IMG/VR virus record: IMGVR_UViG_3300036770_008728 | Span: 1-64,000 of that record | Direction: 5' to 3' (one strand) | DNA from: a virus | Length of the DNA: 64,000 nucleotides | Shown: positions 1 to 64,000 of the stretch, piece by piece | How positions within the stretch are numbered: the stretch's first letter is position 1 | Layout: the number at the start of each line of letters is the position of its first letter | Made by a program: the position numbers and the translations under genes | The notes under the pieces: generated by a model | The model's database searches: none | Seen by the model: the letters and a program-made list of their open reading frames with translations, nothing else | What the model was told of the DNA's origin: nothing

Positions 1-1194
1 ATGGCTATTACAGTTACTTGGCTAAACGCCGTCCTGAATAAGCCCCGAGATAAAATACTCCGAAAAGCCGATACCAATGGGTTGAGTGTCCGTGTCACCC
101 TTCGAGGTAAAGTCATTTTTACCTACCGCTACCGGCTAGACGGGAAACAAACCTCGGTGGATATCGGGTCTTACCCCAGCACATCGCTTAATGAAGCTCG
201 AACCAAGGCACTCGAAATCATGAGCCAGCTGCAGGTTGGGGTGTCTCCCAAAACCACAAAGGACGAGCCGACTGAACCACAGATCCTCACTATTAAAGAC
301 CTGTGCCTCCGATGGTACGAGGATTACGTGAAAGTCCAACGCAAGAACGAAGCACCTGCAGTATTGCGGATAATGGAGTTGCACCTCTTCCCGGATTTTG
401 GTGACGTACCCGTTAACAGTCTTACGGTCAAAGGCGCTTTTAATATGCTGTCTGTGCTGGCCAAGTCACAGACCACCAGTAGGTTCATCACTCTACTGCA
501 GCAACTGAAGCAGGCATTCAGATATGGTGTTAAGTTCTACGATGTCGAACAGAACCCACTGAGTGAAATCACGAGCCGGGACTTTGGTAAGCAGGTGAAG
601 GACCGAGACCGTGTGTTATCCGAAGATGAGCTGGTTCAAATCATTCGGCTTATAGAATCTGATGAGTTCACCATTGAGCAGCGTTGTGTGTTCTGGATTG
701 TTCTCCATACCGGGTGCCGGCACTCTGAGCTCACCCAGGCACAGCACAGTAACTTTGATCTTGATACCGGGGTATGGACTGTGCCACGAGAACTCAGCAA
801 AAACAAAATCGCTGTGGTAAGGCCTTTGAGTCCTGAGTGTATGGTGTATGTGAAACGACTCATGGATTGGAATGTACACAGCCCCTTTATCCTACCGGGC
901 CGTAACCCATCCTCTCCAGTCCAAATCACTTGGGGTTGTCACATCGCCAGAAAGATGCGTGAATTCCTTAAAGAAACACCCGATTTCGAGGAATGGACCC
1001 TGCATGATTTAAGGAGAACGGCCAGGACGGCATGGTCAAAATGGACCCAACACCACGTTGCCGAACTAATGCTGGGCCACAAGCTGACAGGCGTTCATGC
1101 GGTGTACGATAGGTACAAGTACCTTGATGAGATGACCGAAACTTATAAACAGTGGGCGAATTATCTGGAGGGGTTAAAAAACAAAGGGGCTTAA
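1..1194 (+). CDS. int: Tyrosine integrase, P4-like, with N-terminal arm-binding domain
   Basis: N-terminal GLSVRVTLRG..FTYRYRLDGK..IGSYP..SL.EAR; catalytic TGCRHSE, HDLRRT, LGH, VY. Confidence 0.95.
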   Translation: MAITVTWLNAVLNKPRDKILRKADTNGLSVRVTLRGKVIFTYRYRLDGKQTSVDIGSYPSTSLNEARTKALEIMSQLQVGVSPKTTKDEPTEPQILTIKDLCLRWYEDYVKVQRKNEAPAVLRIMELHLFPDFGDVPVNSLTVKGAFNMLSVLAKSQTTSRFITLLQQLKQAFRYGVKFYDVEQNPLSEITSRDFGKQVKDRDRVLSEDELVQIIRLIESDEFTIEQRCVFWIVLHTGCRHSELTQAQHSNFDLDTGVWTVPRELSKNKIAVVRPLSPECMVYVKRLMDWNVHSPFILPGRNPSSPVQITWGCHIARKMREFLKETPDFEEWTLHDLRRTARTAWSKWTQHHVAELMLGHKLTGVHAVYDRYKYLDEMTETYKQWANYLEGLKNKGA

Positions 1195-1406
1195 GAGCCC
1201 CTTTTATTTTCCAAGCAGTCGACATACTGCATCAGCTTTGCGATATCAGGATCAGCGATGTATATCCCCGGTCCCAGTAACGGATGGTGATGCCGCACCG
1301 CTTTCAGCTGTGCTGGTAGACACTGAGGGCTTTGAACTGGGGTCGTCGTGCAACTCGCCAAAGCGCTGCTCAAAACTACCAACAGGATTGGCCGTAATTT
1401 GTTCAT
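1191..1406 (-). CDS. Putative o-spanin (Rz1-like lipoprotein)
   Basis: Signal peptide with lipobox ALASC, Pro-rich body, start embedded out of frame in 1252-1497. Confidence 0.65.
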   Translation of the reverse strand: MNKLRPILLVVLSSALASCTTTPVQSPQCLPAQLKAVRHHHPLLGPGIYIADPDIAKLMQYVDCLENKRGS

Positions 1407-1497
1407 TCCGTTTGTCCTGTTTTTGTTTGTCAGACATAGCCAATAGCCGAATAACGCCCTCAGCTATGACTCCCAGTATTTTCAGGATTTGGTTCAT
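1252..1497 (-). CDS. Putative i-spanin-like lysis protein
   Basis: Weakly hydrophobic N-terminus; follows holin and overlaps a lipoprotein gene (Rz/Rz1 arrangement). Confidence 0.45.
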   Translation of the reverse strand: MNQILKILGVIAEGVIRLLAMSDKQKQDKRNEQITANPVGSFEQRFGELHDDPSSKPSVSTSTAESGAASPSVTGTGDIHR

Positions 1498-1706
1498 TGA
1501 ATTTTCTTTTGTGCTTTAAGTCGGCCAACCAGCGCCATCACTGAACCCACGGCGGTACCCAGGGTGGAAAGTACTTCAACGAGGTCCTTCTGAGCCTGCT
1601 CATCCACGTTGTAACCGTAAATACTCCCAATCTGGGAAATCACGATTACCACAACGCCAATAATGGTTTTTGACTCATACCACTTTTTTGTCACGTAGCT
1701 GTTCAT
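1494..1706 (-). CDS. Putative holin (2 TM segments)
   Basis: 70 aa, KKWYESKTI start, two hydrophobic segments, basic C-terminus; full-length conserved RBS motif upstream. Confidence 0.7.
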   Translation of the reverse strand: MNSYVTKKWYESKTIIGVVVIVISQIGSIYGYNVDEQAQKDLVEVLSTLGTAVGSVMALVGRLKAQKKIQ

Positions 1707-1738
1707 TTGTTAATCCTAATGGTTATTGCTGTTGGGCA

Positions 1739-1948
1739 TTAGCCCTCTGTTTTTTCAATCTTACTTGCTGAGACCACTGCTCCTACAGCGTCGACTATCG
1801 CTTGAATCCCACAGGACCCATCTAAGGGGATCCCCACCAGTTGTGCAATCTGAGTCAGCGCCACATTAAGTTGCTGATTCGCTTGCTGCATCTGTTCCAG
1901 CTGCAGTTGTTTGTCAAAGGCCCAAGCCTTTACTTCGTTAATATCCAT
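1739..1948 (-). CDS. Hypothetical coiled-coil protein
   Basis: Start overlaps upstream stop; Q/L heptads. Confidence 0.6.
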   Translation of the reverse strand: MDINEVKAWAFDKQLQLEQMQQANQQLNVALTQIAQLVGIPLDGSCGIQAIVDAVGAVVSASKIEKTEG

Positions 1949-2304
1949 TATTCAGTCGCCAGAACATTTGTCAGTAACCACTGCTCACAAGCACTTACCA
2001 TTTCTGACTCAGCTAATGGCTGTTGAAGCTGCATATTAAAATATTCTGGAAAATTGTTAGGCCGGAAAGTCAGCGGGGGTTTACGTTCCTGTAAGGCCGC
2101 TAAGGACGGATAAATCAAGGCAGTGAAGCCAATTTGAGAATGAGACTGCTGACTGGTATTCACGTACTGTGGGCCAGTTTCAGTAATTTCCAGATTTAAT
2201 TGAGTATGTTGATTGGAACTGTGACTCACATGATTAATAACCACAACTGCTCCGGTATAAACAATACCGTGTGCATCTTCATAGCCATCGGGTACATTGA
2301 TCAT
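1948..2304 (-). CDS. Hypothetical protein, tail-fibre associated
   Basis: Start moved to ATG 2304 (MINVPDG), preceded by AAGGAG; follows fibre genes. Confidence 0.6.
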   Translation of the reverse strand: MINVPDGYEDAHGIVYTGAVVVINHVSHSSNQHTQLNLEITETGPQYVNTSQQSHSQIGFTALIYPSLAALQERKPPLTFRPNNFPEYFNMQLQQPLAESEMVSACEQWLLTNVLATE

Positions 2305-2366
2305 TGAACTCTCCTTTTGATTGATAGAAAAAATAGTGTGCAATAATGGCTCTAATTGAAAAGCCC

Positions 2367-3644
2367 CTAAACACCATAAAAGTTGAAACTGTAGTTTGCT
2401 GAAATGCTGACAATCACTGCGTTATTAAATTTGCTCCGTATTTGAATCGTAACTACACCAGAATATCGACGTTCCAAATTTTGGTGTGTTTGACTTAGTG
2501 TTACGCTGGTATTGTCTTCAGACCATGTGCCAGGTGAGCCCGTATTTGAGGTCATTTGTATTCCAGTAGATAACATGCCACCTGAAGACTGAGACAGGGT
2601 GTAGCGGTATTCTACGGCGCCCTTCATACCCGGCCCATATCCAACATCAAATCCCATATTTCCAGAGAGACCCACACCCCAAGTGATGCTAAGAGTTCTC
2701 ATCACCCCACTGGTGCTACCAGAGACAGATTGCGCCTTTGGGTAAACACTGAAGATCAGTGAGGTTCCAGAGCCGGCAAATTGGGATAATGAGAGGTTTC
2801 CAGAAGAGGGCACACTGGCATTTTTTGTAATGTTGGGGACATAACTCCCCCCCTTTAGATAGGCCCGTAAATTCCGATATGGGGGGTAGGCCAAACTGGT
2901 CCCTCCGAAGAAGTTTATGACATCGGTAAGGCTGATCGGCAGACTTACTTTTGGGAAATTGATTACTTGGCCGGTACCTGGGTCTGTCGCCGTCGTAACT
3001 GTAAAACTGGCACTGACCCCTCCGACGGTCATAGTTCCCGTTCTGGACGCTCCCCAACTAGAGGGCGAAGTTACAAACAGCTGAATTTTATCCCCGGCTT
3101 GCACCGTTGCACTGGTGACACTTGATCCACCATTTACAGTAAAATCGGCGCCGGCGCTGCAGGAGGCTGAGACTGGCGTGTTAATACCCGTTACCGTAAA
3201 GGGTGCTCCAGCAATCCGGTCACTTGTAGATACGCCAGAGTAACTGGGTCCTACACTAAAGGCATCTGGAGTGGCATCAATTCCGTCCGTAATTTTTATG
3301 TAGAGATTGGGGTACATCGAATGCCCCGGCCCGTACATATCTACAACCAGGGTGTCAATATAACCGGAGCCCACAACTGCGGACGCTATGGTTTGTCGAG
3401 TAACGGTTCCGTTTGGATTGGTTATCGGGGAGTTTGATGTGTCTGTCCAATACCCAGAGTCAAAAGCATAGACAAGAAAGAGGTATCCCGTAGCATCGCC
3501 AGTTTCCTGAAATATAAAATTTACGATGTCTCCCTTGGTAATCACTATGGGGTTGGCGTAACTGTTTGCCGGCAAAAAACTGGCCGTGCGGGTACCGAGC
3601 TCTTGGTTATAGTTTGCTCGGCAGTAAACGTTTATTGTGGCCAC
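2367..3644 (-). CDS. Accessory tail fibre / receptor-binding protein
   Basis: S/T/G-rich beta-type sequence, DATPDAFS segment, and ISL....FGG..GGSYVPN...VPSSG.LSLS.F.G motif typical of genes after S74-containing fibres. Confidence 0.65.
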   Translation of the reverse strand: MATINVYCRANYNQELGTRTASFLPANSYANPIVITKGDIVNFIFQETGDATGYLFLVYAFDSGYWTDTSNSPITNPNGTVTRQTIASAVVGSGYIDTLVVDMYGPGHSMYPNLYIKITDGIDATPDAFSVGPSYSGVSTSDRIAGAPFTVTGINTPVSASCSAGADFTVNGGSSVTSATVQAGDKIQLFVTSPSSWGASRTGTMTVGGVSASFTVTTATDPGTGQVINFPKVSLPISLTDVINFFGGTSLAYPPYRNLRAYLKGGSYVPNITKNASVPSSGNLSLSQFAGSGTSLIFSVYPKAQSVSGSTSGVMRTLSITWGVGLSGNMGFDVGYGPGMKGAVEYRYTLSQSSGGMLSTGIQMTSNTGSPGTWSEDNTSVTLSQTHQNLERRYSGVVTIQIRSKFNNAVIVSISANYSFNFYGV

Positions 3645-6600
3645 CGCGGTCCTCCACTAATGGCCCGAACCTCACGTTTCAGAGCTTTCAATGCTTCAAC
3701 AATTAAGCCCGTAACTGCCAAGTTTGAGACATGCAATTTCCCCTCGGACTCGTAAACTCCTTCAGGTAGAACCTTCTTAACATCTTGTGCGATAAGCCCG
3801 GCACATCTACGGTTATTTTGGTCAATCCGGTTAAAGGTTAAACCTGCCAGGTGCTCAATCAACTCCAAAGCGTTCTCTATGGGCGCCAGTCCTGTTTTAA
3901 CCCGAGCGTCCGACGTCGAAATACAGTCCGTGGCTGTTAATGTTCCCGCACAAGACGCATTACCCGCCTGTGTGACTCGGAAAGCCCAGTTCAGTTGATT
4001 ATTCAAAAATCCAATTTCTGATCCCGTGGCCATTGCTGCCCCGTGGCTCCCGAGGTACACGTAAACACTGGAACCCGCGGCGCTGTTAGCCGTCCATCCA
4101 TAATAGTTAGGTGTCCAGCTAGTTCCACCAGAGCTCAGAGATGTTACTGTTAATGTCGCATTGGTAGCAGATGTTACCCGACCCTTCGAGTCAATTTGTA
4201 AGACGGGAACCTGTGTACTGGAACCATAGGTGTTGGCTACAACCCCAGTCGTGGACAATGAAGCCGTGCCGGATAATGCTGCTTGACCATCAAAAGTACC
4301 GGGGTTCCAAACAACATCCCCACTCATACTCACAGACCGGGCAGTCGCCAGTTTGACCGCCGAGGTGGCCGTGGTGGCACTGGTGGCACTGGTAGCCGTC
4401 GTGGCGCTGGTGGCATTCCCATTTAAACTACCGTTAAACACGTTGGCGGTCAGATTACCTGAAGCATCCCTGGCGGCCACAGTACTTGCCGTGGCGGTCG
4501 TCACAGCATTTACCGACCAGGTGACAGAGTTTGATCCCGTGAAGGCGGACCCGGTAAGGTAGCTCCCTGGAGTGAGAGTTCCCCCTCCTCCGGTAGCAAT
4601 CGTAATAGAGCTTTCCCCTGTAAACGCAACACCGTTTATAGTGATGTTGTTTTTTAGCCGGGTCGCCGTTGCGGCGTTAAAAGAATTCACCGCGAGTTTT
4701 AACTGAGCAGCAGTGGCTATTTTCGCCACCGTGGACGTGCCGGCTACAACCTCGGGATCCGTCATCAGCGGTTTATTAGTAATGTTTGCCCAATCACTGG
4801 TGGTCCCTGCGGCGCCTGAGGGTACTTGGTACGCCCGGAAGTTGTGCGTTCCTTGGTAAGCTTCAGGCCAGTTATAAACCATGATCTGAACGCTGTATGT
4901 TAGAGGACCGGCCGGGGGGGTTGCTTCTGACGGAGACCAGTCAATCATGGGTAACTGCAGAGCGTACAAACCAGGCTCATCCAATGTAGCCGAACCAGAA
5001 AAGGTCTGGGTGGCAACTGTGGTGGTTCCCCGCTTAATTGTGACTTCAATAAGTGGAGTACTCGGAGCTGAGGGATAGGCTTTCATAATGCCCCGGCCAC
5101 CGTAGTTGTAATTGAATGAGATGGATGTCGCGTTGGAGTTTAGCGATGGCAAAGGAAATGTATTGGAAGAGAAAGCGCCGGAGTATGTCCGTAAACCCCC
5201 AAACTCGGGGTTCCCCGCACCGAGTTCAGAACGAAGCCAGCTGACTACACTGGCGTCGAGGTGCTTTTGTTTAACGGAGCTACCGCGGAGATATTCACCG
5301 TCCACGAACCCTACACCATTACCTACGGCGAACAGCTGAGAGTTGCTGGACATGGCCTCGATGTAGTAATTCCCCCCGAGTCTTAAATAGTTAGTGGCGT
5401 TACCGACCATTAAACTCCCAGTAATGGTGGCTTCCGTCGCAAACAGGCTATTTATGTTAATCTTGTCGGCGGTGATGGATCCTGTCACCAACAAGCTACC
5501 ATCAATAACTTCTGCAACAGTCGACCATGCACTACCTGTCCACGTTCGGGTTTCAGACCACTTTCCGGCGGGGTAACTTTGAGTTACCCGGTCAGCGACT
5601 ATTTTCCCATTGTGAGGAGCACCAGTCAGAGCAGAGTTCGCCGCAGCATCGGACCAGACTGCAGAGGAGGTTAGAACATAAACGTGAACAGTTCCCCGTC
5701 GGCCCTCGGCTCCCTTATCACCTGTTAGTTGCACCGGCGCTGACCAGCTACCAATCAGGGTGCCATCGGCATTTTTCTTCGCAGAACTCATGTAAAGGGG
5801 ATCGGTACCCGTCGGCGGGGCATCAAACCACCCAGCAGGGGCTTGACCTGTTGGGGTTGTTGGAGGTGTTGCTGACCGAATAAAGATGTAATCCACGTAT
5901 GGACCATCTTTACCTTTTTCCCCCACGATTCGAATGGCTGCAGACCACGTTACACCATTATCTGTACTCTGGCGCATGAACACGTCGAAGGCTTGGAACC
6001 CACTATGCCACGCGGCACCATCGACTGAATATTGAACCAATGTAACTGGAGCATTATCACCAGTTATTTTAACTGGCGTAGACCAAGTAACTACAATCGC
6101 CCCTGCCGCGTTTTTTGTGGCCTGTACCATCCACAGCGCGGTAGTACCCGCAGGAGTACTTGTTGTCCATCCGGCGGGTGTGGCTCCCGTTGGCGTTGCT
6201 GGCTGAGTTGCTGACCGCTGGTACCTGAACTCGATATAGTTACCATCCTCACCAGACAGTTTAATTACGTTGGACCAGGTACCTTGCAGCTGTCCCAAGG
6301 CGTTTTTTGTACCTCTGATCATCCAAAGGGCGCCTGCGCCACCCGGAGGATAATCTAACCAACCAGCGGGACTATCAACGTTTGTTGGTTGTGCCGGTTG
6401 TGTCGCGGCTCTTTGGAATCGGAAATCAATGTATTTCCCACCTTGGCCGTCTTCCCCCACAATTCGAATGGCTGTCGACCAGGTTACACCGCCGTCCGTG
6501 CTTTGGCGCATAAACATGTCGGTTTCACGGAATGCAGAGGACCAGTCATTAATACCATCTGGTGAGTACTGCACAGTTAATGTCTGAGCTGCACTGGTGA

Positions 6601-9600
6601 CCTCATTCCACTCAGTACTTGTACCATCCAAATAGAAAATTCGGCTGGTCATCCACAAAGTATCAGATCCCGGAGGAACCGCCAGGCTCCACCCAGCAGG
6701 TACCGGTGCTAAATAAGTCCCACTGACTTTAGTGGGTCTTAGAGGTTTACTGGTCGCTCGTTGATAAACGAAAACCGTCTTTTCCAGATTAAGTCCAAGC
6801 TCATCGAAGCTGGCTTTTTGTGTTTTTATGATTTGTCCAGGAGCGGGCTCCATTTGACCAGTCGTTGAGTTAAATACATCAGCCGGCCAAAACGACGAGT
6901 AATAACCGGCGTATTTAAATCTAACCCACACCTGACAATCCATTTCTGGCACACCGACGTAGAGGCCATACATGGACGCCCCAGTGTGCGCCAGTTTTCG
7001 TGGATTCATTACGACTTTTAATGGGTAGTTACCCTGACCATCCGGGGGCTGCTGAGTGTCTGGAACCTTATCGGAGTCCGCTACCCACCATTCAACTTCT
7101 GCAGGAACTGTGCCTCCCGAGCTGCTGAGCTCCCCAGAAATGGTTCGTGACGAACTGATTAGGGTGATACCTTGAACCGTGGGAAATTCAGGTTTCGTTA
7201 CATTGATCTGGCGCTTCTGCCAGGGGAATTCGTTGTAATTTGGAGGAGTAACTGTGCTGTAGACAAAAATATACCGTGGGTGTGTTGCCGACGTGGAGTA
7301 ATCCACAAAGTTTACGCTGGCACTCCATGCACCATAAACGTTACCACTGCCATTGTTCGTAACCGTTCTGGTTCGGTAAAACTTGTGTGTGGACAAATAA
7401 CCATAAACCCAGGTAGAACCATTGGCAGAGAACTGAATTTCTTGACCCAAAGTGAGATTCTGCAGGCCTCCCCACTCACCAAGAGCCACGCCACCTGCCG
7501 TGTATTGCCTCGACTTTCTCCACAGGTAACCACCTGAACCCGTCGGAGTTGAGTTCCACTTGAACGGCAATTCGTTCAGTAGCGCCTCGCTATCGCGTGA
7601 AATAAGGCGAACGTGTAAGGACCACCCACCATTGGCTGTATTCAACGCCGTTAGAATCGTGCTGCCTTCCAAGAGAATTTCTGGGGAGGTTTGAGTACCT
7701 TGCAATATGGTGGTCGGATAACTGGGACCGGTTGGTGGAACGACCGTACCAATCAGTTCGAAATTAAACCCAGATATTTCGTTAGAACCAAACAAATCGA
7801 GGGTCTGGTCCGTGCCGGGGATCAAGTAAGTCGCGGCCAGTTTTAGTTTCATACTCAGATAGTTAAATTCCTGAGTCACACTTATGGCCAGATTGGATTC
7901 CACGATATCTGCCGGCCGCAGTCGGTAAGACTGCCAATCCAGGATGTTGGAATTGAGTTTGATGTCCTGATAGCGCAACTGGACATAGAACTGATAAACA
8001 ATATCTCTCTTGATCGGGAATTCGTAATAACTGGTTCGAGTTACGGCCGCTTCATAAAATGGGTTACCGTTCTCGCTTACGTAGACTGCATAGGCAAGTC
8101 CCAAGAATGAATATTGTTCGGTGTCCCACTGCAGACGAACCATTGGGCTGAGTTCACCGTTCACAATGAGAGAGGTCTCACCGATATAGCTGAGGTTATT
8201 CGGCCCTTTAGGCATACGAGGTTGTTCAAAGTTGTACCGAGGCTTTTCTCCGAGTACACCATCTAAGGCCTGTTGCCACTTATTCCGGTTTACTTCAACA
8301 CAGGTAATAGACCTGAGATGTGAGGCTCCATCTACCCGGCTAATAGCCACAATACGGAATGGTTTGGAGACACCCGGGGCCGCACCGGTTTTCTGAATGG
8401 AGAACGCGGGGTATTCCGCCAATGAGGCTGTCACCGCCGCGGTCAGTGTTAGAGTGCTATAACTGCCCACTGCCGGAATATTAAAGCTATGGGTCACGGT
8501 AGATCCATTAGCTGTCTGCAGCAAAAAGCTGTAAGTGCCTATGGCTTCAAAATACAACGGATCACGCAAAATAACGGTGGTGCCGGTGATACTGCGGGCA
8601 CGGCCTGACATCCCCCAGTCCATATCCGGATCTACGATATTAATGATGTCGTAGATTTCCCAGCTGATGGCCATCAGTGGAATGGTGAAGGTGCATGTCA
8701 GAACTTCGGTCTGAGCGCTGATGAGTCGGTAAAACGCCTTGTACGTGGCTTCATAAATATTGGTGCAACCGAGAGCCTTGAACTCATAGATGTTTACGCC
8801 CTGAGATTTCTGCGCCTCTTCATCGCGGAACGGGCCAACGAACTGTTCTTGCCAATCCAGTTCCGGCTCAATATATGTGGCTTGGACCTCGTTAGGTCGG
8901 TCTTTCAATGCGCTGGATGAGTAGTTAAAAACAATGCCGCTATCTTGCTGCACACACATTTCTGGTGTGACATCCATGATAGCTGCGACGTTACGGTCAG
9001 AAACAATTTTTAGAAAGCCCGAGGCATATTCAATGGCCTGTGCGTGAGCTGAACCAAGGATAAAGTTAATCAACTCCAGACCCAGCATTGGATCCCGAAT
9101 CACACCGTTGAAGGTGAACAGTGGAATAGTTTTACCATCCACTGTTCTCATGGTGTCGGCGTACTTCGCTTCCTCATACAGGCTGAAATCGTCCACTGTA
9201 ACCCGCGGGTTATACCGAGCCATACCGAAGCGTGGGTTGGTGATGAGCTCTCTGACTATCCAGAAGGGGTTGTTCGTCCACACGCGAGATGTTTTAAAGG
9301 TCCCATCCCACGGCGTTGACTCGTTGTATGTCCGAGCCACTGGATCATAGTTACTGGGTACCTTACACAGCAAACCTCGCCACACAGCTGTAAGGCCAGG
9401 GATCCGGTTAAAGTTCTCACCAATTTTGGACACGAACGTCATCATTGCCGTGCCAGGGTGATACTCTTTAGTGACCTGACCATCCTTGTTCAGAGACTCT
9501 GACAACTCATAGTTCAGCCAGAACAGTTCGCGGATGGTCGTTTCAGGGTCGTTCACATCCAACATGGTGACCCGAAGGTCCCTATCTACGCTGGTGTCTG

Positions 9601-10189
9601 GTAAGAAAAATGCAAACGACCGGACAAAACCACCACTAAGGGTTTTACCAGAAATAGTGTGTGTCTCAGTGTTCCAGCTGGCGTCCGCGGATTTTTTGTG
9701 ATCAATACGAACTCTAACTGAAAGCTCTTTCGCGCCGTCCTTTGTGACATTCGCCAGACGAGCAACCATCAGGCGGATTTCAATTTTGTTGTATTTGTTC
9801 CGGTATAACGAGGGAACCGTACGAGTGATTGATACATCCTGTTCAAGACTGGCCGATACTGCGACAGGTGTGGCCGTACCGCCAAGCATGTAGGGGATAG
9901 GTGTCTGGCCATAGACCGGATCTTCCACCTCGGTAACGGCGGTACCCGGTTCGAAGTTAATGACAACCTGACTTTCTTTGAACGACTTGTCGCCCGACGC
10001 CGTGAGAATGGGTGTACCATCGAGATAAACATTTTTCAGCTTCTCTTCGATTGTCGCCCCTTTAATGCCCTCAATCGGGCCTTCAGAAATACCGAGCACA
10101 ACCTCAACGGCATCCCCACTGAATAGTGAATCCCGAGAGTTTTTTGGGCCACTACCGCCGCCCGCCCCTGAAGTAAAAGGCTTTGTCAT
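3632..10189 (-). CDS. Tail tip protein J fused to fibre repeats and a C-terminal intramolecular chaperone (peptidase S74)
   Basis: ISEGPIEG, VPSNYDPVARTY..WDGTFK..WTNNP.W (gpJ-like); GEDG/GEKG repeats; SDARVKT..IENAL..L.G.TF..GLIAQDV..VLPE.V. Confidence 0.9.
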   Translation of the reverse strand: MTKPFTSGAGGGSGPKNSRDSLFSGDAVEVVLGISEGPIEGIKGATIEEKLKNVYLDGTPILTASGDKSFKESQVVINFEPGTAVTEVEDPVYGQTPIPYMLGGTATPVAVSASLEQDVSITRTVPSLYRNKYNKIEIRLMVARLANVTKDGAKELSVRVRIDHKKSADASWNTETHTISGKTLSGGFVRSFAFFLPDTSVDRDLRVTMLDVNDPETTIRELFWLNYELSESLNKDGQVTKEYHPGTAMMTFVSKIGENFNRIPGLTAVWRGLLCKVPSNYDPVARTYNESTPWDGTFKTSRVWTNNPFWIVRELITNPRFGMARYNPRVTVDDFSLYEEAKYADTMRTVDGKTIPLFTFNGVIRDPMLGLELINFILGSAHAQAIEYASGFLKIVSDRNVAAIMDVTPEMCVQQDSGIVFNYSSSALKDRPNEVQATYIEPELDWQEQFVGPFRDEEAQKSQGVNIYEFKALGCTNIYEATYKAFYRLISAQTEVLTCTFTIPLMAISWEIYDIINIVDPDMDWGMSGRARSITGTTVILRDPLYFEAIGTYSFLLQTANGSTVTHSFNIPAVGSYSTLTLTAAVTASLAEYPAFSIQKTGAAPGVSKPFRIVAISRVDGASHLRSITCVEVNRNKWQQALDGVLGEKPRYNFEQPRMPKGPNNLSYIGETSLIVNGELSPMVRLQWDTEQYSFLGLAYAVYVSENGNPFYEAAVTRTSYYEFPIKRDIVYQFYVQLRYQDIKLNSNILDWQSYRLRPADIVESNLAISVTQEFNYLSMKLKLAATYLIPGTDQTLDLFGSNEISGFNFELIGTVVPPTGPSYPTTILQGTQTSPEILLEGSTILTALNTANGGWSLHVRLISRDSEALLNELPFKWNSTPTGSGGYLWRKSRQYTAGGVALGEWGGLQNLTLGQEIQFSANGSTWVYGYLSTHKFYRTRTVTNNGSGNVYGAWSASVNFVDYSTSATHPRYIFVYSTVTPPNYNEFPWQKRQINVTKPEFPTVQGITLISSSRTISGELSSSGGTVPAEVEWWVADSDKVPDTQQPPDGQGNYPLKVVMNPRKLAHTGASMYGLYVGVPEMDCQVWVRFKYAGYYSSFWPADVFNSTTGQMEPAPGQIIKTQKASFDELGLNLEKTVFVYQRATSKPLRPTKVSGTYLAPVPAGWSLAVPPGSDTLWMTSRIFYLDGTSTEWNEVTSAAQTLTVQYSPDGINDWSSAFRETDMFMRQSTDGGVTWSTAIRIVGEDGQGGKYIDFRFQRAATQPAQPTNVDSPAGWLDYPPGGAGALWMIRGTKNALGQLQGTWSNVIKLSGEDGNYIEFRYQRSATQPATPTGATPAGWTTSTPAGTTALWMVQATKNAAGAIVVTWSTPVKITGDNAPVTLVQYSVDGAAWHSGFQAFDVFMRQSTDNGVTWSAAIRIVGEKGKDGPYVDYIFIRSATPPTTPTGQAPAGWFDAPPTGTDPLYMSSAKKNADGTLIGSWSAPVQLTGDKGAEGRRGTVHVYVLTSSAVWSDAAANSALTGAPHNGKIVADRVTQSYPAGKWSETRTWTGSAWSTVAEVIDGSLLVTGSITADKININSLFATEATITGSLMVGNATNYLRLGGNYYIEAMSSNSQLFAVGNGVGFVDGEYLRGSSVKQKHLDASVVSWLRSELGAGNPEFGGLRTYSGAFSSNTFPLPSLNSNATSISFNYNYGGRGIMKAYPSAPSTPLIEVTIKRGTTTVATQTFSGSATLDEPGLYALQLPMIDWSPSEATPPAGPLTYSVQIMVYNWPEAYQGTHNFRAYQVPSGAAGTTSDWANITNKPLMTDPEVVAGTSTVAKIATAAQLKLAVNSFNAATATRLKNNITINGVAFTGESSITIATGGGGTLTPGSYLTGSAFTGSNSVTWSVNAVTTATASTVAARDASGNLTANVFNGSLNGNATSATTATSATSATTATSAVKLATARSVSMSGDVVWNPGTFDGQAALSGTASLSTTGVVANTYGSSTQVPVLQIDSKGRVTSATNATLTVTSLSSGGTSWTPNYYGWTANSAAGSSVYVYLGSHGAAMATGSEIGFLNNQLNWAFRVTQAGNASCAGTLTATDCISTSDARVKTGLAPIENALELIEHLAGLTFNRIDQNNRRCAGLIAQDVKKVLPEGVYESEGKLHVSNLAVTGLIVEALKALKREVRAISGGPRWPQ
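5700..6790 (-). repeat. Internal protein repeats in tail tip/fibre (boundaries approximate)
   Basis: Two copies of VQYSxDG..W...F...D.FMRQSTD.GVTWS.AIRIVGE and four of (F/Y)xR....P..P....GW...PP.G...L(W/Y)M. Confidence 0.8.
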
Positions 10190-10217
10190 TGTTTGTTAAT
10201 CCCTAATTTGTGCTCTA

Positions 10218-10952
10218 TTACGGCCAGTATTCGCCTTCGCCACCACGACCAGGACCGCCCGGTCGTCCGCCCGGAGATGGACCATTAGTACTAACACCAC
10301 CACTACCATCATGAAGTAAAAACCATGATTTTGAACCGGTGATAGCGTAGGTATCTTTAAATGCCTTGAGATCAAGGTCTTTGCCCTGACGAGTCTCAGT
10401 ATTCAGGCTGAAGATGTGACCACCATGAAGATGTTCACCTAAAACAAATGGAATGGGTGTACCGGACTTCACGGTGTTTTCGTAGCCGGTGAGACTTTTG
10501 TTTCGTTCCTGCTCCTCGGCCTTTGGGTCCTTTGTGAAGAGCTGCATAACACCACCCAGAACCATACCGAAGCCAGATGCGGCCATGGCCAGACCCAAGT
10601 TACCAATAGTCTCGCTACCGGCTCCCATCATCATGACCCCCACAACGACCAGAACCACACCAATAATAATCCGTACATAGGGATTATTGCCGGCGCCACG
10701 ATATGCCGAACGGTCGATTACGGCATCACAACTCACATGTAGTTCCTCCGTTTCCAGCGGAGCATCCAAATCCAGAACATGATTAACACCCCGGACCTTG
10801 CAGTTATACAGCTTTTTGTTTGTCTCAGGATTCAGCTCTGGCTGTAGTCTCAGCGCCGACAGCGCCAGTCGGGCCGTTTTTGCTTCAACGACAATTTCCC
10901 GAGGACAGGCTTCTTTTAAAGCGCCATGAAGAATTACTTTAACGAGTGACAT
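10218..10952 (-). CDS. Tail assembly protein I
   Basis: VILHGAL start, hydrophobic Gly-rich centre, NTVKSGTPIPFVLGE; between K and J. Confidence 0.85.
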   Translation of the reverse strand: MSLVKVILHGALKEACPREIVVEAKTARLALSALRLQPELNPETNKKLYNCKVRGVNHVLDLDAPLETEELHVSCDAVIDRSAYRGAGNNPYVRIIIGVVLVVVGVMMMGAGSETIGNLGLAMAASGFGMVLGGVMQLFTKDPKAEEQERNKSLTGYENTVKSGTPIPFVLGEHLHGGHIFSLNTETRQGKDLDLKAFKDTYAITGSKSWFLLHDGSGGVSTNGPSPGGRPGGPGRGGEGEYWP

Positions 10953-11301
10953 CCAGCCTCCGCCGAATTATGTTCATGACTTGACCATCAACGACACCAT
11001 ACAAACCAACCTGGCCGGGAGTAATAATTGCGTGTATTACGTGGGGGAGGTCTGAAACTGCGTTGTAGTCATCAATCGAGAGATTGGCGGGGCCTCGTGG
11101 ATGCGTATGCCAGATGCCGGCCAGTTTATCCTTATACGGTGAAATCTGGGCTTCTGAAATGACAAATGAAGAGTATGGGTCGGAGGACTCGTTGACTAAT
11201 TCAATGATCTGAAAATCCTGGAGAACTACGCCGCAACGCTCATCACCCTCGTAATCAACTCCCAGTTTTTCCCAGAGCAAAGCAATTATTTGTTCTGTCA
11301 T
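10939..11301 (-). CDS. JAB/MPN domain protein (gpK N-terminal part)
   Basis: ERCG ... WHTHP....LS..D metal-binding motif. Confidence 0.85.
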   Translation of the reverse strand: MTEQIIALLWEKLGVDYEGDERCGVVLQDFQIIELVNESSDPYSSFVISEAQISPYKDKLAGIWHTHPRGPANLSIDDYNAVSDLPHVIHAIITPGQVGLYGVVDGQVMNIIRRRLDVTR

Positions 11302-11780
11302 GAGGGGTTCCTTTTTGATAGGCGCTGTCTGACCGCAAATGGTAACTGTGCCAGGGTGTCCATAGTCAGATTTTCAAAAGTGAGCTCATAAGTCGGGTGC
11401 CTGAGAACCCGCGTCACCCGTTCACGCCATTTCAGGTTATATGGGTCAAGACGAGATTTTTGGCCGGTCAGATGATGCAGAATCATTCCCTTGCCCACAT
11501 AAATAGCGATGTGGTTGCTGGTCTCAGTTCTCCCCATCGCCATCAGTAACGCATCACCAATAACAACATCATTGGGGTTTGTGGTGGCCTGCTGAAAACC
11601 TTCGTCGGGGAACAGTCGATCAAAGAAATTAAATCCAGGCAGCATGTACCATTGCGAGGGGCGGGCATAATCTTTCAGCTCCAGCCCCATCACTTCTTTG
11701 TAATACTGGCGGGCGAGGGTATAGCAGTCCTGCCAACCCTCTTCAAAATCAATGCCCAATAAATGTTGAAGGTGCTGCAT
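11298..11780 (-). CDS. NlpC/P60 tail protein (gpK C-terminal part)
   Basis: DCYTL, GD.L, NHIAIY.G.G.ILHH. Confidence 0.9.
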   Translation of the reverse strand: MQHLQHLLGIDFEEGWQDCYTLARQYYKEVMGLELKDYARPSQWYMLPGFNFFDRLFPDEGFQQATTNPNDVVIGDALLMAMGRTETSNHIAIYVGKGMILHHLTGQKSRLDPYNLKWRERVTRVLRHPTYELTFENLTMDTLAQLPFAVRQRLSKRNPS

Positions 11781-12271
11781 CAGAGCCTCACCAATCCAAA
11801 TTCTGGTTGAATAAACCGGCGACCCGGAAGTTTAAAGCTGTTGCCGTCAGACAGCGTACTGAGCTGCAGGCTGATAGCGATAGCATTCAGTTCTTCAACC
11901 TGAGATACATACCACACAGACATGGATGATTGTCCACTGGCCAAATCATCCGGATGCACCTCATACTTGGTGATACGGGCACCATCCATCCAACCTTCAG
12001 AGATGTAGTAGCTGAACAGGCTTTCCGGGTTGGCCAGAACTAAGCGTGGTCTGGACTGTTCGCCTCCGGCACGTTCACCCTCACCGGTCAGGCTAAAGGG
12101 AGCCAATGCCCATGTCTGGCTCTGCCAGTTCACAGTCTTTTCAGCGCAATAACGTAAAGTGACCACCGAAGCATCCGGGGCAGTAATTTGAATTTTCAGG
12201 AGTGTCAGAGGTTCGACCTGAGAGAGGGCGGCAGCATTGGCACGATAGATCTGTGGTATTTGCTGGTTCAT
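11780..12271 (-). CDS. Minor tail protein L-like
   Basis: Start moved to ATG 12271 by conserved RBS motif; VNWQSQTW...PF...G......RP.L..AN; between M and K. Confidence 0.75.
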   Translation of the reverse strand: MNQQIPQIYRANAAALSQVEPLTLLKIQITAPDASVVTLRYCAEKTVNWQSQTWALAPFSLTGEGERAGGEQSRPRLVLANPESLFSYYISEGWMDGARITKYEVHPDDLASGQSSMSVWYVSQVEELNAIAISLQLSTLSDGNSFKLPGRRFIQPEFGLVRL

Positions 12272-12307
12272 GTCTGTTAATCCCGAGTTTTTTCTGCATG
12301 ATAGCTG

Positions 12308-12339
12308 AAAAAACAAAACCCAGCCACAAGGACTGGGTT
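12308..12339 (-). terminator. Intrinsic terminator of the sRNA
   Basis: AACCCAGTC CTTGT GGCTGGGTT then TTGTTTTTT. Confidence 0.85.
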
Positions 12340-12383
12340 AACCATTAGGATTAACAAACATTGACACGAGGCCACTGCTTGCT
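12308..12383 (-). ncRNA. Predicted ~76-nt antisense sRNA complementary to the conserved RBS motif
   Basis: Promoter, 5' hairpin with G-U pairs valid only on this strand, 22-nt AUGUUUGUUAAUCCUAAUGGUU, intrinsic terminator; intergenic. Confidence 0.75.
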
Positions 12384-12390
12384 AATCCAA

Positions 12391-12419
12391 ATATTATTGG
12401 ACAACTGCGGACAAGTCAA
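12391..12419 (-). promoter_or_regulatory. Sigma70-like promoter of the sRNA
   Basis: TTGACT (12419-12414), 17 bp, TAATAT (12396-12391). Confidence 0.7.
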
Positions 12420-12448
12420 GACAACCGCAGACAAATGTTACAAATTGT
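12399..12448. repeat. Five phased (G)ACAA direct repeats over the sRNA promoter
   Basis: ggacaactgc/ggacaagtca/agacaaccgc/agacaaatgt/tacaaattgt, 10-bp period. Confidence 0.7.
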
Positions 12449-12843
12449 TAGGTTGGCTGCTGAATCAGTTTAATCGTGATGTCTTTTACCAGCCCATTTC
12501 CGTTTTTCACTGCCTCAGGTATAACCAATGGTTCCTCAAACCTAACGATCATATTCCCGTAGCGATCACTTGGATAAATAAATTCCTGATGCAGCTCATG
12601 TGCGGCATAGAAGTTTTCCAACGCCAACAAATTGAGTTTCGGCTGAATCGTCGCGGATAGCACGTTGTTACTGTCCTTGAACCACCATAAACCATCAAAC
12701 CGAAGTTGCAGGCTCTTCATCGCTGGGGCATTTGGCTTTGTCGTGTAAGTCCAGTTACCACCCAGTTTTACCTGGGCGCCACGCTTTGGATAGGACACTG
12801 AAGTCACATGGGTTGGAAAATCGAAAGTTTGTAGGGCCATCAC
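12448..12843 (-). CDS. Minor (distal) tail protein M-like
   Basis: Directly after tape measure; LENFY..H.....F motif; size. Confidence 0.7.
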   Translation of the reverse strand: MMALQTFDFPTHVTSVSYPKRGAQVKLGGNWTYTTKPNAPAMKSLQLRFDGLWWFKDSNNVLSATIQPKLNLLALENFYAAHELHQEFIYPSDRYGNMIVRFEEPLVIPEAVKNGNGLVKDITIKLIQQPT

Positions 12844-15800
12844 ATATCTCCAGTGCTAATACGTTTGACTAATTTCTTCGTGGTAGAGTCCCGCATCAGC
12901 GCCTTGTTAACGACAACCAACATGGAATTCTCATCCATCGAATTGGCCTTCTCATCTTCCGATACCACCCAGACGTTAACTACGGCTTCACGCCCGGAGG
13001 ATTCTGAACGTTCTCCGGACGGCATCGCCTCCAGAGACTTCACCGAACCACGGTCCATATTGTTCAGCGTTCTTACGGTATCCACACCCAATGCCTGAAC
13101 AGCCGCACGACGCAACACGAATTCACCCTGGGCCGCGTGAACCAAAGTGCTATCTCGTGTTTGCATACCGCTGGTGATTAAACCACCGGAGGCATATCGT
13201 TTTGGTGCACCCACCTGACCACCGTTCCATAGAGGTTGAGCTCCAGTAGCCATCGAAAGATCCATCTTTGGCGCGAATGATGAAATCGCAAAACTTATCA
13301 GTTGCTGCATCAGGGCGTTGGCTGCAATCTGCATCGCCACATCAGTCAAACTTTGCAGAATGCTGGCAGCAAAACCACGGAAGGATTCACCCGCAGTCAT
13401 GGAGCCTGTTGCGAACTGAGTAAAGAAGTTGCCCAGGCTGCTCCCTGCACCATCCAAAACACTCTTAAGACCCAGAGCTGCTTCGGTCAGACCATCCATG
13501 CCTTCGTAAGCCTTTGACGATTGTGTCAGGGCATAGTCAAACGCATTACGGGCTTGCTGGCCCAGTCCGCCGGCTGCAGTGCCCGCAGAGGTAAACTCAC
13601 CTTCACCGGCCAGTATCTGCTTATCCGTCTGATATGAACCACCTTTAACAATGGCCTGTACCCGGCGACGATCTTGGCTGAGAAATGGTTTATCGCGGAG
13701 CTCAGCCATGGCGGCATTGCCCCGCATCGCATTAGTTTGTTGGCCTGTCTCATAGGTGTTTTTGTCGATTGAGCCCTGCAGTTCCTGAATTTTCTTATTG
13801 TTGTCCTCGATAGTGGGCGTCAGCTTGTTAATTTCCTCCTGATACCGGCGGGCTTCAGCAACGCTCATATTTGGTAATGCTGCAGTTAATTCACTGACAC
13901 GGGCCTGCTTGACTCTGTTGTCCGCCTGATAGGCCGAGATTTCCTGCTGCATCGATCTGACAGCTGTTTGGCTGGCCCGCTCAATCAGAGGGATGCTGAG
14001 CAGGTAGGCCTGTTTCTGACCCTCACTACCCAAGCCGGCGTCATCGGCACGGCCCACCAACTTATCGGCTTGGCGCTTCAGTTCATCCGCCCGGTTTTTC
14101 TCTTTTTCCGCGGCGGCAAGCTGCGCCTTCAAACGGGCAGATTCCTCAGCGTTCGTTTTGTCAAAGTACTGATCGGCGGCCCGGGCAATTTCCTTGGAGT
14201 AGGTCCTCGACACACCGGACAGACGGAAGTCACCTTTTGCAAACAATGAACCGGCTTGCAGGCGGGCCCGTTGCCGGTTTGCGTTCTCGGCGTTACTCCC
14301 CAGACGACTGTCGAGCGCATCACGGGAACTGGCCTGTATTTGTTCCAGCTGCGTCAGGTCTTCACCAGCTTCAGCCTTTGAAATCTCCAGCTGCAGAGCC
14401 GATTGTTTACGTAGCAACGCGGCAATAGCTTTCTCCAGTCGCTCGATATCCTTCAGGTTGTTCGCATCACTGAGCTCCAGTTCCCGAAGCTCCAGTTCGG
14501 CTTCAACACTTCCACCCTCAGCCCGATTCTGACGTTTGAGGGAACGTAGAGCAGATGGGGCGGCAGAGGACTGTGCACTACGTGTTTTGGCCAGGGCACC
14601 ATTAATAAACTCGGGGTAGCGTGAGTCCGTCAGTACTTTGTTGAGTAGTTCCGCCGGCAATTTAGACTTAGCCAGTTCGGTTTGAACGAAGGCTTTAATT
14701 TCTTGGTTGAGGCCCCGAGCCTCAGTCTCAGACTGGCCACGGTACTCCGTCAGGCCCCGGTACAGTCCCAGGGCGTCTTTACCGTATTGTTTTGAGATCT
14801 GCCCATTTCGTTCGGCAACAGATTCCACAAATGTATTGGCTCGTGCACCGAACTGGCGTTTTACGGCCTCCACGATTGCAACGATTTGCTGTTGTTGTGG
14901 GAGCCTGTCTGACTTCTGCAGTTGATTCAGAATGTCATCCACAATCTGAATTTGACCCTCAATATCTTTTTTGGCCAGCTCCAACTCGGCCATTACGCTT
15001 TCCGGTTTTACATAATTGGCGTTGGCTCGGGCCTTCAACAGCTCGGGTTTTGCATCCATTTCCTGCGTTAAAAGAATGAGGTCTGTCAGTCGACCTTTTA
15101 GGGTTTTTTCCAATGCCACGATATCTTCTCTCGGGCTGTTTAGATTTAAACCCTTACCGGCTGATAGCAGTTTTGTGAATGGAGAATCACCGGTATTGAA
15201 CTGGCGATTATTCGCTTTCAAACCCAAGAAATTTGCGAGTTCCGGGTTAAAGGTAGACACAACACTGGTGGTATACCGGTTCTGAGGCCCCATGATGCCC
15301 TGACCGGATTGAGACTGCCCCTGATATCCGGCCAGTAAACCGAACTGGGCCTTAGCTTCATTTCTGGCGGCATCCGACTGACGTGCCAGGTCGATCTCAG
15401 TAAAGGCAATCATCCGACCGCGTAACTCTTCCAGCTTCCCAATCAGGGTATCAAATGCCGGGTTGGTCTCTTCCATGTAGAAGCCCAGATTTTTCAGCTC
15501 TGAGTTCAGCTGACCCACGAACTGGCGCATCATTTCCGGCCCGGTCTTGGCATCTTCCAGAGCCCCGCGCTTGTAGTAGGCATCAGAGATAATGGAGTCG
15601 ACTGATTTGGTACCCGCGGAGTACCTGTCCAGTCTGGCCTGTATCTGGTTGCTTTCAAACTTCGCCATATCCAATGGCTGTTGTAATCGAGCACTGCGAT
15701 TGTTGGAACTCATGGCGTAAGCAGTCAGCGCCGCCACACCTGATAAACCCCAGATCCAGGGGCCACCCAGCACTGTTCGGACCACGGCAAGCACCGCTGA

Positions 15801-18800
15801 GGTACTGGCCGTGGAACTTAATGCCGCGGTAGTGGCGATTGCGGCGGCGGTTCCTACGCCAGAATCTGAACCGGGAATTCCAGATTTACCACCACCTAAA
15901 ACACGGCCAGCCAACTTCCCGACGCCCACGACACCTCCTACGGCAAGACGTGTCGCTCCGATAGCAAGCAGCCCGTTCAGTAAAGGCCCCGCACCTTTTA
16001 GGTTAGAAACCAGATCTGCAGTCAATCGGACTAAATCGGTCAACACTTCAATCATCGGCGCCAGGGCATCATAAAACACTGACTTACCAATAGAGGTGAA
16101 CCGTGCCCATTGGTTGGCCAAGGCGCCCATCTGGACGGCGTTGGCGCCCGCTGCGGCACCGCTTTGATTCATCGCAGTAGTAATATCCCGAGCGGTCTGG
16201 ATGTTGTTGGCAAAGGCGCCGTAAGCGTTCGCTGCACGAACTTCCATGGTTTCCATGGCATCCACTACGGTAAAGCCGCTGCTGGACAGTTTTGCCATGA
16301 CATCCGTGAGGCTGTATGTGCGAAGATCCAAATCCTCCATTGTCAGGCCAAGGTCGAAGATTTTCTTCTTGAAGCCCTCGGTAGGTTTCTGGAGTGTGAT
16401 CAGGATCTGGCGTAAACCGGTACCCAGTGTCGAACCGGATTTAACACCCGAGTTAGCCATTGCGGCCAGTGCTGCCACCGTATCTTCAAAGCTGACATTA
16501 CTCTGTTCCGCAATGTTACCGGCGTACTGCAGGCCTAAGCTGACTTTATCCAGGTTCAGTTTTGATTGGTTGATGGAAATCGTTAGTTTGTCGACTATCT
16601 CAGGCATCCGGGTTGCTTCGAAGTTGAAGACACCCATTGCCGAAGTAGCAAGGTCGACCGCGGATTTCAGGTCGGTACCCACCGCGGTTGCAAAGAGAGT
16701 GATACCGGGTAATGCTTCCAGAATTTGGTCTTTACTCAAACCTGCTTGACCCAGGATAACCGCAGTATCCACCACTTCCACGGCATCGAATTTCGTCAGC
16801 TCAGAGATTTCGATCAGGGAACCCTTCACCTTTTCCATGTCGTTGTAGGTCAGTGCAAGGATGGCCTGAAGCTGGGCAAAGTTCTTATCGAGCTCCACGA
16901 TGAAGTTACCCGTAGAGTAACCAGCCGCCACCCCGCCACCCAACACCGCATAGTTCCGAAGCAACATGGCTTGGTTGCGGAACATATCCGCGCCACCATC
17001 AACATCTCGTCGGATTTGGTTTTGGTTAATCTGACTCAGTACACGAGCACGGTTTGCCGCGTAAGAGTCGCGCTCTGCAGCTTGCTGCGCGGCTTTCTCT
17101 TGCTGGGCCTGCCGGTAGGCTGGGTCATTCTGCTTTGCCGCCGTATTGCCCAGCTGGCGCTTAATTGTCAGCTGCTGTTCCAGAGTCCTCAGCTGTTCTT
17201 TCAGGAGGTTGAGTGATTCGACCTCGGCTTTAACATTGCCGTTCGTTGCTGCCGCTTGGTCAACCCGGAGCTGCTGGGCCCGCAGACGTTCATCCGCCCC
17301 CCGTTTAAAGTTTTCCAGATCCGTTAGTGCTAAACCACTGAGCCGGCTGGCGTCCGGTAGATAGCGCCCATCATAGCGGCTGCTGGCATAAGTACCCAGA
17401 CGCTGGTTCAGCAGTTGCGCTTGGGTTTGTGTTGCTGTGGGAGCTGCAGTGGCCTTGCCGCCAGATTTTGGCTGCAGCTCGTCCAGAGCCCGAGATAACC
17501 GGTCCAACACCAAACGTAACCGCTCTGATTCGCCCTGGGTGGCTCTATCGTTTTTGTAGAGTGTATTGGCATCAACCTTCAGCTGTTCAAGAGCTGAAAT
17601 AGATTTGCCGCGTACCAAGGCATCGAGCTGGGACTGAAAGCTCTGATCCGTTTTTAAACCAGACAACCGTTTGAGTTCTTCCAGCCGGCCGGTACTGGGG
17701 TTACTAATATCAGCCAGAACCTTTCCAACCAGTTCGGCGCTCTTGGCATACTGATTACCGGTCTTTTTATCACCATCAGAAAAAGCGCTTCTGGCCTGCC
17801 GGTTTAAAGCCGATTGCTGAGCCTTCAAATAGGCAGGGTCTTCTTTCTGTAAGGTGGCCACCAGCTGTTTTCTGCCCGCGGCAGTATTAGCCTGGGTGGC
17901 AAACGCTTTCAGCTGCTGAACCGCCGGCGCCATCTGTTGCAGTGCGGTTTGTAGGGAGTTCGCCAGCTGCGCGTAGTCTTGGGCCTTTCCAGAGTTACCA
18001 AACTGTTGGGCTTCGGTACTGGCCGTTTTCCGGGCGGTTTTAATCAGGACCTTAAGGTCTTCAGTATTCGAGCCGGCAATCAATGAATTTAAGGCGGCTT
18101 TGTTTCCAACGGCCGCCGCTAACTGTTCCTGCCGCCGACGCAACCCCGGAGCAGCCTTATCAGACATGTACTTATCAATGGTTTCCAGTGCGTTGCTTGC
18201 CGCCTTCATACCCATTTTGTTGCCGAGGTCTGAGCTCTGTTTAAGCAATTGAGCTGCAGCTGCACGGGTGGCTTTTACCTCATAAGCCGGGAGGCCCCGC
18301 AAGTACTGTTCTGGATATTTGGAATCGCCCGCAATCTGACTAATCCGACTTTGCCGACCACGCTGGGCCGCTTCTTTCTGGCTATTACGGATCTCAGCTT
18401 CAATTTGCCGGCGCTGACGAATTAATTCCTGTTGGAACTTCTGGCTCATCTGGCCAAGAACTTCTTTTTGGGTGGTCAGTTGCTGGTCGAGAGATTTCTT
18501 AAAGGCTTCCAGCTGCATTTTAACTGCCGCTTTTTGAGCCGGGTCTTGAAGATTGTTGTAAATGGCATCCGCTGAACTCTTGCCGGCCCGACGAGCCGTG
18601 GCCTGGTCACGAAGCAACTCCGCCAGTTTGGTGTTCAGACTTTTCAGCTCGGCCTCGGTGGTTTCCCGGGCGGTTCCAGATTTAGCCCCTTTACCCAGGT
18701 TGGCGAGTTTAGTACTGAGTTTTTCAACATCCCGGATAGTGGCGAGGATTGATTGGTCGAGCTGCTTGATCTGTTCCGCCGCAGCTTTTAGAGTCCCGCC

Positions 18801-18839
18801 GTCCTGAACACCAAGATCGAGAATTACGTCTTTGGTCAT
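12840..18839 (-). CDS. Tail tape measure protein
   Basis: 1999 aa, Ala/Gln/Leu-rich helical, TP901-type core (LGQAGL, LANSGVKSGSTLGTGLR), C-terminal YASGG..GEFVL. Confidence 0.95.
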   Translation of the reverse strand: MTKDVILDLGVQDGGTLKAAAEQIKQLDQSILATIRDVEKLSTKLANLGKGAKSGTARETTEAELKSLNTKLAELLRDQATARRAGKSSADAIYNNLQDPAQKAAVKMQLEAFKKSLDQQLTTQKEVLGQMSQKFQQELIRQRRQIEAEIRNSQKEAAQRGRQSRISQIAGDSKYPEQYLRGLPAYEVKATRAAAAQLLKQSSDLGNKMGMKAASNALETIDKYMSDKAAPGLRRRQEQLAAAVGNKAALNSLIAGSNTEDLKVLIKTARKTASTEAQQFGNSGKAQDYAQLANSLQTALQQMAPAVQQLKAFATQANTAAGRKQLVATLQKEDPAYLKAQQSALNRQARSAFSDGDKKTGNQYAKSAELVGKVLADISNPSTGRLEELKRLSGLKTDQSFQSQLDALVRGKSISALEQLKVDANTLYKNDRATQGESERLRLVLDRLSRALDELQPKSGGKATAAPTATQTQAQLLNQRLGTYASSRYDGRYLPDASRLSGLALTDLENFKRGADERLRAQQLRVDQAAATNGNVKAEVESLNLLKEQLRTLEQQLTIKRQLGNTAAKQNDPAYRQAQQEKAAQQAAERDSYAANRARVLSQINQNQIRRDVDGGADMFRNQAMLLRNYAVLGGGVAAGYSTGNFIVELDKNFAQLQAILALTYNDMEKVKGSLIEISELTKFDAVEVVDTAVILGQAGLSKDQILEALPGITLFATAVGTDLKSAVDLATSAMGVFNFEATRMPEIVDKLTISINQSKLNLDKVSLGLQYAGNIAEQSNVSFEDTVAALAAMANSGVKSGSTLGTGLRQILITLQKPTEGFKKKIFDLGLTMEDLDLRTYSLTDVMAKLSSSGFTVVDAMETMEVRAANAYGAFANNIQTARDITTAMNQSGAAAGANAVQMGALANQWARFTSIGKSVFYDALAPMIEVLTDLVRLTADLVSNLKGAGPLLNGLLAIGATRLAVGGVVGVGKLAGRVLGGGKSGIPGSDSGVGTAAAIATTAALSSTASTSAVLAVVRTVLGGPWIWGLSGVAALTAYAMSSNNRSARLQQPLDMAKFESNQIQARLDRYSAGTKSVDSIISDAYYKRGALEDAKTGPEMMRQFVGQLNSELKNLGFYMEETNPAFDTLIGKLEELRGRMIAFTEIDLARQSDAARNEAKAQFGLLAGYQGQSQSGQGIMGPQNRYTTSVVSTFNPELANFLGLKANNRQFNTGDSPFTKLLSAGKGLNLNSPREDIVALEKTLKGRLTDLILLTQEMDAKPELLKARANANYVKPESVMAELELAKKDIEGQIQIVDDILNQLQKSDRLPQQQQIVAIVEAVKRQFGARANTFVESVAERNGQISKQYGKDALGLYRGLTEYRGQSETEARGLNQEIKAFVQTELAKSKLPAELLNKVLTDSRYPEFINGALAKTRSAQSSAAPSALRSLKRQNRAEGGSVEAELELRELELSDANNLKDIERLEKAIAALLRKQSALQLEISKAEAGEDLTQLEQIQASSRDALDSRLGSNAENANRQRARLQAGSLFAKGDFRLSGVSRTYSKEIARAADQYFDKTNAEESARLKAQLAAAEKEKNRADELKRQADKLVGRADDAGLGSEGQKQAYLLSIPLIERASQTAVRSMQQEISAYQADNRVKQARVSELTAALPNMSVAEARRYQEEINKLTPTIEDNNKKIQELQGSIDKNTYETGQQTNAMRGNAAMAELRDKPFLSQDRRRVQAIVKGGSYQTDKQILAGEGEFTSAGTAAGGLGQQARNAFDYALTQSSKAYEGMDGLTEAALGLKSVLDGAGSSLGNFFTQFATGSMTAGESFRGFAASILQSLTDVAMQIAANALMQQLISFAISSFAPKMDLSMATGAQPLWNGGQVGAPKRYASGGLITSGMQTRDSTLVHAAQGEFVLRRAAVQALGVDTVRTLNNMDRGSVKSLEAMPSGERSESSGREAVVNVWVVSEDEKANSMDENSMLVVVNKALMRDSTTKKLVKRISTGDM

Positions 18840-18857
18840 GTTTGTTAATCCTTATTT

Positions 18858-19235
18858 TTATCCGAAGACGGAAGCAAACGCCGCATCCATTTGAGCCGCT
18901 GTTTGAGGCTCAAAGGCCCTCTTAGGCGTTGGAGTACCGTTACCCTTGCCGCCCCCCAGCGCTTGATTTATCACTTTGACCAGTGCTTCAAACTGCTGGT
19001 GGTGCCCAATCATAAACTCGCCGGATTTAATTCGAAGTTTGTAGCGCAAATCGGCATAAGTGAAAGTCCAGTAGATCCGCAGAACCTGACTTGGGACCAC
19101 ATCAAAGGACCAACAAATTTGCTCTTCAAAGTTCAGTTTTTCATACCACTCACGAAAAACGGTTAACCCTTCAGAATCTCCGCGTTTGTCCGCGTCTGAA
19201 GCTCCTGCTGACACTTCAGACGTTTGATAAAAAAA
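18858..19235 (-). CDS. Tail assembly chaperone, frameshifted (GT) extension
   Basis: -1 frame ORF entered at slippery T TTT TTT, ends just before tape measure. Confidence 0.75.
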   Translation of the reverse strand, partial: FFYQTSEVSAGASDADKRGDSEGLTVFREWYEKLNFEEQICWSFDVVPSQVLRIYWTFTYADLRYKLRIKSGEFMIGHHQQFEALVKVINQALGGGKGNGTPTPKRAFEPQTAAQMDAAFASVFG

Positions 19236-19528
19236 TCCTGCAGATGTGCCACCACCCAAGCCAATAAGAGTTCACCCTGCTCAATGGTTAGCTGGAAATC
19301 TTCAGAGTCCGGATTATAAGCCTTGGTGATTTTGCCCTCACCATCCCGAATACTTAGAGCAAGTGCAAAGACAGCATCCCTTAGGGAGGCTTCACTCTGT
19401 AACAGGGGGAGGTCTTGAATACTACCGCCGATTGCGGAGATTTGATTGAGCAGGCCAAAACTCATAAAGAGCTTTTTATCGGTGCCATTTGCAAATTGAA
19501 TAGTGAGATGTGCCGACGGAGCTGTCAT
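19163..19528 (-). CDS. Tail assembly chaperone G
   Basis: Start ATG 19528 by conserved RBS motif; between tail tube and tape measure. Confidence 0.8.
   Translation of the reverse strand: MTAPSAHLTIQFANGTDKKLFMSFGLLNQISAIGGSIQDLPLLQSEASLRDAVFALALSIRDGEGKITKAYNPDSEDFQLTIEQGELLLAWVVAHLQDFFIKRLKCQQELQTRTNAEILKG
19229..19235 (-). other. -1 programmed ribosomal frameshift site
   Basis: GA[T TTT TTT] ATC in G frame; -1 frame open to 18858. Confidence 0.8.
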
Positions 19529-19579
19529 GTCTGTTAATCCTATAGTTGTCGTCATAATAGTAAACCACAGGACCAGAAC

Positions 19580-19606
19580 AAAAAAGCCCCGAGCAATCGG
19601 GGCTTT
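19580..19606 (-). terminator. Intrinsic terminator after tail tube gene
   Basis: AAAGCCCCGA TTGC TCGGGGCTTT TTT. Confidence 0.9.
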
Positions 19607-19622
19607 AATCACCAGGGAGCGG

Positions 19623-20423
19623 TTAGACCAATGCTGACTTAACCGTATCTTTCGCCAAGCTGGCCACCCGGTTAGTGAAGTCAGAATAGTACTTGTCAGT
19701 ACTCACCAACTGCATTGGGCGCCACTCTAAAGGCATATTGCCATAGTTGTCGGTCTGGAACGCCATGTTCAGACCTGACGTGATCCGAATACGTGGGAAC
19801 AACAGCGCAATCCAGGTACCATCAGCCAGCTGACCCGTAACCTTGGCCGCGTATTCCGTGGCTTCGTTTGTTGAACCCATAGCCAGGACGTCACAACGCG
19901 AAATCACAGTACCAATCGGGAACTGACGAGTACCCGTATCACATTCAACAATTAAGTTCGGCGTGATAGCGGTCACTTTACCGATGTTAATGTTTTGGCT
20001 GTTTGGCTCACGCAGCATCACGGTATTGCCGATGGCATAGGCTTGAGGTGACGCCGGACTATCCGTTGTAAACGTGTGTAACTTGGCGTTCAGCGTACTC
20101 AGGGCCGTCGAGGTTTTTGGTGTACCCGGCACATCCACAAAACCCGAACCGTCCAAGCTCAGTGCATAAGCCAAGTTCTTAGACGTGTATTCGTAGAGTT
20201 CACAGGAAGCACGAGCAGTACTGCCCGCATTACGGATATGCACCAGCGTATTAGAAATACCCTGACCAAGTTCTACCTGATCACGAGTTACTTCACACAC
20301 GAAGTTTTTGACCAGACCCACGGAGTTTAAGTCTGGAGTGAATTCGTACAGCTTGTCCCGAGGTCCAATCATAACCTCAGCAGTGCCTAACATAAAATTG
20401 GTCGTGCGAGCTTCACCGGCCAT
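19623..20423 (-). CDS. Major tail tube protein
   Basis: Position before chaperones, own terminator, beta-rich, ends MPLEWRP. Confidence 0.8.
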   Translation of the reverse strand: MAGEARTTNFMLGTAEVMIGPRDKLYEFTPDLNSVGLVKNFVCEVTRDQVELGQGISNTLVHIRNAGSTARASCELYEYTSKNLAYALSLDGSGFVDVPGTPKTSTALSTLNAKLHTFTTDSPASPQAYAIGNTVMLREPNSQNINIGKVTAITPNLIVECDTGTRQFPIGTVISRCDVLAMGSTNEATEYAAKVTGQLADGTWIALLFPRIRITSGLNMAFQTDNYGNMPLEWRPMQLVSTDKYYSDFTNRVASLAKDTVKSALV

Positions 20424-20477
20424 GTTTGTTAATCCTTCAATTGTGATAAAATCAGCTATAAACGGAACAATATAATC

Positions 20478-20819
20478 ATGCTAAAAAATATAGCCGTTAG
20501 CGTCCCGAGTGAGGTGTATGAAATACTGAATTCAATGACAGTATCATCACCCCGGTCATTACTCAGTATAAAGTTACTGAGAGCCTTTTTCAAAGAGAAC
20601 CCACCGCTTCGGGATATGTCAGGCCTTTTGGACCAAGACACGCATTCCTTCACTCTGCGCATTCCCCAGGATCTCATCGAACAACTGGAGCGGTTTGCTA
20701 ACCGTATGGCCTACAACCGCCATACGGCTCTGCTGGTCGCTCTGGTCGCTCAGATTGCTGCAGAGCAGCCTTACTTCAGAGAACCGACATCAATGCCGGC
20801 CGGTAACGTAAAGTGGTAA
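20478..20819 (+). CDS. Tandem ribbon-helix-helix DNA-binding protein
   Basis: IAVSVPSEVYEIL and SFTLRIPQDLIEQLERFA...NR, two Arc/CopG-like units. Confidence 0.65.
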   Translation: MLKNIAVSVPSEVYEILNSMTVSSPRSLLSIKLLRAFFKENPPLRDMSGLLDQDTHSFTLRIPQDLIEQLERFANRMAYNRHTALLVALVAQIAAEQPYFREPTSMPAGNVKW

Positions 20820-21283
20820 GCCATAGTAGGTGTTACTGCCCAAGGCTGGCCACAATACTCAGCTTCGCTTAACATAAATTCAATGCAGGATAGTTTATCC
20901 AACTGATTGAATTTCTCTGCGAGACCTAACGCAAAACCCAAAAGATGCGACGTATCATATTCTGTCGCTGCCTTAGCTTTCGCACGATAACCCTCCAGAG
21001 CTTTTTGCTTATCACGCACGGCCAATAACCGGATTTCGACCCGACCGTTGTAACGCTTTAAAAACTCAGCAATCGGAGTTTCAACTACCCGATTGTGGGT
21101 TTCTTTTAAATGTTTCTGACCCAGTACCTTGAGCTTGAAAAGAGCACTAAATGAACCCTTGGATTCAATGGCTACTTCGCGCTCACGGTCATACACAGCG
21201 CCATGGCTGAACTTACCCGTGAGCCGGATTAACCAGCTTACGGGATGATTCCCAATGGCGAACAACGTTTCTACATACTGCAC
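20771..21283 (-). CDS. Permuted papain-like (YaeF/YiiX) amidase
   Basis: SWLIR..GKFSH.A, YD, C.E in His-before-Cys order. Confidence 0.75.
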   Translation of the reverse strand: MQYVETLFAIGNHPVSWLIRLTGKFSHGAVYDREREVAIESKGSFSALFKLKVLGQKHLKETHNRVVETPIAEFLKRYNGRVEIRLLAVRDKQKALEGYRAKAKAATEYDTSHLLGFALGLAEKFNQLDKLSCIEFMLSEAEYCGQPWAVTPTMAYHFTLPAGIDVGSLK

Positions 21284-21292
21284 AGGGACCTC

Positions 21293-21739
21293 CTAATTAA
21301 CGCTCTGGATTGAGGCTTGGAAAGTGATTCCCTGCATTGCTACTTGCGAGTTTTTCATAACGGGCATCAGTCGCGTGGTACCCATCATCTTCAACTCGCC
21401 AACCCTTTGGTTGTTATTGTCATAATATGGAATAACTGACCCCGGCTGCAGAACTTCAAAAATCACATTAAGCCGGCTCATCAAACGCATGTTGTTCGCA
21501 TCGTTGTAGGTGGCGCACACGATCATGGCGGACGTTGCGGACAAGGCTGAACCATCGTTGGCCGAGTACATCGCAAAGTTTTGCATCCCCACGAAATCAT
21601 TGCTCGGAAGCTCTACTTCACTGGCCAGCGCATCGAGGTTAATTGGCTCGACCGTCATCTGGTCGACGCTGGCGAATTCGCTGGCCATCTCCGTGATAAA
21701 CCGCAGCACCGACTGGTGAGTAAATTCAAGCTTATTCAT
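21293..21739 (-). CDS. Putative tail terminator/completion protein
   Basis: Size, acidic, position before tail tube. Confidence 0.5.
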   Translation of the reverse strand: MNKLEFTHQSVLRFITEMASEFASVDQMTVEPINLDALASEVELPSNDFVGMQNFAMYSANDGSALSATSAMIVCATYNDANNMRLMSRLNVIFEVLQPGSVIPYYDNNNQRVGELKMMGTTRLMPVMKNSQVAMQGITFQASIQSVN

Positions 21740-22161
21740 TAAAACCTCTGGTCTTCTAATCGTTCTGAAATACGATCCAGCATTTCCCCAAAGAATGGGT
21801 CTATCACCGACCGGTCTTGGTCTCTCAAAAACATCAACGTGGCCGACGAGTGACTATTCATTCGGTTCAGAATGGGCATCATGGCCAATAAGAAGCCGTA
21901 CTCGTTGGATTCCACCTTTCTGAAAAACGTGTCTTCTACTCTGATTTTCATGGGGACCCGGATCAGCCCCTCAACAATGGCCCGCTCTACAGAAATCCGG
22001 CGCCGAGTTACGGGGTCGTAAAAGTATTCACCCTTAAAGTCCAGGTTCCCGCGGCCCACCACCAGACTTTGTTTACTGGTTTGCACACGACGAACTATCT
22101 CTGGAGGTACGATTTCCGACCACTTTGGAACTCGGTACTTTGGCTTCAGGCTATCCGTCAT
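21739..22161 (-). CDS. Hypothetical protein, head-tail region
   Basis: Translationally coupled in late operon. Confidence 0.6.
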   Translation of the reverse strand: MTDSLKPKYRVPKWSEIVPPEIVRRVQTSKQSLVVGRGNLDFKGEYFYDPVTRRRISVERAIVEGLIRVPMKIRVEDTFFRKVESNEYGFLLAMMPILNRMNSHSSATLMFLRDQDRSVIDPFFGEMLDRISERLEDQRF

Positions 22162-22691
22162 ACCCGCACATTCCGTCTTCGCTGGGCTTGTGCATCGTAA
22201 AGGCGCTGATCGGGTACATATCTTCCCAGTTCATAGCCCCGTTTAAACTGAAGTCCCCCGAACGCCATAAACAGGGTTTCAGCAATATTCGCTTGATTGC
22301 CCAGTTCACTCAGTAGCGCCACCAGCGATTTTTCTTTGGTTGGGCCATAGTAGTTCTGAAATTTCAGGGGATATTCACCCCCTGATTTGCGGTGATAAAA
22401 AAACTTCCGCTTAACGGTTTCATCCGACAGCGGGCGGTACTGGTAGATACCACCCATCCAATCGTTATTTACCCGGAACTGCTTTGATGAGCTAAAGCCT
22501 TCAACCGAATCCGCGATGGATTCAACACCCAGGCGACCAGAACCCGACACTGTTGCACTGATTTCTTCTTTTATCAGCGACGTGATCCGCTGCTCGACCG
22601 TTAAATTCACATCGGCTGCAGCCTGATGCTGAAGGCTTTTCAGAACCCCAAACAGTTGCTTGGATAGCGCGGCCATGACCGGGCCACTCAT
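22158..22691 (-). CDS. Hypothetical neck/virion morphogenesis protein
   Basis: PLSDETVKRK motif reminiscent of neck proteins; coupled ORF. Confidence 0.55.
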   Translation of the reverse strand: MSGPVMAALSKQLFGVLKSLQHQAAADVNLTVEQRITSLIKEEISATVSGSGRLGVESIADSVEGFSSSKQFRVNNDWMGGIYQYRPLSDETVKRKFFYHRKSGGEYPLKFQNYYGPTKEKSLVALLSELGNQANIAETLFMAFGGLQFKRGYELGRYVPDQRLYDAQAQRRRNVRV

Positions 22692-23182
22692 GAGCCAACC
22701 TCGACCCGGTATACGCCGTTTAGAAGCGCCACATGGCTGACACGTAGGCCATTTATCTTGTGATTCGTCGTCGCCGGGTACGCCATGTAGTAAACGAGCT
22801 GAGGGACTTTCAGGCCCAGAACTTCCGAACTACTGACTAAATCCTGACAAACCTGAACTTTAATTGCAGGACCATCCACAGGGTTCCCTTTCATCTGGGT
22901 CACTGGATTGATGGTGGTGAGAATTTCACGAATGGTGACTTCTGCGTTCAGCTCTAATGCTGCAAACACAGTGCTGTCAGAGTTCAAATGGTGGTTTGCC
23001 AACACAAAAGCCGGCCGGCCACGTTGGTAAAGAAACTCTCCGGGCTTAACCGCCGAACCGTCAAGGATATGAACAAGGCTTTTCACCGGACCCAGTAGGC
23101 GAAACCCGTCTGCCGGTTTGGTCAGTACCGCAGAAACGTTTTTATTTCCAATCCGGTACTTCCGATGGTCCATGTTATTCAC
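22688..23182 (-). CDS. Putative head closure protein
   Basis: Beta-rich, follows adaptor-like gene. Confidence 0.5.
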   Translation of the reverse strand: MNNMDHRKYRIGNKNVSAVLTKPADGFRLLGPVKSLVHILDGSAVKPGEFLYQRGRPAFVLANHHLNSDSTVFAALELNAEVTIREILTTINPVTQMKGNPVDGPAIKVQVCQDLVSSSEVLGLKVPQLVYYMAYPATTNHKINGLRVSHVALLNGVYRVEVGS

Positions 23183-23873
23183 CCGTCAGCGGGTCAGTGA
23201 CTGAGACCACCGTCAGAAGCGGTTCATAGTCATCCACTGGTACGTAATTGAAGTGAGTCACTAACAACGACTGGAACTGGGCATACAGTTCGCCCTGCAG
23301 CTTCACATAGTCAATGCTCTGCCGGGTCATTTTGTGGTCATCTACTTCTCGGGTTTTCAGTAAACGCAAAGGCAGAGTAGGGATCTGGCTTATGGCCACA
23401 TGCAGCAAAAGGGCCTTGTTTGCATGACTGACCTTACTGACATCTGTAAAAAGGTCCTGATTCAGGATTTCAGAAACCTCCAGATAGCCGGCATAGATAT
23501 CAAATACTGAATCTGGTAGCTCCTCGTTTGAGGCTCCCAGCAGATTCCGCACTTGTAATGGTGTGACTGTGATTGGTTTGAAACGCACCACGCGAACCGG
23601 TGAGCTCCAAGTGATTTGCTGGCTTGCCGAAACAAACGTCACTTCCATAAACAGGAATTTAGACAGCTCATTTGAGTCCAACGAAAAATTGCTGGCCGGA
23701 ACTAACCAGTCCGGCTCAGCCAAATCCAGATAAACCTTGTTACCCAGAGCCACACCAGACACATCACGCAGTACTACAAACAGGTCCTCTGCGGGATCTG
23801 GTGTGTAGAACTCATCATTTACCAGAAATTCCTTTTGTAATTTCAATGGTGTCTGTGTGCGAATTTCGATCAT
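23175..23873 (-). CDS. Putative head-tail adaptor
   Basis: VT..QVR.LLG....ELPD motif; position after capsid. Confidence 0.55.
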   Translation of the reverse strand: MIEIRTQTPLKLQKEFLVNDEFYTPDPAEDLFVVLRDVSGVALGNKVYLDLAEPDWLVPASNFSLDSNELSKFLFMEVTFVSASQQITWSSPVRVVRFKPITVTPLQVRNLLGASNEELPDSVFDIYAGYLEVSEILNQDLFTDVSKVSHANKALLLHVAISQIPTLPLRLLKTREVDDHKMTRQSIDYVKLQGELYAQFQSLLVTHFNYVPVDDYEPLLTVVSVTDPLTGE

Positions 23874-24406
23874 TATTTTTTGCCCTTGTTGGCGCCAGCG
23901 TCGGCTTCTTCCTGAGCCTTTTTCGCAGCTTCAGCAGCCGCGGCAGCATCGGCTTCTTCCTGAGTCTTTTTCGCAGCTTCAGCAGCCGCGGCAGCATCGG
24001 CTTCTTCCTTGGCCTTTTTCGCAGCTTCAGCCGCAGCGGCAGCGTCGGCTTCTTCCTTGGCCTTTTTCGCAGCTTCAGCCGCAGCGGCAGCGTCGGCTTC
24101 TTCCTGAGCCTTTTTCGCAGCTTCAGCTGTAGCCTGTTCGTCTTCCACATCACCACTCAGAATGGCTTTGAATGACGCTACGGCCAGTTCGAAATCACCC
24201 TCAGCGGCCTGATAGCATTTCAACCATTCAGCATCCGTGGCATGACCTGGCAGTTCTTCAGCCACACAGAGCTTTACCTGACCACGAGCAATATTCTGAT
24301 CCAGAAAACTGGATTTCGACACGACCGAAGGCCGGTCATGGTGATATTCGTCACCGTTAAAGTCCGTCAGATAAACCGGACCAACTGTTTCAACTAAACA
24401 CTTCAT
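23873..24406 (-). CDS. Hypothetical protein with Ala/Glu/Lys helical repeats
   Basis: Follows capsid gene, GGAG SD; five 15-aa repeats. Confidence 0.75.
   Translation of the reverse strand: MKCLVETVGPVYLTDFNGDEYHHDRPSVVSKSSFLDQNIARGQVKLCVAEELPGHATDAEWLKCYQAAEGDFELAVASFKAILSGDVEDEQATAEAAKKAQEEADAAAAAEAAKKAKEEADAAAAAEAAKKAKEEADAAAAAEAAKKTQEEADAAAAAEAAKKAQEEADAGANKGKK
23896..24128 (-). repeat. 45-bp tandem repeat, about 5 copies
   Basis: Encodes AEAAKK(A/T)(Q/K)EEADAAA. Confidence 0.95.
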
Positions 24407-24424
24407 AGAAGCTCCAGAAGTACT

Positions 24425-24444
24425 GGGAGGTCCGAAGACCTCCC
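24425..24444 (-). terminator. cUUCGg hairpin after capsid gene (no U-tract)
   Basis: GGGAGGTC TTCG GACCTCCC. Confidence 0.65.
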
Positions 24445-24459
24445 TTATTAGTTCAAGGC

Positions 24460-25677
24460 TTACGCCATGTTCAACACAGTGCGGGTATCACCAAAGATCA
24501 GCTTGTAACCTGAGTTGATAGTGCGTGTGTAGGTGATAGTCTGGTTCTTAATGGCTTGCTCAGACTCACGGATATCTGAGTTCGCTTCAATCAGCTCTTC
24601 CAGAGTATCTGCACGGCTGTAACAAATCAGTTTGTTCGCCGGAGCTGCAGACGCCAGTTTGAAAGACACGCCTTTCAGCAAGTCCATGGCCAGGCTGACT
24701 TTCGGCGCACCTTTCTCTTGCAGGTGCTCTGCAACAGACTTATTGGCCGTGGTTGGGTTGAACATCAGGAACAGTTCCAGATACATGTCCAGGTTACCCA
24801 CCATGGTATCCACTGGGGTACCGGCTTTGGCACGGGCTACCAGGAACTTCATCAGCGCGATGTAGTTGTCTTTCAGCGTTTTACCAGCAGAGAAGTCCGC
24901 ACCATGCACAGACAGGTTAACTACTGGAGCCGCACTATAAACCGCATCGCCATTAATGAGTTGGCCTACCGCAGCAGAGACTTTACTGATTTGCAGCTGA
25001 CGTTCTACGCGGGCAGCGTAAGGCTTCAAAATGTCCATTGCTACACGGCGTTCGAACTCATAGGTGGTACGAATCGCAGAACCATGTTTATAGAAACGAA
25101 CGTTGTTTTCAGTCGCTGTGATGTCATACACAGGAATGCTGGCGCCTTCAGCGATCATCGAAGTACTACGGGCTTCTTGTGAATCCTGCAGGATTGCACG
25201 AGTCAGAACTTCCGTACCACGAATGGTCCGTGTCTGGGCTACGAGACCTTCCGTCGATTCCATTTCATCCATGCGGGTTTCCCAGCGAAGCATGTCATCA
25301 ATGACTTCTGGAAACAGGGCACGAGTACCCGGCTTGAAGTTGAAGGTATCCGCTGCAGCTTCTAACAGGATGCCCTGTTTGAAATCCTGGCGAGTTGGTA
25401 AGCCTAAGTGCATCAGCGCAGCTTCGTAACCACTTAAATGGTCGCCACCGGCTAACAGATATGGATTGATCTGTTGGTTGTTTACTTCAATCGTAGACTT
25501 TGGAATATCTACGGCTAAGGTCAGGTAATCGCGCAGGTTCAAACCATATTCTTTGGCCTTGGAGCAAAGAATATGGCCGGCTTGAGCAGATTTGAACGTA
25601 TCTTCAGATGCGATATCACCCAGAACTAAAGCCAATGGTTGGCGCTGGATCTCGGTTAAACGACGGTATGCTGTCAT
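24460..25677 (-). CDS. Major capsid protein
   Basis: 405 aa, LFPEVI, IAEGASIP, KHG.AI..TYE (HK97-fold-like); follows protease and decoration genes. Confidence 0.85.
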   Translation of the reverse strand: MTAYRRLTEIQRQPLALVLGDIASEDTFKSAQAGHILCSKAKEYGLNLRDYLTLAVDIPKSTIEVNNQQINPYLLAGGDHLSGYEAALMHLGLPTRQDFKQGILLEAAADTFNFKPGTRALFPEVIDDMLRWETRMDEMESTEGLVAQTRTIRGTEVLTRAILQDSQEARSTSMIAEGASIPVYDITATENNVRFYKHGSAIRTTYEFERRVAMDILKPYAARVERQLQISKVSAAVGQLINGDAVYSAAPVVNLSVHGADFSAGKTLKDNYIALMKFLVARAKAGTPVDTMVGNLDMYLELFLMFNPTTANKSVAEHLQEKGAPKVSLAMDLLKGVSFKLASAAPANKLICYSRADTLEELIEANSDIRESEQAIKNQTITYTRTINSGYKLIFGDTRTVLNMA

Positions 25678-25738
25678 GCTTGTTAATCCTATTCTAATTT
25701 TAGTGGAGGCGGGCTAGGCCCGCACGACCAACGAGCTG

Positions 25739-26137
25739 TTACTTCAACAGCACTTCACAGGTCAGAGTTGTGGTGTTTACGGCAACAACCACGGTGTTCA
25801 TACCGACGCCGGCACCCGCCGTTTTCACACCACCCAAACCATTGCCCACGACGCGACCACCGCGAGTAGGAGCCGTACCTGTGTAGCTGAACTTCTGATA
25901 CATCAATGGCTGATATGAACCGGTCTTCACACCGTCCTGAGAGCGGTTTTCAAAAGCAGTCAGAACGCCGTTGATGTCCACACCGTCTGGAGAGATACCA
26001 ACTGTGAAGTCCGCTGCAGGGTCAATCGAGACTGGTTTACCCACGTCGGCAATACCGGTAACCGTGGAATTTAAATACGCGGTGACCGCCAGGTCTTCGA
26101 CGCGAATACCCTTATAACTGGTAATTGTATTCATCAT
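25739..26137 (-). CDS. Capsid decoration protein
   Basis: Small Gly/Val/Thr-rich gene between protease and capsid. Confidence 0.7.
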   Translation of the reverse strand: MMNTITSYKGIRVEDLAVTAYLNSTVTGIADVGKPVSIDPAADFTVGISPDGVDINGVLTAFENRSQDGVKTGSYQPLMYQKFSYTGTAPTRGGRVVGNGLGGVKTAGAGVGMNTVVVAVNTTTLTCEVLLK

Positions 26138-26143
26138 GGGTCC

Positions 26144-27292
26144 TTAACGTGGTGACTTGTAAAGTGCCGCCTGACCCAGCATGGCTGGTACTGCAGCAGG
26201 TTGTTGTTTATCCGCCGGGTCAGTAACACCACCACGAGGGATTGCCGCCAGTACAACCTTGGCTTCGTCAATCGCTGCGATCATCTGTTCCGGAGTTGCG
26301 TTTGGAACTTCTGTCAGGTTTGCCGCAACACAAGCTGCCTTGTACTGTCCTGACAGGAAAGTTGTTACTGTCGCGTGAGAGGCCTTGATCGTGTCCAGCT
26401 CTTTCACGGTATCCGTTGAAGCCGCTTCCAGCTTGGTTTTCAGCTCAGCGATTTCGGTATTAGCGGTTGTCAGTGCAGCCTGTGAAGCAGTTAACTGGTC
26501 AGCCAACGTCTTCTTCTCACTTTCTAACCGCCCATTGGTTTGCGCCAGTTCCAGCATTTGTGGATCCATGACATCTCCTGTGGGGTTGGTTTTTGGGGGT
26601 TGTGGTGCCAGGGTGACGGCACTAAACAGGAAAGACAGATCTGGTTGTGCACCAGATGCCGCCAGTCGCTGGTAAGTTTCAGCACCCAGACGTTGCTTGG
26701 CTGCGCCAAGGATTTTTGCTTTTGATGAAGCGCCACGGTTCACCAAGCTCAGCTCGGTCCATGTGTTCATCTCAGTTAAACGAAGGTGAACGCCGTCTTT
26801 ACCCAGCTGATGTTCATTGGGACATTCACGGGCATACAGGTAGTACGGTTCTGACATGTAATCAAAATCACACTGACTGCAGAAAGCATGTTTGGGTAAA
26901 GTGCCCACGGATACTTCGTCAATAATGCTGGTATCAATTTTTTCCAGCAGTGCCGTTTCCGTCGCCAGAAGATAAAACGCGGTATTTAATTCCCAGTGAC
27001 CAGCTTCGGCGGCAAACACGTCAGCCATGAACACCCGGCCGGTAGGCAGGGTGTAGTCGTCGTGCATGATTTGAAGAGTTACAGGGTTTGATTTGAGGTG
27101 TGCAGACATCTGACGCAGATACGCTTCAGTCATCTGAGCACCGTTATATGGGGAGTAACGCTGGGAAATCGGGCGCGTAGAAGCTGCCACAGCTTCGTAG
27201 GCAACGATTTTGCTGAAATCCATATCTGGATCACCAGCAACAGCACGAATGGCTTCTTTGTGCTTTTCAGTCAGCTCAAGGCGTTTTGCCAT
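26144..27292 (-). CDS. Prohead protease with C-terminal scaffold
   Basis: MH....P.GR, VSVG, CxxC insertion, ELSLVNRGA, coiled-coil tail. Confidence 0.85.
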   Translation of the reverse strand: MAKRLELTEKHKEAIRAVAGDPDMDFSKIVAYEAVAASTRPISQRYSPYNGAQMTEAYLRQMSAHLKSNPVTLQIMHDDYTLPTGRVFMADVFAAEAGHWELNTAFYLLATETALLEKIDTSIIDEVSVGTLPKHAFCSQCDFDYMSEPYYLYARECPNEHQLGKDGVHLRLTEMNTWTELSLVNRGASSKAKILGAAKQRLGAETYQRLAASGAQPDLSFLFSAVTLAPQPPKTNPTGDVMDPQMLELAQTNGRLESEKKTLADQLTASQAALTTANTEIAELKTKLEAASTDTVKELDTIKASHATVTTFLSGQYKAACVAANLTEVPNATPEQMIAAIDEAKVVLAAIPRGGVTDPADKQQPAAVPAMLGQAALYKSPR

Positions 27293-27345
27293 GTTTGTTA
27301 ATCCTCAAATTGTCTATTTATGCTAGAGCATTTTATTTCGAACTT

Positions 27346-28809
27346 CTAGCGGTTTATTTTGTTGGTGTTTGATTTGACAGTTTTATTCGCTGCCGAACTG
27401 GTGCTTCTGCCCAATGGATCACTGTTTGGTGTTATTTTTTCAGCATCAACCATCATTCCACCACTCACGAACATGGTCCCGCTCATTTCTGGAATATGGT
27501 CCGGTCGGATCTTGCCGTACATGGCCAGATGGTATTCATCATCATCAATCAGACCATCACTCAAATCCTGGCGTAGCCGGTTACCTTTCAGCTGGCGCTG
27601 TGGCTCCATTTCCAGCTCAGAACGCAAATCAATCTGCGGGTAAACGACCTCGACCCGGCTTTCAGAACCCTGCAGACGGAGTGCCTGCGTCAGGATGTTA
27701 CTGAATACTCGACCAATACCCTGATTCAAAGAACCGGCGTTTTTACTAAAAAGCTGGGCTTCCACGGTCGCCGTGTTCACACCACTTTCGCCACGGCCAA
27801 GTACGGTGGCCATCGTCCGAAGCCCCGCTTGGTTCTGGGCATTGAGAACGTCGATGATGCTGGTGATATCCAATCCCACAGCAGGGTTTTTTTCATTCAG
27901 AATATTCAGCTCAGCACTGTCGTAATGAACCATCGGCTGGTCGGCACGAATCGAACCGAACTGCTGTACCAGTTCATTGCGCCTTGCCCGCAAATATTTC
28001 CGGAACTCTGCAGCATCGGCCTTTAGGTGAGCCGGGGCACTGCGGGCAATCACTTCTTCCAGAACCTTCACGGTCAGACGTGGAAAACCGGTAATTTGCA
28101 TGATCCGATACAGGTCATTAATCACCTGCTGACGTGCGGCCATGGAGTTAATCGCCGCAATAAACGGACTGTTGCCATAGGCTTCCATTGGACTTTTCCG
28201 GTACCAGTGCATGAAGAACGTCGGGATATCGAGCTTGATTTCTTTATCACCAACCACCTGCCAAGGCACCATGACACCCGGGGACTTTTCCTGCAGTTGG
28301 ATTTGCGCGATGTCTACCAAACGCAGTTCGTTCAACACCAGAAGTTCGTTGTACACGGCCTCAACGGCAATCCCGCCGCGGGCCAGAATCATGTAACGCA
28401 GGTCTTCAGCAATGGTCCTGAAATCTTTTCGTTCTTCATAGCCTTTCGAGTAATCCCGTCGGGTTGTCAGAACTTCGATGATTTCATTGACCAGCTTGTA
28501 TCCATCACGGTCAATGGCACCGTCTGGGTCACGAACAATAATCTTTGGTTCAACGTCGGCAGTTGTCAGGTAAGCGGACAGGGCACTGCTGGCATCCGGG
28601 TCAGCCTTCAGCAAACTCAACATCAGTTCCCGCGAGTTTTTGTTGATCCGGTCATCGTAAAGATTGGCCAAATGCTCCTTAAACGCGGGTAAATCAAGGG
28701 TGTCGCCTGTGCGCTCGGGGTCGAACGTCGCTGTCTGTGTATTGCCCTTGGGTTTGGTGCGCGTGGGCAGCAGGATTTTAATCTTAGCGAGAATGCCGGA
28801 GCTGGCCAT
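27346..28809 (-). CDS. Portal protein
   Basis: 487 aa between terminase and protease; YG.SP..AA. Confidence 0.85.
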   Translation of the reverse strand: MASSGILAKIKILLPTRTKPKGNTQTATFDPERTGDTLDLPAFKEHLANLYDDRINKNSRELMLSLLKADPDASSALSAYLTTADVEPKIIVRDPDGAIDRDGYKLVNEIIEVLTTRRDYSKGYEERKDFRTIAEDLRYMILARGGIAVEAVYNELLVLNELRLVDIAQIQLQEKSPGVMVPWQVVGDKEIKLDIPTFFMHWYRKSPMEAYGNSPFIAAINSMAARQQVINDLYRIMQITGFPRLTVKVLEEVIARSAPAHLKADAAEFRKYLRARRNELVQQFGSIRADQPMVHYDSAELNILNEKNPAVGLDITSIIDVLNAQNQAGLRTMATVLGRGESGVNTATVEAQLFSKNAGSLNQGIGRVFSNILTQALRLQGSESRVEVVYPQIDLRSELEMEPQRQLKGNRLRQDLSDGLIDDDEYHLAMYGKIRPDHIPEMSGTMFVSGGMMVDAEKITPNSDPLGRSTSSAANKTVKSNTNKINR

Positions 28810-28818
28810 AAAGAGTCC

Positions 28819-30588
28819 TTAGTATCGAGTAATGATGTTTTTGCCCCGGCGGGTCTGAGGCTCAAAGCCAATCAGGTCCATCGCAGCCCAAATTTTTGTG
28901 TCATCGAGTTCAACTTCATCCATCACAATCGAATCATCAACGTGCTGGTAATCGCCGGCAAAGCTTTGGAAATCGAAGTTCCGAACACCCGCAACCATGA
29001 AGGCCAGTGCGTGGAAGTAGTGATCGTTTTCGTTGAGCTTGACCCAGGTGGCCTCGTCTTCACCGGTACCTTCTTCCCGAACCATGTCCATCAAATGGGT
29101 CGTCAGTGTGGATTTGTCGTCCCGGTAACCGGCTAGTTTCCATGTGCCGTTCCGGATGCCGTTCGCCACGGTATCGAGCATCGCCGTCCGGCCTGCCCGT
29201 ACCGCAGCCTGTTCCAAGAACTCATCTTTGATGGGCATGAACTCCCGGCCCTTGCCATACTCGACCGGCATAATCAGACCAAAGCTCTGGTCCCGGATAG
29301 CATTCGAAGTCGGGGTGTATGGGTAGCGGTCGATACCGCCGGACACAATGTTGTACTGCTCCCTGAGTCCCTTAACCTTCAACGAAAGGTTGTCAGCGCT
29401 GCAGGTTTCAAACCGAAACACGGTCAGGTTATCCACGTCTGGACCAACAGCCAGAACGATATGGCAGGTAGCGCCAACGTCGATTCCAATGAAGACAGGG
29501 TGACCCTTTGCCGGCTCAAGCACCGAATCCTGAATCATCACAGCTTCGATTTGTTCCTGGGTCAGCCGGCTATTGCCCTGATCGTAGGTTTCACCTAAAA
29601 CCGTGTTGTGGAAACCCTTGAGGTTATTCCGGCGCTTGTAGTCAAACAGCTGGGTAACAACGTACTTCGCATCCAGTGTGTGGGTGGAAAACGGCCGAAC
29701 GTGATAACCCCGGTGGTGCGTCCGGTTCGGATACTTGGCCACCCAGGCTCGGGATTCATAGTCGGCCATGTTCAGCCGGCGCCGGCACTTCTCACAGGTG
29801 ATATGCAGGGCATCAAGGTCAATCAGACCGTCATCCAGTAACCGCGGCTCCAAATCAATGAGCGAGTTCACCCGGTCAGTCAGGCCGGGGATCCGGATGA
29901 ATTCCTTGGTGAACAGCGGAATTTGCCAGTGATTGCAGGCGCGGCACTTAATCATGAACTCGTGCTGGTCACTGGCCGCATAACCCTTGTGAATCCCGAA
30001 CCCGTTGTAGGTGGGTGTACTGAAGCGCTGCCGGATACGGAGGTCTGAACCCTGCAAACGCGAGTTGAACAGCGCCAGCATACTCTGGTCAGTCAGGTCC
30101 ACTTCGTCGTTAAAAATGAAGTCCGCGTTGATACTGGTGGCATCGCCCTCAGTCGAGCCGGTGACATACATGAACGAGGTCCCGATTTGCATCAGGCCCA
30201 TCGAGTTTTTCACGTCGCCGCTTAGTCGGAACGCCTTGGCATCCGACTGCAAAATTGGCTGAATACGGGTTTTCGATATCCGCTTGAACATCTTGTCATT
30301 CGGCATCGTGTAAATCAGTGACCGGTTATCCGTCCGCGTCAGAATCGACAGGGCCTTTCTGATTTGGATTTCAGTCAGGCCCACCTGTGATGGCTTCATG
30401 CAGTCCAAGTTTTCGTGCATGTCGTCCGCGATGGCTCTCTGAAAAGGGTACTTGTCAAAGGTAAACGGCTTTTTGTTCAGCGTGGTGTTGATGCACATGA
30501 ACTGGCCGTGCGACATCCCGCTACTGTCCTTGTTGTAGCGCTTTGTCGCATCCTTGATGAAGCCACCGAGGTACTGGTTCGCCATCAC
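28819..30588 (-). CDS. terL: Terminase large subunit, gpA-like
   Basis: PFQ, KPSQVGLTE, DEVD, STPT, two CxxC, LGE, GIDVG, DHYFHA. Confidence 0.92.
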   Translation of the reverse strand: MMANQYLGGFIKDATKRYNKDSSGMSHGQFMCINTTLNKKPFTFDKYPFQRAIADDMHENLDCMKPSQVGLTEIQIRKALSILTRTDNRSLIYTMPNDKMFKRISKTRIQPILQSDAKAFRLSGDVKNSMGLMQIGTSFMYVTGSTEGDATSINADFIFNDEVDLTDQSMLALFNSRLQGSDLRIRQRFSTPTYNGFGIHKGYAASDQHEFMIKCRACNHWQIPLFTKEFIRIPGLTDRVNSLIDLEPRLLDDGLIDLDALHITCEKCRRRLNMADYESRAWVAKYPNRTHHRGYHVRPFSTHTLDAKYVVTQLFDYKRRNNLKGFHNTVLGETYDQGNSRLTQEQIEAVMIQDSVLEPAKGHPVFIGIDVGATCHIVLAVGPDVDNLTVFRFETCSADNLSLKVKGLREQYNIVSGGIDRYPYTPTSNAIRDQSFGLIMPVEYGKGREFMPIKDEFLEQAAVRAGRTAMLDTVANGIRNGTWKLAGYRDDKSTLTTHLMDMVREEGTGEDEATWVKLNENDHYFHALAFMVAGVRNFDFQSFAGDYQHVDDSIVMDEVELDDTKIWAAMDLIGFEPQTRRGKNIITRY

Positions 30589-30950
30589 TTGGTCTTCTTT
30601 TCGAGCTCAATCGACAGCTGGTTCAGCTTCTCGTTGAGCTGGGTGAGTTGCGTCAGCACCCGATCCGTTTGTTGTGCTGACGCCGCCTGATTTGCATCAA
30701 GCGTTTTCTGGAACGCGGCTAACCGGTTGTCCACAGAGGTCTCAAGCCGGCCGACGGCGCCATTGAAGTCGGCCTTCGACAGATACTCGTCTTTCATCGA
30801 GTACTGCCGGTCATCGAGTTTCTGCATCCACACAAACATCACCGTTAAGCCGGCCATGATGAATGGACTCACGAAAATCGCAGCCTGGTGTAACCAGTGC
30901 AGCGCTGCGTGGGCATTCTGAGTGCCGAGTTGTTTGTTATCTTCAGACAT
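30585..30950 (-). CDS. Membrane-anchored coiled-coil protein
   Basis: One TM then coiled coil; start MSEDNKQ overlaps endolysin end. Confidence 0.6.
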   Translation of the reverse strand: MSEDNKQLGTQNAHAALHWLHQAAIFVSPFIMAGLTVMFVWMQKLDDRQYSMKDEYLSKADFNGAVGRLETSVDNRLAAFQKTLDANQAASAQQTDRVLTQLTQLNEKLNQLSIELEKKTK

Positions 30951-31488
30951 TGCCACCGGCCTTACGGAAAATTTCCCGGGCACACTTCAGGTCGATGTCA
31001 TAGAAAATCACGCTGTCTTTTTGTTTGATGGTGAAGCCCATGCCGGCCAGGTTCCCGCAGCCGATGTGTAGCCACGTCACCGAATCACCTTCTTCGACAA
31101 AGGTGATGAACGGGTAGAGTTCCGGATGTTTTTCAATATGGTCGCGGACTTCCGCCGCCGGTGTGGTACTGAACGTGATGTCCAGTGCTCGACCAAAACT
31201 ATGGTCTGAGAATTGTTTGAAGTGCGGGTCGCCCGGTAATCGCAGGCCACGGTACTGCAGGTTCCCGCCAAACGACCAGTTGTTTATCGTCGCGGTACCA
31301 ATCTTCTGGCCTTCTTCGTCCAGACAGAACCTGTCGGCCAGAGCGTCGGCCATCATCAGGATCCGTGGGTCGATATAACGCAGAACGCGGTTTTCCCCTA
31401 ACTGCTGGAACGCCTTCTGACTTACCAACTCTGCGGGCTTGAAGTGGCGCGGGCGGTAAAAATTAAGCGCGGTGCTCACGTCCGACAT
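30943..31488 (-). CDS. Peptidase M15-type endolysin
   Basis: RG.R ... S.H..GRA.D ... WLH zinc-peptidase motifs. Confidence 0.85.
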   Translation of the reverse strand: MSDVSTALNFYRPRHFKPAELVSQKAFQQLGENRVLRYIDPRILMMADALADRFCLDEEGQKIGTATINNWSFGGNLQYRGLRLPGDPHFKQFSDHSFGRALDITFSTTPAAEVRDHIEKHPELYPFITFVEEGDSVTWLHIGCGNLAGMGFTIKQKDSVIFYDIDLKCAREIFRKAGGNV

Positions 31489-31621
31489 GCTTGTTAATCC
31501 TCTGATTGTATTGCCTGATTTTGTGCGGCAATTTCAGTATATCACCGGATAATTTGAATGTGGAACGGCAATATTCCGGTATGATTCACTGGAAAGTAAC
31601 ACATCGACAGGATTAACAAGC

Positions 31622-32146
31622 ATGTCAGAGCAGAAAAAAGAACCCCGTGAGTACCCCAGAATCACCCCATCCATGGAAGATATGCTGGTCGAACTGGCTC
31701 AAATGTACCGCCAGTACCCGGATTTTCTGACCCATAAAGACTGCAAATACCCACTGGCAGTAAAAAACGCCATCGCCGCGATTGCAGCCAAAAATGGCTC
31801 TGTTGCACCGGTTTCAGCTCAAAAGCTCGCAGATACCAATCAAAACTCAACCGAAACCACCGAAATCTCTCTGGAAGAGGTCGATATTCACCAAGAATCC
31901 ACGCTTTTGTTCCAAAACCTGAAGACGTTTATGAAGGACATGAGCAAGATGGAGACCAGTGAAAAGGCCCAAATCTTCCGAACGGCCACAGCACTGCTCG
32001 AAAAATTACTCACCATCAAAGAGAAATCGAGCGGCATCCAGAAGTATGAGGATTTCAAAGCGCTGGTTATGAACACCCTCGACCGGCATCTGACGCCGGT
32101 TCAGATAACCGGATTTATCGAGCAGCTGGAAGAACTGGAAAAGTGA
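31622..32146 (+). CDS. Hypothetical helical protein (possible small terminase subunit)
   Basis: Conserved RBS motif; divergent from endolysin/terL; function inferred from proximity only. Confidence 0.5.
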   Translation: MSEQKKEPREYPRITPSMEDMLVELAQMYRQYPDFLTHKDCKYPLAVKNAIAAIAAKNGSVAPVSAQKLADTNQNSTETTEISLEEVDIHQESTLLFQNLKTFMKDMSKMETSEKAQIFRTATALLEKLLTIKEKSSGIQKYEDFKALVMNTLDRHLTPVQITGFIEQLEELEK

Positions 32147-32148
32147 CC

Positions 32149-32182
32149 CAAATAAAAAACCCCAGTGTCTGGGCTGGGGTTT
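32149..32182 (-). terminator. Intrinsic terminator (possibly bidirectional)
   Basis: AAACCCCAG CCCAGACA CTGGGGTTT TTTATTT. Confidence 0.8.
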
Positions 32183-32237
32183 AAGCAATGCAGGTTTCGT
32201 ATGGCAACAACAGGGAGTGGAACACCTCAGGTTCGAT

Positions 32238-32260
32238 AAAAACCCCTCAGAGGCAGGGGC
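32238..32260 (-). terminator. Intrinsic terminator after 32297-33028
   Basis: GCCCCT GCCTCTG AGGGGT TTTT. Confidence 0.7.
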
Positions 32261-32296
32261 TTAAGAATCGGAGTCTTTGATGTTCCGCTTTTTAGG

Positions 32297-33028
32297 TTAC
32301 GCCTGCGCCACTCCAATGGCAACCAGAATTTTCATCAGCGCCTGAGACCGGCTGCAACCAAAAGCCGATTCGATTTCCCCCAGTAATTCCACCTGCCAGG
32401 GTAGCAATGAAACCGCCATCACCGGCCGGTCAGTCCGACCAGATTCCAGCTGAAAGTTGCTGCAGTCCACAAACGGAACCGGGTTGTCCGCATACTGTTT
32501 CATCCACTTCCGCAGCAGGTTCCCATACTTGGCGCCGTAATCCAGTAACCGGCTTTCCAGTTCAGTTGTCAGTCGAATGGGTGCCCTTTGTCCCTGCCCA
32601 GACTTCGGCCGACCCTTTGTTTTGGTCTCAGGTTTAGTTTCATCGGGTAAGGTCGGAGCCTTGGCCACCACCGGTAACTTGGCCAGGTCCTTCCCATGCC
32701 GGTAGTTCAGGCCCGACCAAAAGAGCAGGTCCGCGGCCGCGACCAGCGTCGTGCCATGCTTCTGAGCAAAGCGCTCGACCAGACCGGCCGTTTTCGCACT
32801 CACCCGAATCGACTCCGTTGGCCGGCTCGACTTCAGCCCCAAGGCATCATGCCGGCTCACCCCCTTCAGCAGCCCCAAGGTCACCAGCTCGTCCGGGTCC
32901 AGCCCGTCCAGCAAAGCGGCCAGAGGCAGCTCGTCATCCGCCGGACTGTGGACGTGAAGTTTTACCCGAGTCTGAAGCGGGGCGGTGTTTGGGTGTTGGA
33001 GGTGGTTCAGGGGCGGGCTGGTATCCAT
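32297..33028 (-). CDS. Multi-ribbon-helix-helix DNA-binding protein
   Basis: SIRVS..T...V..FA..HG, PIRLT.EL...L, AVSL....ELL.EI...G.SRSQA. Confidence 0.6.
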   Translation of the reverse strand: MDTSPPLNHLQHPNTAPLQTRVKLHVHSPADDELPLAALLDGLDPDELVTLGLLKGVSRHDALGLKSSRPTESIRVSAKTAGLVERFAQKHGTTLVAAADLLFWSGLNYRHGKDLAKLPVVAKAPTLPDETKPETKTKGRPKSGQGQRAPIRLTTELESRLLDYGAKYGNLLRKWMKQYADNPVPFVDCSNFQLESGRTDRPVMAVSLLPWQVELLGEIESAFGCSRSQALMKILVAIGVAQA

Positions 33029-33131
33029 GGCATACCTCTAAATTTTTAAAATTTTTTCCGGGAGCTATCTTACCCCACATCGCGCTTCGGACACAATAGC
33101 ACAGAAAAAACCTGTACACCTTGCCAGATAT

Positions 33132-33140
33132 TGCCATAAT
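33132..33140 (+). promoter_or_regulatory. Extended -10 promoter element
   Basis: TGcCATAAT upstream of gene 33264. Confidence 0.45.
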
Positions 33141-33263
33141 GCAAGGGCAGACCAGCTGCAAACGAGGCCCACCGGCTTCGACGCTCTAGTACTGCCCTTA
33201 GCCAGGACACGGTTGGAAACTTCCAACCGAACCGAACCAAGCCAAACAATGGGATTAATAAAC

Positions 33264-34007
33264 ATGAACAAATTAGCTGCTTTCTCTAAAAACATCGTTG
33301 CTGCAATGGAATCTCAGCGCTCCGGTGCGTTGGTTGTAAATTTACTGCTGACGCAGCTGCAGGTAGGTCAACCAGCTTTAACTACTGCTGACTGCTGGAC
33401 TTTGGTCGGCGGTGCGGGCAAACCAACCAAAAAGAATTCGTTAGTTTACTACCGCGCCAGTTCACTGCAGAAAACCGCTAAGCAGGTGAGCGAGATTTTG
33501 CAACAGCCAGCGGCAACAGATTGGGATCAATTCAATACGCTGCTGAATGCCGTTGACTTTGCGGATGAACAACTGCAGGCCCAACCGGCATATCTGGCGC
33601 TGCAGGGCTTCATTGCAATGAAAGGTTGTCATGCCTGCAATGGTTCTGATATCCGTGAATTTATCGCCACATTGCGCCCAGCCAGTGAACAACCTGCAGC
33701 GGGCAAAGCACAGGGCACAGAATCACAGCAAACAGCCACAGCCAGCGCACCGGACACGGTATCAGCTGAGGCCGGCACCACAGCGGGCAACACTGAAGCG
33801 GAAATTGATTTAGCCGCGTCAATGCTGGCAGATCTGGCAACGGCGGATAATATCGTTGGCAAAACTATTGCCAGCCTGATCGGCCTTGATCCGGTTGTTG
33901 CCATGCAAAAACTGGCTGAGGCTTGGCAGGCTGACCGCGCCAGACTGCTGAAAGAGATCAATACTCTCGAAGCTGCAGCGGAAAAACGCGAGACCAAAGC
34001 GGCGTAA
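33264..34007 (+). CDS. Hypothetical Ala-rich protein
   Basis: Start ATG 33264 by motif variant GGGATTAATAAAC. Confidence 0.75.
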   Translation: MNKLAAFSKNIVAAMESQRSGALVVNLLLTQLQVGQPALTTADCWTLVGGAGKPTKKNSLVYYRASSLQKTAKQVSEILQQPAATDWDQFNTLLNAVDFADEQLQAQPAYLALQGFIAMKGCHACNGSDIREFIATLRPASEQPAAGKAQGTESQQTATASAPDTVSAEAGTTAGNTEAEIDLAASMLADLATADNIVGKTIASLIGLDPVVAMQKLAEAWQADRARLLKEINTLEAAAEKRETKAA

Positions 34008-34119
34008 TCCAGCCCGACCGACGAACGGGGCCACCACCTGGCCCCGTCAATCCCTATTTGTACACATGCACCGCCCAGGCGCAGGCCCGGACGGCCGTTG
34101 TGCATTTGTGCGTAAGAAA

Positions 34120-35060
34120 GACTTTTTCAAATAATCAGGGTGGGGAAGTTACTACCGGTTATTTGAAAGGGCCTTGAATTTCCGCGAAGGCCGGAATTTG
34201 GACGTTTTTTCTGAAAGTAGAACCACAGGAGGTTCTGACTTGCATGAAAAAAGTGAATATATGCAGGTCAGACCCTAGGTTCTAATTATAAAGAGAACCA
34301 TTTCATTAATGGTTAGGATCTGAACCTAGGCGGCGCCACGTCAGACAAGGGCTGCAGAGGAGTTGACCATCACCATTTTAGGGTCGTGTTCCGATTATGG
34401 TTAAAATCAAAGTGAATAAATATTCATTGAATGGTTATTTATGCAGTTTTTATTCACTTTTGTTTTGCTCAGGGTCTGACCCAGACTCAGGTTGACGTTT
34501 TTGGCCTGTTCGACTACTCGCGTCAGGGTGTTTTTGTGATGTAGTCGGACGGCTCAAGGCGTCGTTGTGGTGCTGATTGTACGTCGCGGCCAGCGCGTCG
34601 TTGTAGTTCTGGCTGTGAATTCCGTGACGGAACCCGAACGGGAGTGTATTTACTACCCGAACCACAGCCGGACCCTGACCCGGACCCTAAAAGTATATCT
34701 AAAGTGGACCCTGACCCGGACCCAACTAATCAGCATCTGACCCGCTACAGCCCTACTCCCACAAGGCTTTCAGGCGTTCAGACCCTAACCCTTTTTCACA
34801 GTCACACCCTTATTTTGACCCCCGCAAGCAGCTGGGTGTGGCTGTGGTTTTTATTCCGACGCTGACCTGACCACTGCGCCAGGTTGTGTCCTTTGTGGCC
34901 TGGGGCGCGTTCAGACCCTTTTGCCTACCCTGAAACTGGTGTTTTTCCGACTTATAATTTTGACCCGCTCAAACCCTTGAATTTGCGCGAGTTTTGGAAT
35001 TTGGACGGTTTTTCACCTATGAATTAATCGAAAAATTTGGGTAGTAACTTGCCCACCAAT
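34120..35060. repeat. Non-coding repeat-rich control region (origin or operator array)
   Basis: Many GACCC/CTGACC units, 18-bp inverted repeat 34139/35040, ~39-bp imperfect direct repeat 34172/34975. Confidence 0.7.
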
Positions 35061-35079
35061 CAAAATTAAGGATTAACAA

Positions 35080-35379
35080 ATGAGCTCAGCACTGCACCAG
35101 AAAATCGACGCGATGATAGTGAACAAGCCGGGGCGCTTTGTGCTTCTGACCCAGACCATGAATGGCCAACAGGAGCAGGAGTTCACCAACGCTCTGGACC
35201 TGCTTGCTGCAGCCAAATCCTTTGCGGCCACCAGTCTCTTTAACGGAGAACCTCTGTGTCCTGTGGACATGATGTATGTCCAGGCTGGCCAGAAGAAATG
35301 GACCTGGACCCCGCAGGACTACAACGAGCTGCGGGGCCTTGAGCAGACCCCGAACTTCCGTATTTGGCGAGCTGCTTAG
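35080..35379 (+). CDS. Hypothetical protein
   Basis: Conserved RBS motif. Confidence 0.75.
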   Translation: MSSALHQKIDAMIVNKPGRFVLLTQTMNGQQEQEFTNALDLLAAAKSFAATSLFNGEPLCPVDMMYVQAGQKKWTWTPQDYNELRGLEQTPNFRIWRAA

Positions 35380-35385
35380 TGGTGC

Positions 35386-35413
35386 TTGACGAATGTGGTG
35401 TGGGTAGTATCTT
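35386..35413 (+). promoter_or_regulatory. Sigma70-like promoter
   Basis: TTGACG, 16 bp, TATCTT, followed by CTGACC. Confidence 0.45.
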
Positions 35414-35464
35414 TCTGACCGTCACCTGACATTCAGGGACAGAACAATTAGGGATTAACAAAAC

Positions 35465-35668
35465 ATGACTGCTACAACAGCTTCTAAACAGGCCCCAGAC
35501 TGGGCCAGTCGAATTACCTGCGACCTACCCCTTGCCTCGGTGGGTTCTGCTGCACCTGAAGCGATTCAGGCCGACCTCCGTCGATTTACGAACCAAGCTC
35601 TTGCTCTGGTTTGGCGCAGACTCTCAAAATCGACCCGTGAATGGCTCACTCAGTGGTGGGCATCATGA
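35465..35668 (+). CDS. Hypothetical protein
   Basis: Conserved RBS motif. Confidence 0.7.
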   Translation: MTATTASKQAPDWASRITCDLPLASVGSAAPEAIQADLRRFTNQALALVWRRLSKSTREWLTQWWAS

Positions 35669-35790
35669 ACCACTTCCACTACCGCGAGGGTTACCCCGCT
35701 CAAAGCAAAATGCCTGTGCGTGTCCTGTTCACCATTCTGGCCGTGGCGGAGCTTTGTCTCCTGGTTGGCGCGTTTATGGTGTCCAAATGA
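35665..35790 (+). CDS. 41-aa membrane peptide (not in ORF track)
   Basis: ATGA overlaps at both ends; VLFTILAVAELCLLVGAFMV. Confidence 0.6.
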   Translation: MNHFHYREGYPAQSKMPVRVLFTILAVAELCLLVGAFMVSK

Positions 35791-36074
35791 CTCCGGTTCA
35801 GCTGTCGGTCGCAAACATGGACGCGGGCCAGCTGCCGGCTGATTTTCACCAATGGTTCCCGATTGTGGATGCACTTCTGAAGGTGACTGGCGCGGCCGTC
35901 ACCTGCTGGTACAACCCACGCAGTGGCTACGTCGAGGTTTTAAACCACGACATGGTTGTTGCTGAGTGCGCCAGCCACATTGAGCTGCATTGTTTCTACG
36001 CCGGGATAGTGATTCAGATTCAGAACTCTGGGGCGGTAGTAGATTTGCTACCACTGAGCGTTCGAAAGCATTGA
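35787..36074 (+). CDS. Hypothetical protein
   Basis: Start MTPVQ by ATGA coupling. Confidence 0.6.
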   Translation: MTPVQLSVANMDAGQLPADFHQWFPIVDALLKVTGAAVTCWYNPRSGYVEVLNHDMVVAECASHIELHCFYAGIVIQIQNSGAVVDLLPLSVRKH

Positions 36075-36081
36075 GGTTTGT

Positions 36082-36369
36082 ATGCAAATTGATGGCAAAG
36101 ACTTCACGGGTTTAACCGATAAGCAGGCCGAGTGGCAGCTGCACCACATGAAGGGCGCTGACATGGTATGGCATCTGGGGATCTTTTTCCTGGTGTTCGC
36201 TGCCTTGATGATTTCGGCCTTACCCATGCCTCTGGTGGTACTTCTGCAGTACCCATTCCTGTTCCTGGCAATATCCAACACCGAGGCCGCAAATGACCGG
36301 CGCTGGGAAGAATATTTGAATTGGTATTGTGGCTCACTGTGGCTGGATAACCTTGAGGAGGTGGAGTGA
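36082..36369 (+). CDS. Hypothetical membrane protein
   Basis: GAGG SD, long hydrophobic segment. Confidence 0.7.
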   Translation: MQIDGKDFTGLTDKQAEWQLHHMKGADMVWHLGIFFLVFAALMISALPMPLVVLLQYPFLFLAISNTEAANDRRWEEYLNWYCGSLWLDNLEEVE

Positions 36370-36593
36370 TGCGAAAACAAAAGGGTTACATCGACACTTC
36401 CGGTTTCGCGTTTTTCTTTTTCTTTGGGCTGGTTGCTATGGCTGTGCTGGTACTGATGACTCCAATTGTTATGTACGACCAGTATCAGGCCTACAAAGAA
36501 GAGTCCAAGTTAATTTCAGACTGTGAGCGGGGGCTTCCTCGGGAGAAGCGCTGCGTCATTGTCAAAATTGCCAAGCTTGAGGAGCAAAACTGA
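36369..36593 (+). CDS. Hypothetical membrane protein
   Basis: One TM, C-terminal C...LPR...C. Confidence 0.7.
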   Translation: MRKQKGYIDTSGFAFFFFFGLVAMAVLVLMTPIVMYDQYQAYKEESKLISDCERGLPREKRCVIVKIAKLEEQN

Positions 36594-36802
36594 TGGGCAA
36601 CAAAATGTACGTTTCACCAACCCATGAACAAGCAGCCGAGTTCTACAACCGATTGTTCCCGTTCCCTCAGGTTTCCACCACACCATACAAAATCACAGGC
36701 CCTCTGCGGATTAACCTGGTGGCCAGGGCGGTGCGTGTTGCTCTGAGTGACTGGGCCTATTGGGATTTTCCTCGTGAAGTGGTGGAGGTGTGTGATGTCT
36801 GA
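36593..36802 (+). CDS. Hypothetical protein
   Basis: GAGGAG SD, coupled start. Confidence 0.65.
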   Translation: MGNKMYVSPTHEQAAEFYNRLFPFPQVSTTPYKITGPLRINLVARAVRVALSDWAYWDFPREVVEVCDV

Positions 36803-37367
36803 ATTTCAAAAAGAAACTCGCTATATCGTCCTGAAGTTATCGAAGCTGACCGACCACCAGAAAACCGCCTTAGGCGCGGTGCTGGCTGAAATCAATTTGG
36901 AGGAGTCGGCAATGCCTGAGTGTGTGGTCGTTGAGCATGACTGGCCGAACTTCGATGAGACCTGGGCGGCAATTCAAGCCATTTCTGAAGGAGGCTTTGT
37001 CAGTGGTAAAGAACTGGTGCTGGAGCGTGATCGCTTACGCCGTGATTTAGACAATTCCGAAGAAAATGCCCGGCAGCAGTCGGCAATGAAAGTTCAGGCC
37101 AGACAACAGCGCAATGAGGTGATGGCTTCATTGCTGCAATTGAAAGCCGCCGCGGTGAATGCTTTTGATAACTGGAAAAACAGCCAAGACATTTTTGGAG
37201 CCATGCAGCGTCTGAAGAACACTTATGAGGCCAAAGCCGAAGATACCTTGGATGATGTCAGGGCACATGTGGCACTGGACATGGCCACAGACTTCCGAAG
37301 ATATGTCGAAAATGGAACGTATCTGGCGATGCTCGAATATGCCGTCAAATTGAAAAAAGGAGAGTAA
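36795..37367 (+). CDS. Hypothetical protein
   Basis: GGAGGT SD; RYIVLK..ECVVVE.DWP motif plus coiled coil. Confidence 0.75.
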   Translation: MSEFQKETRYIVLKLSKLTDHQKTALGAVLAEINLEESAMPECVVVEHDWPNFDETWAAIQAISEGGFVSGKELVLERDRLRRDLDNSEENARQQSAMKVQARQQRNEVMASLLQLKAAAVNAFDNWKNSQDIFGAMQRLKNTYEAKAEDTLDDVRAHVALDMATDFRRYVENGTYLAMLEYAVKLKKGE

Positions 37368-37369
37368 TC

Positions 37370-37561
37370 GTGGAAATCATATTTAAAGTATTTTCGGTTG
37401 TGTCTGGCTTAGTGGGTGTCTTAAGCCTAGTCGTTGCCGCAATAGTTCAGTTCGCAAACAACGCCAAAGGCTTAGAAAACCGTATTGATTGGAATGTTTG
37501 GTTGGTATGCGCAGCGATTTCTGCTGTGGCCTTCAGTTTGGCTCATTACTTGTGGCGGTGA
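37370..37561 (+). CDS. Small 2-TM membrane protein
   Basis: AGGAG SD, two hydrophobic segments. Confidence 0.65.
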   Translation: MEIIFKVFSVVSGLVGVLSLVVAAIVQFANNAKGLENRIDWNVWLVCAAISAVAFSLAHYLWR

Positions 37562-37564
37562 GCG

Positions 37565-37888
37565 ATGGCATTTAAAGAATTTAAAGGTCCTCCCGAGGAT
37601 TACAAACAGCCTGAAAACCTAACAGTATTCCAGTGCAGTCACATTGGAGTTTCTGGCACAACGCCGGTCATGGTTCGTCAGACAGGTCCGGAGTTTGAAG
37701 CTCGTATGGGCTTTGCTCTGTTCGGCTCAGCTCAGATGTCGGACGCTGAGTTTGAGGCCTGTGGCTTTAATCCGTTTCACGATGACTTCCATGACAATTA
37801 CGTTCGTGGCATGGGTGCCAGCCAGGATGCAGCCATTGCTGCACTGAAGGTTGAACTCGACCAGCTTTCTGAATCAATTTGGATTTAA
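37565..37888 (+). CDS. Hypothetical protein
   Basis: Tight packing in operon. Confidence 0.7.
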   Translation: MAFKEFKGPPEDYKQPENLTVFQCSHIGVSGTTPVMVRQTGPEFEARMGFALFGSAQMSDAEFEACGFNPFHDDFHDNYVRGMGASQDAAIAALKVELDQLSESIWI

Positions 37889-37891
37889 AAC

Positions 37892-38098
37892 ATGGCCTTT
37901 GTTGAATTTAATGGTTATTCCCACGGTGCTAAAAAATTCGTAAACCCGGCGCGAATTGTTCATTTTGAGCAGATCGGTTTCAACGGGTGCAATGGAACAG
38001 AGCTTCACATGGATGACGGTTCAAAAATCCGTGTGGGCCACTGGCCTCAGGACGTTCAAAAAATGCTTCAAGCAGCAGAATTACAGGACGGTGCGTGA
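37892..38098 (+). CDS. Hypothetical protein
   Basis: FVNP.RI...E..T...M.DG..I.V small beta-domain motif. Confidence 0.7.
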   Translation: MAFVEFNGYSHGAKKFVNPARIVHFEQIGFNGCNGTELHMDDGSKIRVGHWPQDVQKMLQAAELQDGA

Positions 38099-38367
38099 TG
38101 GCCTATATACACGAAAAAGAATGCGAAGCCGCGGGGCTGGACCCGAAGGAAGTTCTCCGGATAGCTCGGGGCATTAGCAAATACGCCAAGCAGGCCCAGG
38201 CTCTGGGTATACAGGTGTTTGGTGGTTCCGGCACCGGGTCGCTGAGATTTCCTGACGGCTGGAACGGTGATTTAGTGCTTGCCGATTTAGATGGAACCTT
38301 CGATGGGGGCGATGGCAAGGCCAATGATTTCGGTGATGATGGTTTAATGAGAGGAGAAGTTGGGTGA
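38098..38367 (+). CDS. Hypothetical protein
   Basis: Coupled start; FGGSGTGSLR..FDGGDG. Confidence 0.7.
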   Translation: MAYIHEKECEAAGLDPKEVLRIARGISKYAKQAQALGIQVFGGSGTGSLRFPDGWNGDLVLADLDGTFDGGDGKANDFGDDGLMRGEVG

Positions 38368-38522
38368 TGGGTGAAGAAAAACCATTCGCTACTTTAACAG
38401 GATTGCTTTCACGGGTTTCAGGTTCGATTTACGGCCGGCAGACCCGTGAAGACCGGCAAATTCAAAAGGCTGAACGCCGGCGCCAAATGAAAAAGCCGGC
38501 GCGTGGTGGTGGCCGGCCTTAA
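38367..38522 (+). CDS. 51-aa basic peptide (not in ORF track)
   Basis: GAGGAG SD, TGATG coupling. Confidence 0.5.
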   Translation: MGEEKPFATLTGLLSRVSGSIYGRQTREDRQIQKAERRRQMKKPARGGGRP

Positions 38523-38530
38523 TGCCAAAC

Positions 38531-38665
38531 TGAGTGCATGACTCTGGCGCTGGGGAAAGTAGGGCTCATAACCCGAGCGGACCAGATAGCGCGTGTTGAC
38601 TTCTCACCAGCACAATAACCGGTGGTCGCCCGGTTGTCGCTTCCGGCGCCAGATTCATACACTCA
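38531..38665 (+). ncRNA. Predicted multibranch structured RNA with initiator-tRNA-like anticodon arm
   Basis: 25-bp closing stem, inner hairpins including GGG CTCATAA CCC. Confidence 0.55.
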
Positions 38666-39241
38666 CACCATTTGATGGCGGTTCATTTTGCGAACCGCGT
38701 AGGCATCCAGAGTCATGGACCAGATAGCCAGGAGCATCAGGAATTTTAAACTGATCATGGCCGTAGTCTGATGGCTGTAGAAGAACGGTGCCGCTATTGG
38801 GTGGTAAATTTCCCACTTGTAGGCCATGACTTCAGCCAAAACCAGCGCGTTGTAAACGATGTTGGTCAGTAACACGTAACCCATGAATTCCACTTGAGGG
38901 ATTCTGCGGGGGGCCAGAGAACAGCCGGCAGCAAGCCACATCTTGGGGTGACTATAAAAATTCAGCAGTACCCAGTATGTAATGGCGTCCAGAAACAAAC
39001 TACCCATGAGATACCATTGAACGGCGTATTTAGTATTCAGGGTGTCAAACATTAAGACATCAATGATTTTGCTGAACATTAAAATCAGCAAAGGTACGAA
39101 TATTTCAGGTTTATCCCGGTTGGCCACGGCAATGAATGCCGCAGCCAGTTCCAGAACAATCACCGGTAAATAGGGAACCTCGCGACAAACAAAGAGCGCC
39201 ACGATTGAAACTAAAAACAAAATGATGTTCAGGATAAACAT
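38663..39241 (-). CDS. Polytopic membrane protein (about 6 TM)
   Basis: Multiple hydrophobic segments; last gene of XRE operon. Confidence 0.8.
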   Translation of the reverse strand: MFILNIILFLVSIVALFVCREVPYLPVIVLELAAAFIAVANRDKPEIFVPLLILMFSKIIDVLMFDTLNTKYAVQWYLMGSLFLDAITYWVLLNFYSHPKMWLAAGCSLAPRRIPQVEFMGYVLLTNIVYNALVLAEVMAYKWEIYHPIAAPFFYSHQTTAMISLKFLMLLAIWSMTLDAYAVRKMNRHQMV

Positions 39242-39246
39242 AAATA

Positions 39247-39513
39247 TTAAACCGGTGCTGGTGGTTCTTCAGGTGGCCACGGTGGTAAATCGCCACCACC
39301 GCTCATTGGTGTAGGCGTTGGGCTCGGTTCTGGTTCAGGTGTTTTTTCCGCCGGGGTCTCAGCGGCGAGTAAAGCCTGGCCTTCAGAAGACAACGTGACC
39401 TTATCGCTTACCGATTGCTCGATCCCAGAAGCGACTGGGTTTGCTGTCACCACGGGGCTCTGGCTCGGTAATACCGTCATTTCCTTGTTCTGGTAACGGG
39501 TGTTGATATCCAT
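39247..39513 (-). CDS. Small disordered Pro-rich protein
   Basis: AAGGAG SD; DKVTLSSEGQALL and GGGDLPPWPP motifs. Confidence 0.7.
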   Translation of the reverse strand: MDINTRYQNKEMTVLPSQSPVVTANPVASGIEQSVSDKVTLSSEGQALLAAETPAEKTPEPEPSPTPTPMSGGGDLPPWPPEEPPAPV

Positions 39514-39799
39514 CTGTTTCTCCTTTGAGGGATTTTAACCAGTGGTGAGGTAGGATTTTTGCTAACCACTGCGGTAGTACGGGATTCTGTTCAATGTTGT
39601 CTTCAGAAAATAAATCCAAGACCACTAACGGATCTGGTTCCGTCAACCAAACCCATTTTCGAACAATATCAAAGCTCGTGTTGATATTGGCCTCTATGTT
39701 GTAAACGGTTTGTCTTGAGCATTTTAGTTTCTCAGCCATTTCTGCAACAGACCAATTTTTGGCCTCTCGCATTGATTTTAAGCGTTCACCTGTATCCAC
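39401..39799 (-). CDS. XRE-family HTH regulator (candidate repressor)
   Basis: GERLKSMRE...WS..EMAEKL..SRQTVYNIE; divergent from early operon. Confidence 0.85.
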   Translation of the reverse strand: MDTGERLKSMREAKNWSVAEMAEKLKCSRQTVYNIEANINTSFDIVRKWVWLTEPDPLVVLDLFSEDNIEQNPVLPQWLAKILPHHWLKSLKGETDGYQHPLPEQGNDGITEPEPRGDSKPSRFWDRAIGKR

Positions 39800-39910
39800 C
39801 TTAAGCCTTATTGTAATTATCTGTTAAGTTCTGATTATTTTTCGCTCGAAACCCTAGAAAATCATCTTTTTATCTAATTTCCGTAAGATTTTCTGTATAA
39901 AAATTCGACA

Positions 39911-39975
39911 CTTGTCCAATTAAATTGACAAGCGATTATGTATAGTCTGGGCACAAATGACAAGGTGGATTGTCT
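39911..39975. promoter_or_regulatory. Immunity-type control region
   Basis: Near-palindrome CTTGTCCAATTAAATTGACAAG; minus-strand TTGTCA (39963-39958), 17 bp, CATAAT (39940-39935). Confidence 0.6.
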
Positions 39976-40193
39976 GTTATTTGTACTATTTAGCCATTAG
40001 GATTTAAAACAAAATTAAGAGCGCCAAAGGGCGAACTTTTAGTGTCAGAGGGATTTGCACGGATCGCCACTGACCATTAGGATTAACAAACATCTGTTTG
40101 TCATGGGGCTGTACATCGGCCCCTATAACTTGCTCTGTAAACCGGAGCCATTTGCTTCTAAAACGAAGTAACGAACCATTAGGATTAACAATT

Positions 40194-40520
40194 ATGCTGC
40201 ACTTCTACAGTCAAGCTGATCATCAGCTGTACCTCCAAGCTATATCCCAGCCAGTCACCGGCAAAGCACTACAGGAAATGGTTAACCGCAAAATTAGCGG
40301 CGATGAGCCACGCTCGTTATTCCTGGCGCCGGGTAATTCCAGTACAGACAAAGACGCGAATGGTGTCTCTACGTATTTCGACTGGATGTGGTTCAAAACT
40401 CCCTACAACGAAGAGGGCCAGCCAATTCCTGTTGTTATTGGCCAGACAGATTTAAAGCCATACCGGATTATGAACGGCGGTTTTCTGCTGAGTAACGGTC
40501 AGTGGTCTTCACACTCGTAA
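40194..40520 (+). CDS. Hypothetical protein
   Basis: Start ATG 40194 by conserved RBS motif. Confidence 0.75.
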   Translation: MLHFYSQADHQLYLQAISQPVTGKALQEMVNRKISGDEPRSLFLAPGNSSTDKDANGVSTYFDWMWFKTPYNEEGQPIPVVIGQTDLKPYRIMNGGFLLSNGQWSSHS

Positions 40521-40530
40521 GATTTTTCGG

Positions 40531-40554
40531 AGCCCTGTAAACCGGGGTTTTTTT
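40531..40554 (+). terminator. Intrinsic terminator with TAAAC-loop hairpin
   Basis: AGCCCTG TAAAC CGGGGTT TTTTT. Confidence 0.7.
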
Positions 40555-40577
40555 GACTAACCATTAGGATTAACATC

Positions 40578-41087
40578 ATGTTTCACATTTCAAAGCACAT
40601 CTTCAAGCATCTGGAGTTCTTTGCTCTGGGCGCTCCGGAACCAGAATACGTCTTACCAAACCTTGAGCTGGATGCGGTGGCCCAGTTCGTGACTGACTTT
40701 GATATAGAAATCAAAGAAGTGGCCATTCAAGGTGAATGTTGGGCTATGTGTGATGTCACACGAACTCCATCTCTTTGCAACGTGGTCAATATCCGAGTGG
40801 CTGAGCCAGTAGTAAAACCCCCACCGAAGCGTAATTTCTACAGCGATGCGATGTTTATCCAAGGGGGGGCCAGCAACCCTCGGGCAATCGTCAACACCAT
40901 TCAAGACTTCATGAAAGGCCCATTGAAGGATTTCGGTACTGATGCGCTGCGAAGTGATCCTGGCCTGCGTTTGATGGTGCATCAGCTGGCTTATCTGATG
41001 AATGTGTACGAAATGGACAGCCGCCCGTTGATTTACAGTGAGGTGTGCGAGGCCTGTGTGAAACTGGGTAATGGTGAACCGCAATGA
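40578..41087 (+). CDS. Hypothetical protein
   Basis: Conserved RBS motif. Confidence 0.75.
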   Translation: MFHISKHIFKHLEFFALGAPEPEYVLPNLELDAVAQFVTDFDIEIKEVAIQGECWAMCDVTRTPSLCNVVNIRVAEPVVKPPPKRNFYSDAMFIQGGASNPRAIVNTIQDFMKGPLKDFGTDALRSDPGLRLMVHQLAYLMNVYEMDSRPLIYSEVCEACVKLGNGEPQ

Positions 41088-41353
41088 GTGAAGTGATTTT
41101 GGATGGTGTGACCTTCGAGGTCAATATTGAGAGTGGTAACGCCGCACTGGTGCAGGACCCGAACGCAGAAGTCATCCGAATCCTGCAGAAGATCATTGCG
41201 GTGCTGGCAGACAATCCACCGGCCAGTGGTGTGGGTGGTGTCGTGAAGGACATCAACGGCAATACCGTGGGCGACTGGGGTCTGTACGTTGAGACCAAAC
41301 AGCAAGACGACGAAGGTGAGTTGGACTTGCCGTATCGTGACGTGAACGTTTAA
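41084..41353 (+). CDS. Hypothetical acidic protein
   Basis: ATGA coupling; D.NGNTVG.W motif. Confidence 0.75.
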   Translation: MSEVILDGVTFEVNIESGNAALVQDPNAEVIRILQKIIAVLADNPPASGVGGVVKDINGNTVGDWGLYVETKQQDDEGELDLPYRDVNV

Positions 41354-41373
41354 CAATCAGGGGATTAACAAAC

Positions 41374-41592
41374 ATGAAAAAAGGTTTTTTGGCCGCGCTG
41401 TTCGCCGCTACGGTGTCGTTCATAGTTCCGGATAATCGCCGGCAAAAGCGCAAACCTCAGCATTACCGGGCACTGCCGGAAACCAGTACCGGAACGCCAA
41501 TGCCGGTAGTAAAAACCCCACCGATGACTGAAGCGGATGCGAAGCGTGTGAAACAGCGGCACCGTCAGCGTAAAGCGAAGCGGGGTTACTGA
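41374..41592 (+). CDS. Hypothetical basic protein
   Basis: Conserved RBS motif. Confidence 0.7.
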   Translation: MKKGFLAALFAATVSFIVPDNRRQKRKPQHYRALPETSTGTPMPVVKTPPMTEADAKRVKQRHRQRKAKRGY

Positions 41593-41593
41593 G

Positions 41594-41923
41594 ATGCGGG
41601 GAGCAAATACAGCCGGCGGTTTTAATCACCGCCGCCATGATGTGGCCCGTCGTGAACTGCAGGAACTGAGCGCTGTCATCCAACTGAATTATGTCCCTTC
41701 ACGGAATTTGAATGGTGATGTGGAGCTGCGTGGTGGTGGTTTTATGGTCACGTTCCGTGAGGCTGAAACGGTGCAGGTTGTGTTTGTCTGGGCGGATTCC
41801 GTTGCCCAGGCCCGGCACAAAGCCGCGAAGTACTGCACGTTGGTCAAAGTTGAAGAAGTCGTAGCTCGGCCAACGGGTTTGACCTCTGCCAACCGTGCTG
41901 TGGGTCTTATCCAAAACAATTAG
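41594..41923 (+). CDS. Hypothetical protein
   Basis: Tight packing. Confidence 0.6.
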   Translation: MRGANTAGGFNHRRHDVARRELQELSAVIQLNYVPSRNLNGDVELRGGGFMVTFREAETVQVVFVWADSVAQARHKAAKYCTLVKVEEVVARPTGLTSANRAVGLIQNN

Positions 41924-41967
41924 TCCTGTACATCGGGACTGTCACTAACCATTAGGATTAACAAATT

Positions 41968-42600
41968 ATGCCGTGGCAAACTTTCAAACACATCAAAGAC
42001 GTGCGTAAAAGCCGTTTCTCTAAAGTCATTCGTTCAGCCATTACCCTCAACGAAGCTACGCAGCTTCAGGTGGTCTTCGATATCCAGATAGCGCAGCGCC
42101 GAAATACTTTTGAATACCACGGGGACCATCAGGCCATTGCCCGTTGGCGCTGGATGAAGCGCAAGCTGAAAAAACTGGTTGCCTCCGGCGTCATCCCGCC
42201 GGAATACAACAAGCTTGGCTCTAAAGTGACCCGGGATTTCTATTCCCGAAATCGTTATTACTACGACAGTCGTCTGACCTCTGAAGACGGCTGGGAGCAA
42301 TACGACACGGACCAAGATGCGTGGTACTTCGGCGTGTGGGTGAATCTGCGTGAGCGGAAGACTTTCAGCTATGTCGAGGGCGATCTGATTCTGGTCGAGT
42401 CTCCAACGCAGGAAATCTTCATTGCTGAGCTGAAGCAAATGGCGGAGTTCTACGAACCGGCTCGGGCCTTCAGCACCATCGATGAGGATGGAACGGTGAC
42501 ACGTCACTACTGCTCACGTCCTGGCGATGACCTGATTGGTTTCTCCATTGAAGAATGGGTGGCCAAGCAGCAGGCCCAGAAGGAGGCGGTGAATGCCTAA
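41968..42600 (+). CDS. Hypothetical protein
   Basis: Conserved RBS motif; GW.QYDTDQDAWYFGVWVN. Confidence 0.8.
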   Translation: MPWQTFKHIKDVRKSRFSKVIRSAITLNEATQLQVVFDIQIAQRRNTFEYHGDHQAIARWRWMKRKLKKLVASGVIPPEYNKLGSKVTRDFYSRNRYYYDSRLTSEDGWEQYDTDQDAWYFGVWVNLRERKTFSYVEGDLILVESPTQEIFIAELKQMAEFYEPARAFSTIDEDGTVTRHYCSRPGDDLIGFSIEEWVAKQQAQKEAVNA

Positions 42601-42802
42601 GTACCATATCACCTCGCCCAAAAAGCCCGAAGGCGCTGTGTTTGATGAAAAGCAGTTCGCGGAATTTCTGGTCTGGCTTTTCAAATGCCAGAGCGAAGAA
42701 CAGACCAAGCAGCTGATGAAGTTCCGTCACGAACTGCACGAAAAGGGCAAACACAGCTTCCCTGAGCACGGTGTAGAAATCACTGTGATGGAGTCTGCGT
42801 GA
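42593..42802 (+). CDS. Hypothetical protein
   Basis: AGGAGG SD. Confidence 0.7.
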   Translation: MPKYHITSPKKPEGAVFDEKQFAEFLVWLFKCQSEEQTKQLMKFRHELHEKGKHSFPEHGVEITVMESA

Positions 42803-42912
42803 AACTAATGCTTATGCAGCTGTCAGCAATCCTGCTGGTAGTCAGCTGCCTAATTTTGATTGTCTGGGAAACCCTATGCTGGCTTGGCCGGCGAATTCGG
42901 AGATGGTTATGA
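42799..42912 (+). CDS. 37-aa membrane peptide (not in ORF track)
   Basis: GGAG SD, GTGA/ATGA overlaps, TM plus basic tail. Confidence 0.55.
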   Translation: MKLMLMQLSAILLVVSCLILIVWETLCWLGRRIRRWL

Positions 42913-43277
42913 CGGAAATAACAGAAGACCAACGTTTGGCTTTGTTGGAAAGCACGATGCGGGAATATTCGGACACCTTGGGTGACCACCACTGGCAGGC
43001 CGCTGAAGGATTAAAAAAGCTGCGTCAGTTCCTGAATACAGACGTGATGCAGAAGCCGGAAATAGGCGAAGTTCTGGAGCGAGCGCGGGATTTAATCGAA
43101 GCTGGCACCGATACGCTGGAAGACGAAATTGCCATGTTGTGGGATTTAGTCGGTGCTCTGTCAGGACATGTGAATCGTGCTGAGTTCGATGAGATCATGA
43201 TTAAGGGTCTACATCAAGCTCAGGAAAATATGCAGTACGCCCCCCAAGACGAAGAGAACGGTGACTGGAATGTGTGA
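42909..43277 (+). CDS. Hypothetical acidic protein
   Basis: GGAG SD before MTEITED. Confidence 0.7.
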   Translation: MTEITEDQRLALLESTMREYSDTLGDHHWQAAEGLKKLRQFLNTDVMQKPEIGEVLERARDLIEAGTDTLEDEIAMLWDLVGALSGHVNRAEFDEIMIKGLHQAQENMQYAPQDEENGDWNV

Positions 43278-43530
43278 TTGCAAAACGAAATATGAAGAAG
43301 AAATCGTTAAAAGTGCCAAGGAGCAGTTGCCGGATTCAACTGACCACACGGCAGAGCTGCAGGGATATGTGCTGGGTATCCAAAAGGGTACGAATGACAT
43401 CGTACAGCGTCAGGCAATGCAGGTCGTGATTAAGTACACGGCACATCGCAAAGGTGTCTCGCGTTCGAAAAAGCTGGTTCAAAGTGTGATGGCCAGCTTC
43501 TGCATGTTCTGTGGCGCTTCGTTGAAATAA
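43270..43530 (+). CDS. Small Zn-finger-like protein
   Basis: MCDC ... FCMFCG. Confidence 0.75.
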   Translation: MCDCKTKYEEEIVKSAKEQLPDSTDHTAELQGYVLGIQKGTNDIVQRQAMQVVIKYTAHRKGVSRSKKLVQSVMASFCMFCGASLK

Positions 43531-43588
43531 ACCGGCCCCCGCCAAAGGGGTGGGGCCTTTAGTACCCTAACCATTAGGATTAACGAAT

Positions 43589-44392
43589 ATGAGTAATTAT
43601 TACGGTTATACCGAAAAGTACTTAGACCAGTGGCCGCGAATGGTGGAGCTTGAAACACTCTTTCCAGTCGCAGGGTATCGGGCTGGAATGTGGCATGGTG
43701 CGGTTATTTCGGAAGATTTGAAAACCGTAGTAACCCCGTCACACAACGTAAACATGAATGACCCTATTGGCCATTTATTAGGTATCTGGGATTCTGGGTA
43801 TGTCCCAGACCCGCTGTTTGAGAGCTCTGCAGGTGTTTTTGGTCGCTTTCTTCAATATAGTTATAACCGTACAAGTGATCCCTTCGCAGATGACCCGTTT
43901 TTGGATCAAATCAAGGGCGGTTTTACCTTCACAGGGAACCATCTTCAAATTTCTCACGGGTTCACTATCTACACTGCGAATTTAGACTTGGCTAAGTATC
44001 TGTTAACCCGGCTGTCTGAAATTTTTTCCAGGGATGTGTACTGTACAAGCGCTCTATTAGCCAGACATGGACGCACCCAGGCACACCATCTTTACTACTC
44101 AAAATTATATGGTTTCTCGACAGTACGTGGAGATCAGCACGAGCAGATCCAGCAGATTTTGTCGGGCCAAGTCCTGTGTAAGGCCTCAGACCATCATAAC
44201 CGACAGTCTTGGATTACGTACCTGGCCAGTGAAGCCACCTACTTGGGGTTTCGAAAAGATGTCGATTTGGGCGAATTTCTTCGCAAGAAATTATCTGACC
44301 CCGAGGAGTACTTTAACCAGAAGTTACCTTGGAATTATTCACCGAAGTATCCGGTGATTTCTAACTACTTACTCGACCAGTACGTAGGTTAA
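43589..44392 (+). CDS. Hypothetical protein
   Basis: Conserved RBS motif; bounded by two hairpin-motif cassettes. Confidence 0.8.
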   Translation: MSNYYGYTEKYLDQWPRMVELETLFPVAGYRAGMWHGAVISEDLKTVVTPSHNVNMNDPIGHLLGIWDSGYVPDPLFESSAGVFGRFLQYSYNRTSDPFADDPFLDQIKGGFTFTGNHLQISHGFTIYTANLDLAKYLLTRLSEIFSRDVYCTSALLARHGRTQAHHLYYSKLYGFSTVRGDQHEQIQQILSGQVLCKASDHHNRQSWITYLASEATYLGFRKDVDLGEFLRKKLSDPEEYFNQKLPWNYSPKYPVISNYLLDQYVG

Positions 44393-44447
44393 TTTTCCCC
44401 CGCCAAAGGGTGGGCTCTTTACTACCAACCATTAGGATTAACAAATC

Positions 44448-44927
44448 ATGTCAAAAACCAAAGGTATTGCACCGCTCAATCTGATTTACACGTTCATTTC
44501 CCACAATGAAGGCGAACGTCCTTACATCTGCACCCAGGGTCTGGAAGTTCAGAGCTTCAAGATGTCTCAAACTGAGACCACGTTCGGTTTCGGCAACGAT
44601 AGCGTGAAGATTGACGATGAACCGATGCAGGCCTACGCCGACAATCCGACGCCAGAAACATTGGAAGCGATGGCAGCAGCCATTCACCGGACGATGCACT
44701 TTGCCTTGTTGAATTCTGGCATGGCCGTGGCCGGGATGCGCTGGCCGGTGACTGAAGAAATCTACTGGTACTTCCTCGAAATCCTCCCGCCGATGGATTA
44801 CCACAAGTCTGAAGGCTTCCGTATTTGTGAAGCCAAAGGAACGGACCCCCTGGGGAACTACATCCGTTCGGCTTACTACTTCGAAAACGGCACCTACTGG
44901 CACGAATACGTGGCGGATAAGAAATGA
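44448..44927 (+). CDS. Hypothetical protein (DUF1419-like C-terminus)
   Basis: Conserved RBS motif; EE.YWYFLEILPP. Confidence 0.75.
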   Translation: MSKTKGIAPLNLIYTFISHNEGERPYICTQGLEVQSFKMSQTETTFGFGNDSVKIDDEPMQAYADNPTPETLEAMAAAIHRTMHFALLNSGMAVAGMRWPVTEEIYWYFLEILPPMDYHKSEGFRICEAKGTDPLGNYIRSAYYFENGTYWHEYVADKK

Positions 44928-45109
44928 GCCGGCGCCGGTTTGGTGGTGTTGCACAGCTGGTACTCCGGCTGTGTCTTTTCTGGTTTGGCGTTGTTCTGTT
45001 TGTGGCGGTGGTAGTCAGCCGCCTACCAGATCGAGTGCCCTGTAAAACCGTTGAGTGGACCGCGCAGCAAGATGCTGTGTGTATTACTCGTGATGTGGGA
45101 GGTGAATGA
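44924..45109 (+). CDS. Small membrane protein
   Basis: ATGA coupling, one TM. Confidence 0.6.
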   Translation: MSRRRFGGVAQLVLRLCLFWFGVVLFVAVVVSRLPDRVPCKTVEWTAQQDAVCITRDVGGE

Positions 45110-45327
45110 TGTCAAGAATGGATATGTGTCGCTGTAACACTTGCGGGTCGACGTTTAAGGTCTCTGCATGTATCCCTGACTTTGGTAATCACGATGGTTG
45201 GGAGTTACCACCCTCAACACAGCACTACTGCCCGAACTGTCCCGATGCCGAGGCTATTGACGATTATTTCTATTCTGAAAGCCCTACAAACAACGTACAG
45301 CAAGGGGAGGTTCCCGATGTCAGTTGA
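45106..45327 (+). CDS. Zn-ribbon protein
   Basis: CNTC ... CPNC, GGAGG SD. Confidence 0.7.
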   Translation: MMSRMDMCRCNTCGSTFKVSACIPDFGNHDGWELPPSTQHYCPNCPDAEAIDDYFYSESPTNNVQQGEVPDVS

Positions 45328-45664
45328 ATCCTACCCAACGAAAGCCCGGTTCTACCTGCTGACGATGGTACTGCAGATTGACTCTGGGCTGGCTTACGGC
45401 GGCTTTGAGTGGCACGAGAAATACGTGGCCAAGATACCGGCTGAGCTTTCGAACGAGGCGCTGCTGAATGCTCTTATGGCCGTGAACCGCAGCTTAAGCT
45501 CGGCGGTTTTGATTAAAACCGGCTCGGGCCACCGGTTAAAGCTGGGTAATTGCCTGATATTTGCGACCCGAACTGAACTCCGGCCGACGACGGCCAAAGA
45601 GCTCTTGGAGCAAAAAGTACTGCCATTACTAAATTTTCAACACAAGGTGGAGGTGGCCCTGTGA
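45317..45664 (+). CDS. Hypothetical protein
   Basis: GGAGG SD before MSVESYP. Confidence 0.7.
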   Translation: MSVESYPTKARFYLLTMVLQIDSGLAYGGFEWHEKYVAKIPAELSNEALLNALMAVNRSLSSAVLIKTGSGHRLKLGNCLIFATRTELRPTTAKELLEQKVLPLLNFQHKVEVAL

Positions 45665-46101
45665 GTGTTAAACAGATTCAAGCACGATTTCAAAGTATGC
45701 GCTTTGAAATCGACAATTTAACCAGCGCTAACCAGAACCTGAAGTCCCAGCTGGATGACGCCACAACGTTACTCAACACCATTCGTCACAGCCTGGGTGC
45801 TCAACCGGGTGAAACGGCGCTGGATACAGTGAATCGTGTTGTTGCTCTGTATCAGGATCGGGCTGAAAAAGCTGAAACAAATGTTCGACTTTTTAAATCA
45901 CGGAATACCGTGTTGGGGAATATCGTTTTAGAACGAACCGTCGACGCGGGGCGTATCAATGCTTTGGAGGCGGCGTTGTCTGTACTCCAGTTTGCAGCTT
46001 TCTTGGTGTGTGAAACCGATGAAAACCTTAAGAGGGTACTCATCGACACGCTGAAAATTCACAACGATGCGCCTGAAGAATTTAAGGACCTCAAACCATG
46101 A
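45661..46101 (+). CDS. Hypothetical coiled-coil protein
   Basis: GGAGG SD, GTGA overlap. Confidence 0.7.
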   Translation: MSVKQIQARFQSMRFEIDNLTSANQNLKSQLDDATTLLNTIRHSLGAQPGETALDTVNRVVALYQDRAEKAETNVRLFKSRNTVLGNIVLERTVDAGRINALEAALSVLQFAAFLVCETDENLKRVLIDTLKIHNDAPEEFKDLKP

Positions 46102-46508
46102 ACCTACGTGAACAATTAAGTTTTGGGCGTGGTGTCCGCTGCTTTATCAATCAGCCGAGTACACTACAGCCATTGCATCAATACAGTGGCCAGCGTTGTA
46201 TTGCCTTTCAGGGCGATCATTCACCGGAAAGCGGTATGGTCGATATCTACTTCACTCATGGTGAAGTGAGTTCCATAGTGGCGCCCATTTTGAGTCTGAG
46301 CCCACTGCATAGCCCAGGAGACAAAGAGCTGTATGTCGTTTGTGGTTATGACGGTGATTACGATAACCAGTGGACTCGGCTTATCGAGGCAGATAGTTAT
46401 GATGCTGCTGAGACTCGGCTGAGGGACACCCATTTTCCGGACGTGAACAAGGTCCACATACACTTCTCGGGACGACTGACCGATATGTTAAACAACGTTC
46501 TGAAATAA
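46098..46508 (+). CDS. Hypothetical two-domain protein
   Basis: INQPSTLQPLH motif; C-terminal domain shared with next gene. Confidence 0.75.
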   Translation: MNLREQLSFGRGVRCFINQPSTLQPLHQYSGQRCIAFQGDHSPESGMVDIYFTHGEVSSIVAPILSLSPLHSPGDKELYVVCGYDGDYDNQWTRLIEADSYDAAETRLRDTHFPDVNKVHIHFSGRLTDMLNNVLK

Positions 46509-46531
46509 ACCCTCAGAGGAAATAAATCCAA

Positions 46532-46927
46532 ATGACTGAACAAAAACACTCACCCATAGATATTGGTGTTCGACTGAATTTGACGAGCAACTTCAACAAG
46601 GAAGCTGGTTTGCTTGAACTCACGGTTGAATCAAAAATCAACTCTGTCACGGAGCAGCTGAGTCGTGATGTCTTCAACCTGCGGGAGCAAGCGCTTCGCA
46701 ATGCGTTGATTGAGCTGGGCTGGATCCCCCCAGAAACGGCTGAAAAGCTCTATCTGGTGTCCGGCTATGTTGGAGATCCAGAATCCACGCAAACCAGCCT
46801 GGTTGAGGCGCCGAACTCGAAGGTGGCCGAGGACATCTTTGTTCGTAAGCACTTTCCCGATGAGATGAACTGGGACATCCATTTTGTCGAGACATTGACC
46901 AACCTACTGGCCGATTCGCTGAAATAA
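46532..46927 (+). CDS. Hypothetical two-domain protein
   Basis: C-terminal domain paralogous to previous gene. Confidence 0.75.
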   Translation: MTEQKHSPIDIGVRLNLTSNFNKEAGLLELTVESKINSVTEQLSRDVFNLREQALRNALIELGWIPPETAEKLYLVSGYVGDPESTQTSLVEAPNSKVAEDIFVRKHFPDEMNWDIHFVETLTNLLADSLK

Positions 46928-46979
46928 CCACGGTCCTGCCAAAGGGTGGGACTTTCACAACCATTAGGATTAACAAACT

Positions 46980-47450
46980 ATGAAATCTCCGTATCAGGTG
47001 TACGTGTTCAACCTCAATGATTTTGCAACACTGTCGGCTGCAATGGCGGCCAGTTCAGAGATCCCCGAGAACGAGACCGGCCACTACCAGGCGCATTCGT
47101 TTGCAACAAAGGACGAGCGGTTATCGTTCATTGATGGGGTAAAAGCCGTCAATTCATTGCCCGGTCCTCACCATTTTGATGCAGTGCCTCTGGATTATTA
47201 CCTGCTGCAGGTTTACCGCGGTGCGGACTTTGACGAGAGCTATACAGCGGCTCGTGAAGACGGCGCTGTATATGACCTGGGTGTACGAGTCTCAATCGAA
47301 GAATTGAAGAATACGGATTTGCTGTCTTCATACCTGCGAATTGGGAACCGTACCGAGCGGTGTATCAATGATGGTCAGTCCAACATTCAGATGCTGCTGG
47401 TAAACCCTTTTGAGCCGTCAGAGTTTTATCGCTTAGAAGACCTTCTTTAA
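46980..47450 (+). CDS. Hypothetical protein
   Basis: Conserved RBS motif. Confidence 0.75.
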   Translation: MKSPYQVYVFNLNDFATLSAAMAASSEIPENETGHYQAHSFATKDERLSFIDGVKAVNSLPGPHHFDAVPLDYYLLQVYRGADFDESYTAAREDGAVYDLGVRVSIEELKNTDLLSSYLRIGNRTERCINDGQSNIQMLLVNPFEPSEFYRLEDLL

Positions 47451-47474
47451 TCAAACAATTCGGGATTAACAAAC

Positions 47475-48833
47475 ATGACAGAGCAGGTTAGCTATACCCA
47501 GCTGAAAGGGCACCGGGGCGGCGTTCGCCTTTGGATTGAAGGTAGTAAATTATCTACCGCCGGCTTCAAACGTGAAGCTCGTTACAACCGCGTCATCAAT
47601 GGTGATGAGATTCACCTGCAGCTGGCGACGAACGGGGAATTCAAAGTCTCTGGCCGCAGCCGCAACGGTGTTGACATTCCCATCATCGACATGTCGTTGG
47701 GCCGGCATAAAGATTTTCCGGAAGGCACTCGTATCCGTGCCGTGTTCTCCAGCGGCAACATCCATATCAGCATCCACCACGAAGACGCGGCACAGAAAGC
47801 CCGTGAAGAGCGCTTTGTGGCCAATGCCTCATCTGGCCAGTTGAGTGAAGGTTCGGCCTGTACCGGCGGTGGCATCAGCACTGCAGCGGTTCACATGGCG
47901 GTGGGTGATGCCGGATTTAATTCCCGGGTCGCCTGGGTGGTCGATACAGAGATTAAGTATCTGCAGTCCGCCTACGCTCAGAACTTCGCTATCACCGATG
48001 AAACGGTGTGTTTTGAGGCCCGACTGGAAGAGCTGGAGCCACACCTGCTGTCGCCGGTGGATATCTTCAGCTTCAGTCTGCCGTGTGCCGGCTTCAGCCG
48101 GTCCGGTACCAGTAAGCATGGCTTGAGTCCGGAAGAGCACGAATCGGGCGTCAGCTTGTTTGGGCTGATGTCGATGATCCGCGCTGCAAATCCGGCGGTC
48201 CTGTTCTCCGAAAACGTTCGGGAAGCACAGGGCAGTCCGATGTACATCCTGATGCAGCAGGAGCTGATCCGCCGTGGTTACCGGATTGTTGAAGCGGTTC
48301 TGGATAACAGCCACACCGGCACCTTTGAAAACCGGCAACGTTACTGGTTCATGGCTATTTCAAATGGTCTGCCTGCTGAGCTGCTGGCCGATGTCTTTAA
48401 GATGGAACCGGCCCGCAAGTTCCACAAATTGGCCGAGCTGCTGGACGCCGAGGTTCCGGACGATGTGTGGGCGGATAACCAGTACCTCAAAGACAAGCAG
48501 GTGCGGGACCAGGCCGCAGGCAAAGGATTCGCAACCAGACAGCTTCTGAGCGGTTCTGAGAGCAAGGTTGGTACCATCGGTCGCTTCTATCACAAACGTC
48601 GCAGCACAGAGCCATTCGTTGTGAATGCTGAGGGGAAAGAGCGCCTGCTGTCGGTCGCTGAACATGCCCGCTGCAAATCCATCCCTGAAGTGCTGGTGGC
48701 CAAATGCAATATGACCACCGGCCATGAAATCCTGGGCCAGTCGGTGGATTTCCAACAGGCCCTTCAACCCATGTACCGACTGATGGTGGCTGTCCGCCGC
48801 TGGCTCGGTATGGACTTAGCGGAGGCTGTATGA
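47475..48833 (+). CDS. DNA cytosine-C5 methyltransferase with N-terminal extension
   Basis: CTGGG (variant motif I), LPCAGFS (IV), ENV (VI), E.RQR (VIII), R.LSV.E.AR (IX), LGQSV (X). Confidence 0.9.
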   Translation: MTEQVSYTQLKGHRGGVRLWIEGSKLSTAGFKREARYNRVINGDEIHLQLATNGEFKVSGRSRNGVDIPIIDMSLGRHKDFPEGTRIRAVFSSGNIHISIHHEDAAQKAREERFVANASSGQLSEGSACTGGGISTAAVHMAVGDAGFNSRVAWVVDTEIKYLQSAYAQNFAITDETVCFEARLEELEPHLLSPVDIFSFSLPCAGFSRSGTSKHGLSPEEHESGVSLFGLMSMIRAANPAVLFSENVREAQGSPMYILMQQELIRRGYRIVEAVLDNSHTGTFENRQRYWFMAISNGLPAELLADVFKMEPARKFHKLAELLDAEVPDDVWADNQYLKDKQVRDQAAGKGFATRQLLSGSESKVGTIGRFYHKRRSTEPFVVNAEGKERLLSVAEHARCKSIPEVLVAKCNMTTGHEILGQSVDFQQALQPMYRLMVAVRRWLGMDLAEAV

Positions 48834-49285
48834 ACACCGGCAAGGTTTTTTACTCCAACTCACGGCGGTATTTGGAAGGCGTTGCCGCCGGCGTTGAGCA
48901 TGTTGGCGACTCCGTTCTGGAAATTGGCGATATCGAGAAGTCCGATAAACCGGGCTACCCGCTCAAACTCGTCATTGAAGATCGTGAAGCCACGGAGCTG
49001 CACGAAGATTTCACCCATTTCGATGCCCGCAAAGGTATCCCGCATATCGAAATCGACAAGCTGTGCTTTGACGACCTAATGAAACTCGGGGAGGAAGGTT
49101 ACTACTTCCCGAAAATTCAAAGTGCCCCAATGCACGAAAGCATGATTATCGACATGCAACTGCTGACACTCAACTGTACCGACGTTGACCGTGAATCGGT
49201 GATTGATTTGCTGGTGCAGTTCACCGACATCCCCCGTAATACGTTGCGCCGGGTGGCCATGATTTACGTGAAGTGGGAGGTGTGA
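48830..49285 (+). CDS. Hypothetical protein
   Basis: GGAGG SD, ATGA overlap. Confidence 0.7.
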   Translation: MNTGKVFYSNSRRYLEGVAAGVEHVGDSVLEIGDIEKSDKPGYPLKLVIEDREATELHEDFTHFDARKGIPHIEIDKLCFDDLMKLGEEGYYFPKIQSAPMHESMIIDMQLLTLNCTDVDRESVIDLLVQFTDIPRNTLRRVAMIYVKWEV

Positions 49286-49286
49286 C

Positions 49287-49514
49287 GTGAACAATCCAAT
49301 TCCACCACACCTCCAGTTTAAAAAGGGCGACAAGCTGGTGTGTGTGAGTACCGTTCTGGGCTCGAATTTGGTTATTGGCCAGGTCTATGAAGCCACTGAG
49401 GACACAGAACCCGGCAATCACCATACACCAGATCCGTTTGTCTGGATTAAAGGTCGTAACGGGAATTCGGTCGGTTGTTACGCTTGGCGATTCGTAAAAG
49501 CGGAGGCCGCATGA
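49287..49514 (+). CDS. Small SH3-like hypothetical protein
   Basis: FKKGDK.VCV...L..G..Y ... WRF. Confidence 0.7.
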   Translation: MNNPIPPHLQFKKGDKLVCVSTVLGSNLVIGQVYEATEDTEPGNHHTPDPFVWIKGRNGNSVGCYAWRFVKAEAA

Positions 49515-49717
49515 CCTGTGAGACCCCGAAGCCCATACGGATTGAGTGTTCTATCTACGGTTATTACTACCCGGACCGAACAACGTTCAGTTGTACTCAC
49601 GGCGGTTGGGAAAGCCAAATCGTGCTGATAGACGACTCCACTTGCCGGGTTCGAGCGCTTGAACGTGTCTCGACCTATGAATTTCTTGAAAAACTTCCTG
49701 AAGAATACGGAGGCTAA
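49511..49717 (+). CDS. Hypothetical protein
   Basis: GGAGG SD before MTCETP. Confidence 0.65.
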   Translation: MTCETPKPIRIECSIYGYYYPDRTTFSCTHGGWESQIVLIDDSTCRVRALERVSTYEFLEKLPEEYGG

Positions 49718-49719
49718 TT

Positions 49720-49920
49720 GTGACCGTCGATGAAATCAAAACGGCTGTTGAAGCCGGCCAGAAAGTTTTCTGGTGCAATCCTGGCTATCAAGTGATTAAG
49801 GACTCGATTGGCCAGTACCTGATTAAATTCATCCCCAACGGCCACTGTATTGGCCTGACCGGGCAGGACGGTGTGACTTTAAACGGCGAACCCGACGAAT
49901 TTTTTGTAGACAACAACTAA
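49720..49920 (+). CDS. Hypothetical protein
   Basis: GGAGG SD; EIK.AV.AG..V.W....Y.V. Confidence 0.75.
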   Translation: MTVDEIKTAVEAGQKVFWCNPGYQVIKDSIGQYLIKFIPNGHCIGLTGQDGVTLNGEPDEFFVDNN

Positions 49921-49948
49921 CCCGCAACAACCAGAAGGATTAACAAAC

Positions 49949-51067
49949 ATGACGGTACTTTATACCGAAAAACTGTATATCAACCACTCCAGCGGCCAAG
50001 CCGGCAGCTGGGAAATCGAAGTGACTGACGCCGGCGCTGACGGTGCTCGAATTGTAACCACGGCCTGTAAAGTAATTGGCGGCAAACCGGTGGAACATAT
50101 TGAGTTCGTGAAGGTCGGCAAGAACGTCGGCCGTGCCAACGAAACTACTCCGCTGCAGCAGGCTATCTCTGAGGCCCAGTCCAAGGCTCAGAAGAAAATG
50201 GACAAGGGTTACACCCGTGAGATCCCAGAAGCCGGCCAGAAAGCGGTGAACAGCCTGGGCCTGACTAAGCCGATGCTGGCGCAGGAATTCACGGGCGTTT
50301 CAAAATGGCCTGTATTTATTCAGCCAAAGCTCGACGGCAATCGCTGTCTGGCTGCTCGTGTTGACGGCAAAGTGAAGCTGTGGAGCCGGGGCGGGAAGGA
50401 AATTAACCTCCCGCATATCATTGAAATACTGGAAGCCAAACTGCCTGAAGGTCTTACTTTGGATGGTGAGCTGTACCTGCATGGTATTGCGTTACAAACC
50501 ATTACCAGCTGGATTAAGAAGCTGCAGCCGGAGTCAGCCAACATCCAGTATCACATTTACGACGTGGTTTCGCCTCAGTGCTACTCAGAACGTGCCGAGG
50601 TATTCAACAACCTGTTCGGTGGCCAGTGCGGCTTGGTCCGGGTGGTTGAGACTTATGCTTCACAGAACGAAGAAGCTATGAACAATCAGCACTCTTCATT
50701 TGTTGCCGCCGGTTATGAAGGCACCATGGTCCGTATGCCCGGTGTGGGCTACGAAGATGGCAAACGCTCCAAGTCCCTGCAAAAACTGAAAGATTTTCAG
50801 GATGGCGAATTTGAAATTGTTGGTATTGAGCGTGGTGTACCTCGGATTGTAAACGGCGGGCAACTGGAAGTTCCGCTTTATGTCTGTAAGGCGCCGAACG
50901 GCAAGACTTTCAATGTTACGGCCCCCGGTGATATGTACCAGAAACATGCTGCATGGGTAAATTCAGAAAATGCCCTGGGTAAGCAACTCACCGTGAAGTT
51001 CTTCAACTGGACACCGGACGGCCTGCCGTTCCTGCCGGTTGCTCTGCGTCTTCGTGACGATCTGTAA
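49949..51067 (+). CDS. ATP-dependent DNA ligase
   Basis: PMLA, QPKLDGNRC, LDGELY, YD, EG.M.R, KLK, C-terminal OB domain. Confidence 0.95.
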   Translation: MTVLYTEKLYINHSSGQAGSWEIEVTDAGADGARIVTTACKVIGGKPVEHIEFVKVGKNVGRANETTPLQQAISEAQSKAQKKMDKGYTREIPEAGQKAVNSLGLTKPMLAQEFTGVSKWPVFIQPKLDGNRCLAARVDGKVKLWSRGGKEINLPHIIEILEAKLPEGLTLDGELYLHGIALQTITSWIKKLQPESANIQYHIYDVVSPQCYSERAEVFNNLFGGQCGLVRVVETYASQNEEAMNNQHSSFVAAGYEGTMVRMPGVGYEDGKRSKSLQKLKDFQDGEFEIVGIERGVPRIVNGGQLEVPLYVCKAPNGKTFNVTAPGDMYQKHAAWVNSENALGKQLTVKFFNWTPDGLPFLPVALRLRDDL

Positions 51068-51098
51068 TTCAATTCAACAATCAGAAGGATTAACAGAC

Positions 51099-51353
51099 AT
51101 GCCTCAGTTATTTCAAATCAGCGTCGGCGGGATGGTGAAGCACATTGACCAAACCGACGAGCAAGCGTTCAACATCCTGAATCAGCAGCTGCGTGGCCCA
51201 GAGGCCCGTGCTCAGGCTCAGGAGCACGACTACAAACTGCCGGAAGAATACGAAGTGACCAAGCTGCTACGCCTCGCTCGGTCCGGGATTTCGGCCTCGA
51301 TGAACGGTGTGGCCATTGACCTTCAGAAACAACCTTCTGAGGTGGCCGCATGA
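51099..51353 (+). CDS. Hypothetical protein
   Basis: Start ATG 51099 by conserved RBS motif. Confidence 0.75.
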   Translation: MPQLFQISVGGMVKHIDQTDEQAFNILNQQLRGPEARAQAQEHDYKLPEEYEVTKLLRLARSGISASMNGVAIDLQKQPSEVAA

Positions 51354-51514
51354 GCAACGTAAATGCTTTCGTTGAAAGTGAAAAACTGTTTGAAGAATTT
51401 GGTGAAGAACATCCTGAATATGCCCGCTATGAATGGGAATCCGCCGTGGTCAATGGTGAAACCATTCTCGGTTACTGGATGTGGGTTCAGGACCAGATAG
51501 AACAGTCCAAGTAA
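51350..51514 (+). CDS. 54-aa acidic protein (not in ORF track)
   Basis: GAGG SD, ATGA overlap; EHP.Y...EW...V.NG.T.LGYW.WV. Confidence 0.7.
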   Translation: MSNVNAFVESEKLFEEFGEEHPEYARYEWESAVVNGETILGYWMWVQDQIEQSK

Positions 51515-51568
51515 AACAAAAAACGCCGGCGGCAACCGTCGCCGGCACAACAATTAGGATTAACGAAC

Positions 51569-52591
51569 ATGAACATGCGTTTTGAATTTCCGGCAGTCAA
51601 AGGTCGCCAGGGTGACCGTGATTTTTATATTGCCTCTATCCCATTTTCAGTACTGGGACGTCTTTTAGAAATTGATGCAGGTAACCCCCTGCAACGAAGC
51701 CAGCGCGTCGTTGATGCTGGCCGAGCAACGGCGATTGTCGATTACTTCTATCAAAACAACGACAACTACGTGCTTCCAAGTTTAACTGGCGTGGTTGAAG
51801 ACCCCAGTTTGGATTTCAAAGATGTCGGCGGTGGCGCCGGAGTTTTATCACTGAAGATGGATGCCATCATCAAGCTGTTTGATGGACAACACCGTGCGAC
51901 GGCTATTACTTCAATTGTGAAATCACATGCTTTCCGCAGTAAATGGGAAGACCAGACCATTGGTGTGCAGCTGTTTGTTGGCATGACCTTGCCACAACGT
52001 CAGCAGGCGTTCTCCGATATCAACAGCAAAGCCAAGGCCGTGAGTAAGTCCCTGAACCTGGCCTACGATGTCCGCGACAAAACAACGGCTGAGTTCCGGC
52101 AACATGCTGAATGGGTGTTCGGGATCCATGTGGACTACGAAAAGAACATAGCGACGAAGGGGCAACTGACGTGGTTCAGCTTCAAACATGTTGTGGATTG
52201 CTTCCGGCTGCTCTGTGGTATGAAAGCCAAAGACAAGTTTACCAAGGCGTCCAGTGAATTAATCATGCGTTGGTTTAACCATGTGGAATTGCGTCGGTCC
52301 TGTGACTGGAATCATGGCCATAAACCAGATCATATCAGCCGAACGGCACTGGGCTTGCTGGCACTGACTCGCGTCTTTAACTATGCCCATTCGGCTCAGA
52401 TCACTCCAGACGAGCTGGCTGTCAGCTTGGCTAAAATTGATTTTAACCGTGAGAACCCGCTGTGGTTAAACGTCTGTGTGGATGCGAAAGGCCGGATGAT
52501 TGCGAACCCGCAGTCAATTAAGGCCACGGCACGGAAGATACTGGAAGCCTGTGAATACACAGTCCCAGCGGATTGTCCGGCTCTTCAGTAA
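51569..52591 (+). CDS. DGQHR-domain / DndB-like protein
   Basis: FPAVKG.QG..FY, QR, DGQHR, Q.FSDIN..A..VS.SL...YD.RD. Confidence 0.9.
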   Translation: MNMRFEFPAVKGRQGDRDFYIASIPFSVLGRLLEIDAGNPLQRSQRVVDAGRATAIVDYFYQNNDNYVLPSLTGVVEDPSLDFKDVGGGAGVLSLKMDAIIKLFDGQHRATAITSIVKSHAFRSKWEDQTIGVQLFVGMTLPQRQQAFSDINSKAKAVSKSLNLAYDVRDKTTAEFRQHAEWVFGIHVDYEKNIATKGQLTWFSFKHVVDCFRLLCGMKAKDKFTKASSELIMRWFNHVELRRSCDWNHGHKPDHISRTALGLLALTRVFNYAHSAQITPDELAVSLAKIDFNRENPLWLNVCVDAKGRMIANPQSIKATARKILEACEYTVPADCPALQ

Positions 52592-52647
52592 TTTAAGAAC
52601 CCGCCGGCGGCAAAGGTCGCCGGCATCAACCATTAGGATTAACGATC

Positions 52648-53445
52648 ATGTCAGCAATGAAATTTCTAAACGGTGTCCTGCACCGCATCACGATTGAACA
52701 AGATTCAGATCCGTTTAACCCACGAACCGACCGCGACAACGTGGGTACCATGGTTTGTTGGCACCGGAACTACAAGCTGGGCGACGAGCAACCAAAAATG
52801 GCGTCTGATGAGTACCGTAAAAATCTGGCTATTAGCTTTGACCCGAAACTCGAAGACAGGCTGGCACGGATTGAAGACCGGTTTGATAAATCGTACTACC
52901 AGCTGACAGGTCCACAGGGTCGTCAACAATGGCGTATTGACTATGATAATGCTCTGGATTCGGCGGTGAACGCGGTGCTGGATAAACACATTGTGCAGCT
53001 TCCGCTGTATCTGTACGACCACTCAGGTATCACGATGCGTACTGGTCCGTTCGGTTGTCGCTGGGATTCCGGCCAGGTCGGATTCATCTACATCACCCGG
53101 GAAAAAATCCAAAAAGAATGGGGATGGAAGAAACTGACCAAAGAGCGCCGTGAAAAGCTGGCTTCCTTCATGGAGTCCGAGGTCGAGGAGTATGATCACT
53201 ACCTGACCGGCCAAGTTTACGGCTTTAAACACGAAACCGCTCAATTGCCCGAGGACTACCTGGTTCTGGGCTTACTGAGCGACGTTCAGGCCTTTGACAT
53301 TCTGCAGCGCAACGTTGATGTCGACCGGCTGGACTGGGAAGAGCAGGACAGCTGCTGGGGCTTCCTCGGTGATGACATAGAGAAGAACGGGATTATGGAT
53401 CACATCCCGAAAGGTCTGGAGCAACTGGCGAGGGACGCCGCATGA
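52648..53445 (+). CDS. Conserved hypothetical protein
   Basis: Conserved RBS motif; LPLYLYDHSG..WDSGQVG..Y.TG.VY..DSCWGF. Confidence 0.8.
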   Translation: MSAMKFLNGVLHRITIEQDSDPFNPRTDRDNVGTMVCWHRNYKLGDEQPKMASDEYRKNLAISFDPKLEDRLARIEDRFDKSYYQLTGPQGRQQWRIDYDNALDSAVNAVLDKHIVQLPLYLYDHSGITMRTGPFGCRWDSGQVGFIYITREKIQKEWGWKKLTKERREKLASFMESEVEEYDHYLTGQVYGFKHETAQLPEDYLVLGLLSDVQAFDILQRNVDVDRLDWEEQDSCWGFLGDDIEKNGIMDHIPKGLEQLARDAA

Positions 53446-53747
53446 TCCAGTTGCATAATCCAATCCCCAAGGAAGTGCTGATTAAGCTCGGCAAGACCCT
53501 GCAGGAGTCTCAAGGATATGAGCTGGGTTATTTCTATGCTGACAAAGAAGAGTTTGGCGAGGTGGGCCTCTGGTTGTGTTTGCCAGGTAATGGTCACCTC
53601 GTAGGCCGACATGTCACCGTTCACTTTGTGGAAACCCACGGAAACTCCAAGGAGTACTTGGAAAGTTTTCAGAAACTGGCTAAGGACCTCAACACGTTAC
53701 TAAGCCTCAAAGTTCCTGAGGCTTGTCGAATACACCTGAAGTGGTAA
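53442..53747 (+). CDS. Hypothetical protein
   Basis: ATGA overlap. Confidence 0.7.
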   Translation: MIQLHNPIPKEVLIKLGKTLQESQGYELGYFYADKEEFGEVGLWLCLPGNGHLVGRHVTVHFVETHGNSKEYLESFQKLAKDLNTLLSLKVPEACRIHLKW

Positions 53748-53797
53748 ATTCCCTGTCGGGGCAAAGGCCCCGACTCTCTAACCATTAGGATTAACAA

Positions 53798-55087
53798 ATG
53801 ACCAATGCACTGCAGAACCTGCCGCCTTTTCCCGAGCCGGTACCCAACCAATACTTCATCGACGGCCGCACCGTAGACCTCTCTGAAGACCAAATTTTAG
53901 TCCGGGATACCATTTTGTCTGGCCGGAACGTTTTCCTGACGGGGGAGCCCGGTACCGGCAAATCGGTGCTGACCAAAGTATTAAAATATGAATTTGCTAA
54001 ACGCCGGAAGTCACTGGTGGTTCTGGCTCCTACAGGAATTGCCGCTTTGAACGTCGGTGGTTCCACCATCCACAAGTTCTTCAAATTCAAAATTGACCCG
54101 CTGGAACCCTACTACGGCGACTCGGTGGGGCGCTCTTTCCGGATGCGTGAACTTATCCGGGCAACAGATGTTCTGCTGATTGACGAAATTTCAATGGTCC
54201 GCAGTGACGTGTTTGTTGCGATGGATAAGGCAATGCGGGGCGCGATGCTGGAACCGAATAAACCGTTTGGTGGTCGGCAAGTGATCTTGGTTGGTGACTT
54301 TTTCCAGCTTCCACCCGTAGTTTCAGACCCGAACCTGTACCCGTGGCTCGACCAATTCTTTGGTGGCCGTGCCGCCTACAACACAGCCAGCTGGGTCGAA
54401 GGTAATTTTGAGTGCCTGGGCCTGACTGAGATGCACCGTCAAACGGGAGACCCGATGTTTGTGAACGCCCTGCGGCATATCCGCAACCGGGACACTCAAG
54501 GTTTTGGGATGGTGAATCAGATGTGTCGGGTGACTCGGGATTTAGAGGGGACCATTATCGTGTTCACTCGGGATGCCGCTCGGGTTATTAACGGCCGGCG
54601 CCTGAACGAACTGGATGCCACACCATTCACCTTCGTTGCAGAGATTGAAAAAGGTGCGGTGGCGCCGGTTGATGCTGAAATCACATTGAAAGTCGGTGCC
54701 CGCGTCATTCTGATGGCCAACACTGATGCTTTTGTGAATGGGGACATGGGTGAGGTTATCGAACTCCGTACAGATACCATTGTGGTGAAACTCGACCGAG
54801 GCCACCGGATTGAAGTATGCCGGCATGTCTGGGAGCAAAAAGAGTACGTGGTGGCTTCCGATGGCCAGATCACGGAAAAGGGTGGCGCTAAATTCTCCCA
54901 GTTTCCTCTGGCACTCGGCTGGGCCATCACAGCGCACAAATCACAAGGCCAGACCCTCGACAAGGTGACGCTGCTGCTCGATACCCGCCCTTTCGAACCT
55001 GGCCAGCTGTATGTGGCCCTGAGCCGCGTTCGCCGTGCAGAAGACCTGCTGCTTGGCCGTCCGTTAGATAACTTTGACATGGTGTGA
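53798..55087 (+). CDS. Pif1/RecD-like SF1B helicase
   Basis: GEPGTGKS, APTGIAA, DEISMV, GDFFQLPPV, AITAHKSQGQTL, YVALSR. Confidence 0.95.
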   Translation: MTNALQNLPPFPEPVPNQYFIDGRTVDLSEDQILVRDTILSGRNVFLTGEPGTGKSVLTKVLKYEFAKRRKSLVVLAPTGIAALNVGGSTIHKFFKFKIDPLEPYYGDSVGRSFRMRELIRATDVLLIDEISMVRSDVFVAMDKAMRGAMLEPNKPFGGRQVILVGDFFQLPPVVSDPNLYPWLDQFFGGRAAYNTASWVEGNFECLGLTEMHRQTGDPMFVNALRHIRNRDTQGFGMVNQMCRVTRDLEGTIIVFTRDAARVINGRRLNELDATPFTFVAEIEKGAVAPVDAEITLKVGARVILMANTDAFVNGDMGEVIELRTDTIVVKLDRGHRIEVCRHVWEQKEYVVASDGQITEKGGAKFSQFPLALGWAITAHKSQGQTLDKVTLLLDTRPFEPGQLYVALSRVRRAEDLLLGRPLDNFDMV

Positions 55088-55094
55088 GGTGAGT

Positions 55095-55583
55095 ATGTCT
55101 GCTGCTGAAAATTTGGATGTGCAAACCGAAATCAAAAAAATGCTGGTCAATCATCCGGATTCGGCGGATGCAGTTATCGCCCAGCTCAAAGACCAGCTGT
55201 TGGCTGAGCTGGTACCAGACGAGCAGTTCCGGGAAATGATTCTGGAAGTAACCGACGGCCTGAAGGGGTATTTAGAGAGCCAAATCGAAAAGGTTTGGTT
55301 TCAAAAACTAATGCCCGAGCTCATTGAGTTCCTGAAAGATACCGGTCGCGACAAAGCGTTTTTGGACCTGATTCGCGCCGACGATCTCTTGATGGATTCT
55401 CTCCGTGAAGACTCAAAGTTCATTGAGATGCTAATTGGGGAGCTTCCAACCCCGAGCGAACTCGACAGCGACGAACTGATTGGTGAAGTGATGAAACGCT
55501 ACCATGCCCATGACATGGATATCCGTCACTTCATCAACGACGTTCAGCTGAACAATCCACTTGTGATGCGGCGCAGGGAGTAA
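55095..55583 (+). CDS. Hypothetical acidic helical protein
   Basis: GAGGTG SD before MSAAEN. Confidence 0.75.
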   Translation: MSAAENLDVQTEIKKMLVNHPDSADAVIAQLKDQLLAELVPDEQFREMILEVTDGLKGYLESQIEKVWFQKLMPELIEFLKDTGRDKAFLDLIRADDLLMDSLREDSKFIEMLIGELPTPSELDSDELIGEVMKRYHAHDMDIRHFINDVQLNNPLVMRRRE

Positions 55584-55586
55584 CCA

Positions 55587-55775
55587 ATGCGTGAAACTTT
55601 TGAGCTGAAGATTTTTGAACGTAACGACCATTTCAATAAACGGAAATGGTTCGAGCTAACCGAACTGAAATCCGGTGAAGTCATTTTTGAACACGAGCTT
55701 CAAGAGCGAGTTCTCAACTATGCAGAAGAGTTCGTGAAACTTCGGCCGGGCCAATACAAACTTCTAAAAAATTAA
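55587..55775 (+). CDS. Hypothetical protein
   Basis: GGGAG SD. Confidence 0.7.
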   Translation: MRETFELKIFERNDHFNKRKWFELTELKSGEVIFEHELQERVLNYAEEFVKLRPGQYKLLKN

Positions 55776-56072
55776 GGAAATTCAAATGCGTATTAATGTT
55801 TACAGTCAAGAGCTTACAAACGAAGTGATTTTGGTTGCCAAAGAAAGTAACACCGAAGTCACTTATCATGCAGCACAACTGATTTTGCATAGCAGTGAAC
55901 GACTGCACCATCCACCACAAGATGATGACCGCAGCGCCGTTACTTTTTGGCTTCCAAAATCTAAAGCTCGGCGGGAAGAAATGGCCGTAGCTTTTGAACG
56001 TATAGCCGAAATTTTTCGGACGGCTCCTTCAGAGACTGGCTTGGACTAACCCGCTTCTAAAAAATTAAGGAA
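55761..56072 (+). repeat. 19-bp direct repeat flanking gene 55786-56049
   Basis: CTTCTAAAAAATTAAGGAA at 55761-55779 and 56054-56072. Confidence 0.9.
55786..56049 (+). CDS. Hypothetical protein
   Basis: AAGGA SD; MRINVYSQELT..DDDRSAVTFW. Confidence 0.8.
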   Translation: MRINVYSQELTNEVILVAKESNTEVTYHAAQLILHSSERLHHPPQDDDRSAVTFWLPKSKARREEMAVAFERIAEIFRTAPSETGLD

Positions 56073-56105
56073 TTCGACAATGACCCACCGTACAATCCAT
56101 CCACC

Positions 56106-56405
56106 ATGACTGCAGGTATTACCATGAAGAAGAAAAAAGTCCCGACCCTCAACGCACAACTGACAGATCTGCCCGAACTCACCCAGATGCAGCAGCTGAG
56201 TAGCGATATTCAGAAGCTGCTACCTTTGGCTTCACAGGACATTCCAACCATCCACAACGGGAAGTCCTGGCGCCAAGTAGACTTCCTAAAACTCTGTCAC
56301 CAATGGTTTGTGCTTGCACAGAAACATCAGGTACCCAGTGATGGGATGCGGGCATTCCTTCAGCCTCACCGTGCGAAACTCACTGAGTTAGGTCTGGACA
56401 TCTAA
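56106..56405 (+). CDS. Hypothetical protein
   Basis: ORF followed by hairpin AAGTTTGGGGG..CCCCCAAACTT. Confidence 0.65.
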   Translation: MTAGITMKKKKVPTLNAQLTDLPELTQMQQLSSDIQKLLPLASQDIPTIHNGKSWRQVDFLKLCHQWFVLAQKHQVPSDGMRAFLQPHRAKLTELGLDI

Positions 56406-56496
56406 AAAGTTTGGGGGGCTTTTCGTACCCCCAAACTTCGTTAAAATACGCCAAGGACGACAAAGGTCGGCCGTTAAATGATTAGGATTAACAAAC

Positions 56497-57303
56497 ATGC
56501 AACTCAATGCGTCTGCCGCTTTTACGGTAATCACACGTCATCGGAAAATTCCACCAGCCACGGATACCCGGCCACAAGCAGAACCACAGCCGCACTTCGG
56601 CGTGTCTGAAGTCAACGGCGTGAAATACATCTTCCAGGATACATGCCCAGAGGGTATGCCTTTGGTCGCTTGGGAAGACCGTTTCTCCAAGCGTTCCGGT
56701 CGCAGCACAGAAGAAGCAGGTATCGGCGGGTGCTGTGCTCACAACCTCAATACGATTAACCTGTACCGCAAGGTTTCAAGCAATCAATGGGCTGAGTTCC
56801 TAAAGATTGCCAGCGACCCGCTGGTTCAGCTGTTTATGCCAGTACCGGCCGAGGCAAAGCCATTTCAATCCAATGTGCTGATCTTGGACCAGAACCTGTG
56901 TAAGAGCTGGTACTTTCTGCTCAAAAATTTAGAGCGTTTGTGCTCACCGATGTACACAAAAATCTGGCCATGGGGTGACCAGCAAGCACAGGACCGCTAC
57001 CGTGAACTGTCACTCACCAATATCCACCCGGTTGTTTACACGTTCAAGGCCGCGAAGCATGACTTCAATGAAATTCGCCAGTTTATTTCAGCGGCACGAA
57101 ACAGCGACGTTCGCCGGCCAGTGTTACTGGTGGCTGATACACCTCTGGTGGCCAAGCTGGCAGAAATCAAAGGGACGGAGGTTATCCAATCCGGTCTGGT
57201 TGATAACTGCCTGACCAGTAACATGATCACCTTACCGTTGGAGCACATTGGTACCCGAGTTCTGGGTTACTACGCCCAGCATGACACCATAGAGCTCCGC
57301 TGA
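56497..57303 (+). CDS. Hypothetical protein
   Basis: Conserved RBS motif. Confidence 0.8.
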   Translation: MQLNASAAFTVITRHRKIPPATDTRPQAEPQPHFGVSEVNGVKYIFQDTCPEGMPLVAWEDRFSKRSGRSTEEAGIGGCCAHNLNTINLYRKVSSNQWAEFLKIASDPLVQLFMPVPAEAKPFQSNVLILDQNLCKSWYFLLKNLERLCSPMYTKIWPWGDQQAQDRYRELSLTNIHPVVYTFKAAKHDFNEIRQFISAARNSDVRRPVLLVADTPLVAKLAEIKGTEVIQSGLVDNCLTSNMITLPLEHIGTRVLGYYAQHDTIELR

Positions 57304-58058
57304 TGTCTCGTAATGGAGGCCCCCGGCTCCACGGGGGCGACTTCAGTTTTGTTCAGGGGCTGGACCGGCAGAAGTTTTTCACTTACGTATCGTTCAATGA
57401 AGTGCCGAGGTTTATCGGCCTGATTGACGAAGAGGAACGGCTGGGCCGTTTCAAGGCGTTGGTGGCCGAGATACGGGCTGAGCACAAAATTAAAAGCCTT
57501 CATGCCATGGCAAAAATCATGGGTAAAAACGCCGATGATTTCAGGAAACTGCAGTTCCATTCAGCGAAGACAGTTCCATTCGGCATGACCATGGACATGT
57601 GTTACCTGTTTCAAAAAGACCCTGCCAGGGTATTCCCAGAGCTTATCTGGATGCGTGACCTCTGGTTGGAAGACATGAAGCTGGTAATTGCAAGCGCACA
57701 GGCTTTTGCAGCGATTGGCGACCTTAAAGGTGTCACTGAGTGCCTTGAGGCATTAAAGCTCGGCATAGGCGTTTACACAGAGCCAGAGACCGCCTCAAAA
57801 CTTACCCCATTACTCCAGAGCACCGACGCTCACTTTACACAGCGCTACTGTTCCAACCAATGGATCCGGAAACAGATGCGGAATCAACTTCAGACGATGC
57901 CCTATCAACGAGCCGAACAGCTCAATCAGCAGGTGGCAGACCGTTTAGAACATGACAGGGGCGAAATTTATGAAATCCTCAGCGCAGAAAAGGCTAATAC
58001 CGAAGCAGCCGATAGACGACGGGCTGATCGACTTCGAAGAAGTGCAAAAAAACCGTGA
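57303..58058 (+). CDS. Putative HTH (XRE-like) transcription regulator
   Basis: SLHAMAKIMGKNADDFRKLQ....VPF.....MC..F..DP..VF. Confidence 0.5.
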   Translation: MSRNGGPRLHGGDFSFVQGLDRQKFFTYVSFNEVPRFIGLIDEEERLGRFKALVAEIRAEHKIKSLHAMAKIMGKNADDFRKLQFHSAKTVPFGMTMDMCYLFQKDPARVFPELIWMRDLWLEDMKLVIASAQAFAAIGDLKGVTECLEALKLGIGVYTEPETASKLTPLLQSTDAHFTQRYCSNQWIRKQMRNQLQTMPYQRAEQLNQQVADRLEHDRGEIYEILSAEKANTEAADRRRADRLRRSAKKP

Positions 58059-59502
58059 GCTGTTAAGCCTCCGGCAATACCAAACGAACCACCTGGGTTT
58101 TTTCCTGAAGGAATGGCGAGCGGTCGACCGTTCCGATGCCGGCACCGGTAAAACTCCGGTGATGTGCTTGTGGCTTTATGCCCGGTCTCAGGAAGACCGC
58201 TGCATCTGGGCCATGCCAAAGTCACTGCTCTCGAAAAACTACGAAGAGCTACTGCTCTGGAGCAACCTGCAGCCGCATCAAATCGTGCTGGTCGACGGTA
58301 CCCCCGAGCAGCGTAAGAAACAGATGGACTGGAAAGACGGCCGCGTCTTCTTGATGGGCTTTGACACCTTTGCCAACAACTGGGAGTACCTGCGGAGTAA
58401 GTATTCCAACGTGGTGCACTTTTGCGGGGATGAGTTCCACCGGGGATTCAGTACTCACGGCGTTCGGAACTGGCGAAATCCGCTGAAGTTCGACGGTCCG
58501 CGCCGGACAGTGATGCTGTACGAGTTCCTTCACAAGGGCGGTAGCATGTTGGCTACCACCGGAACGTTGATTAACGGCAGGCTGACGTCGGCATTTCCGG
58601 TCATCCACCTGATTAATCCGGTGTACTACGGAACCTATTCAACCTTCGAGTCATGGCATTGCATCCTGGATAACTGGGGCAAGCCCATCATGTACAAGAA
58701 CCATGACCGACTCTCAGCCATTTTAGACAAGCATGGCCGGCGTATTACATACCAAGAAGCATACGGTGAGGAGAACAAACAAATCTTCGTCATCCAGTGC
58801 AACATGGGTGTAAACCAGAAAAAAGCCTACAAGCAGTTTGAAGAGCGGGCGATTTTGGAGCTGGAAGACGGGTTCATCGAATCGAAGAGCTCAGCCACCA
58901 CGCTGCGAAAATGTATGGAACTGATGCAGGTCCCGGAGCTGTTTGATATTCAGGACAACAACGACGATGGCAAAGAAGCCCATTTGCGGGATGAAGTGGA
59001 GCTGGCCATTGAAGAGAAGCAGCAGTTGCTGATTTTCGACCCGATTAAGAATGCCCAGGCTAAATGGGCACGTATCCTCAATGACATGGGGCGCAAAGCC
59101 GAGGTCATGAATGGGGATGTGACGGGCACCCAGCGGATGTGGCAGGACAAACGGTTCCGTGAGGGTGAAATCACAGATCTGGTTTGCAGCCCGGATGTGG
59201 CTGGTGTCGGTTTTAACTGGGAGCATGTCAACACCGTCATCTTCATGATGTTGGACTGGCAGGACACCACGTTCATTCAGAACTACCGGCGAGCACTGAG
59301 GGGCACTCGGACAAAACCATTGCGTATCTTGGTGTTTCAGTATCGGGCCAGCATCGACCAGAAAATTGCCCAAAAGCTCAACTGGAAATCGGAGAACCGG
59401 TTGCGGGTTGAAGGGGGCACCGAGGTCAATATTGGTGGCAAACCGAAAGCCGACAAAATGAGTTTGTCGATGGAAGATATCGTAAAAACGGGTACAAATT
59501 GA
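57952..59502 (+). CDS. SF2 (SNF2-like) helicase; start uncertain
   Basis: LRQYQ, DAGTGKT, DEFH, TGT, GVGFN, QNYRR. Confidence 0.9.
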   Translation: MTGAKFMKSSAQKRLIPKQPIDDGLIDFEEVQKNRELLSLRQYQTNHLGFFLKEWRAVDRSDAGTGKTPVMCLWLYARSQEDRCIWAMPKSLLSKNYEELLLWSNLQPHQIVLVDGTPEQRKKQMDWKDGRVFLMGFDTFANNWEYLRSKYSNVVHFCGDEFHRGFSTHGVRNWRNPLKFDGPRRTVMLYEFLHKGGSMLATTGTLINGRLTSAFPVIHLINPVYYGTYSTFESWHCILDNWGKPIMYKNHDRLSAILDKHGRRITYQEAYGEENKQIFVIQCNMGVNQKKAYKQFEERAILELEDGFIESKSSATTLRKCMELMQVPELFDIQDNNDDGKEAHLRDEVELAIEEKQQLLIFDPIKNAQAKWARILNDMGRKAEVMNGDVTGTQRMWQDKRFREGEITDLVCSPDVAGVGFNWEHVNTVIFMMLDWQDTTFIQNYRRALRGTRTKPLRILVFQYRASIDQKIAQKLNWKSENRLRVEGGTEVNIGGKPKADKMSLSMEDIVKTGTN

Positions 59503-59580
59503 CCTGTGGATAGAATTCTGCAAGCGAGGAACGGCGGGCACTCCAATTAGATCAGATACACATTCTAATTAAAATGTGTG

Positions 59581-59612
59581 TCTATATAATTAGAACCGAG
59601 GGTCTGACCCGC
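59581..59612 (+). promoter_or_regulatory. Promoter -10 plus operator-like element, repeated inverted at 34263-34294
   Basis: TATAATTAGAACC(G/T)AGGGTCTGACC, 29/32 identity between copies. Confidence 0.7.
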
Positions 59613-59642
59613 TAAAAACAATCAAAATTAGGATTAACAACC

Positions 59643-59939
59643 ATGGCTAAATCTGCCTTGAATTTCAAAATTTTTAACCTGTTCACCAGTGCGATTGGGA
59701 TGAATGAAGCTCAAACCAACCCACACAACGACCGGTTGAACGAGCTGTCCATTATGTCCAATTCAATGCTGACCCATTACCTGGTGGCTCCCGCTGCCGA
59801 GCGGCAACAAGTACTGACTCAGCTTCAAGAAACGTTGAATTTGGCGCTGGACCAGCTTCAAACCGGCCTGGCTCTCATCGAAGAAGAGCAAGCCCTCCTG
59901 CAGGCGGAGATTACCCCCTTGTCGAATACAGAAAGCTGA
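59643..59939 (+). CDS. Hypothetical coiled-coil protein
   Basis: Conserved RBS motif. Confidence 0.75.
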   Translation: MAKSALNFKIFNLFTSAIGMNEAQTNPHNDRLNELSIMSNSMLTHYLVAPAAERQQVLTQLQETLNLALDQLQTGLALIEEEQALLQAEITPLSNTES

Positions 59940-60114
59940 TTACACTTGTCCTCAGCTAATACCTCGTAACATTGGTCAACCCCCGGTACTGGGGGTTTCT
60001 TTGAGGTTTAGCTTGAGACTGAGCGTATCGGCCTTGGACCTTCCAAGGTTCAATTCCGATGCTCTTAGCATCTCCACAATCTGGGATTAACAATCATAAT
60101 CGAGGTAAAAAATC

Positions 60115-61068
60115 ATGACTATGAACATTGACGCCATGATCGCAAACGCTAATCAATCTGCTAATCAACAAACTCAACAAGCGGTCACTATCGACCAGAC
60201 CGTTGTCCACACTCAAACTGTAAATCAAGCTCAGAATACCCAGGTAGACGTCGTTGACGACGAAGAAGCTGAACTGATGCGTCAGTTAGAAGCCAAACGT
60301 GCGGCGAAAGCGGCCGCGGCAGCGCAAGCAGCCAGCCCTCAAGCCGGCCAAGCTGTGAGTCAGGTTCAACCACAGTATCTGCCTGCAGGTGCCCAGCAAA
60401 CTGTCGCTGTTCAGCAAAATGCTCAGGTCCCTGTTGCAGGTGCCACCGGTGCGGCGGCTCTGCCAGCGCACTTAGCGGCGTCGTTAATGCAGCCGATGAG
60501 CATGGATATGGAAACCTTCATGTCCATGGGGATGTCGGTGGACCTGTGGCTGAAGCCAAGTTATGCCGGCCTGACTGTGGGTGACAATGCCACACCAGTA
60601 CCTCACATGGATGTCGTTATTGATATGACTGAAAAAGTGGGTTTCCAGCTGGCCATGGCTATTCGTTATGGCAGTGAGCCAAATGTGAAGTACGACTACA
60701 CCCATGACTGCGTGACAAACAAAGATGGCCGCCCTTGGGCGGATGCTTTGGCTTTAGCATATCAACTGGATCCTAAAGTCAGCCCATACCGCTGCGTTCA
60801 GCTGCCGATGGTCGTGGCAGACGAAACTAAAAACTTCCAGAACCAGGTTGTTGCCCTGCCGGGTCAAACCGTGGGTTACACCACCGCTGTTACCGGTTGG
60901 AGTGCATGGCAGAACTTCTACATGCAAGTTCAACGGGCAGGACTACTGGGCCATAAGGTGAAAGTTCGCCTGACCAACGAAGCGAAAATGAAAGACACCA
61001 ACAAATGGGGTCTGATTAAGTTTGAGCTTCTGGGTGTTGCTGACGCGACACAGCAAAAAACAGCGTAA
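60115..61068 (+). CDS. Putative single-stranded DNA-binding protein
   Basis: Gln/Ala-rich N-terminus, aromatic/beta C-domain, between helicase and exonuclease; call from gene order. Confidence 0.5.
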   Translation: MTMNIDAMIANANQSANQQTQQAVTIDQTVVHTQTVNQAQNTQVDVVDDEEAELMRQLEAKRAAKAAAAAQAASPQAGQAVSQVQPQYLPAGAQQTVAVQQNAQVPVAGATGAAALPAHLAASLMQPMSMDMETFMSMGMSVDLWLKPSYAGLTVGDNATPVPHMDVVIDMTEKVGFQLAMAIRYGSEPNVKYDYTHDCVTNKDGRPWADALALAYQLDPKVSPYRCVQLPMVVADETKNFQNQVVALPGQTVGYTTAVTGWSAWQNFYMQVQRAGLLGHKVKVRLTNEAKMKDTNKWGLIKFELLGVADATQQKTA

Positions 61069-61136
61069 TCGCTACCGGAGGCCGGCAAACGCCGGCCTCC
61101 ACAAACAATTCGGATTAACAAACAAGCAGGTGACCT

Positions 61137-61934
61137 ATGCTCCGCATAATCGACGGTAACAACCGTTTCCGTGCTCACTTCGAAAAACAAGGCCCACAGG
61201 CCCTCAGTAATCTCTACAACCACAGCGTGACGTTCAACTCAGGTGACAAAGTGATCTGGGTGTGGGATGCCCCGGGTGGTTCCGGTGCCAGAAAGTCTAT
61301 TTATCCGGCCTACAAAGGCGCAACGGATAATATCCCGACAGACCATTTCTTTGAGACCATGAAGTTCTTCAAAGAAATCCTGCGGCATTCAAACTGCCTG
61401 CAGATTGAAGTACCTGAGTTTGAAGCGGATGACGTCATTGCCGCTCTTGCCTTGGGGAGTTCGCAAGAAATACTTATCGACAGTAGTGATGCTGATTTCC
61501 TCGTTCTGGTGAATGACCGGATCCAGAGCACACGAGACCCCATCAAAGGTGTTGATGCTCGGCATGTCCGGCTTTACAAAACGCTGGTGGGTGATACCTC
61601 GGATAATATTCCGGGCCTTAAAGGTTTTGGGGAGAAGGGCTTTATTACTCTTCCCGACAGCACGAAAGACCTTTTGGTCAGCCACTTCGCAGGAACTCAA
61701 AACCTGACTGGTGCAGACACCATGCAACTCTGTGGCTTCAAAAAGGCCCAGGCAGCGAACTGGGATTTGATGCAGGCCGACCTTCAAACCTTCTGGCGGA
61801 TCGTGGGGTTCTTCGACTTACCGCCTGAACTTCTTCAAAAACATATCACTGCCGGTGTTCACAACCCGCTTGAAGCTCAGAAGCTGTTGGCTTCTCAGCT
61901 GATGACGATGGCACCGACAATGGGAGCTGTCTAA
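61137..61934 (+). CDS. 5'-3' exonuclease (PolI N-terminal / FEN-like)
   Basis: IIDGNN, WD, R..IYP.YK, EADDVI, D.D, LVGDTSDNIPG.KG.G. Confidence 0.95.
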   Translation: MLRIIDGNNRFRAHFEKQGPQALSNLYNHSVTFNSGDKVIWVWDAPGGSGARKSIYPAYKGATDNIPTDHFFETMKFFKEILRHSNCLQIEVPEFEADDVIAALALGSSQEILIDSSDADFLVLVNDRIQSTRDPIKGVDARHVRLYKTLVGDTSDNIPGLKGFGEKGFITLPDSTKDLLVSHFAGTQNLTGADTMQLCGFKKAQAANWDLMQADLQTFWRIVGFFDLPPELLQKHITAGVHNPLEAQKLLASQLMTMAPTMGAV

Positions 61935-62941
61935 TGCAGAACATCCATGTAGAACTGATTCAGGCCAGCGTAGGCCCGAACGGTATTCCAATCCACACCT
62001 TTCGAATGACTTACCCGCGGTTTATTCATGCTGAATGTAAGACACACCGGTTACTGAAAATTGACGATGAAAATTGGATTGTCGAGCAGGAACTGGCGCT
62101 GATGGACGATGTGAACCTGAGCCGTAACGCTGCCAGTAGTCGTGCTATCCCAGTTGAAAAAATGCTGGAACAAATCACCAACCAACCGGCGATGCCCGTG
62201 CACTGGGGTAAAAATCAGTCCGGTATGCAGGCTCGGGAAGAGTTAAGTCCAGAAGAAGCGTCAGCAGCTGAAGTGTGGTGGCGCCAGGGTGCCCAGCTGA
62301 TGGTGGACCACGTTCGTAACTGTCCCGTCCCTCTGCACAAGCAGGTTATCAACCGGCCGCTGGAAACGTGGATGCTAATGACCGTTGTCGTCACCGCAAC
62401 CGACTGGAACAACTGGCGGGCGTTAAGAGCGCACCCTGATGCACAGCCGGAGATTTATGAGCTGGCCAAGCAAGTGGTTGAGCTGCTGGACAACACCGAG
62501 CCATTTCAGTTGAGAGCTGGTGATCTGCATGTGCCGTTTGTTGAGAGGCAGCGTGAACCTGAGGGGTACCTTCATTATTTCATTGTTGAAAACGATGGCA
62601 CCCGTGTCTACCTGAACTCAGACCAAGTACTTCAAGTCTCAGCCAGTTGCTCGGCTCAAACCAGTTTCCGTGCTTTGGACTTCTCGTTGGACAAGGCCCA
62701 GCGGATCTACAAAAAACTGGTGGAAGACCGTCCGGTCCACGCCTCTCCATTTGAACATCAGGCCATAGCTTTGTTTAGTGACGAAGATATCAAAGTCCGG
62801 ACTATCAATGGTATCTGTGGGGGGCTCGAATTCCCTGAAGGCATCACCCATATCGACAGAAACCTTGAACTGTGGTCAGGCAATCTGCGTGGCTGGGTAC
62901 AACATCGTCAACTCATCAATGGCCACCATGTGCCAGGTTAA
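61934..62941 (+). CDS. thyX: FAD-dependent thymidylate synthase
   Basis: PRFIHAE..THR ... SRNAASSRA, HPDAQPEI..LA, HASPFEH. Confidence 0.85.
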   Translation: MQNIHVELIQASVGPNGIPIHTFRMTYPRFIHAECKTHRLLKIDDENWIVEQELALMDDVNLSRNAASSRAIPVEKMLEQITNQPAMPVHWGKNQSGMQAREELSPEEASAAEVWWRQGAQLMVDHVRNCPVPLHKQVINRPLETWMLMTVVVTATDWNNWRALRAHPDAQPEIYELAKQVVELLDNTEPFQLRAGDLHVPFVERQREPEGYLHYFIVENDGTRVYLNSDQVLQVSASCSAQTSFRALDFSLDKAQRIYKKLVEDRPVHASPFEHQAIALFSDEDIKVRTINGICGGLEFPEGITHIDRNLELWSGNLRGWVQHRQLINGHHVPG

Positions 62942-62950
62942 GGACCTCCT

Positions 62951-63865
62951 ATGTTTTTTGAAAATCTGAAGATTTACCGTGTGACTGAAAAGCTCCCGTT
63001 TGTTAAAGACGAAGACGCGCTTCAAGCCCAGTTGGAAGAGCATCAGTTCACTCCCTGCATGGCACATGACATGTTGAAGATGGGCTTTGTATCTCCGTTG
63101 GTTCCTGGCGGTAAGCAGCTGTTCCGAAACGTCGGCGGTAACTACTACTTTGCCCTGAAGCGTCAGTGGAAGGTGTTGAAGTCCACCATGATCAACGAGC
63201 AGCTGCAGCCGCAGATCACCCAGAAAGAACAGGAACGGGGCCGGCCGCTGGGACGTAAAGAAAAGTCGGGTCTGAAAGATGAAACCATCCAAAGTCTGTT
63301 GCCACGGGCGTTGACCGAATCATCTACTATCGTTGGGATGTATGTCCCGGCGAAAGACCTGCTGATTTTCAATACCAGCAGTCATGGCCGTGCTGAAGAC
63401 TTTATGGCTTTGTTACGTAAAGCTCTGGGCAGTTTACCCGCGGTACCATGGTTTGATGCGAACAAACTGTCCTTTGCAATGAATTCCTGGTTGGGCCAAC
63501 AACACCTGCCACAGGATTTTGTGCTGGGTCACACCGTAGAGCTGAAAGCGCCCGATGAAGACGGTGCAGTGGCACAGTTCAAATCTCACCTGTTGACCGG
63601 CGCCGACGTTCAAAGCCATTTAGAAGACAAAATGGTGACGAAGCTGGAGCTCTATAAGCCTGAGCATTTAAGTTTCACGATTGTTGAAGATGGCCGGATC
63701 TGCAAACTCCGCTGGCGAGAGCTCCTTATTAACCAGAACGATGAGCTGGGCTGGGAAGATTTGGAGGCCCGACTTGAAGCAGACAGTCTGCTGATGTTGG
63801 ATACCATTACAACTTTGTTGGACAAACTGACGGGCTCAATGCAAGCCGTTGACGACGCAGCGTGA
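62951..63865 (+). CDS. rdgC: Recombination-associated protein RdgC
   Basis: MFF.NL.IYR, F.PC....GFV.P, LLPRA, LLRKALGSLP, V.KL.L. Confidence 0.95.
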   Translation: MFFENLKIYRVTEKLPFVKDEDALQAQLEEHQFTPCMAHDMLKMGFVSPLVPGGKQLFRNVGGNYYFALKRQWKVLKSTMINEQLQPQITQKEQERGRPLGRKEKSGLKDETIQSLLPRALTESSTIVGMYVPAKDLLIFNTSSHGRAEDFMALLRKALGSLPAVPWFDANKLSFAMNSWLGQQHLPQDFVLGHTVELKAPDEDGAVAQFKSHLLTGADVQSHLEDKMVTKLELYKPEHLSFTIVEDGRICKLRWRELLINQNDELGWEDLEARLEADSLLMLDTITTLLDKLTGSMQAVDDAA

Positions 63866-63870
63866 CAATC

Positions 63871-63893
63871 AGGGTGGCTTCGGCCACCCCTTT
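63871..63893 (+). terminator. cUUCGg terminator hairpin
   Basis: GGGTGGC TTCG GCCACCC CTTT. Confidence 0.75.
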
Positions 63894-63913
63894 AAAATTT
63901 GGGATTAGCAAAC

Positions 63914-64000
63914 ATGCGGTTATTTAACGAAATCACAGGGCGCTGGGAGCAGTTGGTCGATGCCACCAATATGCACATCTTCATCCCCCAGATTGTAGCG
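63914..64000 (+). CDS. Partial hypothetical protein (runs off window)
   Basis: Motif variant GGGATTAGCAAAC ATG. Confidence 0.6.
   Translation, partial: MRLFNEITGRWEQLVDATNMHIFIPQIVA

What the first reader, a model, noticed from the sequence alone, without database searches (positions are those of the whole stretch)
1707..63916. Genome-wide extended RBS motif (AACCATT)AGGATTAACAAAC-ATG
Seen immediately before ATG, always in coding orientation. Minus-strand starts: 1706, 10189, 12271, 18839, 19528, 20423, 25677, 27292, 31488. Plus-strand starts: 31622, 33264, 35080, 35465, 40194, 40578, 41374, 41968, 43589, 44448, 46980, 47475, 49949, 51099, 51569, 52648, 53798, 56497, 59643, 63914. A normal SD does not need a conserved TTAACAAAC spacer. 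The motif tends to mark the first gene of each translationally coupled run, while internal genes use ordinary GGAG(G) and overlaps, so blocking it could silence whole runs. Comparable known elements are mycobacteriophage cluster K start-associated sequences and L5 stoperators.
Basis: seen in the sequence. Interest (0 to 1): 0.85.

Follow-up and report, generated by a model that had tools for sequence, protein, structure and literature searches.

The report
Phage ribosome-site tag mirrored by small RNA
A prophage puts the same private sequence at the ribosome-binding site of about a third of its genes and also appears to encode one small RNA that is the exact mirror of that sequence, so a single RNA could switch off most of the phage's lytic programme.

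Summary
GGATTAAC occurs 39 times in the 84-kb provirus; AGGATTAACAAAC (up to 2 mismatches) occurs 33 times in the window against 1.4 in shuffles. All 29 listed starts check out. The motif heads gene runs, while internal genes overlap and use GGAG-type sites. Four congeneric host-proxy genomes (17 Mb) hold 12 copies of motif+ATG; the provirus holds 30.

The motif sits where the ribosome-binding site must be (AGGA, 9 nt, ATG). The one inverted copy (12340-12359) lies in a promoter-to-terminator unit on the minus strand between two tail genes, predicting a 77-nt RNA with a 20-nt exact complement of the extended motif.

Ten related phage genomes carry different motif variants. Each has the same unit at the same place, with a seed matching its own variant. 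The seed and terminator are invariant in a relative that is 21% diverged around them. Clade members (5 of 5 tested) encode a ProQ/FinO RNA chaperone; outgroups without the motif (0 of 5) do not.

No RNA data exist; the RNA, its pairing and its effect are inferred. This scan noted the same arrangement earlier in related phages. My literature searches found no description.

The parts
12391..12419 (-). sigma-70-like promoter of the predicted small RNA (TTGACT, 17 nt, TAATAT)
   Evidence: Both hexamers are unchanged in a relative whose spacer differs at 5 positions. The same layout occurs in 9 other genomes.
12308..12384 (-). predicted ~77-nt small RNA: 5' hairpin, single-stranded seed, terminator hairpin and U tail
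   Evidence: Folds at -27.3 kcal/mol, z = -4.6 against 200 shuffles. No Rfam family matches. The same three-part architecture is predicted in 10 related genomes. The 5' end is predicted, not mapped.
12336..12363 (-). seed region; 12340-12359 is the exact reverse complement of AACCATTAGGATTAACAAAC
   Evidence: 34 sites in the genome (33 plus the seed's own DNA) form 14 or more contiguous pairs with it, against 0-4 for 20 shuffled seeds. No substitutions in a relative that is 21% diverged around it.
12307..12339 (-). intrinsic terminator of the small RNA (9-pair stem, then TTGTTTTTT)
   Evidence: invariant in the diverged relative
1705..1717 (-). motif copy, ATG at 1706 (extended AACCATTA form, 22 contiguous pairs with the seed)
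10191..10203 (-). motif copy, ATG at 10189 (2185-aa tail fibre / gpJ-like protein)
12272..12284 (-). motif copy, ATG at 12271 (L-like tail gene just downstream of the small RNA)
18840..18852 (-). motif copy, ATG at 18839 (tape measure protein)
19529..19541 (-). motif copy, ATG at 19528
20424..20436 (-). motif copy, ATG at 20423
25678..25690 (-). motif copy, ATG at 25677 (capsid-like protein)
27293..27305 (-). motif copy, ATG at 27292
   Evidence: Orthologous starts in relatives carry their own variant.
31489..31501 (-). motif copy, ATG at 31488 (first gene of the leftward structural block)
31609..31621 (+). motif copy, ATG at 31622
33251..33263 (+). motif copy (GGATTAAT), ATG at 33264
35069..35081 (+). 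motif copy, ATG at 35080
35451..35463 (+). motif copy, ATG at 35465
39994..40004 (+). partial ORF-less copy (CCATTAGGATT) in the early leader
   Evidence: 15 contiguous pairs with the seed
40073..40093 (+). ORF-less full copy in the early leader; ties for the longest complementarity to the seed in the genome (23 pairs)
   Evidence: KB12-38 has the same feature in its early leader.
40181..40193 (+). motif copy, ATG at 40194 (first early gene, divergent from the XRE gene)
40567..40574 (+). motif core, ATG at 40578
41361..41373 (+). motif copy, ATG at 41374 (fills a 20-nt gap)
41954..41966 (+). motif copy, ATG at 41968
43576..43588 (+). motif copy, ATG at 43589 (23 pairs with the seed)
44434..44446 (+). 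motif copy, ATG at 44448
46966..46978 (+). motif copy, ATG at 46980
47462..47474 (+). motif copy, ATG at 47475 (C5 DNA methylase)
49936..49948 (+). motif copy, ATG at 49949 (DNA ligase)
51086..51098 (+). motif copy, ATG at 51099
51556..51568 (+). motif copy, ATG at 51569 (DndB-like)
52635..52647 (+). motif copy, ATG at 52648
53787..53799 (+). motif copy, ATG at 53798 (PIF1-type helicase)
56484..56496 (+). motif copy, ATG at 56497
59630..59642 (+). motif copy, ATG at 59643
60083..60095 (+). offset copy: the real start at 60115 has its own GAGG
61111..61123 (+). offset copy: the real start at 61137 has its own AGGTGA
63901..63913 (+). motif copy (GGATTAGC), ATG at 63914 (family A DNA polymerase)
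39401..39799 (-). XRE/HTH_3 regulator, divergent from the early operon; has no motif

Best explanation
The motif is the phage's own standardised ribosome-binding region (SD-like AGGA, a 9-nt spacer, then ATG). It is used wherever translation must start afresh after an intergenic gap. Its conservation beyond the SD is imposed by base-pairing with one phage-encoded trans-acting small RNA of about 77 nt, made from 12384 to 12308 on the minus strand between the M-like and L-like tail genes. The RNA's single-stranded seed is complementary to the stretch from upstream of the SD to the first two bases of the ATG at about 33 sites. Pairing would therefore occlude the ribosome site of each first cistron and, through coupling and polarity, quiet the overlapping genes behind it. 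A phage-encoded ProQ/FinO-domain protein (genome 74358-74867, outside the window) is the likely chaperone. The integrase, the XRE regulator and the right-arm minus-strand genes lack the motif, and the clade is temperate. The most likely role is therefore an RNA layer of prophage silencing or immunity. The ORF-less, best-matching copies in the early leader would act as the first target or as a titrating decoy. Shown directly by sequence: the motif statistics, its position, the complementarity, the co-variation and the conservation. Inferred: that the RNA is made, that it pairs, that it represses, and its biological role.
For: (1) Position. The core lies 2-5 nt before ATG at 30 sites. No other SD is present at these sites, and N-termini align with orthologues in relatives.
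(2) The unit. The only inverted copy sits between a TTGACT-17-TAATAT promoter-like site and a terminator-like hairpin with a T tract. The RNA folds with z = -4.6.
(3) Target count. 34 sites (33 plus self) form 14 or more contiguous pairs, against 0-4 for 20 shuffled seeds.
(4) Conservation across genomes. A promoter / 5' hairpin / seed / terminator unit of 76-82 nt lies in the same M/L tail-gene gap in all 11 clade genomes examined: G000, G001 contig, KB12-38, G043, G044, G047, G052, G048, G049, G050, G053.
(5) Co-variation. Each seed matches its own genome's start motif (GGATTAAC..., GGATTGAC..., GGAAATTGACG, GGAAATCGACG). The matrix of median seed-target duplex energies is strongest on the diagonal for 8 of the 9 seeds. 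G050's seed is the exception: it scores its own targets (-18.0) better than those of G000, KB12-38, G048 and G049, but worse than those of the G043 group (-16.8... i.e. no better). The G000 seed scores -23.6 kcal/mol on its own targets and -9.2 to -16.0 on the others; the G043-type seed scores -5.2 on G000 targets.
(6) Pairing logic. Where the seed has A, the targets have only U (G052: 0 C among 28 exact copies). Where it has G, the targets have C or U (G048 8 C/14 T; G049 7 C/11 T; each C count includes the inverted copy that encodes the RNA).
(7) Substitution pattern in G000. At positions -1 and +6 to +9, 18 of 21 departures from the consensus are A>G or C>T, which keep a wobble pair.
(8) Conservation island. 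In a relative differing at 158 of 759 aligned columns, 12363-12267 has 0 substitutions. The -35 and -10 hexamers are intact while the spacer changed. The 5' hairpin changed but keeps its pairing.
(9) Outgroups. JWF and Lumi, which lack the motif, have abutting M and L genes and no unit.
(10) Chaperone. The ProQ/FinO domain (PF04352) is found in 5 of 5 clade genomes and 0 of 5 outgroups.
(11) Life style. All 5 clade genomes tested encode an integrase.
Against: - No RNA evidence of any kind. No RNA run was listed as a holder, and the runs I laid are contigs flagged 'probably DNA'. The promoter, 5' end and terminator are consensus predictions.
- In G000 half of the 20-nt anti-motif lies in the 3' arm of the predicted 5' hairpin, so access may need opening.
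- About half of the G000 sites have A instead of C at -6/-5, which breaks pairing with the seed's GG. Their complementarity is only 13-16 nt.
- In KB12-38 only 12 sites reach 14 or more pairs, and runs of 11-12 with G-U allowed are at chance level.
- The presence/absence contrasts (unit, ProQ) separate one clade from its outgroups. They may count as a single evolutionary event.
- One RNA gene against about 33 sites on abundant lytic transcripts raises a stoichiometry problem for repression during lytic growth.
- The direction of the effect (repression or not) is untested.
- Covariation inside the RNA's helices among six close relatives is thin: 1 compensatory pair, 3 one-sided changes, 0 broken.
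Confidence: 0.65

Rival explanations
1. A purely cis-acting translational element (SAS-like). The motif is an optimised, unstructured A/C-rich initiation region read directly by the 30S subunit and protein S1. Its uniformity would come from copy-and-paste or gene conversion, and the inverted copy would be incidental.
For: RBS position, AGGA at canonical spacing, an AU-rich upstream part, and use at de novo initiation sites only. Similar unexplained elements exist in Cluster K mycobacteriophages and in phage Mordin (passages read).
Against: It does not explain why one inverted copy sits in a conserved promoter-terminator unit at a syntenic site in 11 genomes, nor why that copy changes with the motif. 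It does not explain the A-only-U versus G-with-C/U pattern, nor the ORF-less copies.
Confidence: 0.1
2. A protein-binding site. A phage protein (the ProQ/FinO-like protein itself, the XRE regulator or another) recognises the motif on mRNA or DNA, and the lineage variants track changes in that protein.
For: Lineage-specific concerted variation would fit a co-evolving protein. A FinO-domain RNA-binding protein is encoded.
Against: Departures from the consensus follow base-pairing rules (G-U tolerated) rather than any protein logic I can name. FinO-domain proteins are known to bind structured RNAs with terminator hairpins rather than short linear motifs (established knowledge, recalled). The motif is strand-specific and not palindromic.
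Confidence: 0.1
3. A cis fold-back only. The anti-motif is part of the late transcript and masks the RBS of the L-like gene 65-110 nt downstream. The other copies are just RBSs.
For: In every genome the anti-motif lies directly upstream of a motif-bearing tail gene.
Against: A terminator lies between the two partners, and a conserved sigma-70-like promoter lies directly upstream of the anti-motif. A cis role for one gene would not hold about 33 other sites to the same sequence.
Confidence: 0.07
4. A phage-specific promoter whose transcripts start at or just before the ATG (leaderless or short leader). Tandem copies in the early leader would be tandem promoters.
For: The motif follows hairpins at the heads of gene runs. 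Five copies lie upstream of starts that have their own SD. Several of these read AAACA[AG]G, as if the conserved A were +1.
Against: No sigma-70-type promoter was scored at motif sites. No T7-type RNA polymerase domain was found, although that control was silent, and none appeared among the large proteins scanned. Relatives have GGAG at 7 nt before ATG, a textbook SD. Some copies fill 20-nt gaps inside operons.
Confidence: 0.03
5. Recombination boundary: the repeated 20-nt tag plus hairpin acts mainly as a landing pad for cassette shuffling, like the PeSL cassettes of T4-type phages (recalled).
For: Early genes are arranged as hairpin + tag + gene cassettes. G048/G049 carry two motif variants that split by module.
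Against: It does not explain the fixed distance to ATG, the single inverted copy in an RNA-like unit, or the seed/motif co-variation. It may be a by-product.
Confidence: 0.05

Closest known systems
Start-associated sequences (SAS) of Cluster K mycobacteriophages (Pope et al. 2011, PMC3203893; passages read)
   Same: A short asymmetric repeat that contains an SD core and sits a few bases before ATG. It has one orientation and many copies per genome, is virtually absent from the host, and is conserved beyond what rRNA pairing needs. The function of SAS was still called unknown in 2025 (PMC12699233, passages read).
   Different: Different sequence and host phylum. Here the motif is on structural as well as early genes, whereas SAS are confined to the non-structural arm. 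Here a complementary small-RNA unit and a FinO-domain gene accompany it; in the passages I read, no such partner is reported for SAS.
c4 antisense RNA of phages P1 and P7 (Citron and Schuster 1990, as described in the review PMC12197685; passages read)
   Same: A phage immunity RNA that pairs with the ribosome-binding region of a phage mRNA in trans. Seed/target differences define heteroimmunity between related phages.
   Different: c4 acts on one operon (icd/ant) and is processed from the same transcript (recalled). Here the RNA has its own predicted promoter, lies far from its targets and matches about 33 start sites on both arms.
FinO-domain chaperone systems: FinP/FinO of F-like plasmids and RocR/RocC of Legionella
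   Same: A FinO/ProQ-domain protein encoded beside a small RNA that has a terminator hairpin and U tail. The RNA pairs at the RBS of its targets; RocR has several targets that share a box.
   Different: Those are plasmid and chromosomal systems with one or a few targets. Here a phage would apply the principle to a third of its own genes. Binding of the phage protein to this RNA is untested.
26-bp repeat upstream of 8 gene starts in Citrobacter phage Mordin (PMC4611695; passage read)
   Same: An SAS-like repeat in a phage of a Gram-negative host.
   Different: Only 8 copies and a different sequence. No partner RNA is reported, and I did not examine that genome.

Membership tests
Cluster K start-associated sequences (SAS) | Asymmetric short repeat within a few bases upstream of the start codon, nearly always ATG, in one orientation | tested here: met
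   30 copies have ATG 2-5 nt after the core. All 32 flagged motif genes use ATG, against 59 ATG and 12 GTG among the others.
Cluster K start-associated sequences (SAS) | Consensus GGGATAGGAGCCC, in Cluster K mycobacteriophages, confined to the non-structural arm | tested here: not met
   The consensus here is (AACCATT)AGGATTAACAAAC. It lies on both arms, including capsid, tape-measure and tail-fibre genes. This is an analogue, not a member.
Trans-acting antisense immunity RNA (P1/P7 c4 type) | RNA complementary to the ribosome-binding region of phage mRNA | tested here: met
   20-nt exact complement; 33 sites with 14 or more contiguous pairs, against 0-4 for shuffled seeds
Trans-acting antisense immunity RNA (P1/P7 c4 type) | Seed and target differ together between related phages | tested here: met
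   Seed-target energy matrix strongest on the diagonal for 8 of 9 seeds, across at least 5 motif types; A/G rule
Trans-acting antisense immunity RNA (P1/P7 c4 type) | The RNA exists as a discrete transcript and confers immunity | not testable with these tools
   No RNA reads available
FinO/ProQ-dependent small-RNA system | FinO/ProQ-domain protein encoded by the same element | tested here: met
   PF04352 at 43.4 bits (cut-off 27) in the ORF at genome 74358-74867. Found in 5 of 5 clade genomes and 0 of 5 outgroups.
FinO/ProQ-dependent small-RNA system | Small RNA with a 3' terminator hairpin and U tail, and a single-stranded seed | tested here: met
   Predicted folds in 11 genomes. These are predictions only.
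FinO/ProQ-dependent small-RNA system | Physical binding of the protein to the RNA | not testable with these tools
   Needs CLIP or EMSA
L5-type stoperators | Asymmetric repressor-binding DNA sites spread through the genome, not tied to start codons | tested here: not met
   The position is locked to ATG. No repressor binding could be tested.
Phage-specific (single-subunit RNA polymerase) promoters | A phage-encoded RNA polymerase plus a conserved promoter of about 20 bp at variable distance from starts | tested here: not met
   No PF00940 match, though the control was silent, so this is weak. The distance to ATG is fixed.

The most novel reading that the evidence does not exclude
An RNA-based immunity system that works at the level of translation for a whole phage. 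One small RNA plus a phage FinO-domain chaperone holds the entire lytic programme of the prophage off by masking a private RBS tag on every independently translated gene. ORF-less high-affinity copies in the early leader set a titration threshold for induction. Each tag/seed pair defines a heteroimmunity group that evolves through G-U wobble intermediates, and G048/G049 (seed G; targets C in one module, U in the other) would be caught in mid-transition.
Probability: 0.35. Interest if true: 0.9.

Novelty: new variant of a known kind. Interest (0 to 1): 0.8.

Why it matters
Start-associated sequences have been an unexplained feature of phage genomes since 2011. Here a comparable element comes with a concrete, testable partner: a small RNA whose seed co-varies with the tag, and a dedicated FinO-type chaperone.

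If confirmed, three things would follow:
- It would be the first case I could find of a virus tagging a third of its own genes for control by a single RNA.
- It would give a mechanism for SAS-like motifs.
- It would add a translational layer to prophage immunity and heteroimmunity.

It would also offer a compact, orthogonal tag/RNA pair for synthetic control of many genes at once. A cultured relative (Pseudoalteromonas phage KB12-38) makes the experiments feasible.

Tried and rejected
- Exact-motif scan of IMG/VR (AGGATTAACAAACATG): 29 contigs with one hit each, which is chance level and gave no relatives.
- Portal protein alone against IMG/VR: no relatives. An alignment of four portals then gave 80 loci.
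- More distant relatives do not share the motif. JWF, Lumi, Seuss, TCUP2199 and Mystique show no GGATTRAC enrichment. In the 45-50% portal-identity loci, the top ATG-associated 8-mers were coding or tandem repeats, not start motifs.
- Sigma-70 promoter scan across 39.6-59.6 kb: 15 sites against 16.9 expected, none at motif copies. The hairpins upstream of motifs mostly lack T tracts on the + strand.
- Rfam on 12200-12500: nothing near a gathering score.
- T7-type RNA polymerase family in G000: no match, but the control rang nowhere, so this is weak.
- Duplex energies with the full-length RNA were uninformative, because the GC-rich terminator pairs with random windows (median -18). I switched to seed-only energies.
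- Contiguous-pair thresholds of 11-12 with G-U allowed are at chance level: shuffled seeds gave 21-110 sites in G000 and 8-43 in KB12-38. Only 14 or more was used.
- Second inverted copies in G044 (56231, 643) and G047 turned out to be ordinary motif copies ahead of oppositely oriented genes, not a second RNA.
- The pattern GGANNATYGACGAT for G051/G053-G056 was ill chosen and found almost nothing. G051 has few copies, and I did not find its RNA unit.
- Expression: no RNA holder listed. The four runs laid on 11000-15000 are contigs flagged 'probably DNA' or DNA. They show related phages but say nothing about transcripts.
- Helix covariation among six close relatives is thin: 1 compensatory pair.
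- The nine-sequence alignment misaligns G000, KB12-38 and G050, so I built no covariance model.
- Supplements of the papers were not opened. Tables S of PMC3203893 and PMC12699233 may hold SAS details that I did not see.
- Literature searches for a phage RNA complementary to a genome-wide RBS motif found none. These are word searches of an open-access library, not proof of absence.

Full report
**What the record is.** The window is the first 64 kb of an 84,406-bp IMG/VR provirus.
- The left end is a tyrosine integrase (1-1194). The right end (83468-84406) is a host malate dehydrogenase gene, so the record is an integrated prophage with a short host flank.
- The leftward block encodes terminase, capsid-like protein, tape measure and a gpJ-like fibre. 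Portal: 27346-28809, named from relatives.
- The rightward blocks encode methylase, ligase, DndB-like protein, helicases, PolA, a primase-helicase-like protein and SbcCD-like proteins.
- The closest named relative is Pseudoalteromonas phage KB12-38 (portal 64% identical). Next come Xylophilus phage Lumi, Achromobacter phage JWF, Caulobacter phage Seuss and several Acinetobacter phages.
I name the host no finer than that.

- Counts: AGGATTAACAAAC with up to 2 mismatches occurs 33 times in the window, against 1.4 in shuffles. The exact core GGATTAAC occurs 39 times in the record.
- Placement: 36 of the 39 lie in gaps, in the direction of the next gene. Thirty of these have ATG 2-5 nt after the core.
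- Host control: four host-proxy genomes (17 Mb) hold 12 copies of core-N2-5-ATG; the 84-kb provirus holds 30.
- Head-of-run claim: this also holds. In my heuristic gene model of 103 genes, 27 of 28 motif genes have an upstream gap over 10 nt (median 53.5). Among the other genes, 46 of 66 have a gap of 10 nt or less (median 1), and most use GGAG, GAGG, GGAGG or AGGAG. One of my 32 motif flags (55587) is a false call.
- Gene model: it is my own (long ORFs scored by codon usage). I dropped six small or antisense ORFs from it before counting.

**Anatomy of the motif.**
- The invariant part is GGATTAAC. Downstream, AAAC varies mostly by A>G and C>T.
- Upstream there are two classes. AACCATTA occurs at about 13-15 sites, mainly in the 40-54 kb cassettes that follow GC-rich hairpins. 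A looser A(A/C)AATT(A/G/T) occurs elsewhere.
- AGGA lies 9 nt before ATG, a canonical SD distance, and no other SD is present at these starts. The motif must therefore serve as the RBS. This is an inference from position.
- Five copies are not followed by a start: 40080, 60084, 61112, 70768 and 75312. One copy, 12340-12359 on the + strand, is inverted relative to its block.

**Relatives have their own variants.**
- KB12-38 has GGATTGAC 27 times, 26 of them just before a start.
- IMG/VR relatives with 60-64% portal identity have AAATTTGGA(A/G)ATTGACG-ATG, GGA(A)ATCGACG-ATG or TTGGA(G)ATTGACGAT-ATG. Complete genomes hold about 39-49 matches to the pattern with up to 2 mismatches, against 0-2 for the reversed control.
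- More distant relatives have no such motif.
- The element is therefore clade-wide, and all copies in a genome change together. That points to a trans-acting partner.

**The partner.** A note of this scan (e1-6122978) suggested that the inverted copy is a small RNA gene. I tested the idea as follows.
- The unit in G000: on the minus strand the copy is preceded by TTGACT-17-TAATAT and followed by a 9-pair hairpin with TTGTTTTTT. The 81-nt stretch folds at -27.3 kcal/mol (z = -4.6) into a 5' hairpin, a single-stranded CCUAAUGGUUAA and a terminator. It matches no Rfam family.
- Synteny: the unit fills the 176-nt gap between the M-like and L-like tail genes. The same gap in KB12-38 holds TTGACT-17-TACTAT, an anti-motif matching that phage's variant, and a terminator.
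- Other genomes: eight further genomes show the same unit (G043, G044, G047, G052, G048, G049, G050, G053). Promoter hexamers are TTGACA/TTGACG/TTTACA with TAGTAT/TAATCT/TAATAT at 16-17 nt. The predicted RNAs are 77-82 nt with the anti-motif in the single-stranded middle.
- No ORF on the other strand: in six of them the inverted copy reads ATA where a start codon would be, so it is not an RBS for a gene on that strand.
- Outgroups: JWF and Lumi, which lack the motif, have abutting M and L genes and no room for the unit.

**Seed and targets co-vary.**
- Median seed-target duplex energies are strongest on the diagonal for 8 of the 9 seeds; G050's seed, which covers only 14 nt, is the exception. 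The G000 seed gives -23.6 kcal/mol on G000 targets, against -16.0 (KB12-38) and -9.2 to -13.5 (others). The KB12-38 seed gives -21.6 on its own targets and -12.4 on G000's. The G043-type seed gives about -21.6 on its own and -5.2 on G000's.
- One position follows pairing rules. Genomes whose seed has A have only U in the targets (G052: 28 exact copies, 0 with C). Genomes whose seed has G have both C and U (G048 8 C/14 T, G049 7 C/11 T; each C count includes the inverted copy itself). In those two genomes the C variants cluster in the structural block and the T variants dominate the early block.
- In G000, 34 sites (33 plus the seed's own DNA) form 14 or more contiguous pairs with the seed, against 0-4 for 20 shuffled seeds and 4 for the reversed seed.
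- At positions -1 and +6 to +9, 18 of 21 departures from the consensus keep a wobble pair. This is suggestive only, since A-rich positions offer many A>G changes.

**A conservation island.**
- A pond-MAG contig carries a relative that differs from G000 at 158 of 759 aligned columns around this locus. From 12363 to 12267 (seed, terminator, next motif and ATG) there is no substitution and one 1-nt indel.
- The -35 and -10 hexamers are unchanged while the spacer has five changes. The 5' hairpin has changes that keep its pairing.
- At five orthologous motif sites in the same relative the core is intact, and three of four spacer changes are A<>G.

**A chaperone.** A second note (e1-6034955) said that a related phage encodes a ProQ/FinO protein. 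Tested here:
- PF04352 is found in G000 (ORF at genome 74358-74867, 43.4 bits against a cut-off of 27), G044, G048, G050 and KB12-38, that is 5 of 5.
- It is found in 0 of 5 outgroups: JWF, Lumi, TCUP2199, Seuss and Mystique.
- This contrast, like the presence of the RNA unit, separates one clade from its outgroups and may count as one event.

**Likely mechanism and role.**
- Pairing from upstream of the SD to the AU of the start codon is the classical way in which small RNAs block 30S binding (established knowledge). Because the tagged genes head overlapping runs, the block would spread to the genes behind them.
- All five clade genomes tested encode an integrase.
- The integrase, the XRE regulator (39401-39799) and the right-arm minus-strand genes lack the tag.
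- In both G000 and KB12-38 the divergent regulator gene is followed by an early leader. That leader carries ORF-less copies with the longest complementarity in the genome: 23 pairs (tied with 43565) in G000 and 22 in KB12-38. The tagged first early gene comes next.
- I therefore favour an RNA layer of prophage silencing or immunity, with the leader copies as prime target or decoy. The existence of the RNA, the pairing, the sign of the effect and the role are all inferred. No RNA data could be obtained.

**Rivals.** I weigh five under Rival explanations: a purely ribosome-directed enhancer, a protein site, a cis fold-back for the L-like gene, a promoter for leaderless transcripts, and a recombination tag. 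None accounts for a conserved promoter-seed-terminator unit whose seed tracks the motif.

**Known comparators.**
- Cluster K SAS are the closest described cis element (PMC3203893, passages). Their function was still called unknown in 2025 (PMC12699233, passages).
- P1/P7 c4 is the closest phage RNA (review PMC12197685, passages).
- FinP/FinO and RocR/RocC are the closest chaperone systems (recalled).
- svsR of a lambdoid prophage targets host genes and is not comparable (PMC12803456, abstract).
- My word searches found no description of a phage RNA complementary to a genome-wide RBS tag.
- This scan noted the same arrangement earlier on other, related phage DNA.

Noticed in passing
window 40020-40034, 43535-43555, 44397-44415, 46930-46948, 52598-52620, 53752-53772, 56445-56462 (approximate): GC-rich hairpins with a shared C-AAAG-G loop sit 8-15 nt upstream of the extended AACCATTA form of the motif in the early cassettes. 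Most lack a T tract on the + strand, so they do not score as terminators. KB12-38 has its own version (GGGGTAACGTTACCCC, 18 copies) in the same place.
   Followed up: partly
genome 74358-74867 (+), outside the window (L057:11358-11867): A 169-aa protein with a ProQ/FinO domain. It uses an ordinary GGAG site rather than the motif, and lies between the primase-helicase-like gene and the SbcCD-like genes.
   Followed up: yes
G048 and G049 (IMG/VR relatives; loci L070, L071): Two motif variants coexist in one genome: GGAAATCGACGAT mainly on structural genes and GGAAATTGACGAT on early genes. The RNA seed carries G, which pairs with both. This is either a module swap or a motif change caught midway.
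   Followed up: partly
window 1-1194 and genome 83468-84406: The record is cut at gene boundaries: an integrase with an Arm-DNA-bind_3 domain at the left end and a host malate dehydrogenase gene at the right. No tRNA gene was found in the window.
   Followed up: partly
window 47475-48833 and 51569-52591: A C5 cytosine methylase and a DndB-like protein, both headed by the motif. They are possible DNA-modification or anti-restriction functions.
   Followed up: no
JWF (L043-L047) and Lumi (L052-L056): Outgroup phages have their own over-represented palindromes (GGTTCGTAACGAACC 11 times in JWF; TTACTAGTCTAGTAA 6 times in Lumi). Their role is unknown, and they are not start-associated.
   Followed up: no
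L145-L150, just downstream of the RNA terminator: In the G043/G044/G047/G052/G048/G049 group a further promoter-like pair (TTCAAT, 16 nt, TATACT) lies between the RNA terminator and the L-like gene. This suggests that tail-gene transcription restarts there.
   Followed up: no
L100:2460-2560 and L096:1240-1330: A distant relative carries a tandem array of a 13-bp unit (about 8 copies). Another carries nested inverted repeats around TTGACATCGGACGATGTCAA. Both are unrelated to the start motif.
   Followed up: no
window 1494-1706 (-): A 70-aa gene next to the integrase carries the full extended motif (22 contiguous pairs with the seed). It could be an excisionase-type gene under tight RNA control; I did not identify it.
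   Followed up: no

Follow-up and report, generated by a model that had tools for sequence, protein, structure and literature searches.

The repeated motif of this temperate, lambda-tailed 84-kb phage is best explained as a private translation-start tag of the form AACCATTA-GGATTAAC-AAAC-ATG, read together with a candidate small RNA, encoded between tail genes M and L, that may pair with the tags; we hold the two jointly with moderate confidence. The pairing of RNA with RNA is backed much more strongly by matched changes of the tag and of its reversed copy (the mirror) in three independent phage lineages, all that were available, than by the spectrum of substitutions among the tags, as far as sequence comparison can tell.

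Distribution of the tag

The window is the stretch from position 1 to 64,000 of the IMG/VR record IMGVR_UViG_3300036770_008728, and the whole phage genome comprises 84,406 bp. We scanned the whole genome with the 16-mer TAGGATTAACAAACAT, allowing up to 3 mismatches, so that the search was unbiased with respect to the core. The results showed 36 copies against ~0.4 expected (20 shuffles). Of these, 35 have the same strand as their gene block and are tag sites; the remaining one is reversed and lies within the candidate small-RNA gene. Matches with 4 mismatches (8 against 5.2 expected) were left out because they are at noise level. For the hexamer GGATTA, 22.5 +/- 5.1 occurrences were expected and 58 were counted, a number that none of 100 shuffles reached. 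The earlier note had feared that copies picked by eye from this hexamer might be biased, and this bias did not make the pattern, since GGATTA is unchanged at all 35 sites of a scan that would have allowed changes in it.

Of the 35 sites, 22 have their start codon exactly in register and another 8 have it within 1-3 nt. Five tag copies lack an adjacent start codon, and at least three of these precede a start codon further downstream; therefore, the role of the tag goes beyond that of an SD sequence. Late structural genes are tagged as well as early genes, and hairpins precede the early-type tags. As a 16-22-bp sequence scattered over the genome, the motif could be taken for a DNA operator of a transcription regulator, but it is asymmetric rather than palindromic, contains the SD, keeps to the gene-block strand at 35/35 sites with starts in or near register, and stands ahead of single genes inside operons rather than at promoters, which makes such an operator very unlikely.

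The variants cited in the earlier note (AACAGAC, AACAAGC, AACGA, TTAGCAAAC and TTAATAAAC) are all present at the starts given below, GGGATT replaces AGGATT at 7 window sites, and each cited variant indeed has A>G or C>T where the RNA read from 12363..12338 has U or G, respectively. The tag sites are as follows.

12272..12291, minus strand: tag of tail gene L, GGGATTAACAGAC (AACAGAC), one A>G just ahead of GG and another in the spacer, start 12271; may pair with the mirror in cis
19529..19548, minus strand: tag, AACAGAC (A>G), start 19528
51079..51098, plus strand: tag, AACAGAC (A>G), upstream AATCAGA with 3 mismatches, start 51099
25678..25697, minus strand: tag, AACAAGC (A>G at -2), start 25677
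31489..31508, minus strand: tag, AACAAGC (A>G at -2), start 31488
31602..31621, plus strand: tag, AACAAGC (A>G at -2), start 31622
43569..43588, plus strand: early-type tag, AACGAAT (A>G, C>T), start 43589
51549..51568, plus strand: tag, AACGAAC (A>G), non-wobble C>A upstream, start 51569
52628..52647, plus strand: early-type tag, AACGATC (A>G; non-wobble A>T at -2), start 52648
63894..63913, plus strand: tag with GGGATTAGCAAAC, two A>G (cited as TTAGCAAAC), start 63914
33244..33263, plus strand: tag with GGGATTAATAAAC, A>G and C>T (cited as TTAATAAAC), start 33264
40174..40193, plus strand: early-type tag, AACAATT (C>T; non-wobble A>T), belonging to the first early gene
59623..59642, plus strand: tag, AACAACC (non-wobble A>C at -2)
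60076..60095, plus strand: tag copy with no in-register start (ATA), A>G and A>T, ORF start 60115
61104..61123, plus strand: tag copy, TTCGG (non-wobble A>C before GG), no in-register start, ORF start 61137
40072..40091, plus strand: ORF-less tag copy in the early leader; strongest predicted RNA partner, net -23.7 kcal/mol
39992..40014, plus strand: degenerate tag copy AGCCATTAGGATTTAAAAC without an ORF, at the head of the early leader
41947..41966, plus strand: early-type tag, start codon shifted 1 nt
44427..44446, plus strand: early-type tag, start codon shifted 1 nt
46959..46978, plus strand: early-type tag, 20 nt perfect, start codon shifted 1 nt
53780..53799, plus strand: early-type tag, spacer shorter by 2 nt
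1705..1724, minus strand: early-type tag downstream of the tail-fibre region, spacer shorter by 2 nt
49929..49948, plus strand: tag, upstream AACCAGA (T>G, T>A, both non-wobble)
56477..56496, plus strand: tag, upstream AATGATT (C>T, C>G)
41354..41373, plus strand: late-type tag GGGGATTAACAAAC
47455..47474, plus strand: late-type tag GGGATTAACAAAC
27293..27312, minus strand: late-type tag, perfect core, upstream CAATTTG
20424..20443, minus strand: late-type tag, perfect core; the orthologue in the relative L023 is AACAAGC
18840..18859, minus strand: late-type tag of the tape-measure gene, perfect core
10191..10210, minus strand: late-type tag GGGATTAACAAAC, start codon shifted 1 nt

A candidate small-RNA gene between tail genes M and L

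The reversed copy, found on the plus strand at 12338 and the only one of the 36 matches opposite its gene block, is part of a unit in the M-L gap. This unit shares its strand with the tail genes, and 27 kb separate it from the region of the repressor and the early leader. Its parts are given below.

12391..12419, minus strand: predicted sigma-70-type promoter of the candidate small RNA, TTGACT-17 nt-TAATAT
12306..12386, minus strand: predicted ~80-nt RNA with 5' hairpin, unpaired AAUCCUAAUGGUU linker and terminator; start inferred
12338..12363, minus strand: mirror (anti-tag), 26-nt exact reverse complement of TTAACCATTAGGATTAACAAACATTG; sole reversed tag copy in the genome
12375..12384, minus strand: 5' arm, tag mimic UAGCAAGCA, G-U pairing with the UGUUUGUUA part of the mirror in the predicted fold
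12307..12339, minus strand: predicted intrinsic terminator, 9-pair stem followed by UUUUGUUUUUU

The mirror is complementary to the early-type consensus over all of its 26 nt. The predicted fold of the candidate RNA has an MFE of -26 kcal/mol (z -4.0), equalled by none of 200 shuffles, and is specific to this strand because of its G-U pairs. No conserved ORF was found on the strand opposite the unit in this phage, L023, L025 or KB12-38. Rfam searches gave no family at its gathering score anywhere in the window, and at 12200-12500 with E <=10 there were 8 weak matches, none of them c4, with a top score of 22.3 bits where the threshold is 81.

Matched changes of tag and mirror in related phages

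Judged by terminase and tail protein L, the closest phages have Pseudoalteromonas, Achromobacter, Acinetobacter, Caulobacter and Xylophilus as hosts. Across this phage and its relatives we found three lineages with three different tags, GGATTAAC, GGACTAAC and GGATTGAC, each with an exact mirror in the same tail-gene gap: the tag GGATTAACAAAC goes with the mirror GUUUGUUAAUCC in this phage, GGACTAACAAC with GUUGUUAGUCC in L025, and GGATTGACAAT with AUUGUCAAUCC in the Pseudoalteromonas phage KB12-38, where 31 of the 83 annotated genes are tagged. Such co-variation is expected of the seed of a trans-acting base-pairing small RNA and its targets.

Each lineage's mirror lies inside a predicted promoter-hairpin-terminator unit with compensatory stem changes, and one predicted fold, made up of a 5' hairpin, an 11-14-nt open linker with the anti-SD, and a terminator, is common to 5/5 homologues. 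The 5' arm of L023 is UAACGAGCA, with G>A and A>G relative to this phage and pairing still complete, and an inner stem pair is C-G in this phage and U-A in L023, a double change. The promoter hexamers are kept in L023 and L024 with a differing spacer; the promoter reads TTGACA-16-TAATAT in L025 and TTGACT-17-TACTAT in KB12-38, and the terminators of these two have different stems of the same form. Between this phage and L023, the ~95 nt from the mirror to the start of gene L differ by one 1-nt deletion, in a 12.5-kb alignment with an overall identity of 80.5%, which counts in favour of the candidate RNA.

We weighed whether a phage or host protein of the T4 RegA type might use the tag as an RNA operator, or whether the tag might be a strong private ribosome-loading sequence, the reversed copy being incidental. 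The core GGATTAAC is invariant far past the needs of the SD and the variation upstream of it disregards pairing, both as such a reading would have it, and Pope et al. kept "RNA or protein" open for the SAS motif in their account (PMC3203893). It leaves unexplained why the reversed copy stays in one syntenic position, complete with promoter, fold and terminator, and why this copy and the tag change together in three lineages; we consider this reading quite unlikely.

The candidate RNA lies sense within the late tail operon, so its action could be in cis only. The mirror would then fold back on the start tag of gene L in the M-L messenger and set a low yield of the tail-assembly protein, its match to the tags of other genes following merely from the shared tag. 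A 15-bp helix of the mirror with the gene L tag GGGAUUAACAGACAU is indeed predicted in the 130-nt leader (MFE -43.8 kcal/mol, z -4.5), in every lineage the unit shares the tail-gene strand and precedes L by ~60 nt, and the leader as far as the start of gene L is as well conserved as the mirror. However, every lineage's mirror exactly complements the consensus or early-type tag and not that of L. The tag of L in this phage departs from the mirror by 2 A>G, which leave 2 G-U pairs, and by 4/7 mismatched upstream bases, with no upstream match, and the tag of L in KB12-38 needs a 2-nt bulge; the better fit of the mirror to the consensus than to gene L's tag argues for action in trans. Moreover, folding back needs neither a promoter of its own with conserved hexamers nor a terminator between mirror and L, the mimic in the 5' arm competes for the same mirror bases, and the distant relatives JWF, Lumi and EAb13 make L without any such gap. 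Action in cis only therefore seems rather unlikely to us.

Substitution spectrum of the tags

According to the earlier note, most variants preserve G-U pairing with the small RNA, with non-wobble changes clustering in the last few bases before ATG. Changes were counted as wobble-compatible when they were A>G where the minus-strand RNA (12363..12338) has U, or C>T where it has G. In the TTAACAA zone, from the SD core to -3, all 9 changes at the 35 sites were wobble-compatible (8/8 within the window), as were 8 of 10 at the A before GG and 10 of 16 in the last two bases before the start. In the upstream AACCATT, which is likewise complementary to the RNA, only 16/103 changes were so (4/27 in the 20 early-type sites), and over all non-SD positions the share was 35/128 (27%), with no excess. 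The claim thus holds from the SD core to -3 and fails upstream and over the non-SD positions as a whole; non-wobble changes cluster before ATG (6/16) and, more so, upstream of the SD. This lack of excess over all complementary non-SD positions is the outcome that the earlier note named as refuting its claim, although the conclusion drawn there, RNA-RNA pairing over a DNA operator, is supported by the asymmetry, the strand and the co-variation of the mirror.

As a null we took the measured transition share of ~0.56, transitions making up 0.49-0.57 of the differences between this phage and its relatives. The local excess has p 0.005-0.03 against it, for a zone of 7-9 nt that was picked after the data were seen. 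In KB12-38 the spacer zone gave 8/11 wobble-compatible changes (p 0.21 alone) and the upstream zone 16/138, and the pooled spacer zones of this phage, KB12-38, L023 and L025 gave 18/22 (p=0.011 against 0.56). One orthologous tag of L023, AACACAC, has a non-wobble change inside the otherwise clean zone, and G>A and G>C are present in the spacer zone of KB12-38. The T and G positions of the core never vary and the T>C and G>A classes, which the earlier note wanted as controls, are empty there, and therefore wobble tolerance is inseparable from plain transition bias. GGGATT for AGGATT does not discriminate either, because its first G can form a G-U pair with the 16S anti-SD just as well.

It is possible, if somewhat doubtful, that the small RNA is real and the spectrum unrelated to it, reflecting normal transition bias in an A/C-rich consensus, filtered by ribosome-level constraints (SD, spacer length, an unstructured A-rich spacer). 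The modest p-values for a post hoc zone, the empty reciprocal control, the preserved 16S pairing of A>G before GG, the lack of an overall excess and the result of KB12-38 alone would all agree with this. Nevertheless, 9/9 in this phage and 18/22 in the pool still exceed the 0.56 prediction, the two T's of GGATTA show 0 changes against 9 transitions at five neighbouring A/C positions ((5/7)^9 ~0.05), and uniform mutation bias does not account for the sharp difference in spectrum between zones (Fisher p 7.6e-6). By itself the spectrum is weak evidence for RNA-RNA pairing; variation by A>G and C>T only, from the SD to -3, is consistent with the pairing model and lends it minor support.

Proposed mechanism

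From the anatomy of the unit and the modelled folds, we somewhat favour a candidate small RNA that pairs with the tags in trans and represses translation starts. One gene with its own sigma-70-type promoter and intrinsic terminator would give an ~80-nt RNA with the tag mirror in its middle. While the RNA is free, its G-U-rich tag mimic would keep the mirror half facing the spacer and AUG in the 5' hairpin, and the half facing AACCAUUAGGAUU would be single-stranded. This open stretch would dock on tags carrying the full upstream half, ~11 early-type sites, with the ORF-less copy in the early leader as the best docking site. The duplex would then grow into the spacer and the start codon, displacing the weaker 5' arm, so that ribosome entry would be blocked and the mRNA possibly exposed to RNase III. 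We infer that the RNA is transcribed, and its repression may be timed for prophage immunity or for early shut-off.

The predicted net binding of the RNA at the 35 sites ranged from -7.3 to -23.7 kcal/mol, and 31 of them lay beyond the minimum of 200 random windows (-3.2 +/- 2.0, minimum -10.9 kcal/mol). The phage also encodes a ProQ/FinO-domain protein at genome positions 74346-74867 (L029:10346-10867; PF04352, E 4.1e-11, 43.3 bits, cut-off 27), homologous to a KB12-38 protein annotated as ProQ; the protein of this phage probably assists as a chaperone.

One RNA facing ~35 well-expressed starts would be stoichiometrically demanding, and most of the tags lack a match to its open linker; both points speak against the mechanism.

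Comparison with known systems

The start-associated sequences (SAS/ESAS) of Cluster K mycobacteriophages (Pope et al. 2011, PMC3203893) are, as described there, private asymmetric motifs of at least 13 nt with an SD core, placed a few bases before many starts in one orientation, as is the tag of this phage. In that description about half of the SAS copies are preceded by inverted repeats, comparable to the hairpins before the early-type tags here, and the authors left the function open as "RNA or protein" (PMC3203893). Both systems have a single opposite-orientation copy away from gene starts, 1/36 here (12338-12363) and 1/17 in Anaya, where a gap of 385 nt contains it, within the loop of a predicted hairpin of non-significant energy. 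The motif itself differs (GGGATAGGAGCCC here, AGGATTAACAAAC there), host phylum and phage lineage are unrelated, the reversed copy here belongs to a unit running from promoter to terminator and changes along with the tag, and late structural genes are tagged too, unlike in the published account of SAS/ESAS.

The c4 antisense RNA of phages P1 and P7 (Citron & Schuster 1990, via the review PMC12197685) is, by the review's account, a small phage antisense RNA that acts in trans at the ribosome-binding-site region, as is proposed here, with few bases setting specificity and giving heteroimmune pairs. In the same account, c4 differs in controlling one operon (icd/ant), in being processed from the same transcript and in having no genome-wide tag (PMC12197685). 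The candidate RNA was not identified as a member of the Rfam C4 family, there being no covariance-model match, and its unit lies in the M-L gap and not in an immunity operon, upstream of a target such as icd/ant and co-transcribed with it.

FinP/FinO of F-like plasmids and RocR/RocC of Legionella, as summarised in a review (PMC9977716), combine a terminator-ended small RNA, a FinO-domain chaperone and occlusion of the ribosome-binding site, a combination that is predicted here. A FinO/ProQ-domain protein is encoded on the same element, and a predicted 3' terminator with a U tail is present in 5/5 homologues. FinP is described as cis-encoded against one mRNA (PMC9977716), whereas ~35 starts share one tag here. 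A FinP-type cis-antisense RNA was rejected, as the putative targets are elsewhere in the genome and the unit has no conserved ORF opposite it. RocR has a handful of targets, compared with the ~35 tagged starts of this phage. T4 RegA and RegB resemble the proposed RNA in acting globally and after transcription, at many early translation-start regions in the mRNAs of their own phage; unlike an antisense RNA, they are proteins, a repressor and a nuclease.

The phage and its relatives

The phage is an 84,406-bp contig from a subsurface metagenome run, of which the window covers bases 1-64000. Its minus strand carries a lambda-like block of tail genes (Pfam matches to Phage_tail_L and PhageMin_Tail). 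The integrase gene and an HTH_3 regulator gene facing the early operon indicate that it is probably temperate. The genes that matter here are as follows.

1-1194, tyrosine integrase
11780-12271, minus strand, tail gene L
12448-12843, minus strand, tail gene M
12840-18839, minus strand, tape measure gene
39401-39799, minus strand, HTH_3 regulator, facing the plus-strand early operon

By terminase (54%) and tail protein L (48% identity), the closest named relative is Pseudoalteromonas phage KB12-38, followed by Achromobacter JWF-like, Xylophilus, Acinetobacter and Caulobacter phages. A megablast search with an 8-kb query found no close relatives in the phage collection, and protein L as a lone query found none among viral or genome contigs. 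An alignment of 11 protein L homologues was used as query, yielding no viral contig, one genome contig (L023) and two metagenome contigs (L024 and L025). Two of the homologues, P0005 and P0009, are carried by a 103-kb Alishewanella contig and a 70-kb contig. L024 is 92.7% identical to the phage over 14.5 kb and L023 80.5% over 12.5 kb, while the L protein of L025 is 55% identical to its counterpart here. When DNA reads of four runs were compared with positions 12000-31999, three runs were found to contain relatives about 5% diverged. The exact 18-mer CCATTAGGATTAACAAAC of the tag matched 22 loci in viral contigs (L001-L022), each once within conserved coding sequence of an unrelated virus, and these matches were set aside as coincidental.

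Tagged gene starts

The earlier note had collected by eye, through the core GGATTA, variants of a tag that carries a Shine-Dalgarno (SD) core and precedes about 35 gene starts. The core itself is present 58 times, where 22.5 +/- 5.1 copies would be expected. We scanned both strands of the entire genome with the 16-mer TAGGATTAACAAACAT, allowing up to three mismatches of any type and leaving out the 4-mismatch matches (8 against 5.2 expected). The results showed 36 matches (3, 10, 14 and 9 with zero, one, two and three mismatches) against about 0.4 in shuffled sequences, so the motif is real. Thirty-five of them lie on the same strand as their own gene block; the start codon is exactly in register at 22 of these sites and shifted by 1-3 nt at eight, and the other five have no adjacent start. 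Only the 36th match (12338-12363) is reversed, and this copy is hereafter called the mirror. All variants named in the earlier note were found at the starts it gave, and every one of them replaces A by G where the predicted minus-strand RNA has U, or C by T where it has G. Its concern about ascertainment bias was not borne out, since GGA and the following TT and A carry no change in any of the 35 sites and picking by this core therefore left the list unbiased.

Base-pairing to rRNA was considered as an alternative source of conservation. The 16S 3' end fits the extended tag only over AGGA and a flanking A, so that rRNA does not explain the conservation of 16-22 nt. The variant GGGATT can still pair with the 16S anti-SD through G-U, and is explained by rRNA as well as by a small RNA. 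TTAACAA was also likened to the rrn/lambdoid boxA core; this reading was rejected because the tag becomes TTGACAA or CTAACAA in relatives, jointly with the mirror, and is located at start codons.

Some tags lie 9-30 nt 5' of the start codon (60076-60115, 61104-61137 and genome position 75310), and the intervening sequence resembles a second, ordinary SD, so the tag seems separable from SD function. G+C-rich hairpins, often with a CAAAGG-type loop and without a U tract, lie 8-12 nt to the 5' side of early-type tags.

43540-43570, 44400-44430, 46930-46960, 51520-51550, 52600-52630, 53750-53780, 56450-56480 and 61075-61105, hairpins before early-type tags

Among the tagged early genes are those for a DndB-family protein (51569-52591, E 6.8e-54) and an ATP-dependent DNA ligase (49949-51067), and the matching place in KB12-38 holds DndB and PAPS-reductase genes, which suggests a DNA-modification module.

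A candidate small-RNA gene in the M-L gap

The mirror lies within the 178-nt gap between tail genes M and L, on the strand of both genes. It follows a predicted promoter, TTGACT-17-TAATAT, and the predicted RNA of about 80 nt (MFE -26 kcal/mol, z -4.0) is folded into a hairpin on the 5' side, a single-stranded AAUCCUAAUGGUU and a terminator. The 5' hairpin arm UAGCAAGCA is a degenerate tag, predicted to pair with the mirror half UGUUUGUUA through three G-U pairs. Rfam gave no match for this unit, and the strand opposite it holds no conserved ORF.

Substitution spectrum of the tag

The 35 sites were each compared with the 26-nt perfect complement of the candidate small RNA, and a change was counted as wobble-compatible when it turned an A-U pair (A>G) or a C-G pair (C>T) into a G-U pair. 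The null was the transition share of real differences between the phage and its relatives, which was 0.52 for L023 (1241/2406), 0.56 for L024 (589/1052) and 0.49 for L025 (418/857), and, hand-summed from the three read runs with relatives, 0.55, 0.56 and 0.57.

The earlier note had held that most variants preserve G-U pairing with the small RNA. This stood locally: all nine changes in the TTAACAA zone were wobble-compatible (A>G 8, C>T 1; p = 0.0054 against the null of 0.56), and with the final two bases ahead of the start, where ten changes were wobble-compatible and six were not, the count was 19/25 (p = 0.032). The A preceding GG changed to G eight times and to C and T once each. Over the entire complementary stretch the claim failed, with no excess over 0.56. 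Non-SD positions together gave 35/128; the upstream AACCATT, opposite the single-stranded part of the RNA, gave 16/103, and its copies in the 20 early-type sites 4/27, mainly C>A and T>A/G. The control classes T>C and G>A are nearly empty and T and G are invariant, so wobble tolerance is inseparable from a transition bias on an A/C-rich consensus.

In KB12-38, GGATT stands 9-20 nt 5' of the start in 31 of the 83 annotated genes. The three bases 3' of it carry 11 changes (C>T 7, and A>G, C>A, G>C and G>A once each), giving a wobble-compatible share of 8/11 (p = 0.21). Pooling the phage with KB12-38, the single L025 variant (A>G) and the single L023 variant (AACACAC, incompatible) gave 18/22 (p = 0.011). 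Locally, the pattern of A>G and C>T changes is genuine but small, was delimited after inspection of the data, and is weak as evidence. A list of wobble-compatible variants picked by eye persuades, yet the unbiased count shows the effect to be local and weak, and the weight rests on co-variation between lineages.

Co-variation of tag and mirror across lineages

Tag and mirror occur in three lineages. In L023 the promoter hexamers are retained and the spacer differs; its 5' arm is UAACGAGCA, with pairing intact at every position and the inner pair C-G of the phage replaced by U-A. From the mirror to the start of L (about 95 nt), the sole difference between the phage and L023 is one 1-nt deletion. 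L025 carries the gene tag GGACTAACAAC(T)ATG in eight copies in 20 kb, and its M-L gap combines TTGACA-16-TAATAT with GUUGUUAGUCC and a terminator whose stem differs. KB12-38 carries the gene tag GGATTGAC(AAT)ATG, and in its gap TTGACT-17-TACTAT is accompanied by a perfect complement of AACTATTTGGATTGACAATATG and by a third form of terminator. The same architecture was predicted for 5/5 RNAs. MAFFT did not align the 5' hairpins correctly for L025 and KB12-38, so compensatory changes were read from single folds and by eye.

Genes M and L overlap or lie 44 nt apart in the more distantly related phages JWF, Lumi and EAb13, and an M-L gap of this kind is absent; 0/14 starts are tagged in the roughly 2.8 kb around gene L of each, a count that says little on whole genomes. 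A joint origin of the RNA unit and the tag in one sub-clade is possible.

The earlier note preferred RNA-RNA pairing to a DNA operator. The wobble spectrum over the whole stretch, with no excess, lends this preference no help. The strongest evidence for pairing is that tag and mirror change together, the mirror keeping one syntenic place; with the conserved predicted fold and the anatomy of the reversed unit, this suggests that the tag is probably read by RNA-RNA pairing and not as a DNA operator.

Predicted targets and mode of action

The mirror could also act in cis, as a 15-bp helix between it and the tag of L is predicted to be possible in the 130-nt M-L leader (MFE -43.8). The mirror of every lineage, however, fits the consensus tag and not the tag of L, and a promoter and terminator of its own would be superfluous for such a fold-back. 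These features favour action in trans, with a cis effect on L possible beside it.

Predicted net binding, with both partners' folds paid for, ranged from -7.3 to -23.7 kcal/mol, and for 31 of the 35 sites it was stronger than for any of 200 random windows. The early leader, whose layout recurs in KB12-38, contains the best predicted site, a tag without an ORF.

39992, degenerate tag copy in the early leader
40072-40091, ORF-less leader tag (best predicted site)
40174, tag of the first early gene

The early leader (39990-40195; L028:1470-1570 in KB12-38) places ORF-less tags, with hairpins between them, ahead of the first early gene's tag. In both phages, a short complementary stretch just 3' of an ORF-less copy pairs with the spacer of that copy (ACAAACA..UGUUUGU in the phage, ACAGUAG..CUACUGU in KB12-38).

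Proposed translational control

We tentatively propose, as a possibility that we consider rather unlikely as a whole, a phage-wide translational control in which about 35 tagged starts are read by a master antisense RNA with the phage's own FinO/ProQ chaperone. The small RNA would work as a toehold switch: its open linker would dock onto full-length tags, and the growing duplex would then displace the deliberately weak, G-U-paired internal mimic. Made in the prophage from a sigma-70 promoter, it would silence leaky or superinfecting genomes bearing the same tag, a form of RNA-based immunity. With G-U pairs as intermediates, tag and RNA could change in step and give rise to new specificity groups, GGATTAAC, GGACTAAC and GGATTGAC. 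One small RNA reading a tag on dozens of starts would be a compact, evolvable gating of gene sets at the ribosome and, if true, would supply a further level of immunity or timing alongside repressors and sigma factors.

The candidate chaperone is a ProQ/FinO-family protein encoded outside the window (genome 74346-74867; L029:10346-10867; PF04352, E 4.1e-11), whose KB12-38 homologue is annotated 'PFAM-ProQ' and is 44% identical to it.

Comparison with known systems

In the accessible text of one review on the FinO/ProQ family, members bind RNA via terminators and phage-encoded members are mentioned without characterisation (PMC9977716); if the chaperone assignment is true, these would gain a first candidate RNA partner. 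Our search of the published literature, including the accessible text of the 2025 review of phage small RNAs (PMC12197685), found no master antisense RNA against a genome-wide start tag, and for KB12-38 it found nothing beyond genome comparisons.

Leader sites are part of the c4 system of phages P1 and P7. The leader tags described here are reminiscent of them, as far as the accessible text of the review covers them (PMC12197685).

The nearest published motif class is the start-associated sequences (SAS/ESAS) of Cluster K mycobacteriophages, going by the accessible text of their description (PMC3203893). Its authors noted a single reversed SAS copy, with reversed copies in Adephagia, Angelica and CrimD (Fig. 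S3 and S4), and left the function as 'RNA or protein'. The hairpins before early-type tags have a layout like that of the inverted repeats of ESAS sites. In Mycobacterium phage Anaya (JF704106), we found 16 forward SAS copies and one reversed (59870-59882; L033:39870-39882), which lies after a terminator in the 385-nt non-coding gap between gp96 and gp97. In the predicted fold of the gene-strand (forward) RNA of this gap, six G-C pairs close a 10-nt loop that presents CCUCCUAUCC; in energy this fold is no better than shuffles (z -0.34), so the parallel to the small RNA is a lead only. The same logic might account for Cluster K SAS motifs, likewise with one reversed copy and, if true, would give start-associated motifs a concrete, testable purpose, a question open since 2011 for these mycobacteriophages.

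Follow-up and report, generated by a model that had tools for sequence, protein, structure and literature searches.

What is a self-contained unit of promoter, hairpins and terminator doing between two tail genes of a phage, and why does it carry an inverted copy of the phage's own ribosome-binding site (RBS)? The question is raised by the minus strand of the 176 nt that separate tail gene L from its M-like neighbour in positions 1-64,000 of IMG/VR record IMGVR_UViG_3300036770_008728 (hereafter the window, 64,000 nucleotides), the complete genome being 84,406 bp. The window phage is a temperate tailed phage, whose immunity region is marked by an HTH_3 regulator gene lying divergent from the early leader. 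The M gene was named by its position only, phrog_34212 being of unknown function. Features are collected in Table 1.

Four lineages were compared, i.e. those of the window phage with L002, of L001, of L003 and of Pseudoalteromonas phage KB12-38, whose L proteins are 100, 93, 55 and 48% identical to the window's L, respectively. Two of the unit-bearing genomes are complete (window phage and KB12-38), and the motif counts of L003 cover 20 kb of its 79.6-kb contig. KB12-38 has been isolated, and its host is in culture. A further nine homologues of L (P0003-P0011) were compared as proteins only; their aligned identity to the window's L is 53-65%. No relatives were found by megablast and blastn against phages, 0 relatives by IMG/VR searches with the L protein or an L alignment, and no further phage contig in the L001 MAG; one extra match in that MAG lies in an apparent host coding region, as judged by sequence. 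A search with the J N-terminus yielded two distant contigs (31-32% identity), in which the M and L genes overlap and a dominant 8-mer was looked for and not found. Four complete-genome relatives without the gap unit were also included, three with overlapping M and L genes and one, Lumi, classed by its 44-nt M-L gap alone. As to population variation, all of four DNA runs contained the L002-type sequence, and among the differences listed for them (42 more exist), none fell within 12102-12385; given the 42 others, no weight is placed on this.

The original prediction had placed a TTGACT-17-TAATAT promoter, a 5′ hairpin, an unpaired stretch and a terminator on the minus strand of this gap. Both hexamers are present, the hairpin, the unpaired AAUCCUAAUGGUU and the terminator were all reproduced in the folds, and sequence and folds agree on one unit that is conserved in four lineages. 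Transcription is predicted to start near A12383, 7-8 nt past the -10 hexamer, giving a putative small RNA (sRNA) of ∼76 nt with an MFE of -27.3 kcal/mol (z = -3.6) that none of 200 shuffles equalled. In the 5′ hairpin a degenerate RBS-like arm is folded onto the anti-spacer/anti-start half of the anti-RBS, and the terminator is among the two best terminator-like sites within 3000-22000. The promoter match alone is not above chance, with 10 promoter-like sites found versus 16.8 expected in shuffles. The two repeats around the -35 hexamer, a possible regulator site, are the only close copies of TGTC(C/T)GC(A/G)GTTGTC in the window; they occur in L002 too and are absent from L001, L003 and KB12-38. 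A shared operator was also considered in TTGTCCAAT, whose only occurrences are at the palindrome of the immunity region and across the spacer of the sRNA promoter; this is probably a chance match, because it is absent from L001 and L002.

Table 1. Coordinates of the gap unit, its neighbours and its predicted partners (positions in the window unless marked as genome).
Feature	Position	Strand	Remarks
M-position tail gene, 131 aa	12448..12843	-	phrog_34212, E 1.8e-28; ends just upstream of unit
Tape-measure gene	12840-18839		M-position gene directly after
Minor tail protein L gene, 163 aa	11780..12271	-	phrog_18; PF05100 on homologues
-35 hexamer TTGACT	12414..12419	-	TTGAC invariant in 5/5 sequences
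-10 hexamer TAATAT	12391..12396	-	17-nt spacer after -35
Predicted ∼76-nt sRNA	12308..12383	-	both ends predicted; from folds; architecture alike in 4/4 lineages
5′ hairpin AGCAAGCA.UGGC / GUCA.UGUUUGUU	12353..12383	-	from folds
Anti-RBS core AUGUUUGUUAAUCCUAAUGGUU	12340..12361	-	exact reverse complement of 22-nt consensus
Single-stranded seed AAUCCUAAUGGUU, 13 nt, anti-SD + anti-extension	12340..12352	-	unpaired in MFE and centroid
Intrinsic terminator: 9-bp hairpin (12317-12339), then UUGUUUUUU	12308..12339	-	
Gene L RBS + start codon (GGATTAACAGACATG)	12269..12283	-	predicted cis partner of anti-RBS
Two copies of TGTC(C/T)GC(A/G)GTTGTC flanking -35	12400..12433	-	possible regulator site
ORF-less RBS copy, early-operon leader	40072..40093	+	strongest partner predicted in trans; 22 bp, one of them G-U
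Partial ORF-less seed match CCATTAGGATT, same early leader	39994..40004	+	predicted duplex -23.7
First early-gene RBS with full extension (AACCATTAGGATTAACaattATG)	40174..40196	+	
Seven more early-region RBSs with exact 16-mer AACCATTAGGATTAAC	span 40559..53795	+	predicted duplex -27 to -31 kcal/mol
GGATTAAC starts of those seven	40567, 41955, 43577, 44435, 46967, 52636, 53788		
Further AACCATTAGGATTAAC copy	1709-1724	-	
HTH_3 (Cro/CI-type) regulator gene	39401..39799	-	PF01381, E 1.2e-7, 32.1 bits vs cut-off 23
ProQ/FinO protein	genome 74346-74867		PF04352, 43.3 bits vs cut-off 27

The inverted copy refers to a motif that recurs throughout the phage. The 8-mer GGATTAAC has 39 copies in the 84,406-bp genome, 31 of which sit 2-7 nt before an ATG with a same-sense ORF of at least 67 aa; 27 of these 31 lie in the window, and together with two one-mismatch sites they account for the about 29 phage starts counted earlier. 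Nine motif copies precede late or minus-strand genes; ORF-less copies occur elsewhere in the genome at 60084, 61112, 70768 and 75312; and the extended copies at 43577, 44435, 46967, 51557, 52636, 53788, 56485 and 61112 are preceded by hairpins. When the 22-nt consensus AACCATTAGGATTAACAAACAT was searched as a whole, 15 matches with at most three mismatches were found versus 0 expected, the best real site (40072) being one base off and the sole 0-mismatch match being 12340-12361 (+), so that the core is the exact reverse complement of the consensus as proposed. Because this is the only exact 22-mer copy and the real sites differ from it, the sRNA mirrors the consensus. That it was the only copy facing against local transcription holds among intergenic copies; the other 8-mer of opposite sense, at 21226, lies inside a gene, has no extension and is apparently a chance match.

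In each phage examined the inverted copy follows that phage's own motif. The RBS 8-mer and its inverted copy read GGATTAAC and GUUAAUCC in the window phage (39 copies), GGACTAAC and GUUAGUCC in L003 (9 copies in 20 kb), and GGATTGAC and GUCAAUCC in KB12-38 (27 copies), with single opposite-orientation copies at 12348(+), 9910(-) and 13854(+), respectively. As read from these sequences, the anti-RBS core is tracking the RBS motif in three lineages, the co-variation for which relatives were to be searched; relatives keeping the motif without an inverted copy were not seen, since the four without the unit were searched for a dominant RBS word and none was found. The two differences in the core are both transitions, which could be accommodated by wobble pairing. 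Among core variants at starts, 7/8 were wobble-compatible in KB12-38, six of them being one C-to-T change, and 2/5 in the window phage, where three of the five may be internal ATGs; the wobble-compatible substitutions of the window phage outside the perfect class amounted to 14/20 in the spacer and 33/134 in the extension, i.e. no extension bias. Such a wobble bias is suggestive only, because the pattern would be the same under a preference for purines or pyrimidines. The identity between inverted copies could also reflect gene conversion and not selection for pairing. Most early RBSs of KB12-38 have a different conserved upstream extension (TAAACTAAAACTTGA type) unmatched by the sRNA, so the conservation of the extension there has another cause and the sRNA may have few true targets.

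Beyond the core, TTGAC(T/A) and TA(A/G/C)TAT, 16-17 nt apart, are found in every lineage and are followed by the 5′ hairpin, an unpaired seed and a second hairpin with its U-run; the -10 hexamer is TAATAT in L001 and L003, TAGTAT in L002 and TACTAT in KB12-38, and the terminator stems of L003 and KB12-38 differ while hairpin and U-run are kept. Versus L001, the 87-nt stretch of the unit is 99% identical, compared with 76% for the M gene and 82% for the L gene; identity is 100% in both hexamers and 59% in the promoter spacer, the seed with the terminator (12306-12355) is identical at 50/50 positions, and the stretch from the terminator to L's RBS at 21/22. This comparison of sequences indicates that the unit is under purifying selection. 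In the 5′ hairpin the window's UGGC/GUCA corresponds to UGGU/ACCA in L001, a change compensated on both sides, and two A/G swaps retain the pairing with U. These pairs were compared by hand from the folds because L003 was misplaced when the five sRNAs were aligned with MAFFT, and with only four distinct sRNA sequences the statistics on compensatory change are weak. G-U pairs had been noted in both hairpins, working on the minus strand only; the strand specificity stood, since they work only in the minus-strand RNA, but they are confined to both stems of the 5′ hairpin, with none in the terminator stem. In 4/4 lineages the opposite strand folds 5-12 kcal/mol worse than the sRNA strand.

A coding role for the unit was rejected because the plus-strand reading frames, read by hand, are not conserved among lineages. 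In the window the inverted RBS is followed by ATT/TTG on the plus strand, and a 99-aa TTG ORF overlaps M in antisense; the TTG frame of L001 stops after seven codons, KB12-38 has a 10-codon ATG ORF, and L003 has no start. A seven-codon minus-strand ORF in the unit, likewise read by hand, is not conserved either. A cmscan of 11900-12900 against Rfam (E up to 10) gave six weak matches, all far below their gathering scores and c4 not among them. An IMG/VR scan for a promoter with an anti-RBS returned 14 loci, which were judged to be chance because none had a following terminator or motif enrichment.

Which transcripts could such an RNA reach? The seed exactly matches the extended class only, i.e. 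nine other exact 16-mers and the early-leader copy, and most late-gene RBSs share only the core and are predicted to pair more weakly than the early extended sites. The leader site at 40072, ∼28 kb from the unit, is predicted to form the strongest non-self duplex (-33.3 kcal/mol) and ranks first of 38 sites in net cofold gain (-27.0), random 75-mers occasionally reaching -21.7 kcal/mol in the window and -26.1 kcal/mol in KB12-38; when folded, this site leaves its SD and extension unpaired, and a short hairpin takes up its 3′ part. The genes downstream of the seven AACCATTAGGATTAAC RBSs mostly have no Pfam family, one being a PIF1-like helicase. KB12-38, with an early leader laid out alike, also has an ORF-less leader copy as its best predicted trans partner, its two leader sites ranking first and second of 26, and the top leader duplex comprises 22 bp with one or two G-U pairs in both complete genomes though 7/22 positions differ between the phages. 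The number of 32-nt windows in which the predicted duplex reached -20 kcal/mol was 164 in the window phage with its own seed versus 6 and 20 with foreign seeds, and 98 versus 7 and 6 in KB12-38.

The two complete genomes with the unit share a further feature, a ProQ/FinO protein (PF04352, 49.6 bits in KB12-38), present in 2/2 of them and in 0/4 relatives without the unit; the two proteins are 44% identical. The numbers are small (2-3 versus 4), and because the sRNA-bearing phages all belong to one clade, the co-occurrence with ProQ and with a uniform motif counts as a single evolutionary event.

As the best explanation, to which we give about even chances, the gap contains a genuine sRNA gene whose product acts in trans as a translational repressor, in a graded manner and on early genes first. 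Host RNA polymerase would start at the near-consensus sigma-70 promoter and stop ∼76 nt on at the intrinsic terminator; the free seed would dock on mRNAs with the extended RBS AACCATTAGGATTAAC, and opening of the 5′ hairpin would extend the pairing to spacer and start codon, up to 22 bp, blocking ribosome binding. A phage ProQ/FinO-domain protein would probably assist the sRNA, as this family binds terminator hairpins (PMC9977716) and promotes antisense pairing. By computation, the ORF-less leader copy would be targeted first, the full-extension early RBSs next, and the core-only late RBSs more weakly. In a temperate phage, such an RNA would contribute an RNA-based level of immunity or timing control: early genes would be silenced either in lysogens or in superinfecting siblings, or else shut off late. 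Because the sRNA mirrors the phage's own RBS signal, one sRNA may switch off many phage genes. The genome-wide trans control first suggested keeps its footing in a conserved, strand-specific unit without a conserved ORF, but the predicted targeting is graded, not uniform. The same model predicts that the early leader of L003 carries TTAATAATCGGACTAAC, matching its seed extension. Gene L is probably also affected in cis, in addition to the trans role, because the anti-RBS is predicted to be able to pair with L's RBS in late read-through mRNA.

The main rival takes this cis effect for the whole, an account we regard as unlikely: the unit would be a structured leader of the tail operon, in which the anti-RBS masks the RBS and start codon of L, ∼65-75 nt downstream, in the late mRNA and so holds down translation of L together with that of the distal tail genes coupled to it, the RBS-like 5′ arm forms a competing 'on' conformation, and any short RNA is a by-product. 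Consistent with it, the helix of the anti-RBS with L's RBS (12-15 bp) appears in the read-through MFE of 4/4 lineages (z = -4.2 to -4.7), the 15-bp helix of the window being in both MFE and centroid (z = -4.56), the unit lies directly upstream of L in every lineage, and the stretch between terminator and L's RBS is nearly identical to that of L001. A cis-only leader, however, neither needs nor explains a conserved near-consensus promoter with a strong terminator close behind, and the sRNA fits the consensus and the early-leader site better than L's RBS (22 versus 15 bp in the window phage, whose L has a G where the sRNA pairs by wobble; 22 versus ∼9+3 bp in KB12-38, by hand alignment). The lineage-specific seed extension likewise fits the distant early-leader sites and not the sequence upstream of L. 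Another possibility, improbable in our view, accepts the RNA but assigns it a different action, i.e. activation by opening leader hairpins, altered leader termination or processing, or leader copies serving as sponges. The ORF-less leader site of both phages has its 3′ half in a hairpin, more hairpins precede the first real RBS, one of them terminator-like (40132-40148), and the four additional ORF-less copies would fit as well; yet at real RBSs the predicted pairing takes in both SD and start codon, a situation that blocks initiation in known systems.

Two further accounts dispense with a functional RNA. Lambda pR′-tR′ with its 6S RNA is a promoter-proximal terminator under antitermination control, and a strong promoter with a strong terminator within ∼76 nt, in the sense of the downstream genes and, in the window phage and L002, with repeats flanking the -35, could be such a unit, its promoter constitutive, a phage factor permitting read-through into L-K-I-J and the RNA being functionless. 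We rate this as very improbable: it leaves the anti-RBS, the co-variation of the latter with the phage-wide motif and the compensated 5′ hairpin all unexplained, the flanking repeats are missing from the other three lineages, and the two Q-type families searched, PF06530 and PF03589, had 0 matches each in the genome, a weak negative. The unit might instead be an inert relic or a DNA-level element, i.e. an inverted hairpin-plus-RBS cassette, or a protein-binding or recombination site kept by gene conversion. Its plus-strand layout does resemble the early cassettes, with a hairpin of CAAAGG-like loop and then AACCATTAGGATTAAC, and PeSL-type cassette shuffling in T4-type phages is a precedent for such relics; but the unit is kept in place in lineages with only 48-55% L identity, its G-U pairs are strand-specific and its stems compensated, it is far more conserved than the flanking genes (99% over 87 nt versus 76-82%), and its plus-strand ORFs are not conserved, making this reading highly improbable.

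The trans-repressor reading can be widened into one that we hold only tentatively and find doubtful, namely that the RBS motif serves as a 'translation barcode' specific to the phage, which a master sRNA reads with its ProQ/FinO chaperone as an RNA-based immunity system. The early operon would then be silenced via decoy-like leader sites, the ∼30 translation units of the resident phage or of a superinfecting sibling would be damped, and diversification of the motif (GGATTAAC, GGACTAAC, GGATTGAC) along wobble-tolerated paths would create heteroimmunity groups.

To our knowledge, the RBS-blocking antisense RNAs of phages and plasmids, such as c4 and FinP, each control one operon, c4 being processed out of the leader of its own target operon. 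What the sequences show here is a conserved candidate RNA gene that mirrors the motif of ∼30 translation starts and changes with this motif between phages. With c4 of P1/P7 it shares a short structured phage RNA pairing around an RBS in an early or immunity transcript; c4 blocks translation and defines heteroimmunity between related phages (PMC12197685). This c4-type feature is present here as the predicted 22-bp duplex with the early-leader site in both complete genomes, whereas c4 acts on one operon and the present unit has its own promoter and terminator, ∼30 RBS matches, and its best target ∼28 kb away. FinP/FinO of F-like plasmids is likewise a mobile-element pair of a FinO-domain protein and a terminator-ended stem-loop RNA (PMC9977716), FinP pairing with the RBS of a key early regulator's mRNA (PMC9977716; PMC3105414); but FinP is cis-encoded opposite its sole target traJ (PMC9977716), while the sRNA here would be trans-encoded with many potential targets, being sense to the local tail genes and not cis-antisense, with its complementary sites elsewhere. 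Phage-encoded FinO/ProQ homologues exist, and in the text of the review drawn on here no RNA partner is described for them (PMC9977716); if the pairing is real, the sRNA would be a first candidate client for phage ProQ proteins.

Other small RNAs share single aspects of the unit. The streptococcal csRNAs are host chromosomal, stand under CiaRH and match a generic SD, and unlike the sRNA here they do not, as presented in PMC3091779, match a co-evolving element-specific extended motif. STnc6030 of Salmonella prophage BTP1 is also a non-coding RNA among late/structural genes; it is expressed in the lysogen and excludes superinfecting phage of the same kind by base pairing, with escape mutants mapping to the paired region, but is ∼500-786 nt long and cis-antisense to one locus (PMC7067206), compared with a predicted ∼76 nt, tail-operon sense and trans complementarity here. 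SviR of the Vibrio cholerae PLE satellite resembles the present unit as a mobile-element trans sRNA lowering translation of several phage targets, whereas SviR is satellite-encoded and acts on another genome, and its abstract describes no genome-wide RBS motif (10.1101/2022.04.08.487710).

For the motif itself, the published parallel is the start-associated sequences (SAS/ESAS) of the Cluster K mycobacteriophages (PMC3203893), an analogue and not a case of membership. SAS is a phage-specific asymmetric motif 3-7 bp before starts, mostly ATG, with a short SD core plus bases unable to pair with 16S rRNA (Pope et al. 2011, PMC3203893). About half of its sites have an upstream inverted repeat, the counterpart in the window being the hairpins before AACCATTAGGATTAAC, and nearly all share one orientation, a lone inverted copy without a gene-start link being described in four K1 phages (PMC3203893). 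In Anaya, a quick look showed the inverted SAS to lie within a gap of 385 nt; in the plus-strand RNA the anti-SAS falls in the 10-nt loop of a hairpin. Adephagia, Angelica and CrimD have an inverted SAS as well (PMC3203893). The sequence of SAS differs (GGGATAGGAGCCC), its hosts are actinobacterial, and it is restricted to the non-structural genome half (PMC3203893), whereas late genes of the window phage carry the core too. Its authors left host or phage RNA or protein as the possible reader of the motif, and, if the pairing proposed here is real, it would offer a mechanism for phage-wide 'start-associated' motifs, the reader of which has been open since 2011 (PMC3203893), and a simple model of RNA-coded immunity specificity; should the doubtful barcode reading be true, it would also account for SAS/ESAS in the Cluster K phages, long without an explanation, and for the single inverted SAS there.

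The record is a single-contig virus of 84,406 bp, classed as a provirus and estimated complete, with the window as its first 64 kb, and the window phage is a temperate siphovirus. Its tail genes lie on the minus strand, where gene L is followed by K/I-like genes and then by a J-like protein of 2185 aa. The unit, a candidate ~76-nt minus-strand RNA gene, sits within the 176-nt gap between the M-position gene and gene L, and so is sense to local transcription, with the RBS copy inside it facing against. All sequence features that the original prediction had claimed for this gap were recovered by sequence and folding analyses (Table). The unit folded at -27.3 kcal/mol over 83 nt (z = -3.6), versus -15.6 and no 5′ hairpin on the opposite (plus) strand, while its promoter match, taken alone, was not above chance. 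Immediately upstream of L's RBS is an A-run with which the terminator U-run can base-pair (12289-12314, minus strand). A plus-strand ORF in the gap was considered and rejected, as was an inert relic. The 9-mer TTGTCCAAT has only two copies genome-wide, one over the promoter spacer and -10 of the unit (12396-12404), the other next to the HTH_3 gene, as part of the near-palindrome CTTGTCCAATTAAATTGACAAG (39911-39933); it is not kept in the related loci L001 or L002, so the sharing may be chance.

Table. Coordinates of the unit, its surroundings and related sites (window or genome positions unless KB12-38 is named)
Feature	Position	Strand	Remark
Integrase gene	1-1194		
Gene L	11780-12271	minus	phrog_18; PF05100 on its homologues
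Terminator hairpin, then U-run	12339-12317	minus	
Unpaired seed AAUCCUAAUGGUU	12352-12340	minus	predicted fold
5′ hairpin	12383-12353	minus	predicted fold
-10 hexamer TAATAT	12396-12391	minus	
-35 hexamer TTGACT	12419-12414	minus	17-nt spacer to -10
M-position gene	12448-12843	minus	
Tape measure gene	12840-18839	minus	
HTH_3 (Cro/CI-type) gene	39401-39799	minus	divergent from plus-strand early operon
Leader site	40072-40093		duplex -33.3 kcal/mol
Leader site, KB12-38	near 41490-41511		duplex -33.7 kcal/mol
ORF-less intergenic-type GGATTAAC copies	40080, 60084, 61112, 70768, 75312		
DndB-like gene	51569-52591		PF14072
DndB-like gene, KB12-38	53735-55293		
PF04352 (ProQ/FinO) gene	74346-74867		173 aa; beyond the window

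Protein searches found homologues of L beyond the window phage, and three loci came out of scans with the L alignment, namely L001 on a MAG contig (L identity 93%), L002 (100%) and L003 on a metagenome contig of 79.6 kb (55%); tblastn with L on phage records added Pseudoalteromonas phage KB12-38 (48%) and, farther off, JWF-, EAb13-, Lumi- and Seuss-type phages. The gap and the unit were present in all four near lineages (window phage/L002, L001, L003 and KB12-38, a sample of one clade), with like folds (z from -2.9 to -5.6) and, in each, the U-run and downstream A-run. The farther relatives examined had no space for the unit, M and L overlapping in Achromobacter phage 2-1, EAb13, Seuss and two further IMG/VR contigs, and the gap being just 44 nt in Lumi. 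Pairwise comparison of the window with L001 gave identities of 76% in the M gene, 61% before the -35, 59% in the promoter spacer, 64% in the 5′ hairpin and 82% in the L gene; both hexamers were identical (6/6 each), as were seed plus terminator (50/50) and the L RBS with its start (15/15), and the stretch from terminator to L RBS matched at 21/22, divergence restarting at the third codon of L. The 5′ hairpin changes were compensated, the inner stem UGGC/GUCA becoming UGGU/ACCA in L001 and two A/G swaps retaining pairing to U. The identity pattern and the compensated hairpin thus indicate that the unit, on its RNA-sense strand, is under stronger constraint than the neighbouring genes, and a functional RNA element on the minus strand of the gap is quite probable. 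Both the window phage and KB12-38 also carry a DndB-like gene, near which KB12-38 has PAPS-reductase-like genes and methylases, surroundings that suggest a DNA modification module.

The 22-mer in the unit is the sole perfect match to the extended RBS consensus AACCATTAGGATTAACAAACAT, which has 15 matches at ≤3 mismatches where none is expected. With 39 copies, the RBS word GGATTAAC is the most frequent 8-mer of the genome, and 31 of these copies are followed, at 2-7 nt, by an ATG that starts a same-sense ORF of at least 67 aa; the remaining eight comprise the inverted copy in the unit, five ORF-less intergenic-type copies and two intragenic ones (21226 and 36708) that look like chance copies. 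The about 29 gene starts counted originally were reproduced as 27 exact and two one-mismatch sites in the window. The exact 16-mer AACCATTAGGATTAAC occurs nine times beside the focal copy, and the copy at 40080 is one base off; this class has one member at 1716 (minus strand), and its others fall within 40-54 kb, in the early region. Ahead of many of them stands a GC-rich hairpin whose loop is CAAAGG-like. Late-gene copies of GGATTAAC have only the core in common, in a looser, CAAT-type upstream context. As the exposed seed is anti-SD plus anti-extension, a full toehold would exist only at the extended sites. Along 40500-61200 (plus strand), early-gene cassettes consist of a GC-rich hairpin (CAAAGG/GCAA-type loop), a few nucleotides and an extended RBS; some hairpins have an A-run upstream, e.g. 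before 51557 and 61112, so that the minus strand there would read anti-RBS then terminator. The ORF-less copies at 60084, 61112, 70768 and 75312 have the usual AAAC spacer with the start codon absent or the ORF tiny, and might be decoys, starts that have decayed, or starts at codons other than ATG.

The inverted copy follows the RBS word of its own phage. The window phage, L003 and KB12-38 each have a uniform word, i.e. GGATTAAC (39 copies), GGACTAAC (nine copies in 20 kb) and GGATTGAC (27 copies), and one inverted copy in the gap, reading in the RNA GUUAAUCC, GUUAGUCC and GUCAAUCC, respectively; in KB12-38, GGATTAAC and GGACTAAC each have just two copies, not at starts. Duplex windows at ≤-20 kcal/mol numbered 164 for the own seed versus 6 and 20 for foreign seeds in the window genome, and 98 versus 7 and 6 in that of KB12-38. 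No dominant word was found upstream of ORF starts in four complete genomes of relatives lacking the unit, and no relative reached had the motif without an inverted copy, the case that the original prediction named as its refutation. Wobble-bias tests on RBS variants were suggestive, no more, and gene conversion could help keep the RBS copies alike.

In both complete genomes, the best non-self site in duplex prediction was an ORF-less RBS copy in the early-operon leader (22 bp with 1-2 G-U pairs each), even though the window phage and KB12-38 have different bases at 7 of these 22 positions; the first real early RBS, 50-100 nt farther on, matches the sRNA too. When intramolecular structure was charged by cofolding, the window leader site ranked first of 38 (-27.0 kcal/mol) and two KB12-38 leader sites first and second of 26 (-33.3 and -28.1); 35/38 and 25/26 sites, respectively, were below the 5th-percentile energy in a control of 150 random 75-mers, where the minima were -21.7 and -26.1. 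The leader folds alike in both, the ORF-less site keeping its SD and extension unpaired and having its 3′ part taken up in a short hairpin whose sequence differs from one phage to the other. Three sRNA-complementary sites lie within 200 nt of the window leader (39990-40196), namely 39994 (partial), 40072 (ORF-less, 21/22) and 40174 (a real RBS), with several hairpins between them, that at 40132-40148 terminator-like; the layout recurs at 41485-41570 of KB12-38. About ten early RBSs of KB12-38 have a second conserved 16-nt block (TAAACTAAAACTTGA type) before GGATTGAC, not complementary to the sRNA. Most early RBSs there carry another conserved extension, unmatched by the RNA, and the regulon in KB12-38 may be little beyond the leader.

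A rival reading is a purely cis device, in which the anti-RBS pairs with L's own RBS in late mRNA. In the window read-through RNA the anti-RBS pairs L's RBS and start codon in both MFE and centroid structures (15 bp, z = -4.56), the pairing recurs in folded read-through RNAs of L001, L003 and KB12-38, and a second hairpin joins the terminator U-run to the conserved A-run; these folds make a cis effect on L likely. However, such a device needs no conserved promoter-terminator pair and leaves the match to distant leader sites unexplained, so that we consider it unlikely as the whole explanation. The main argument for selection on trans pairing is the better fit to consensus and leader than to L, i.e. 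22 versus 15 bp in the window phage and 22 versus about 9+3 bp in KB12-38 (the L figure by hand alignment). A lambda pR′-tR′-like unit would account for promoter and terminator but not for the anti-RBS, and the two Q-type antiterminator families searched for were both absent from the genome. The original interpretation is upheld in part, in that the gap probably holds a genuine, conserved anti-RBS sRNA gene; trans repression centred on the early leader, at about even chances, is the best single mechanism.

The window phage also encodes a ProQ/FinO protein, with no PDB relative by sequence. Its KB12-38 orthologue (44% identical) has no annotation beyond 'hypothetical protein' and a PFAM-ProQ note, and PF04352 was absent from all four complete-genome relatives without the unit; as the sRNA-bearing phages form one clade, this co-occurrence counts as one event. 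According to the sections available of a family review (PMC9977716), FinO/ProQ members bind RNA via terminator hairpins, FinO promotes the pairing of FinP to the traJ RBS, and phage-encoded homologues exist, for which those sections describe no RNA partner.

The literature search returned no description of the unit, nor of any phage sRNA fitted to an RBS motif spread across the genome. The unit would resemble c4 of P1/P7 and FinP/FinO in being a structured RNA that blocks the RBS of an early or immunity transcript, and, as with FinP/FinO, a chaperone-family gene lies on the element carrying the RNA; it nonetheless belongs to neither type, being encoded in trans, with a promoter of its own at a distance from the target, and matching no Rfam family. 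The SAS/ESAS of Cluster K mycobacteriophages parallel the motif system of the window phage point by point. In Mycobacterium phage Anaya (JF704106), 16 SAS run forward and a single one is inverted; the latter lies in a 385-nt gene-free gap (39682-40066, between gp96 and gp97) directly past a terminator, and in its plus-strand RNA the anti-SAS CCUCCUAUCC is predicted in a 10-nt hairpin loop.
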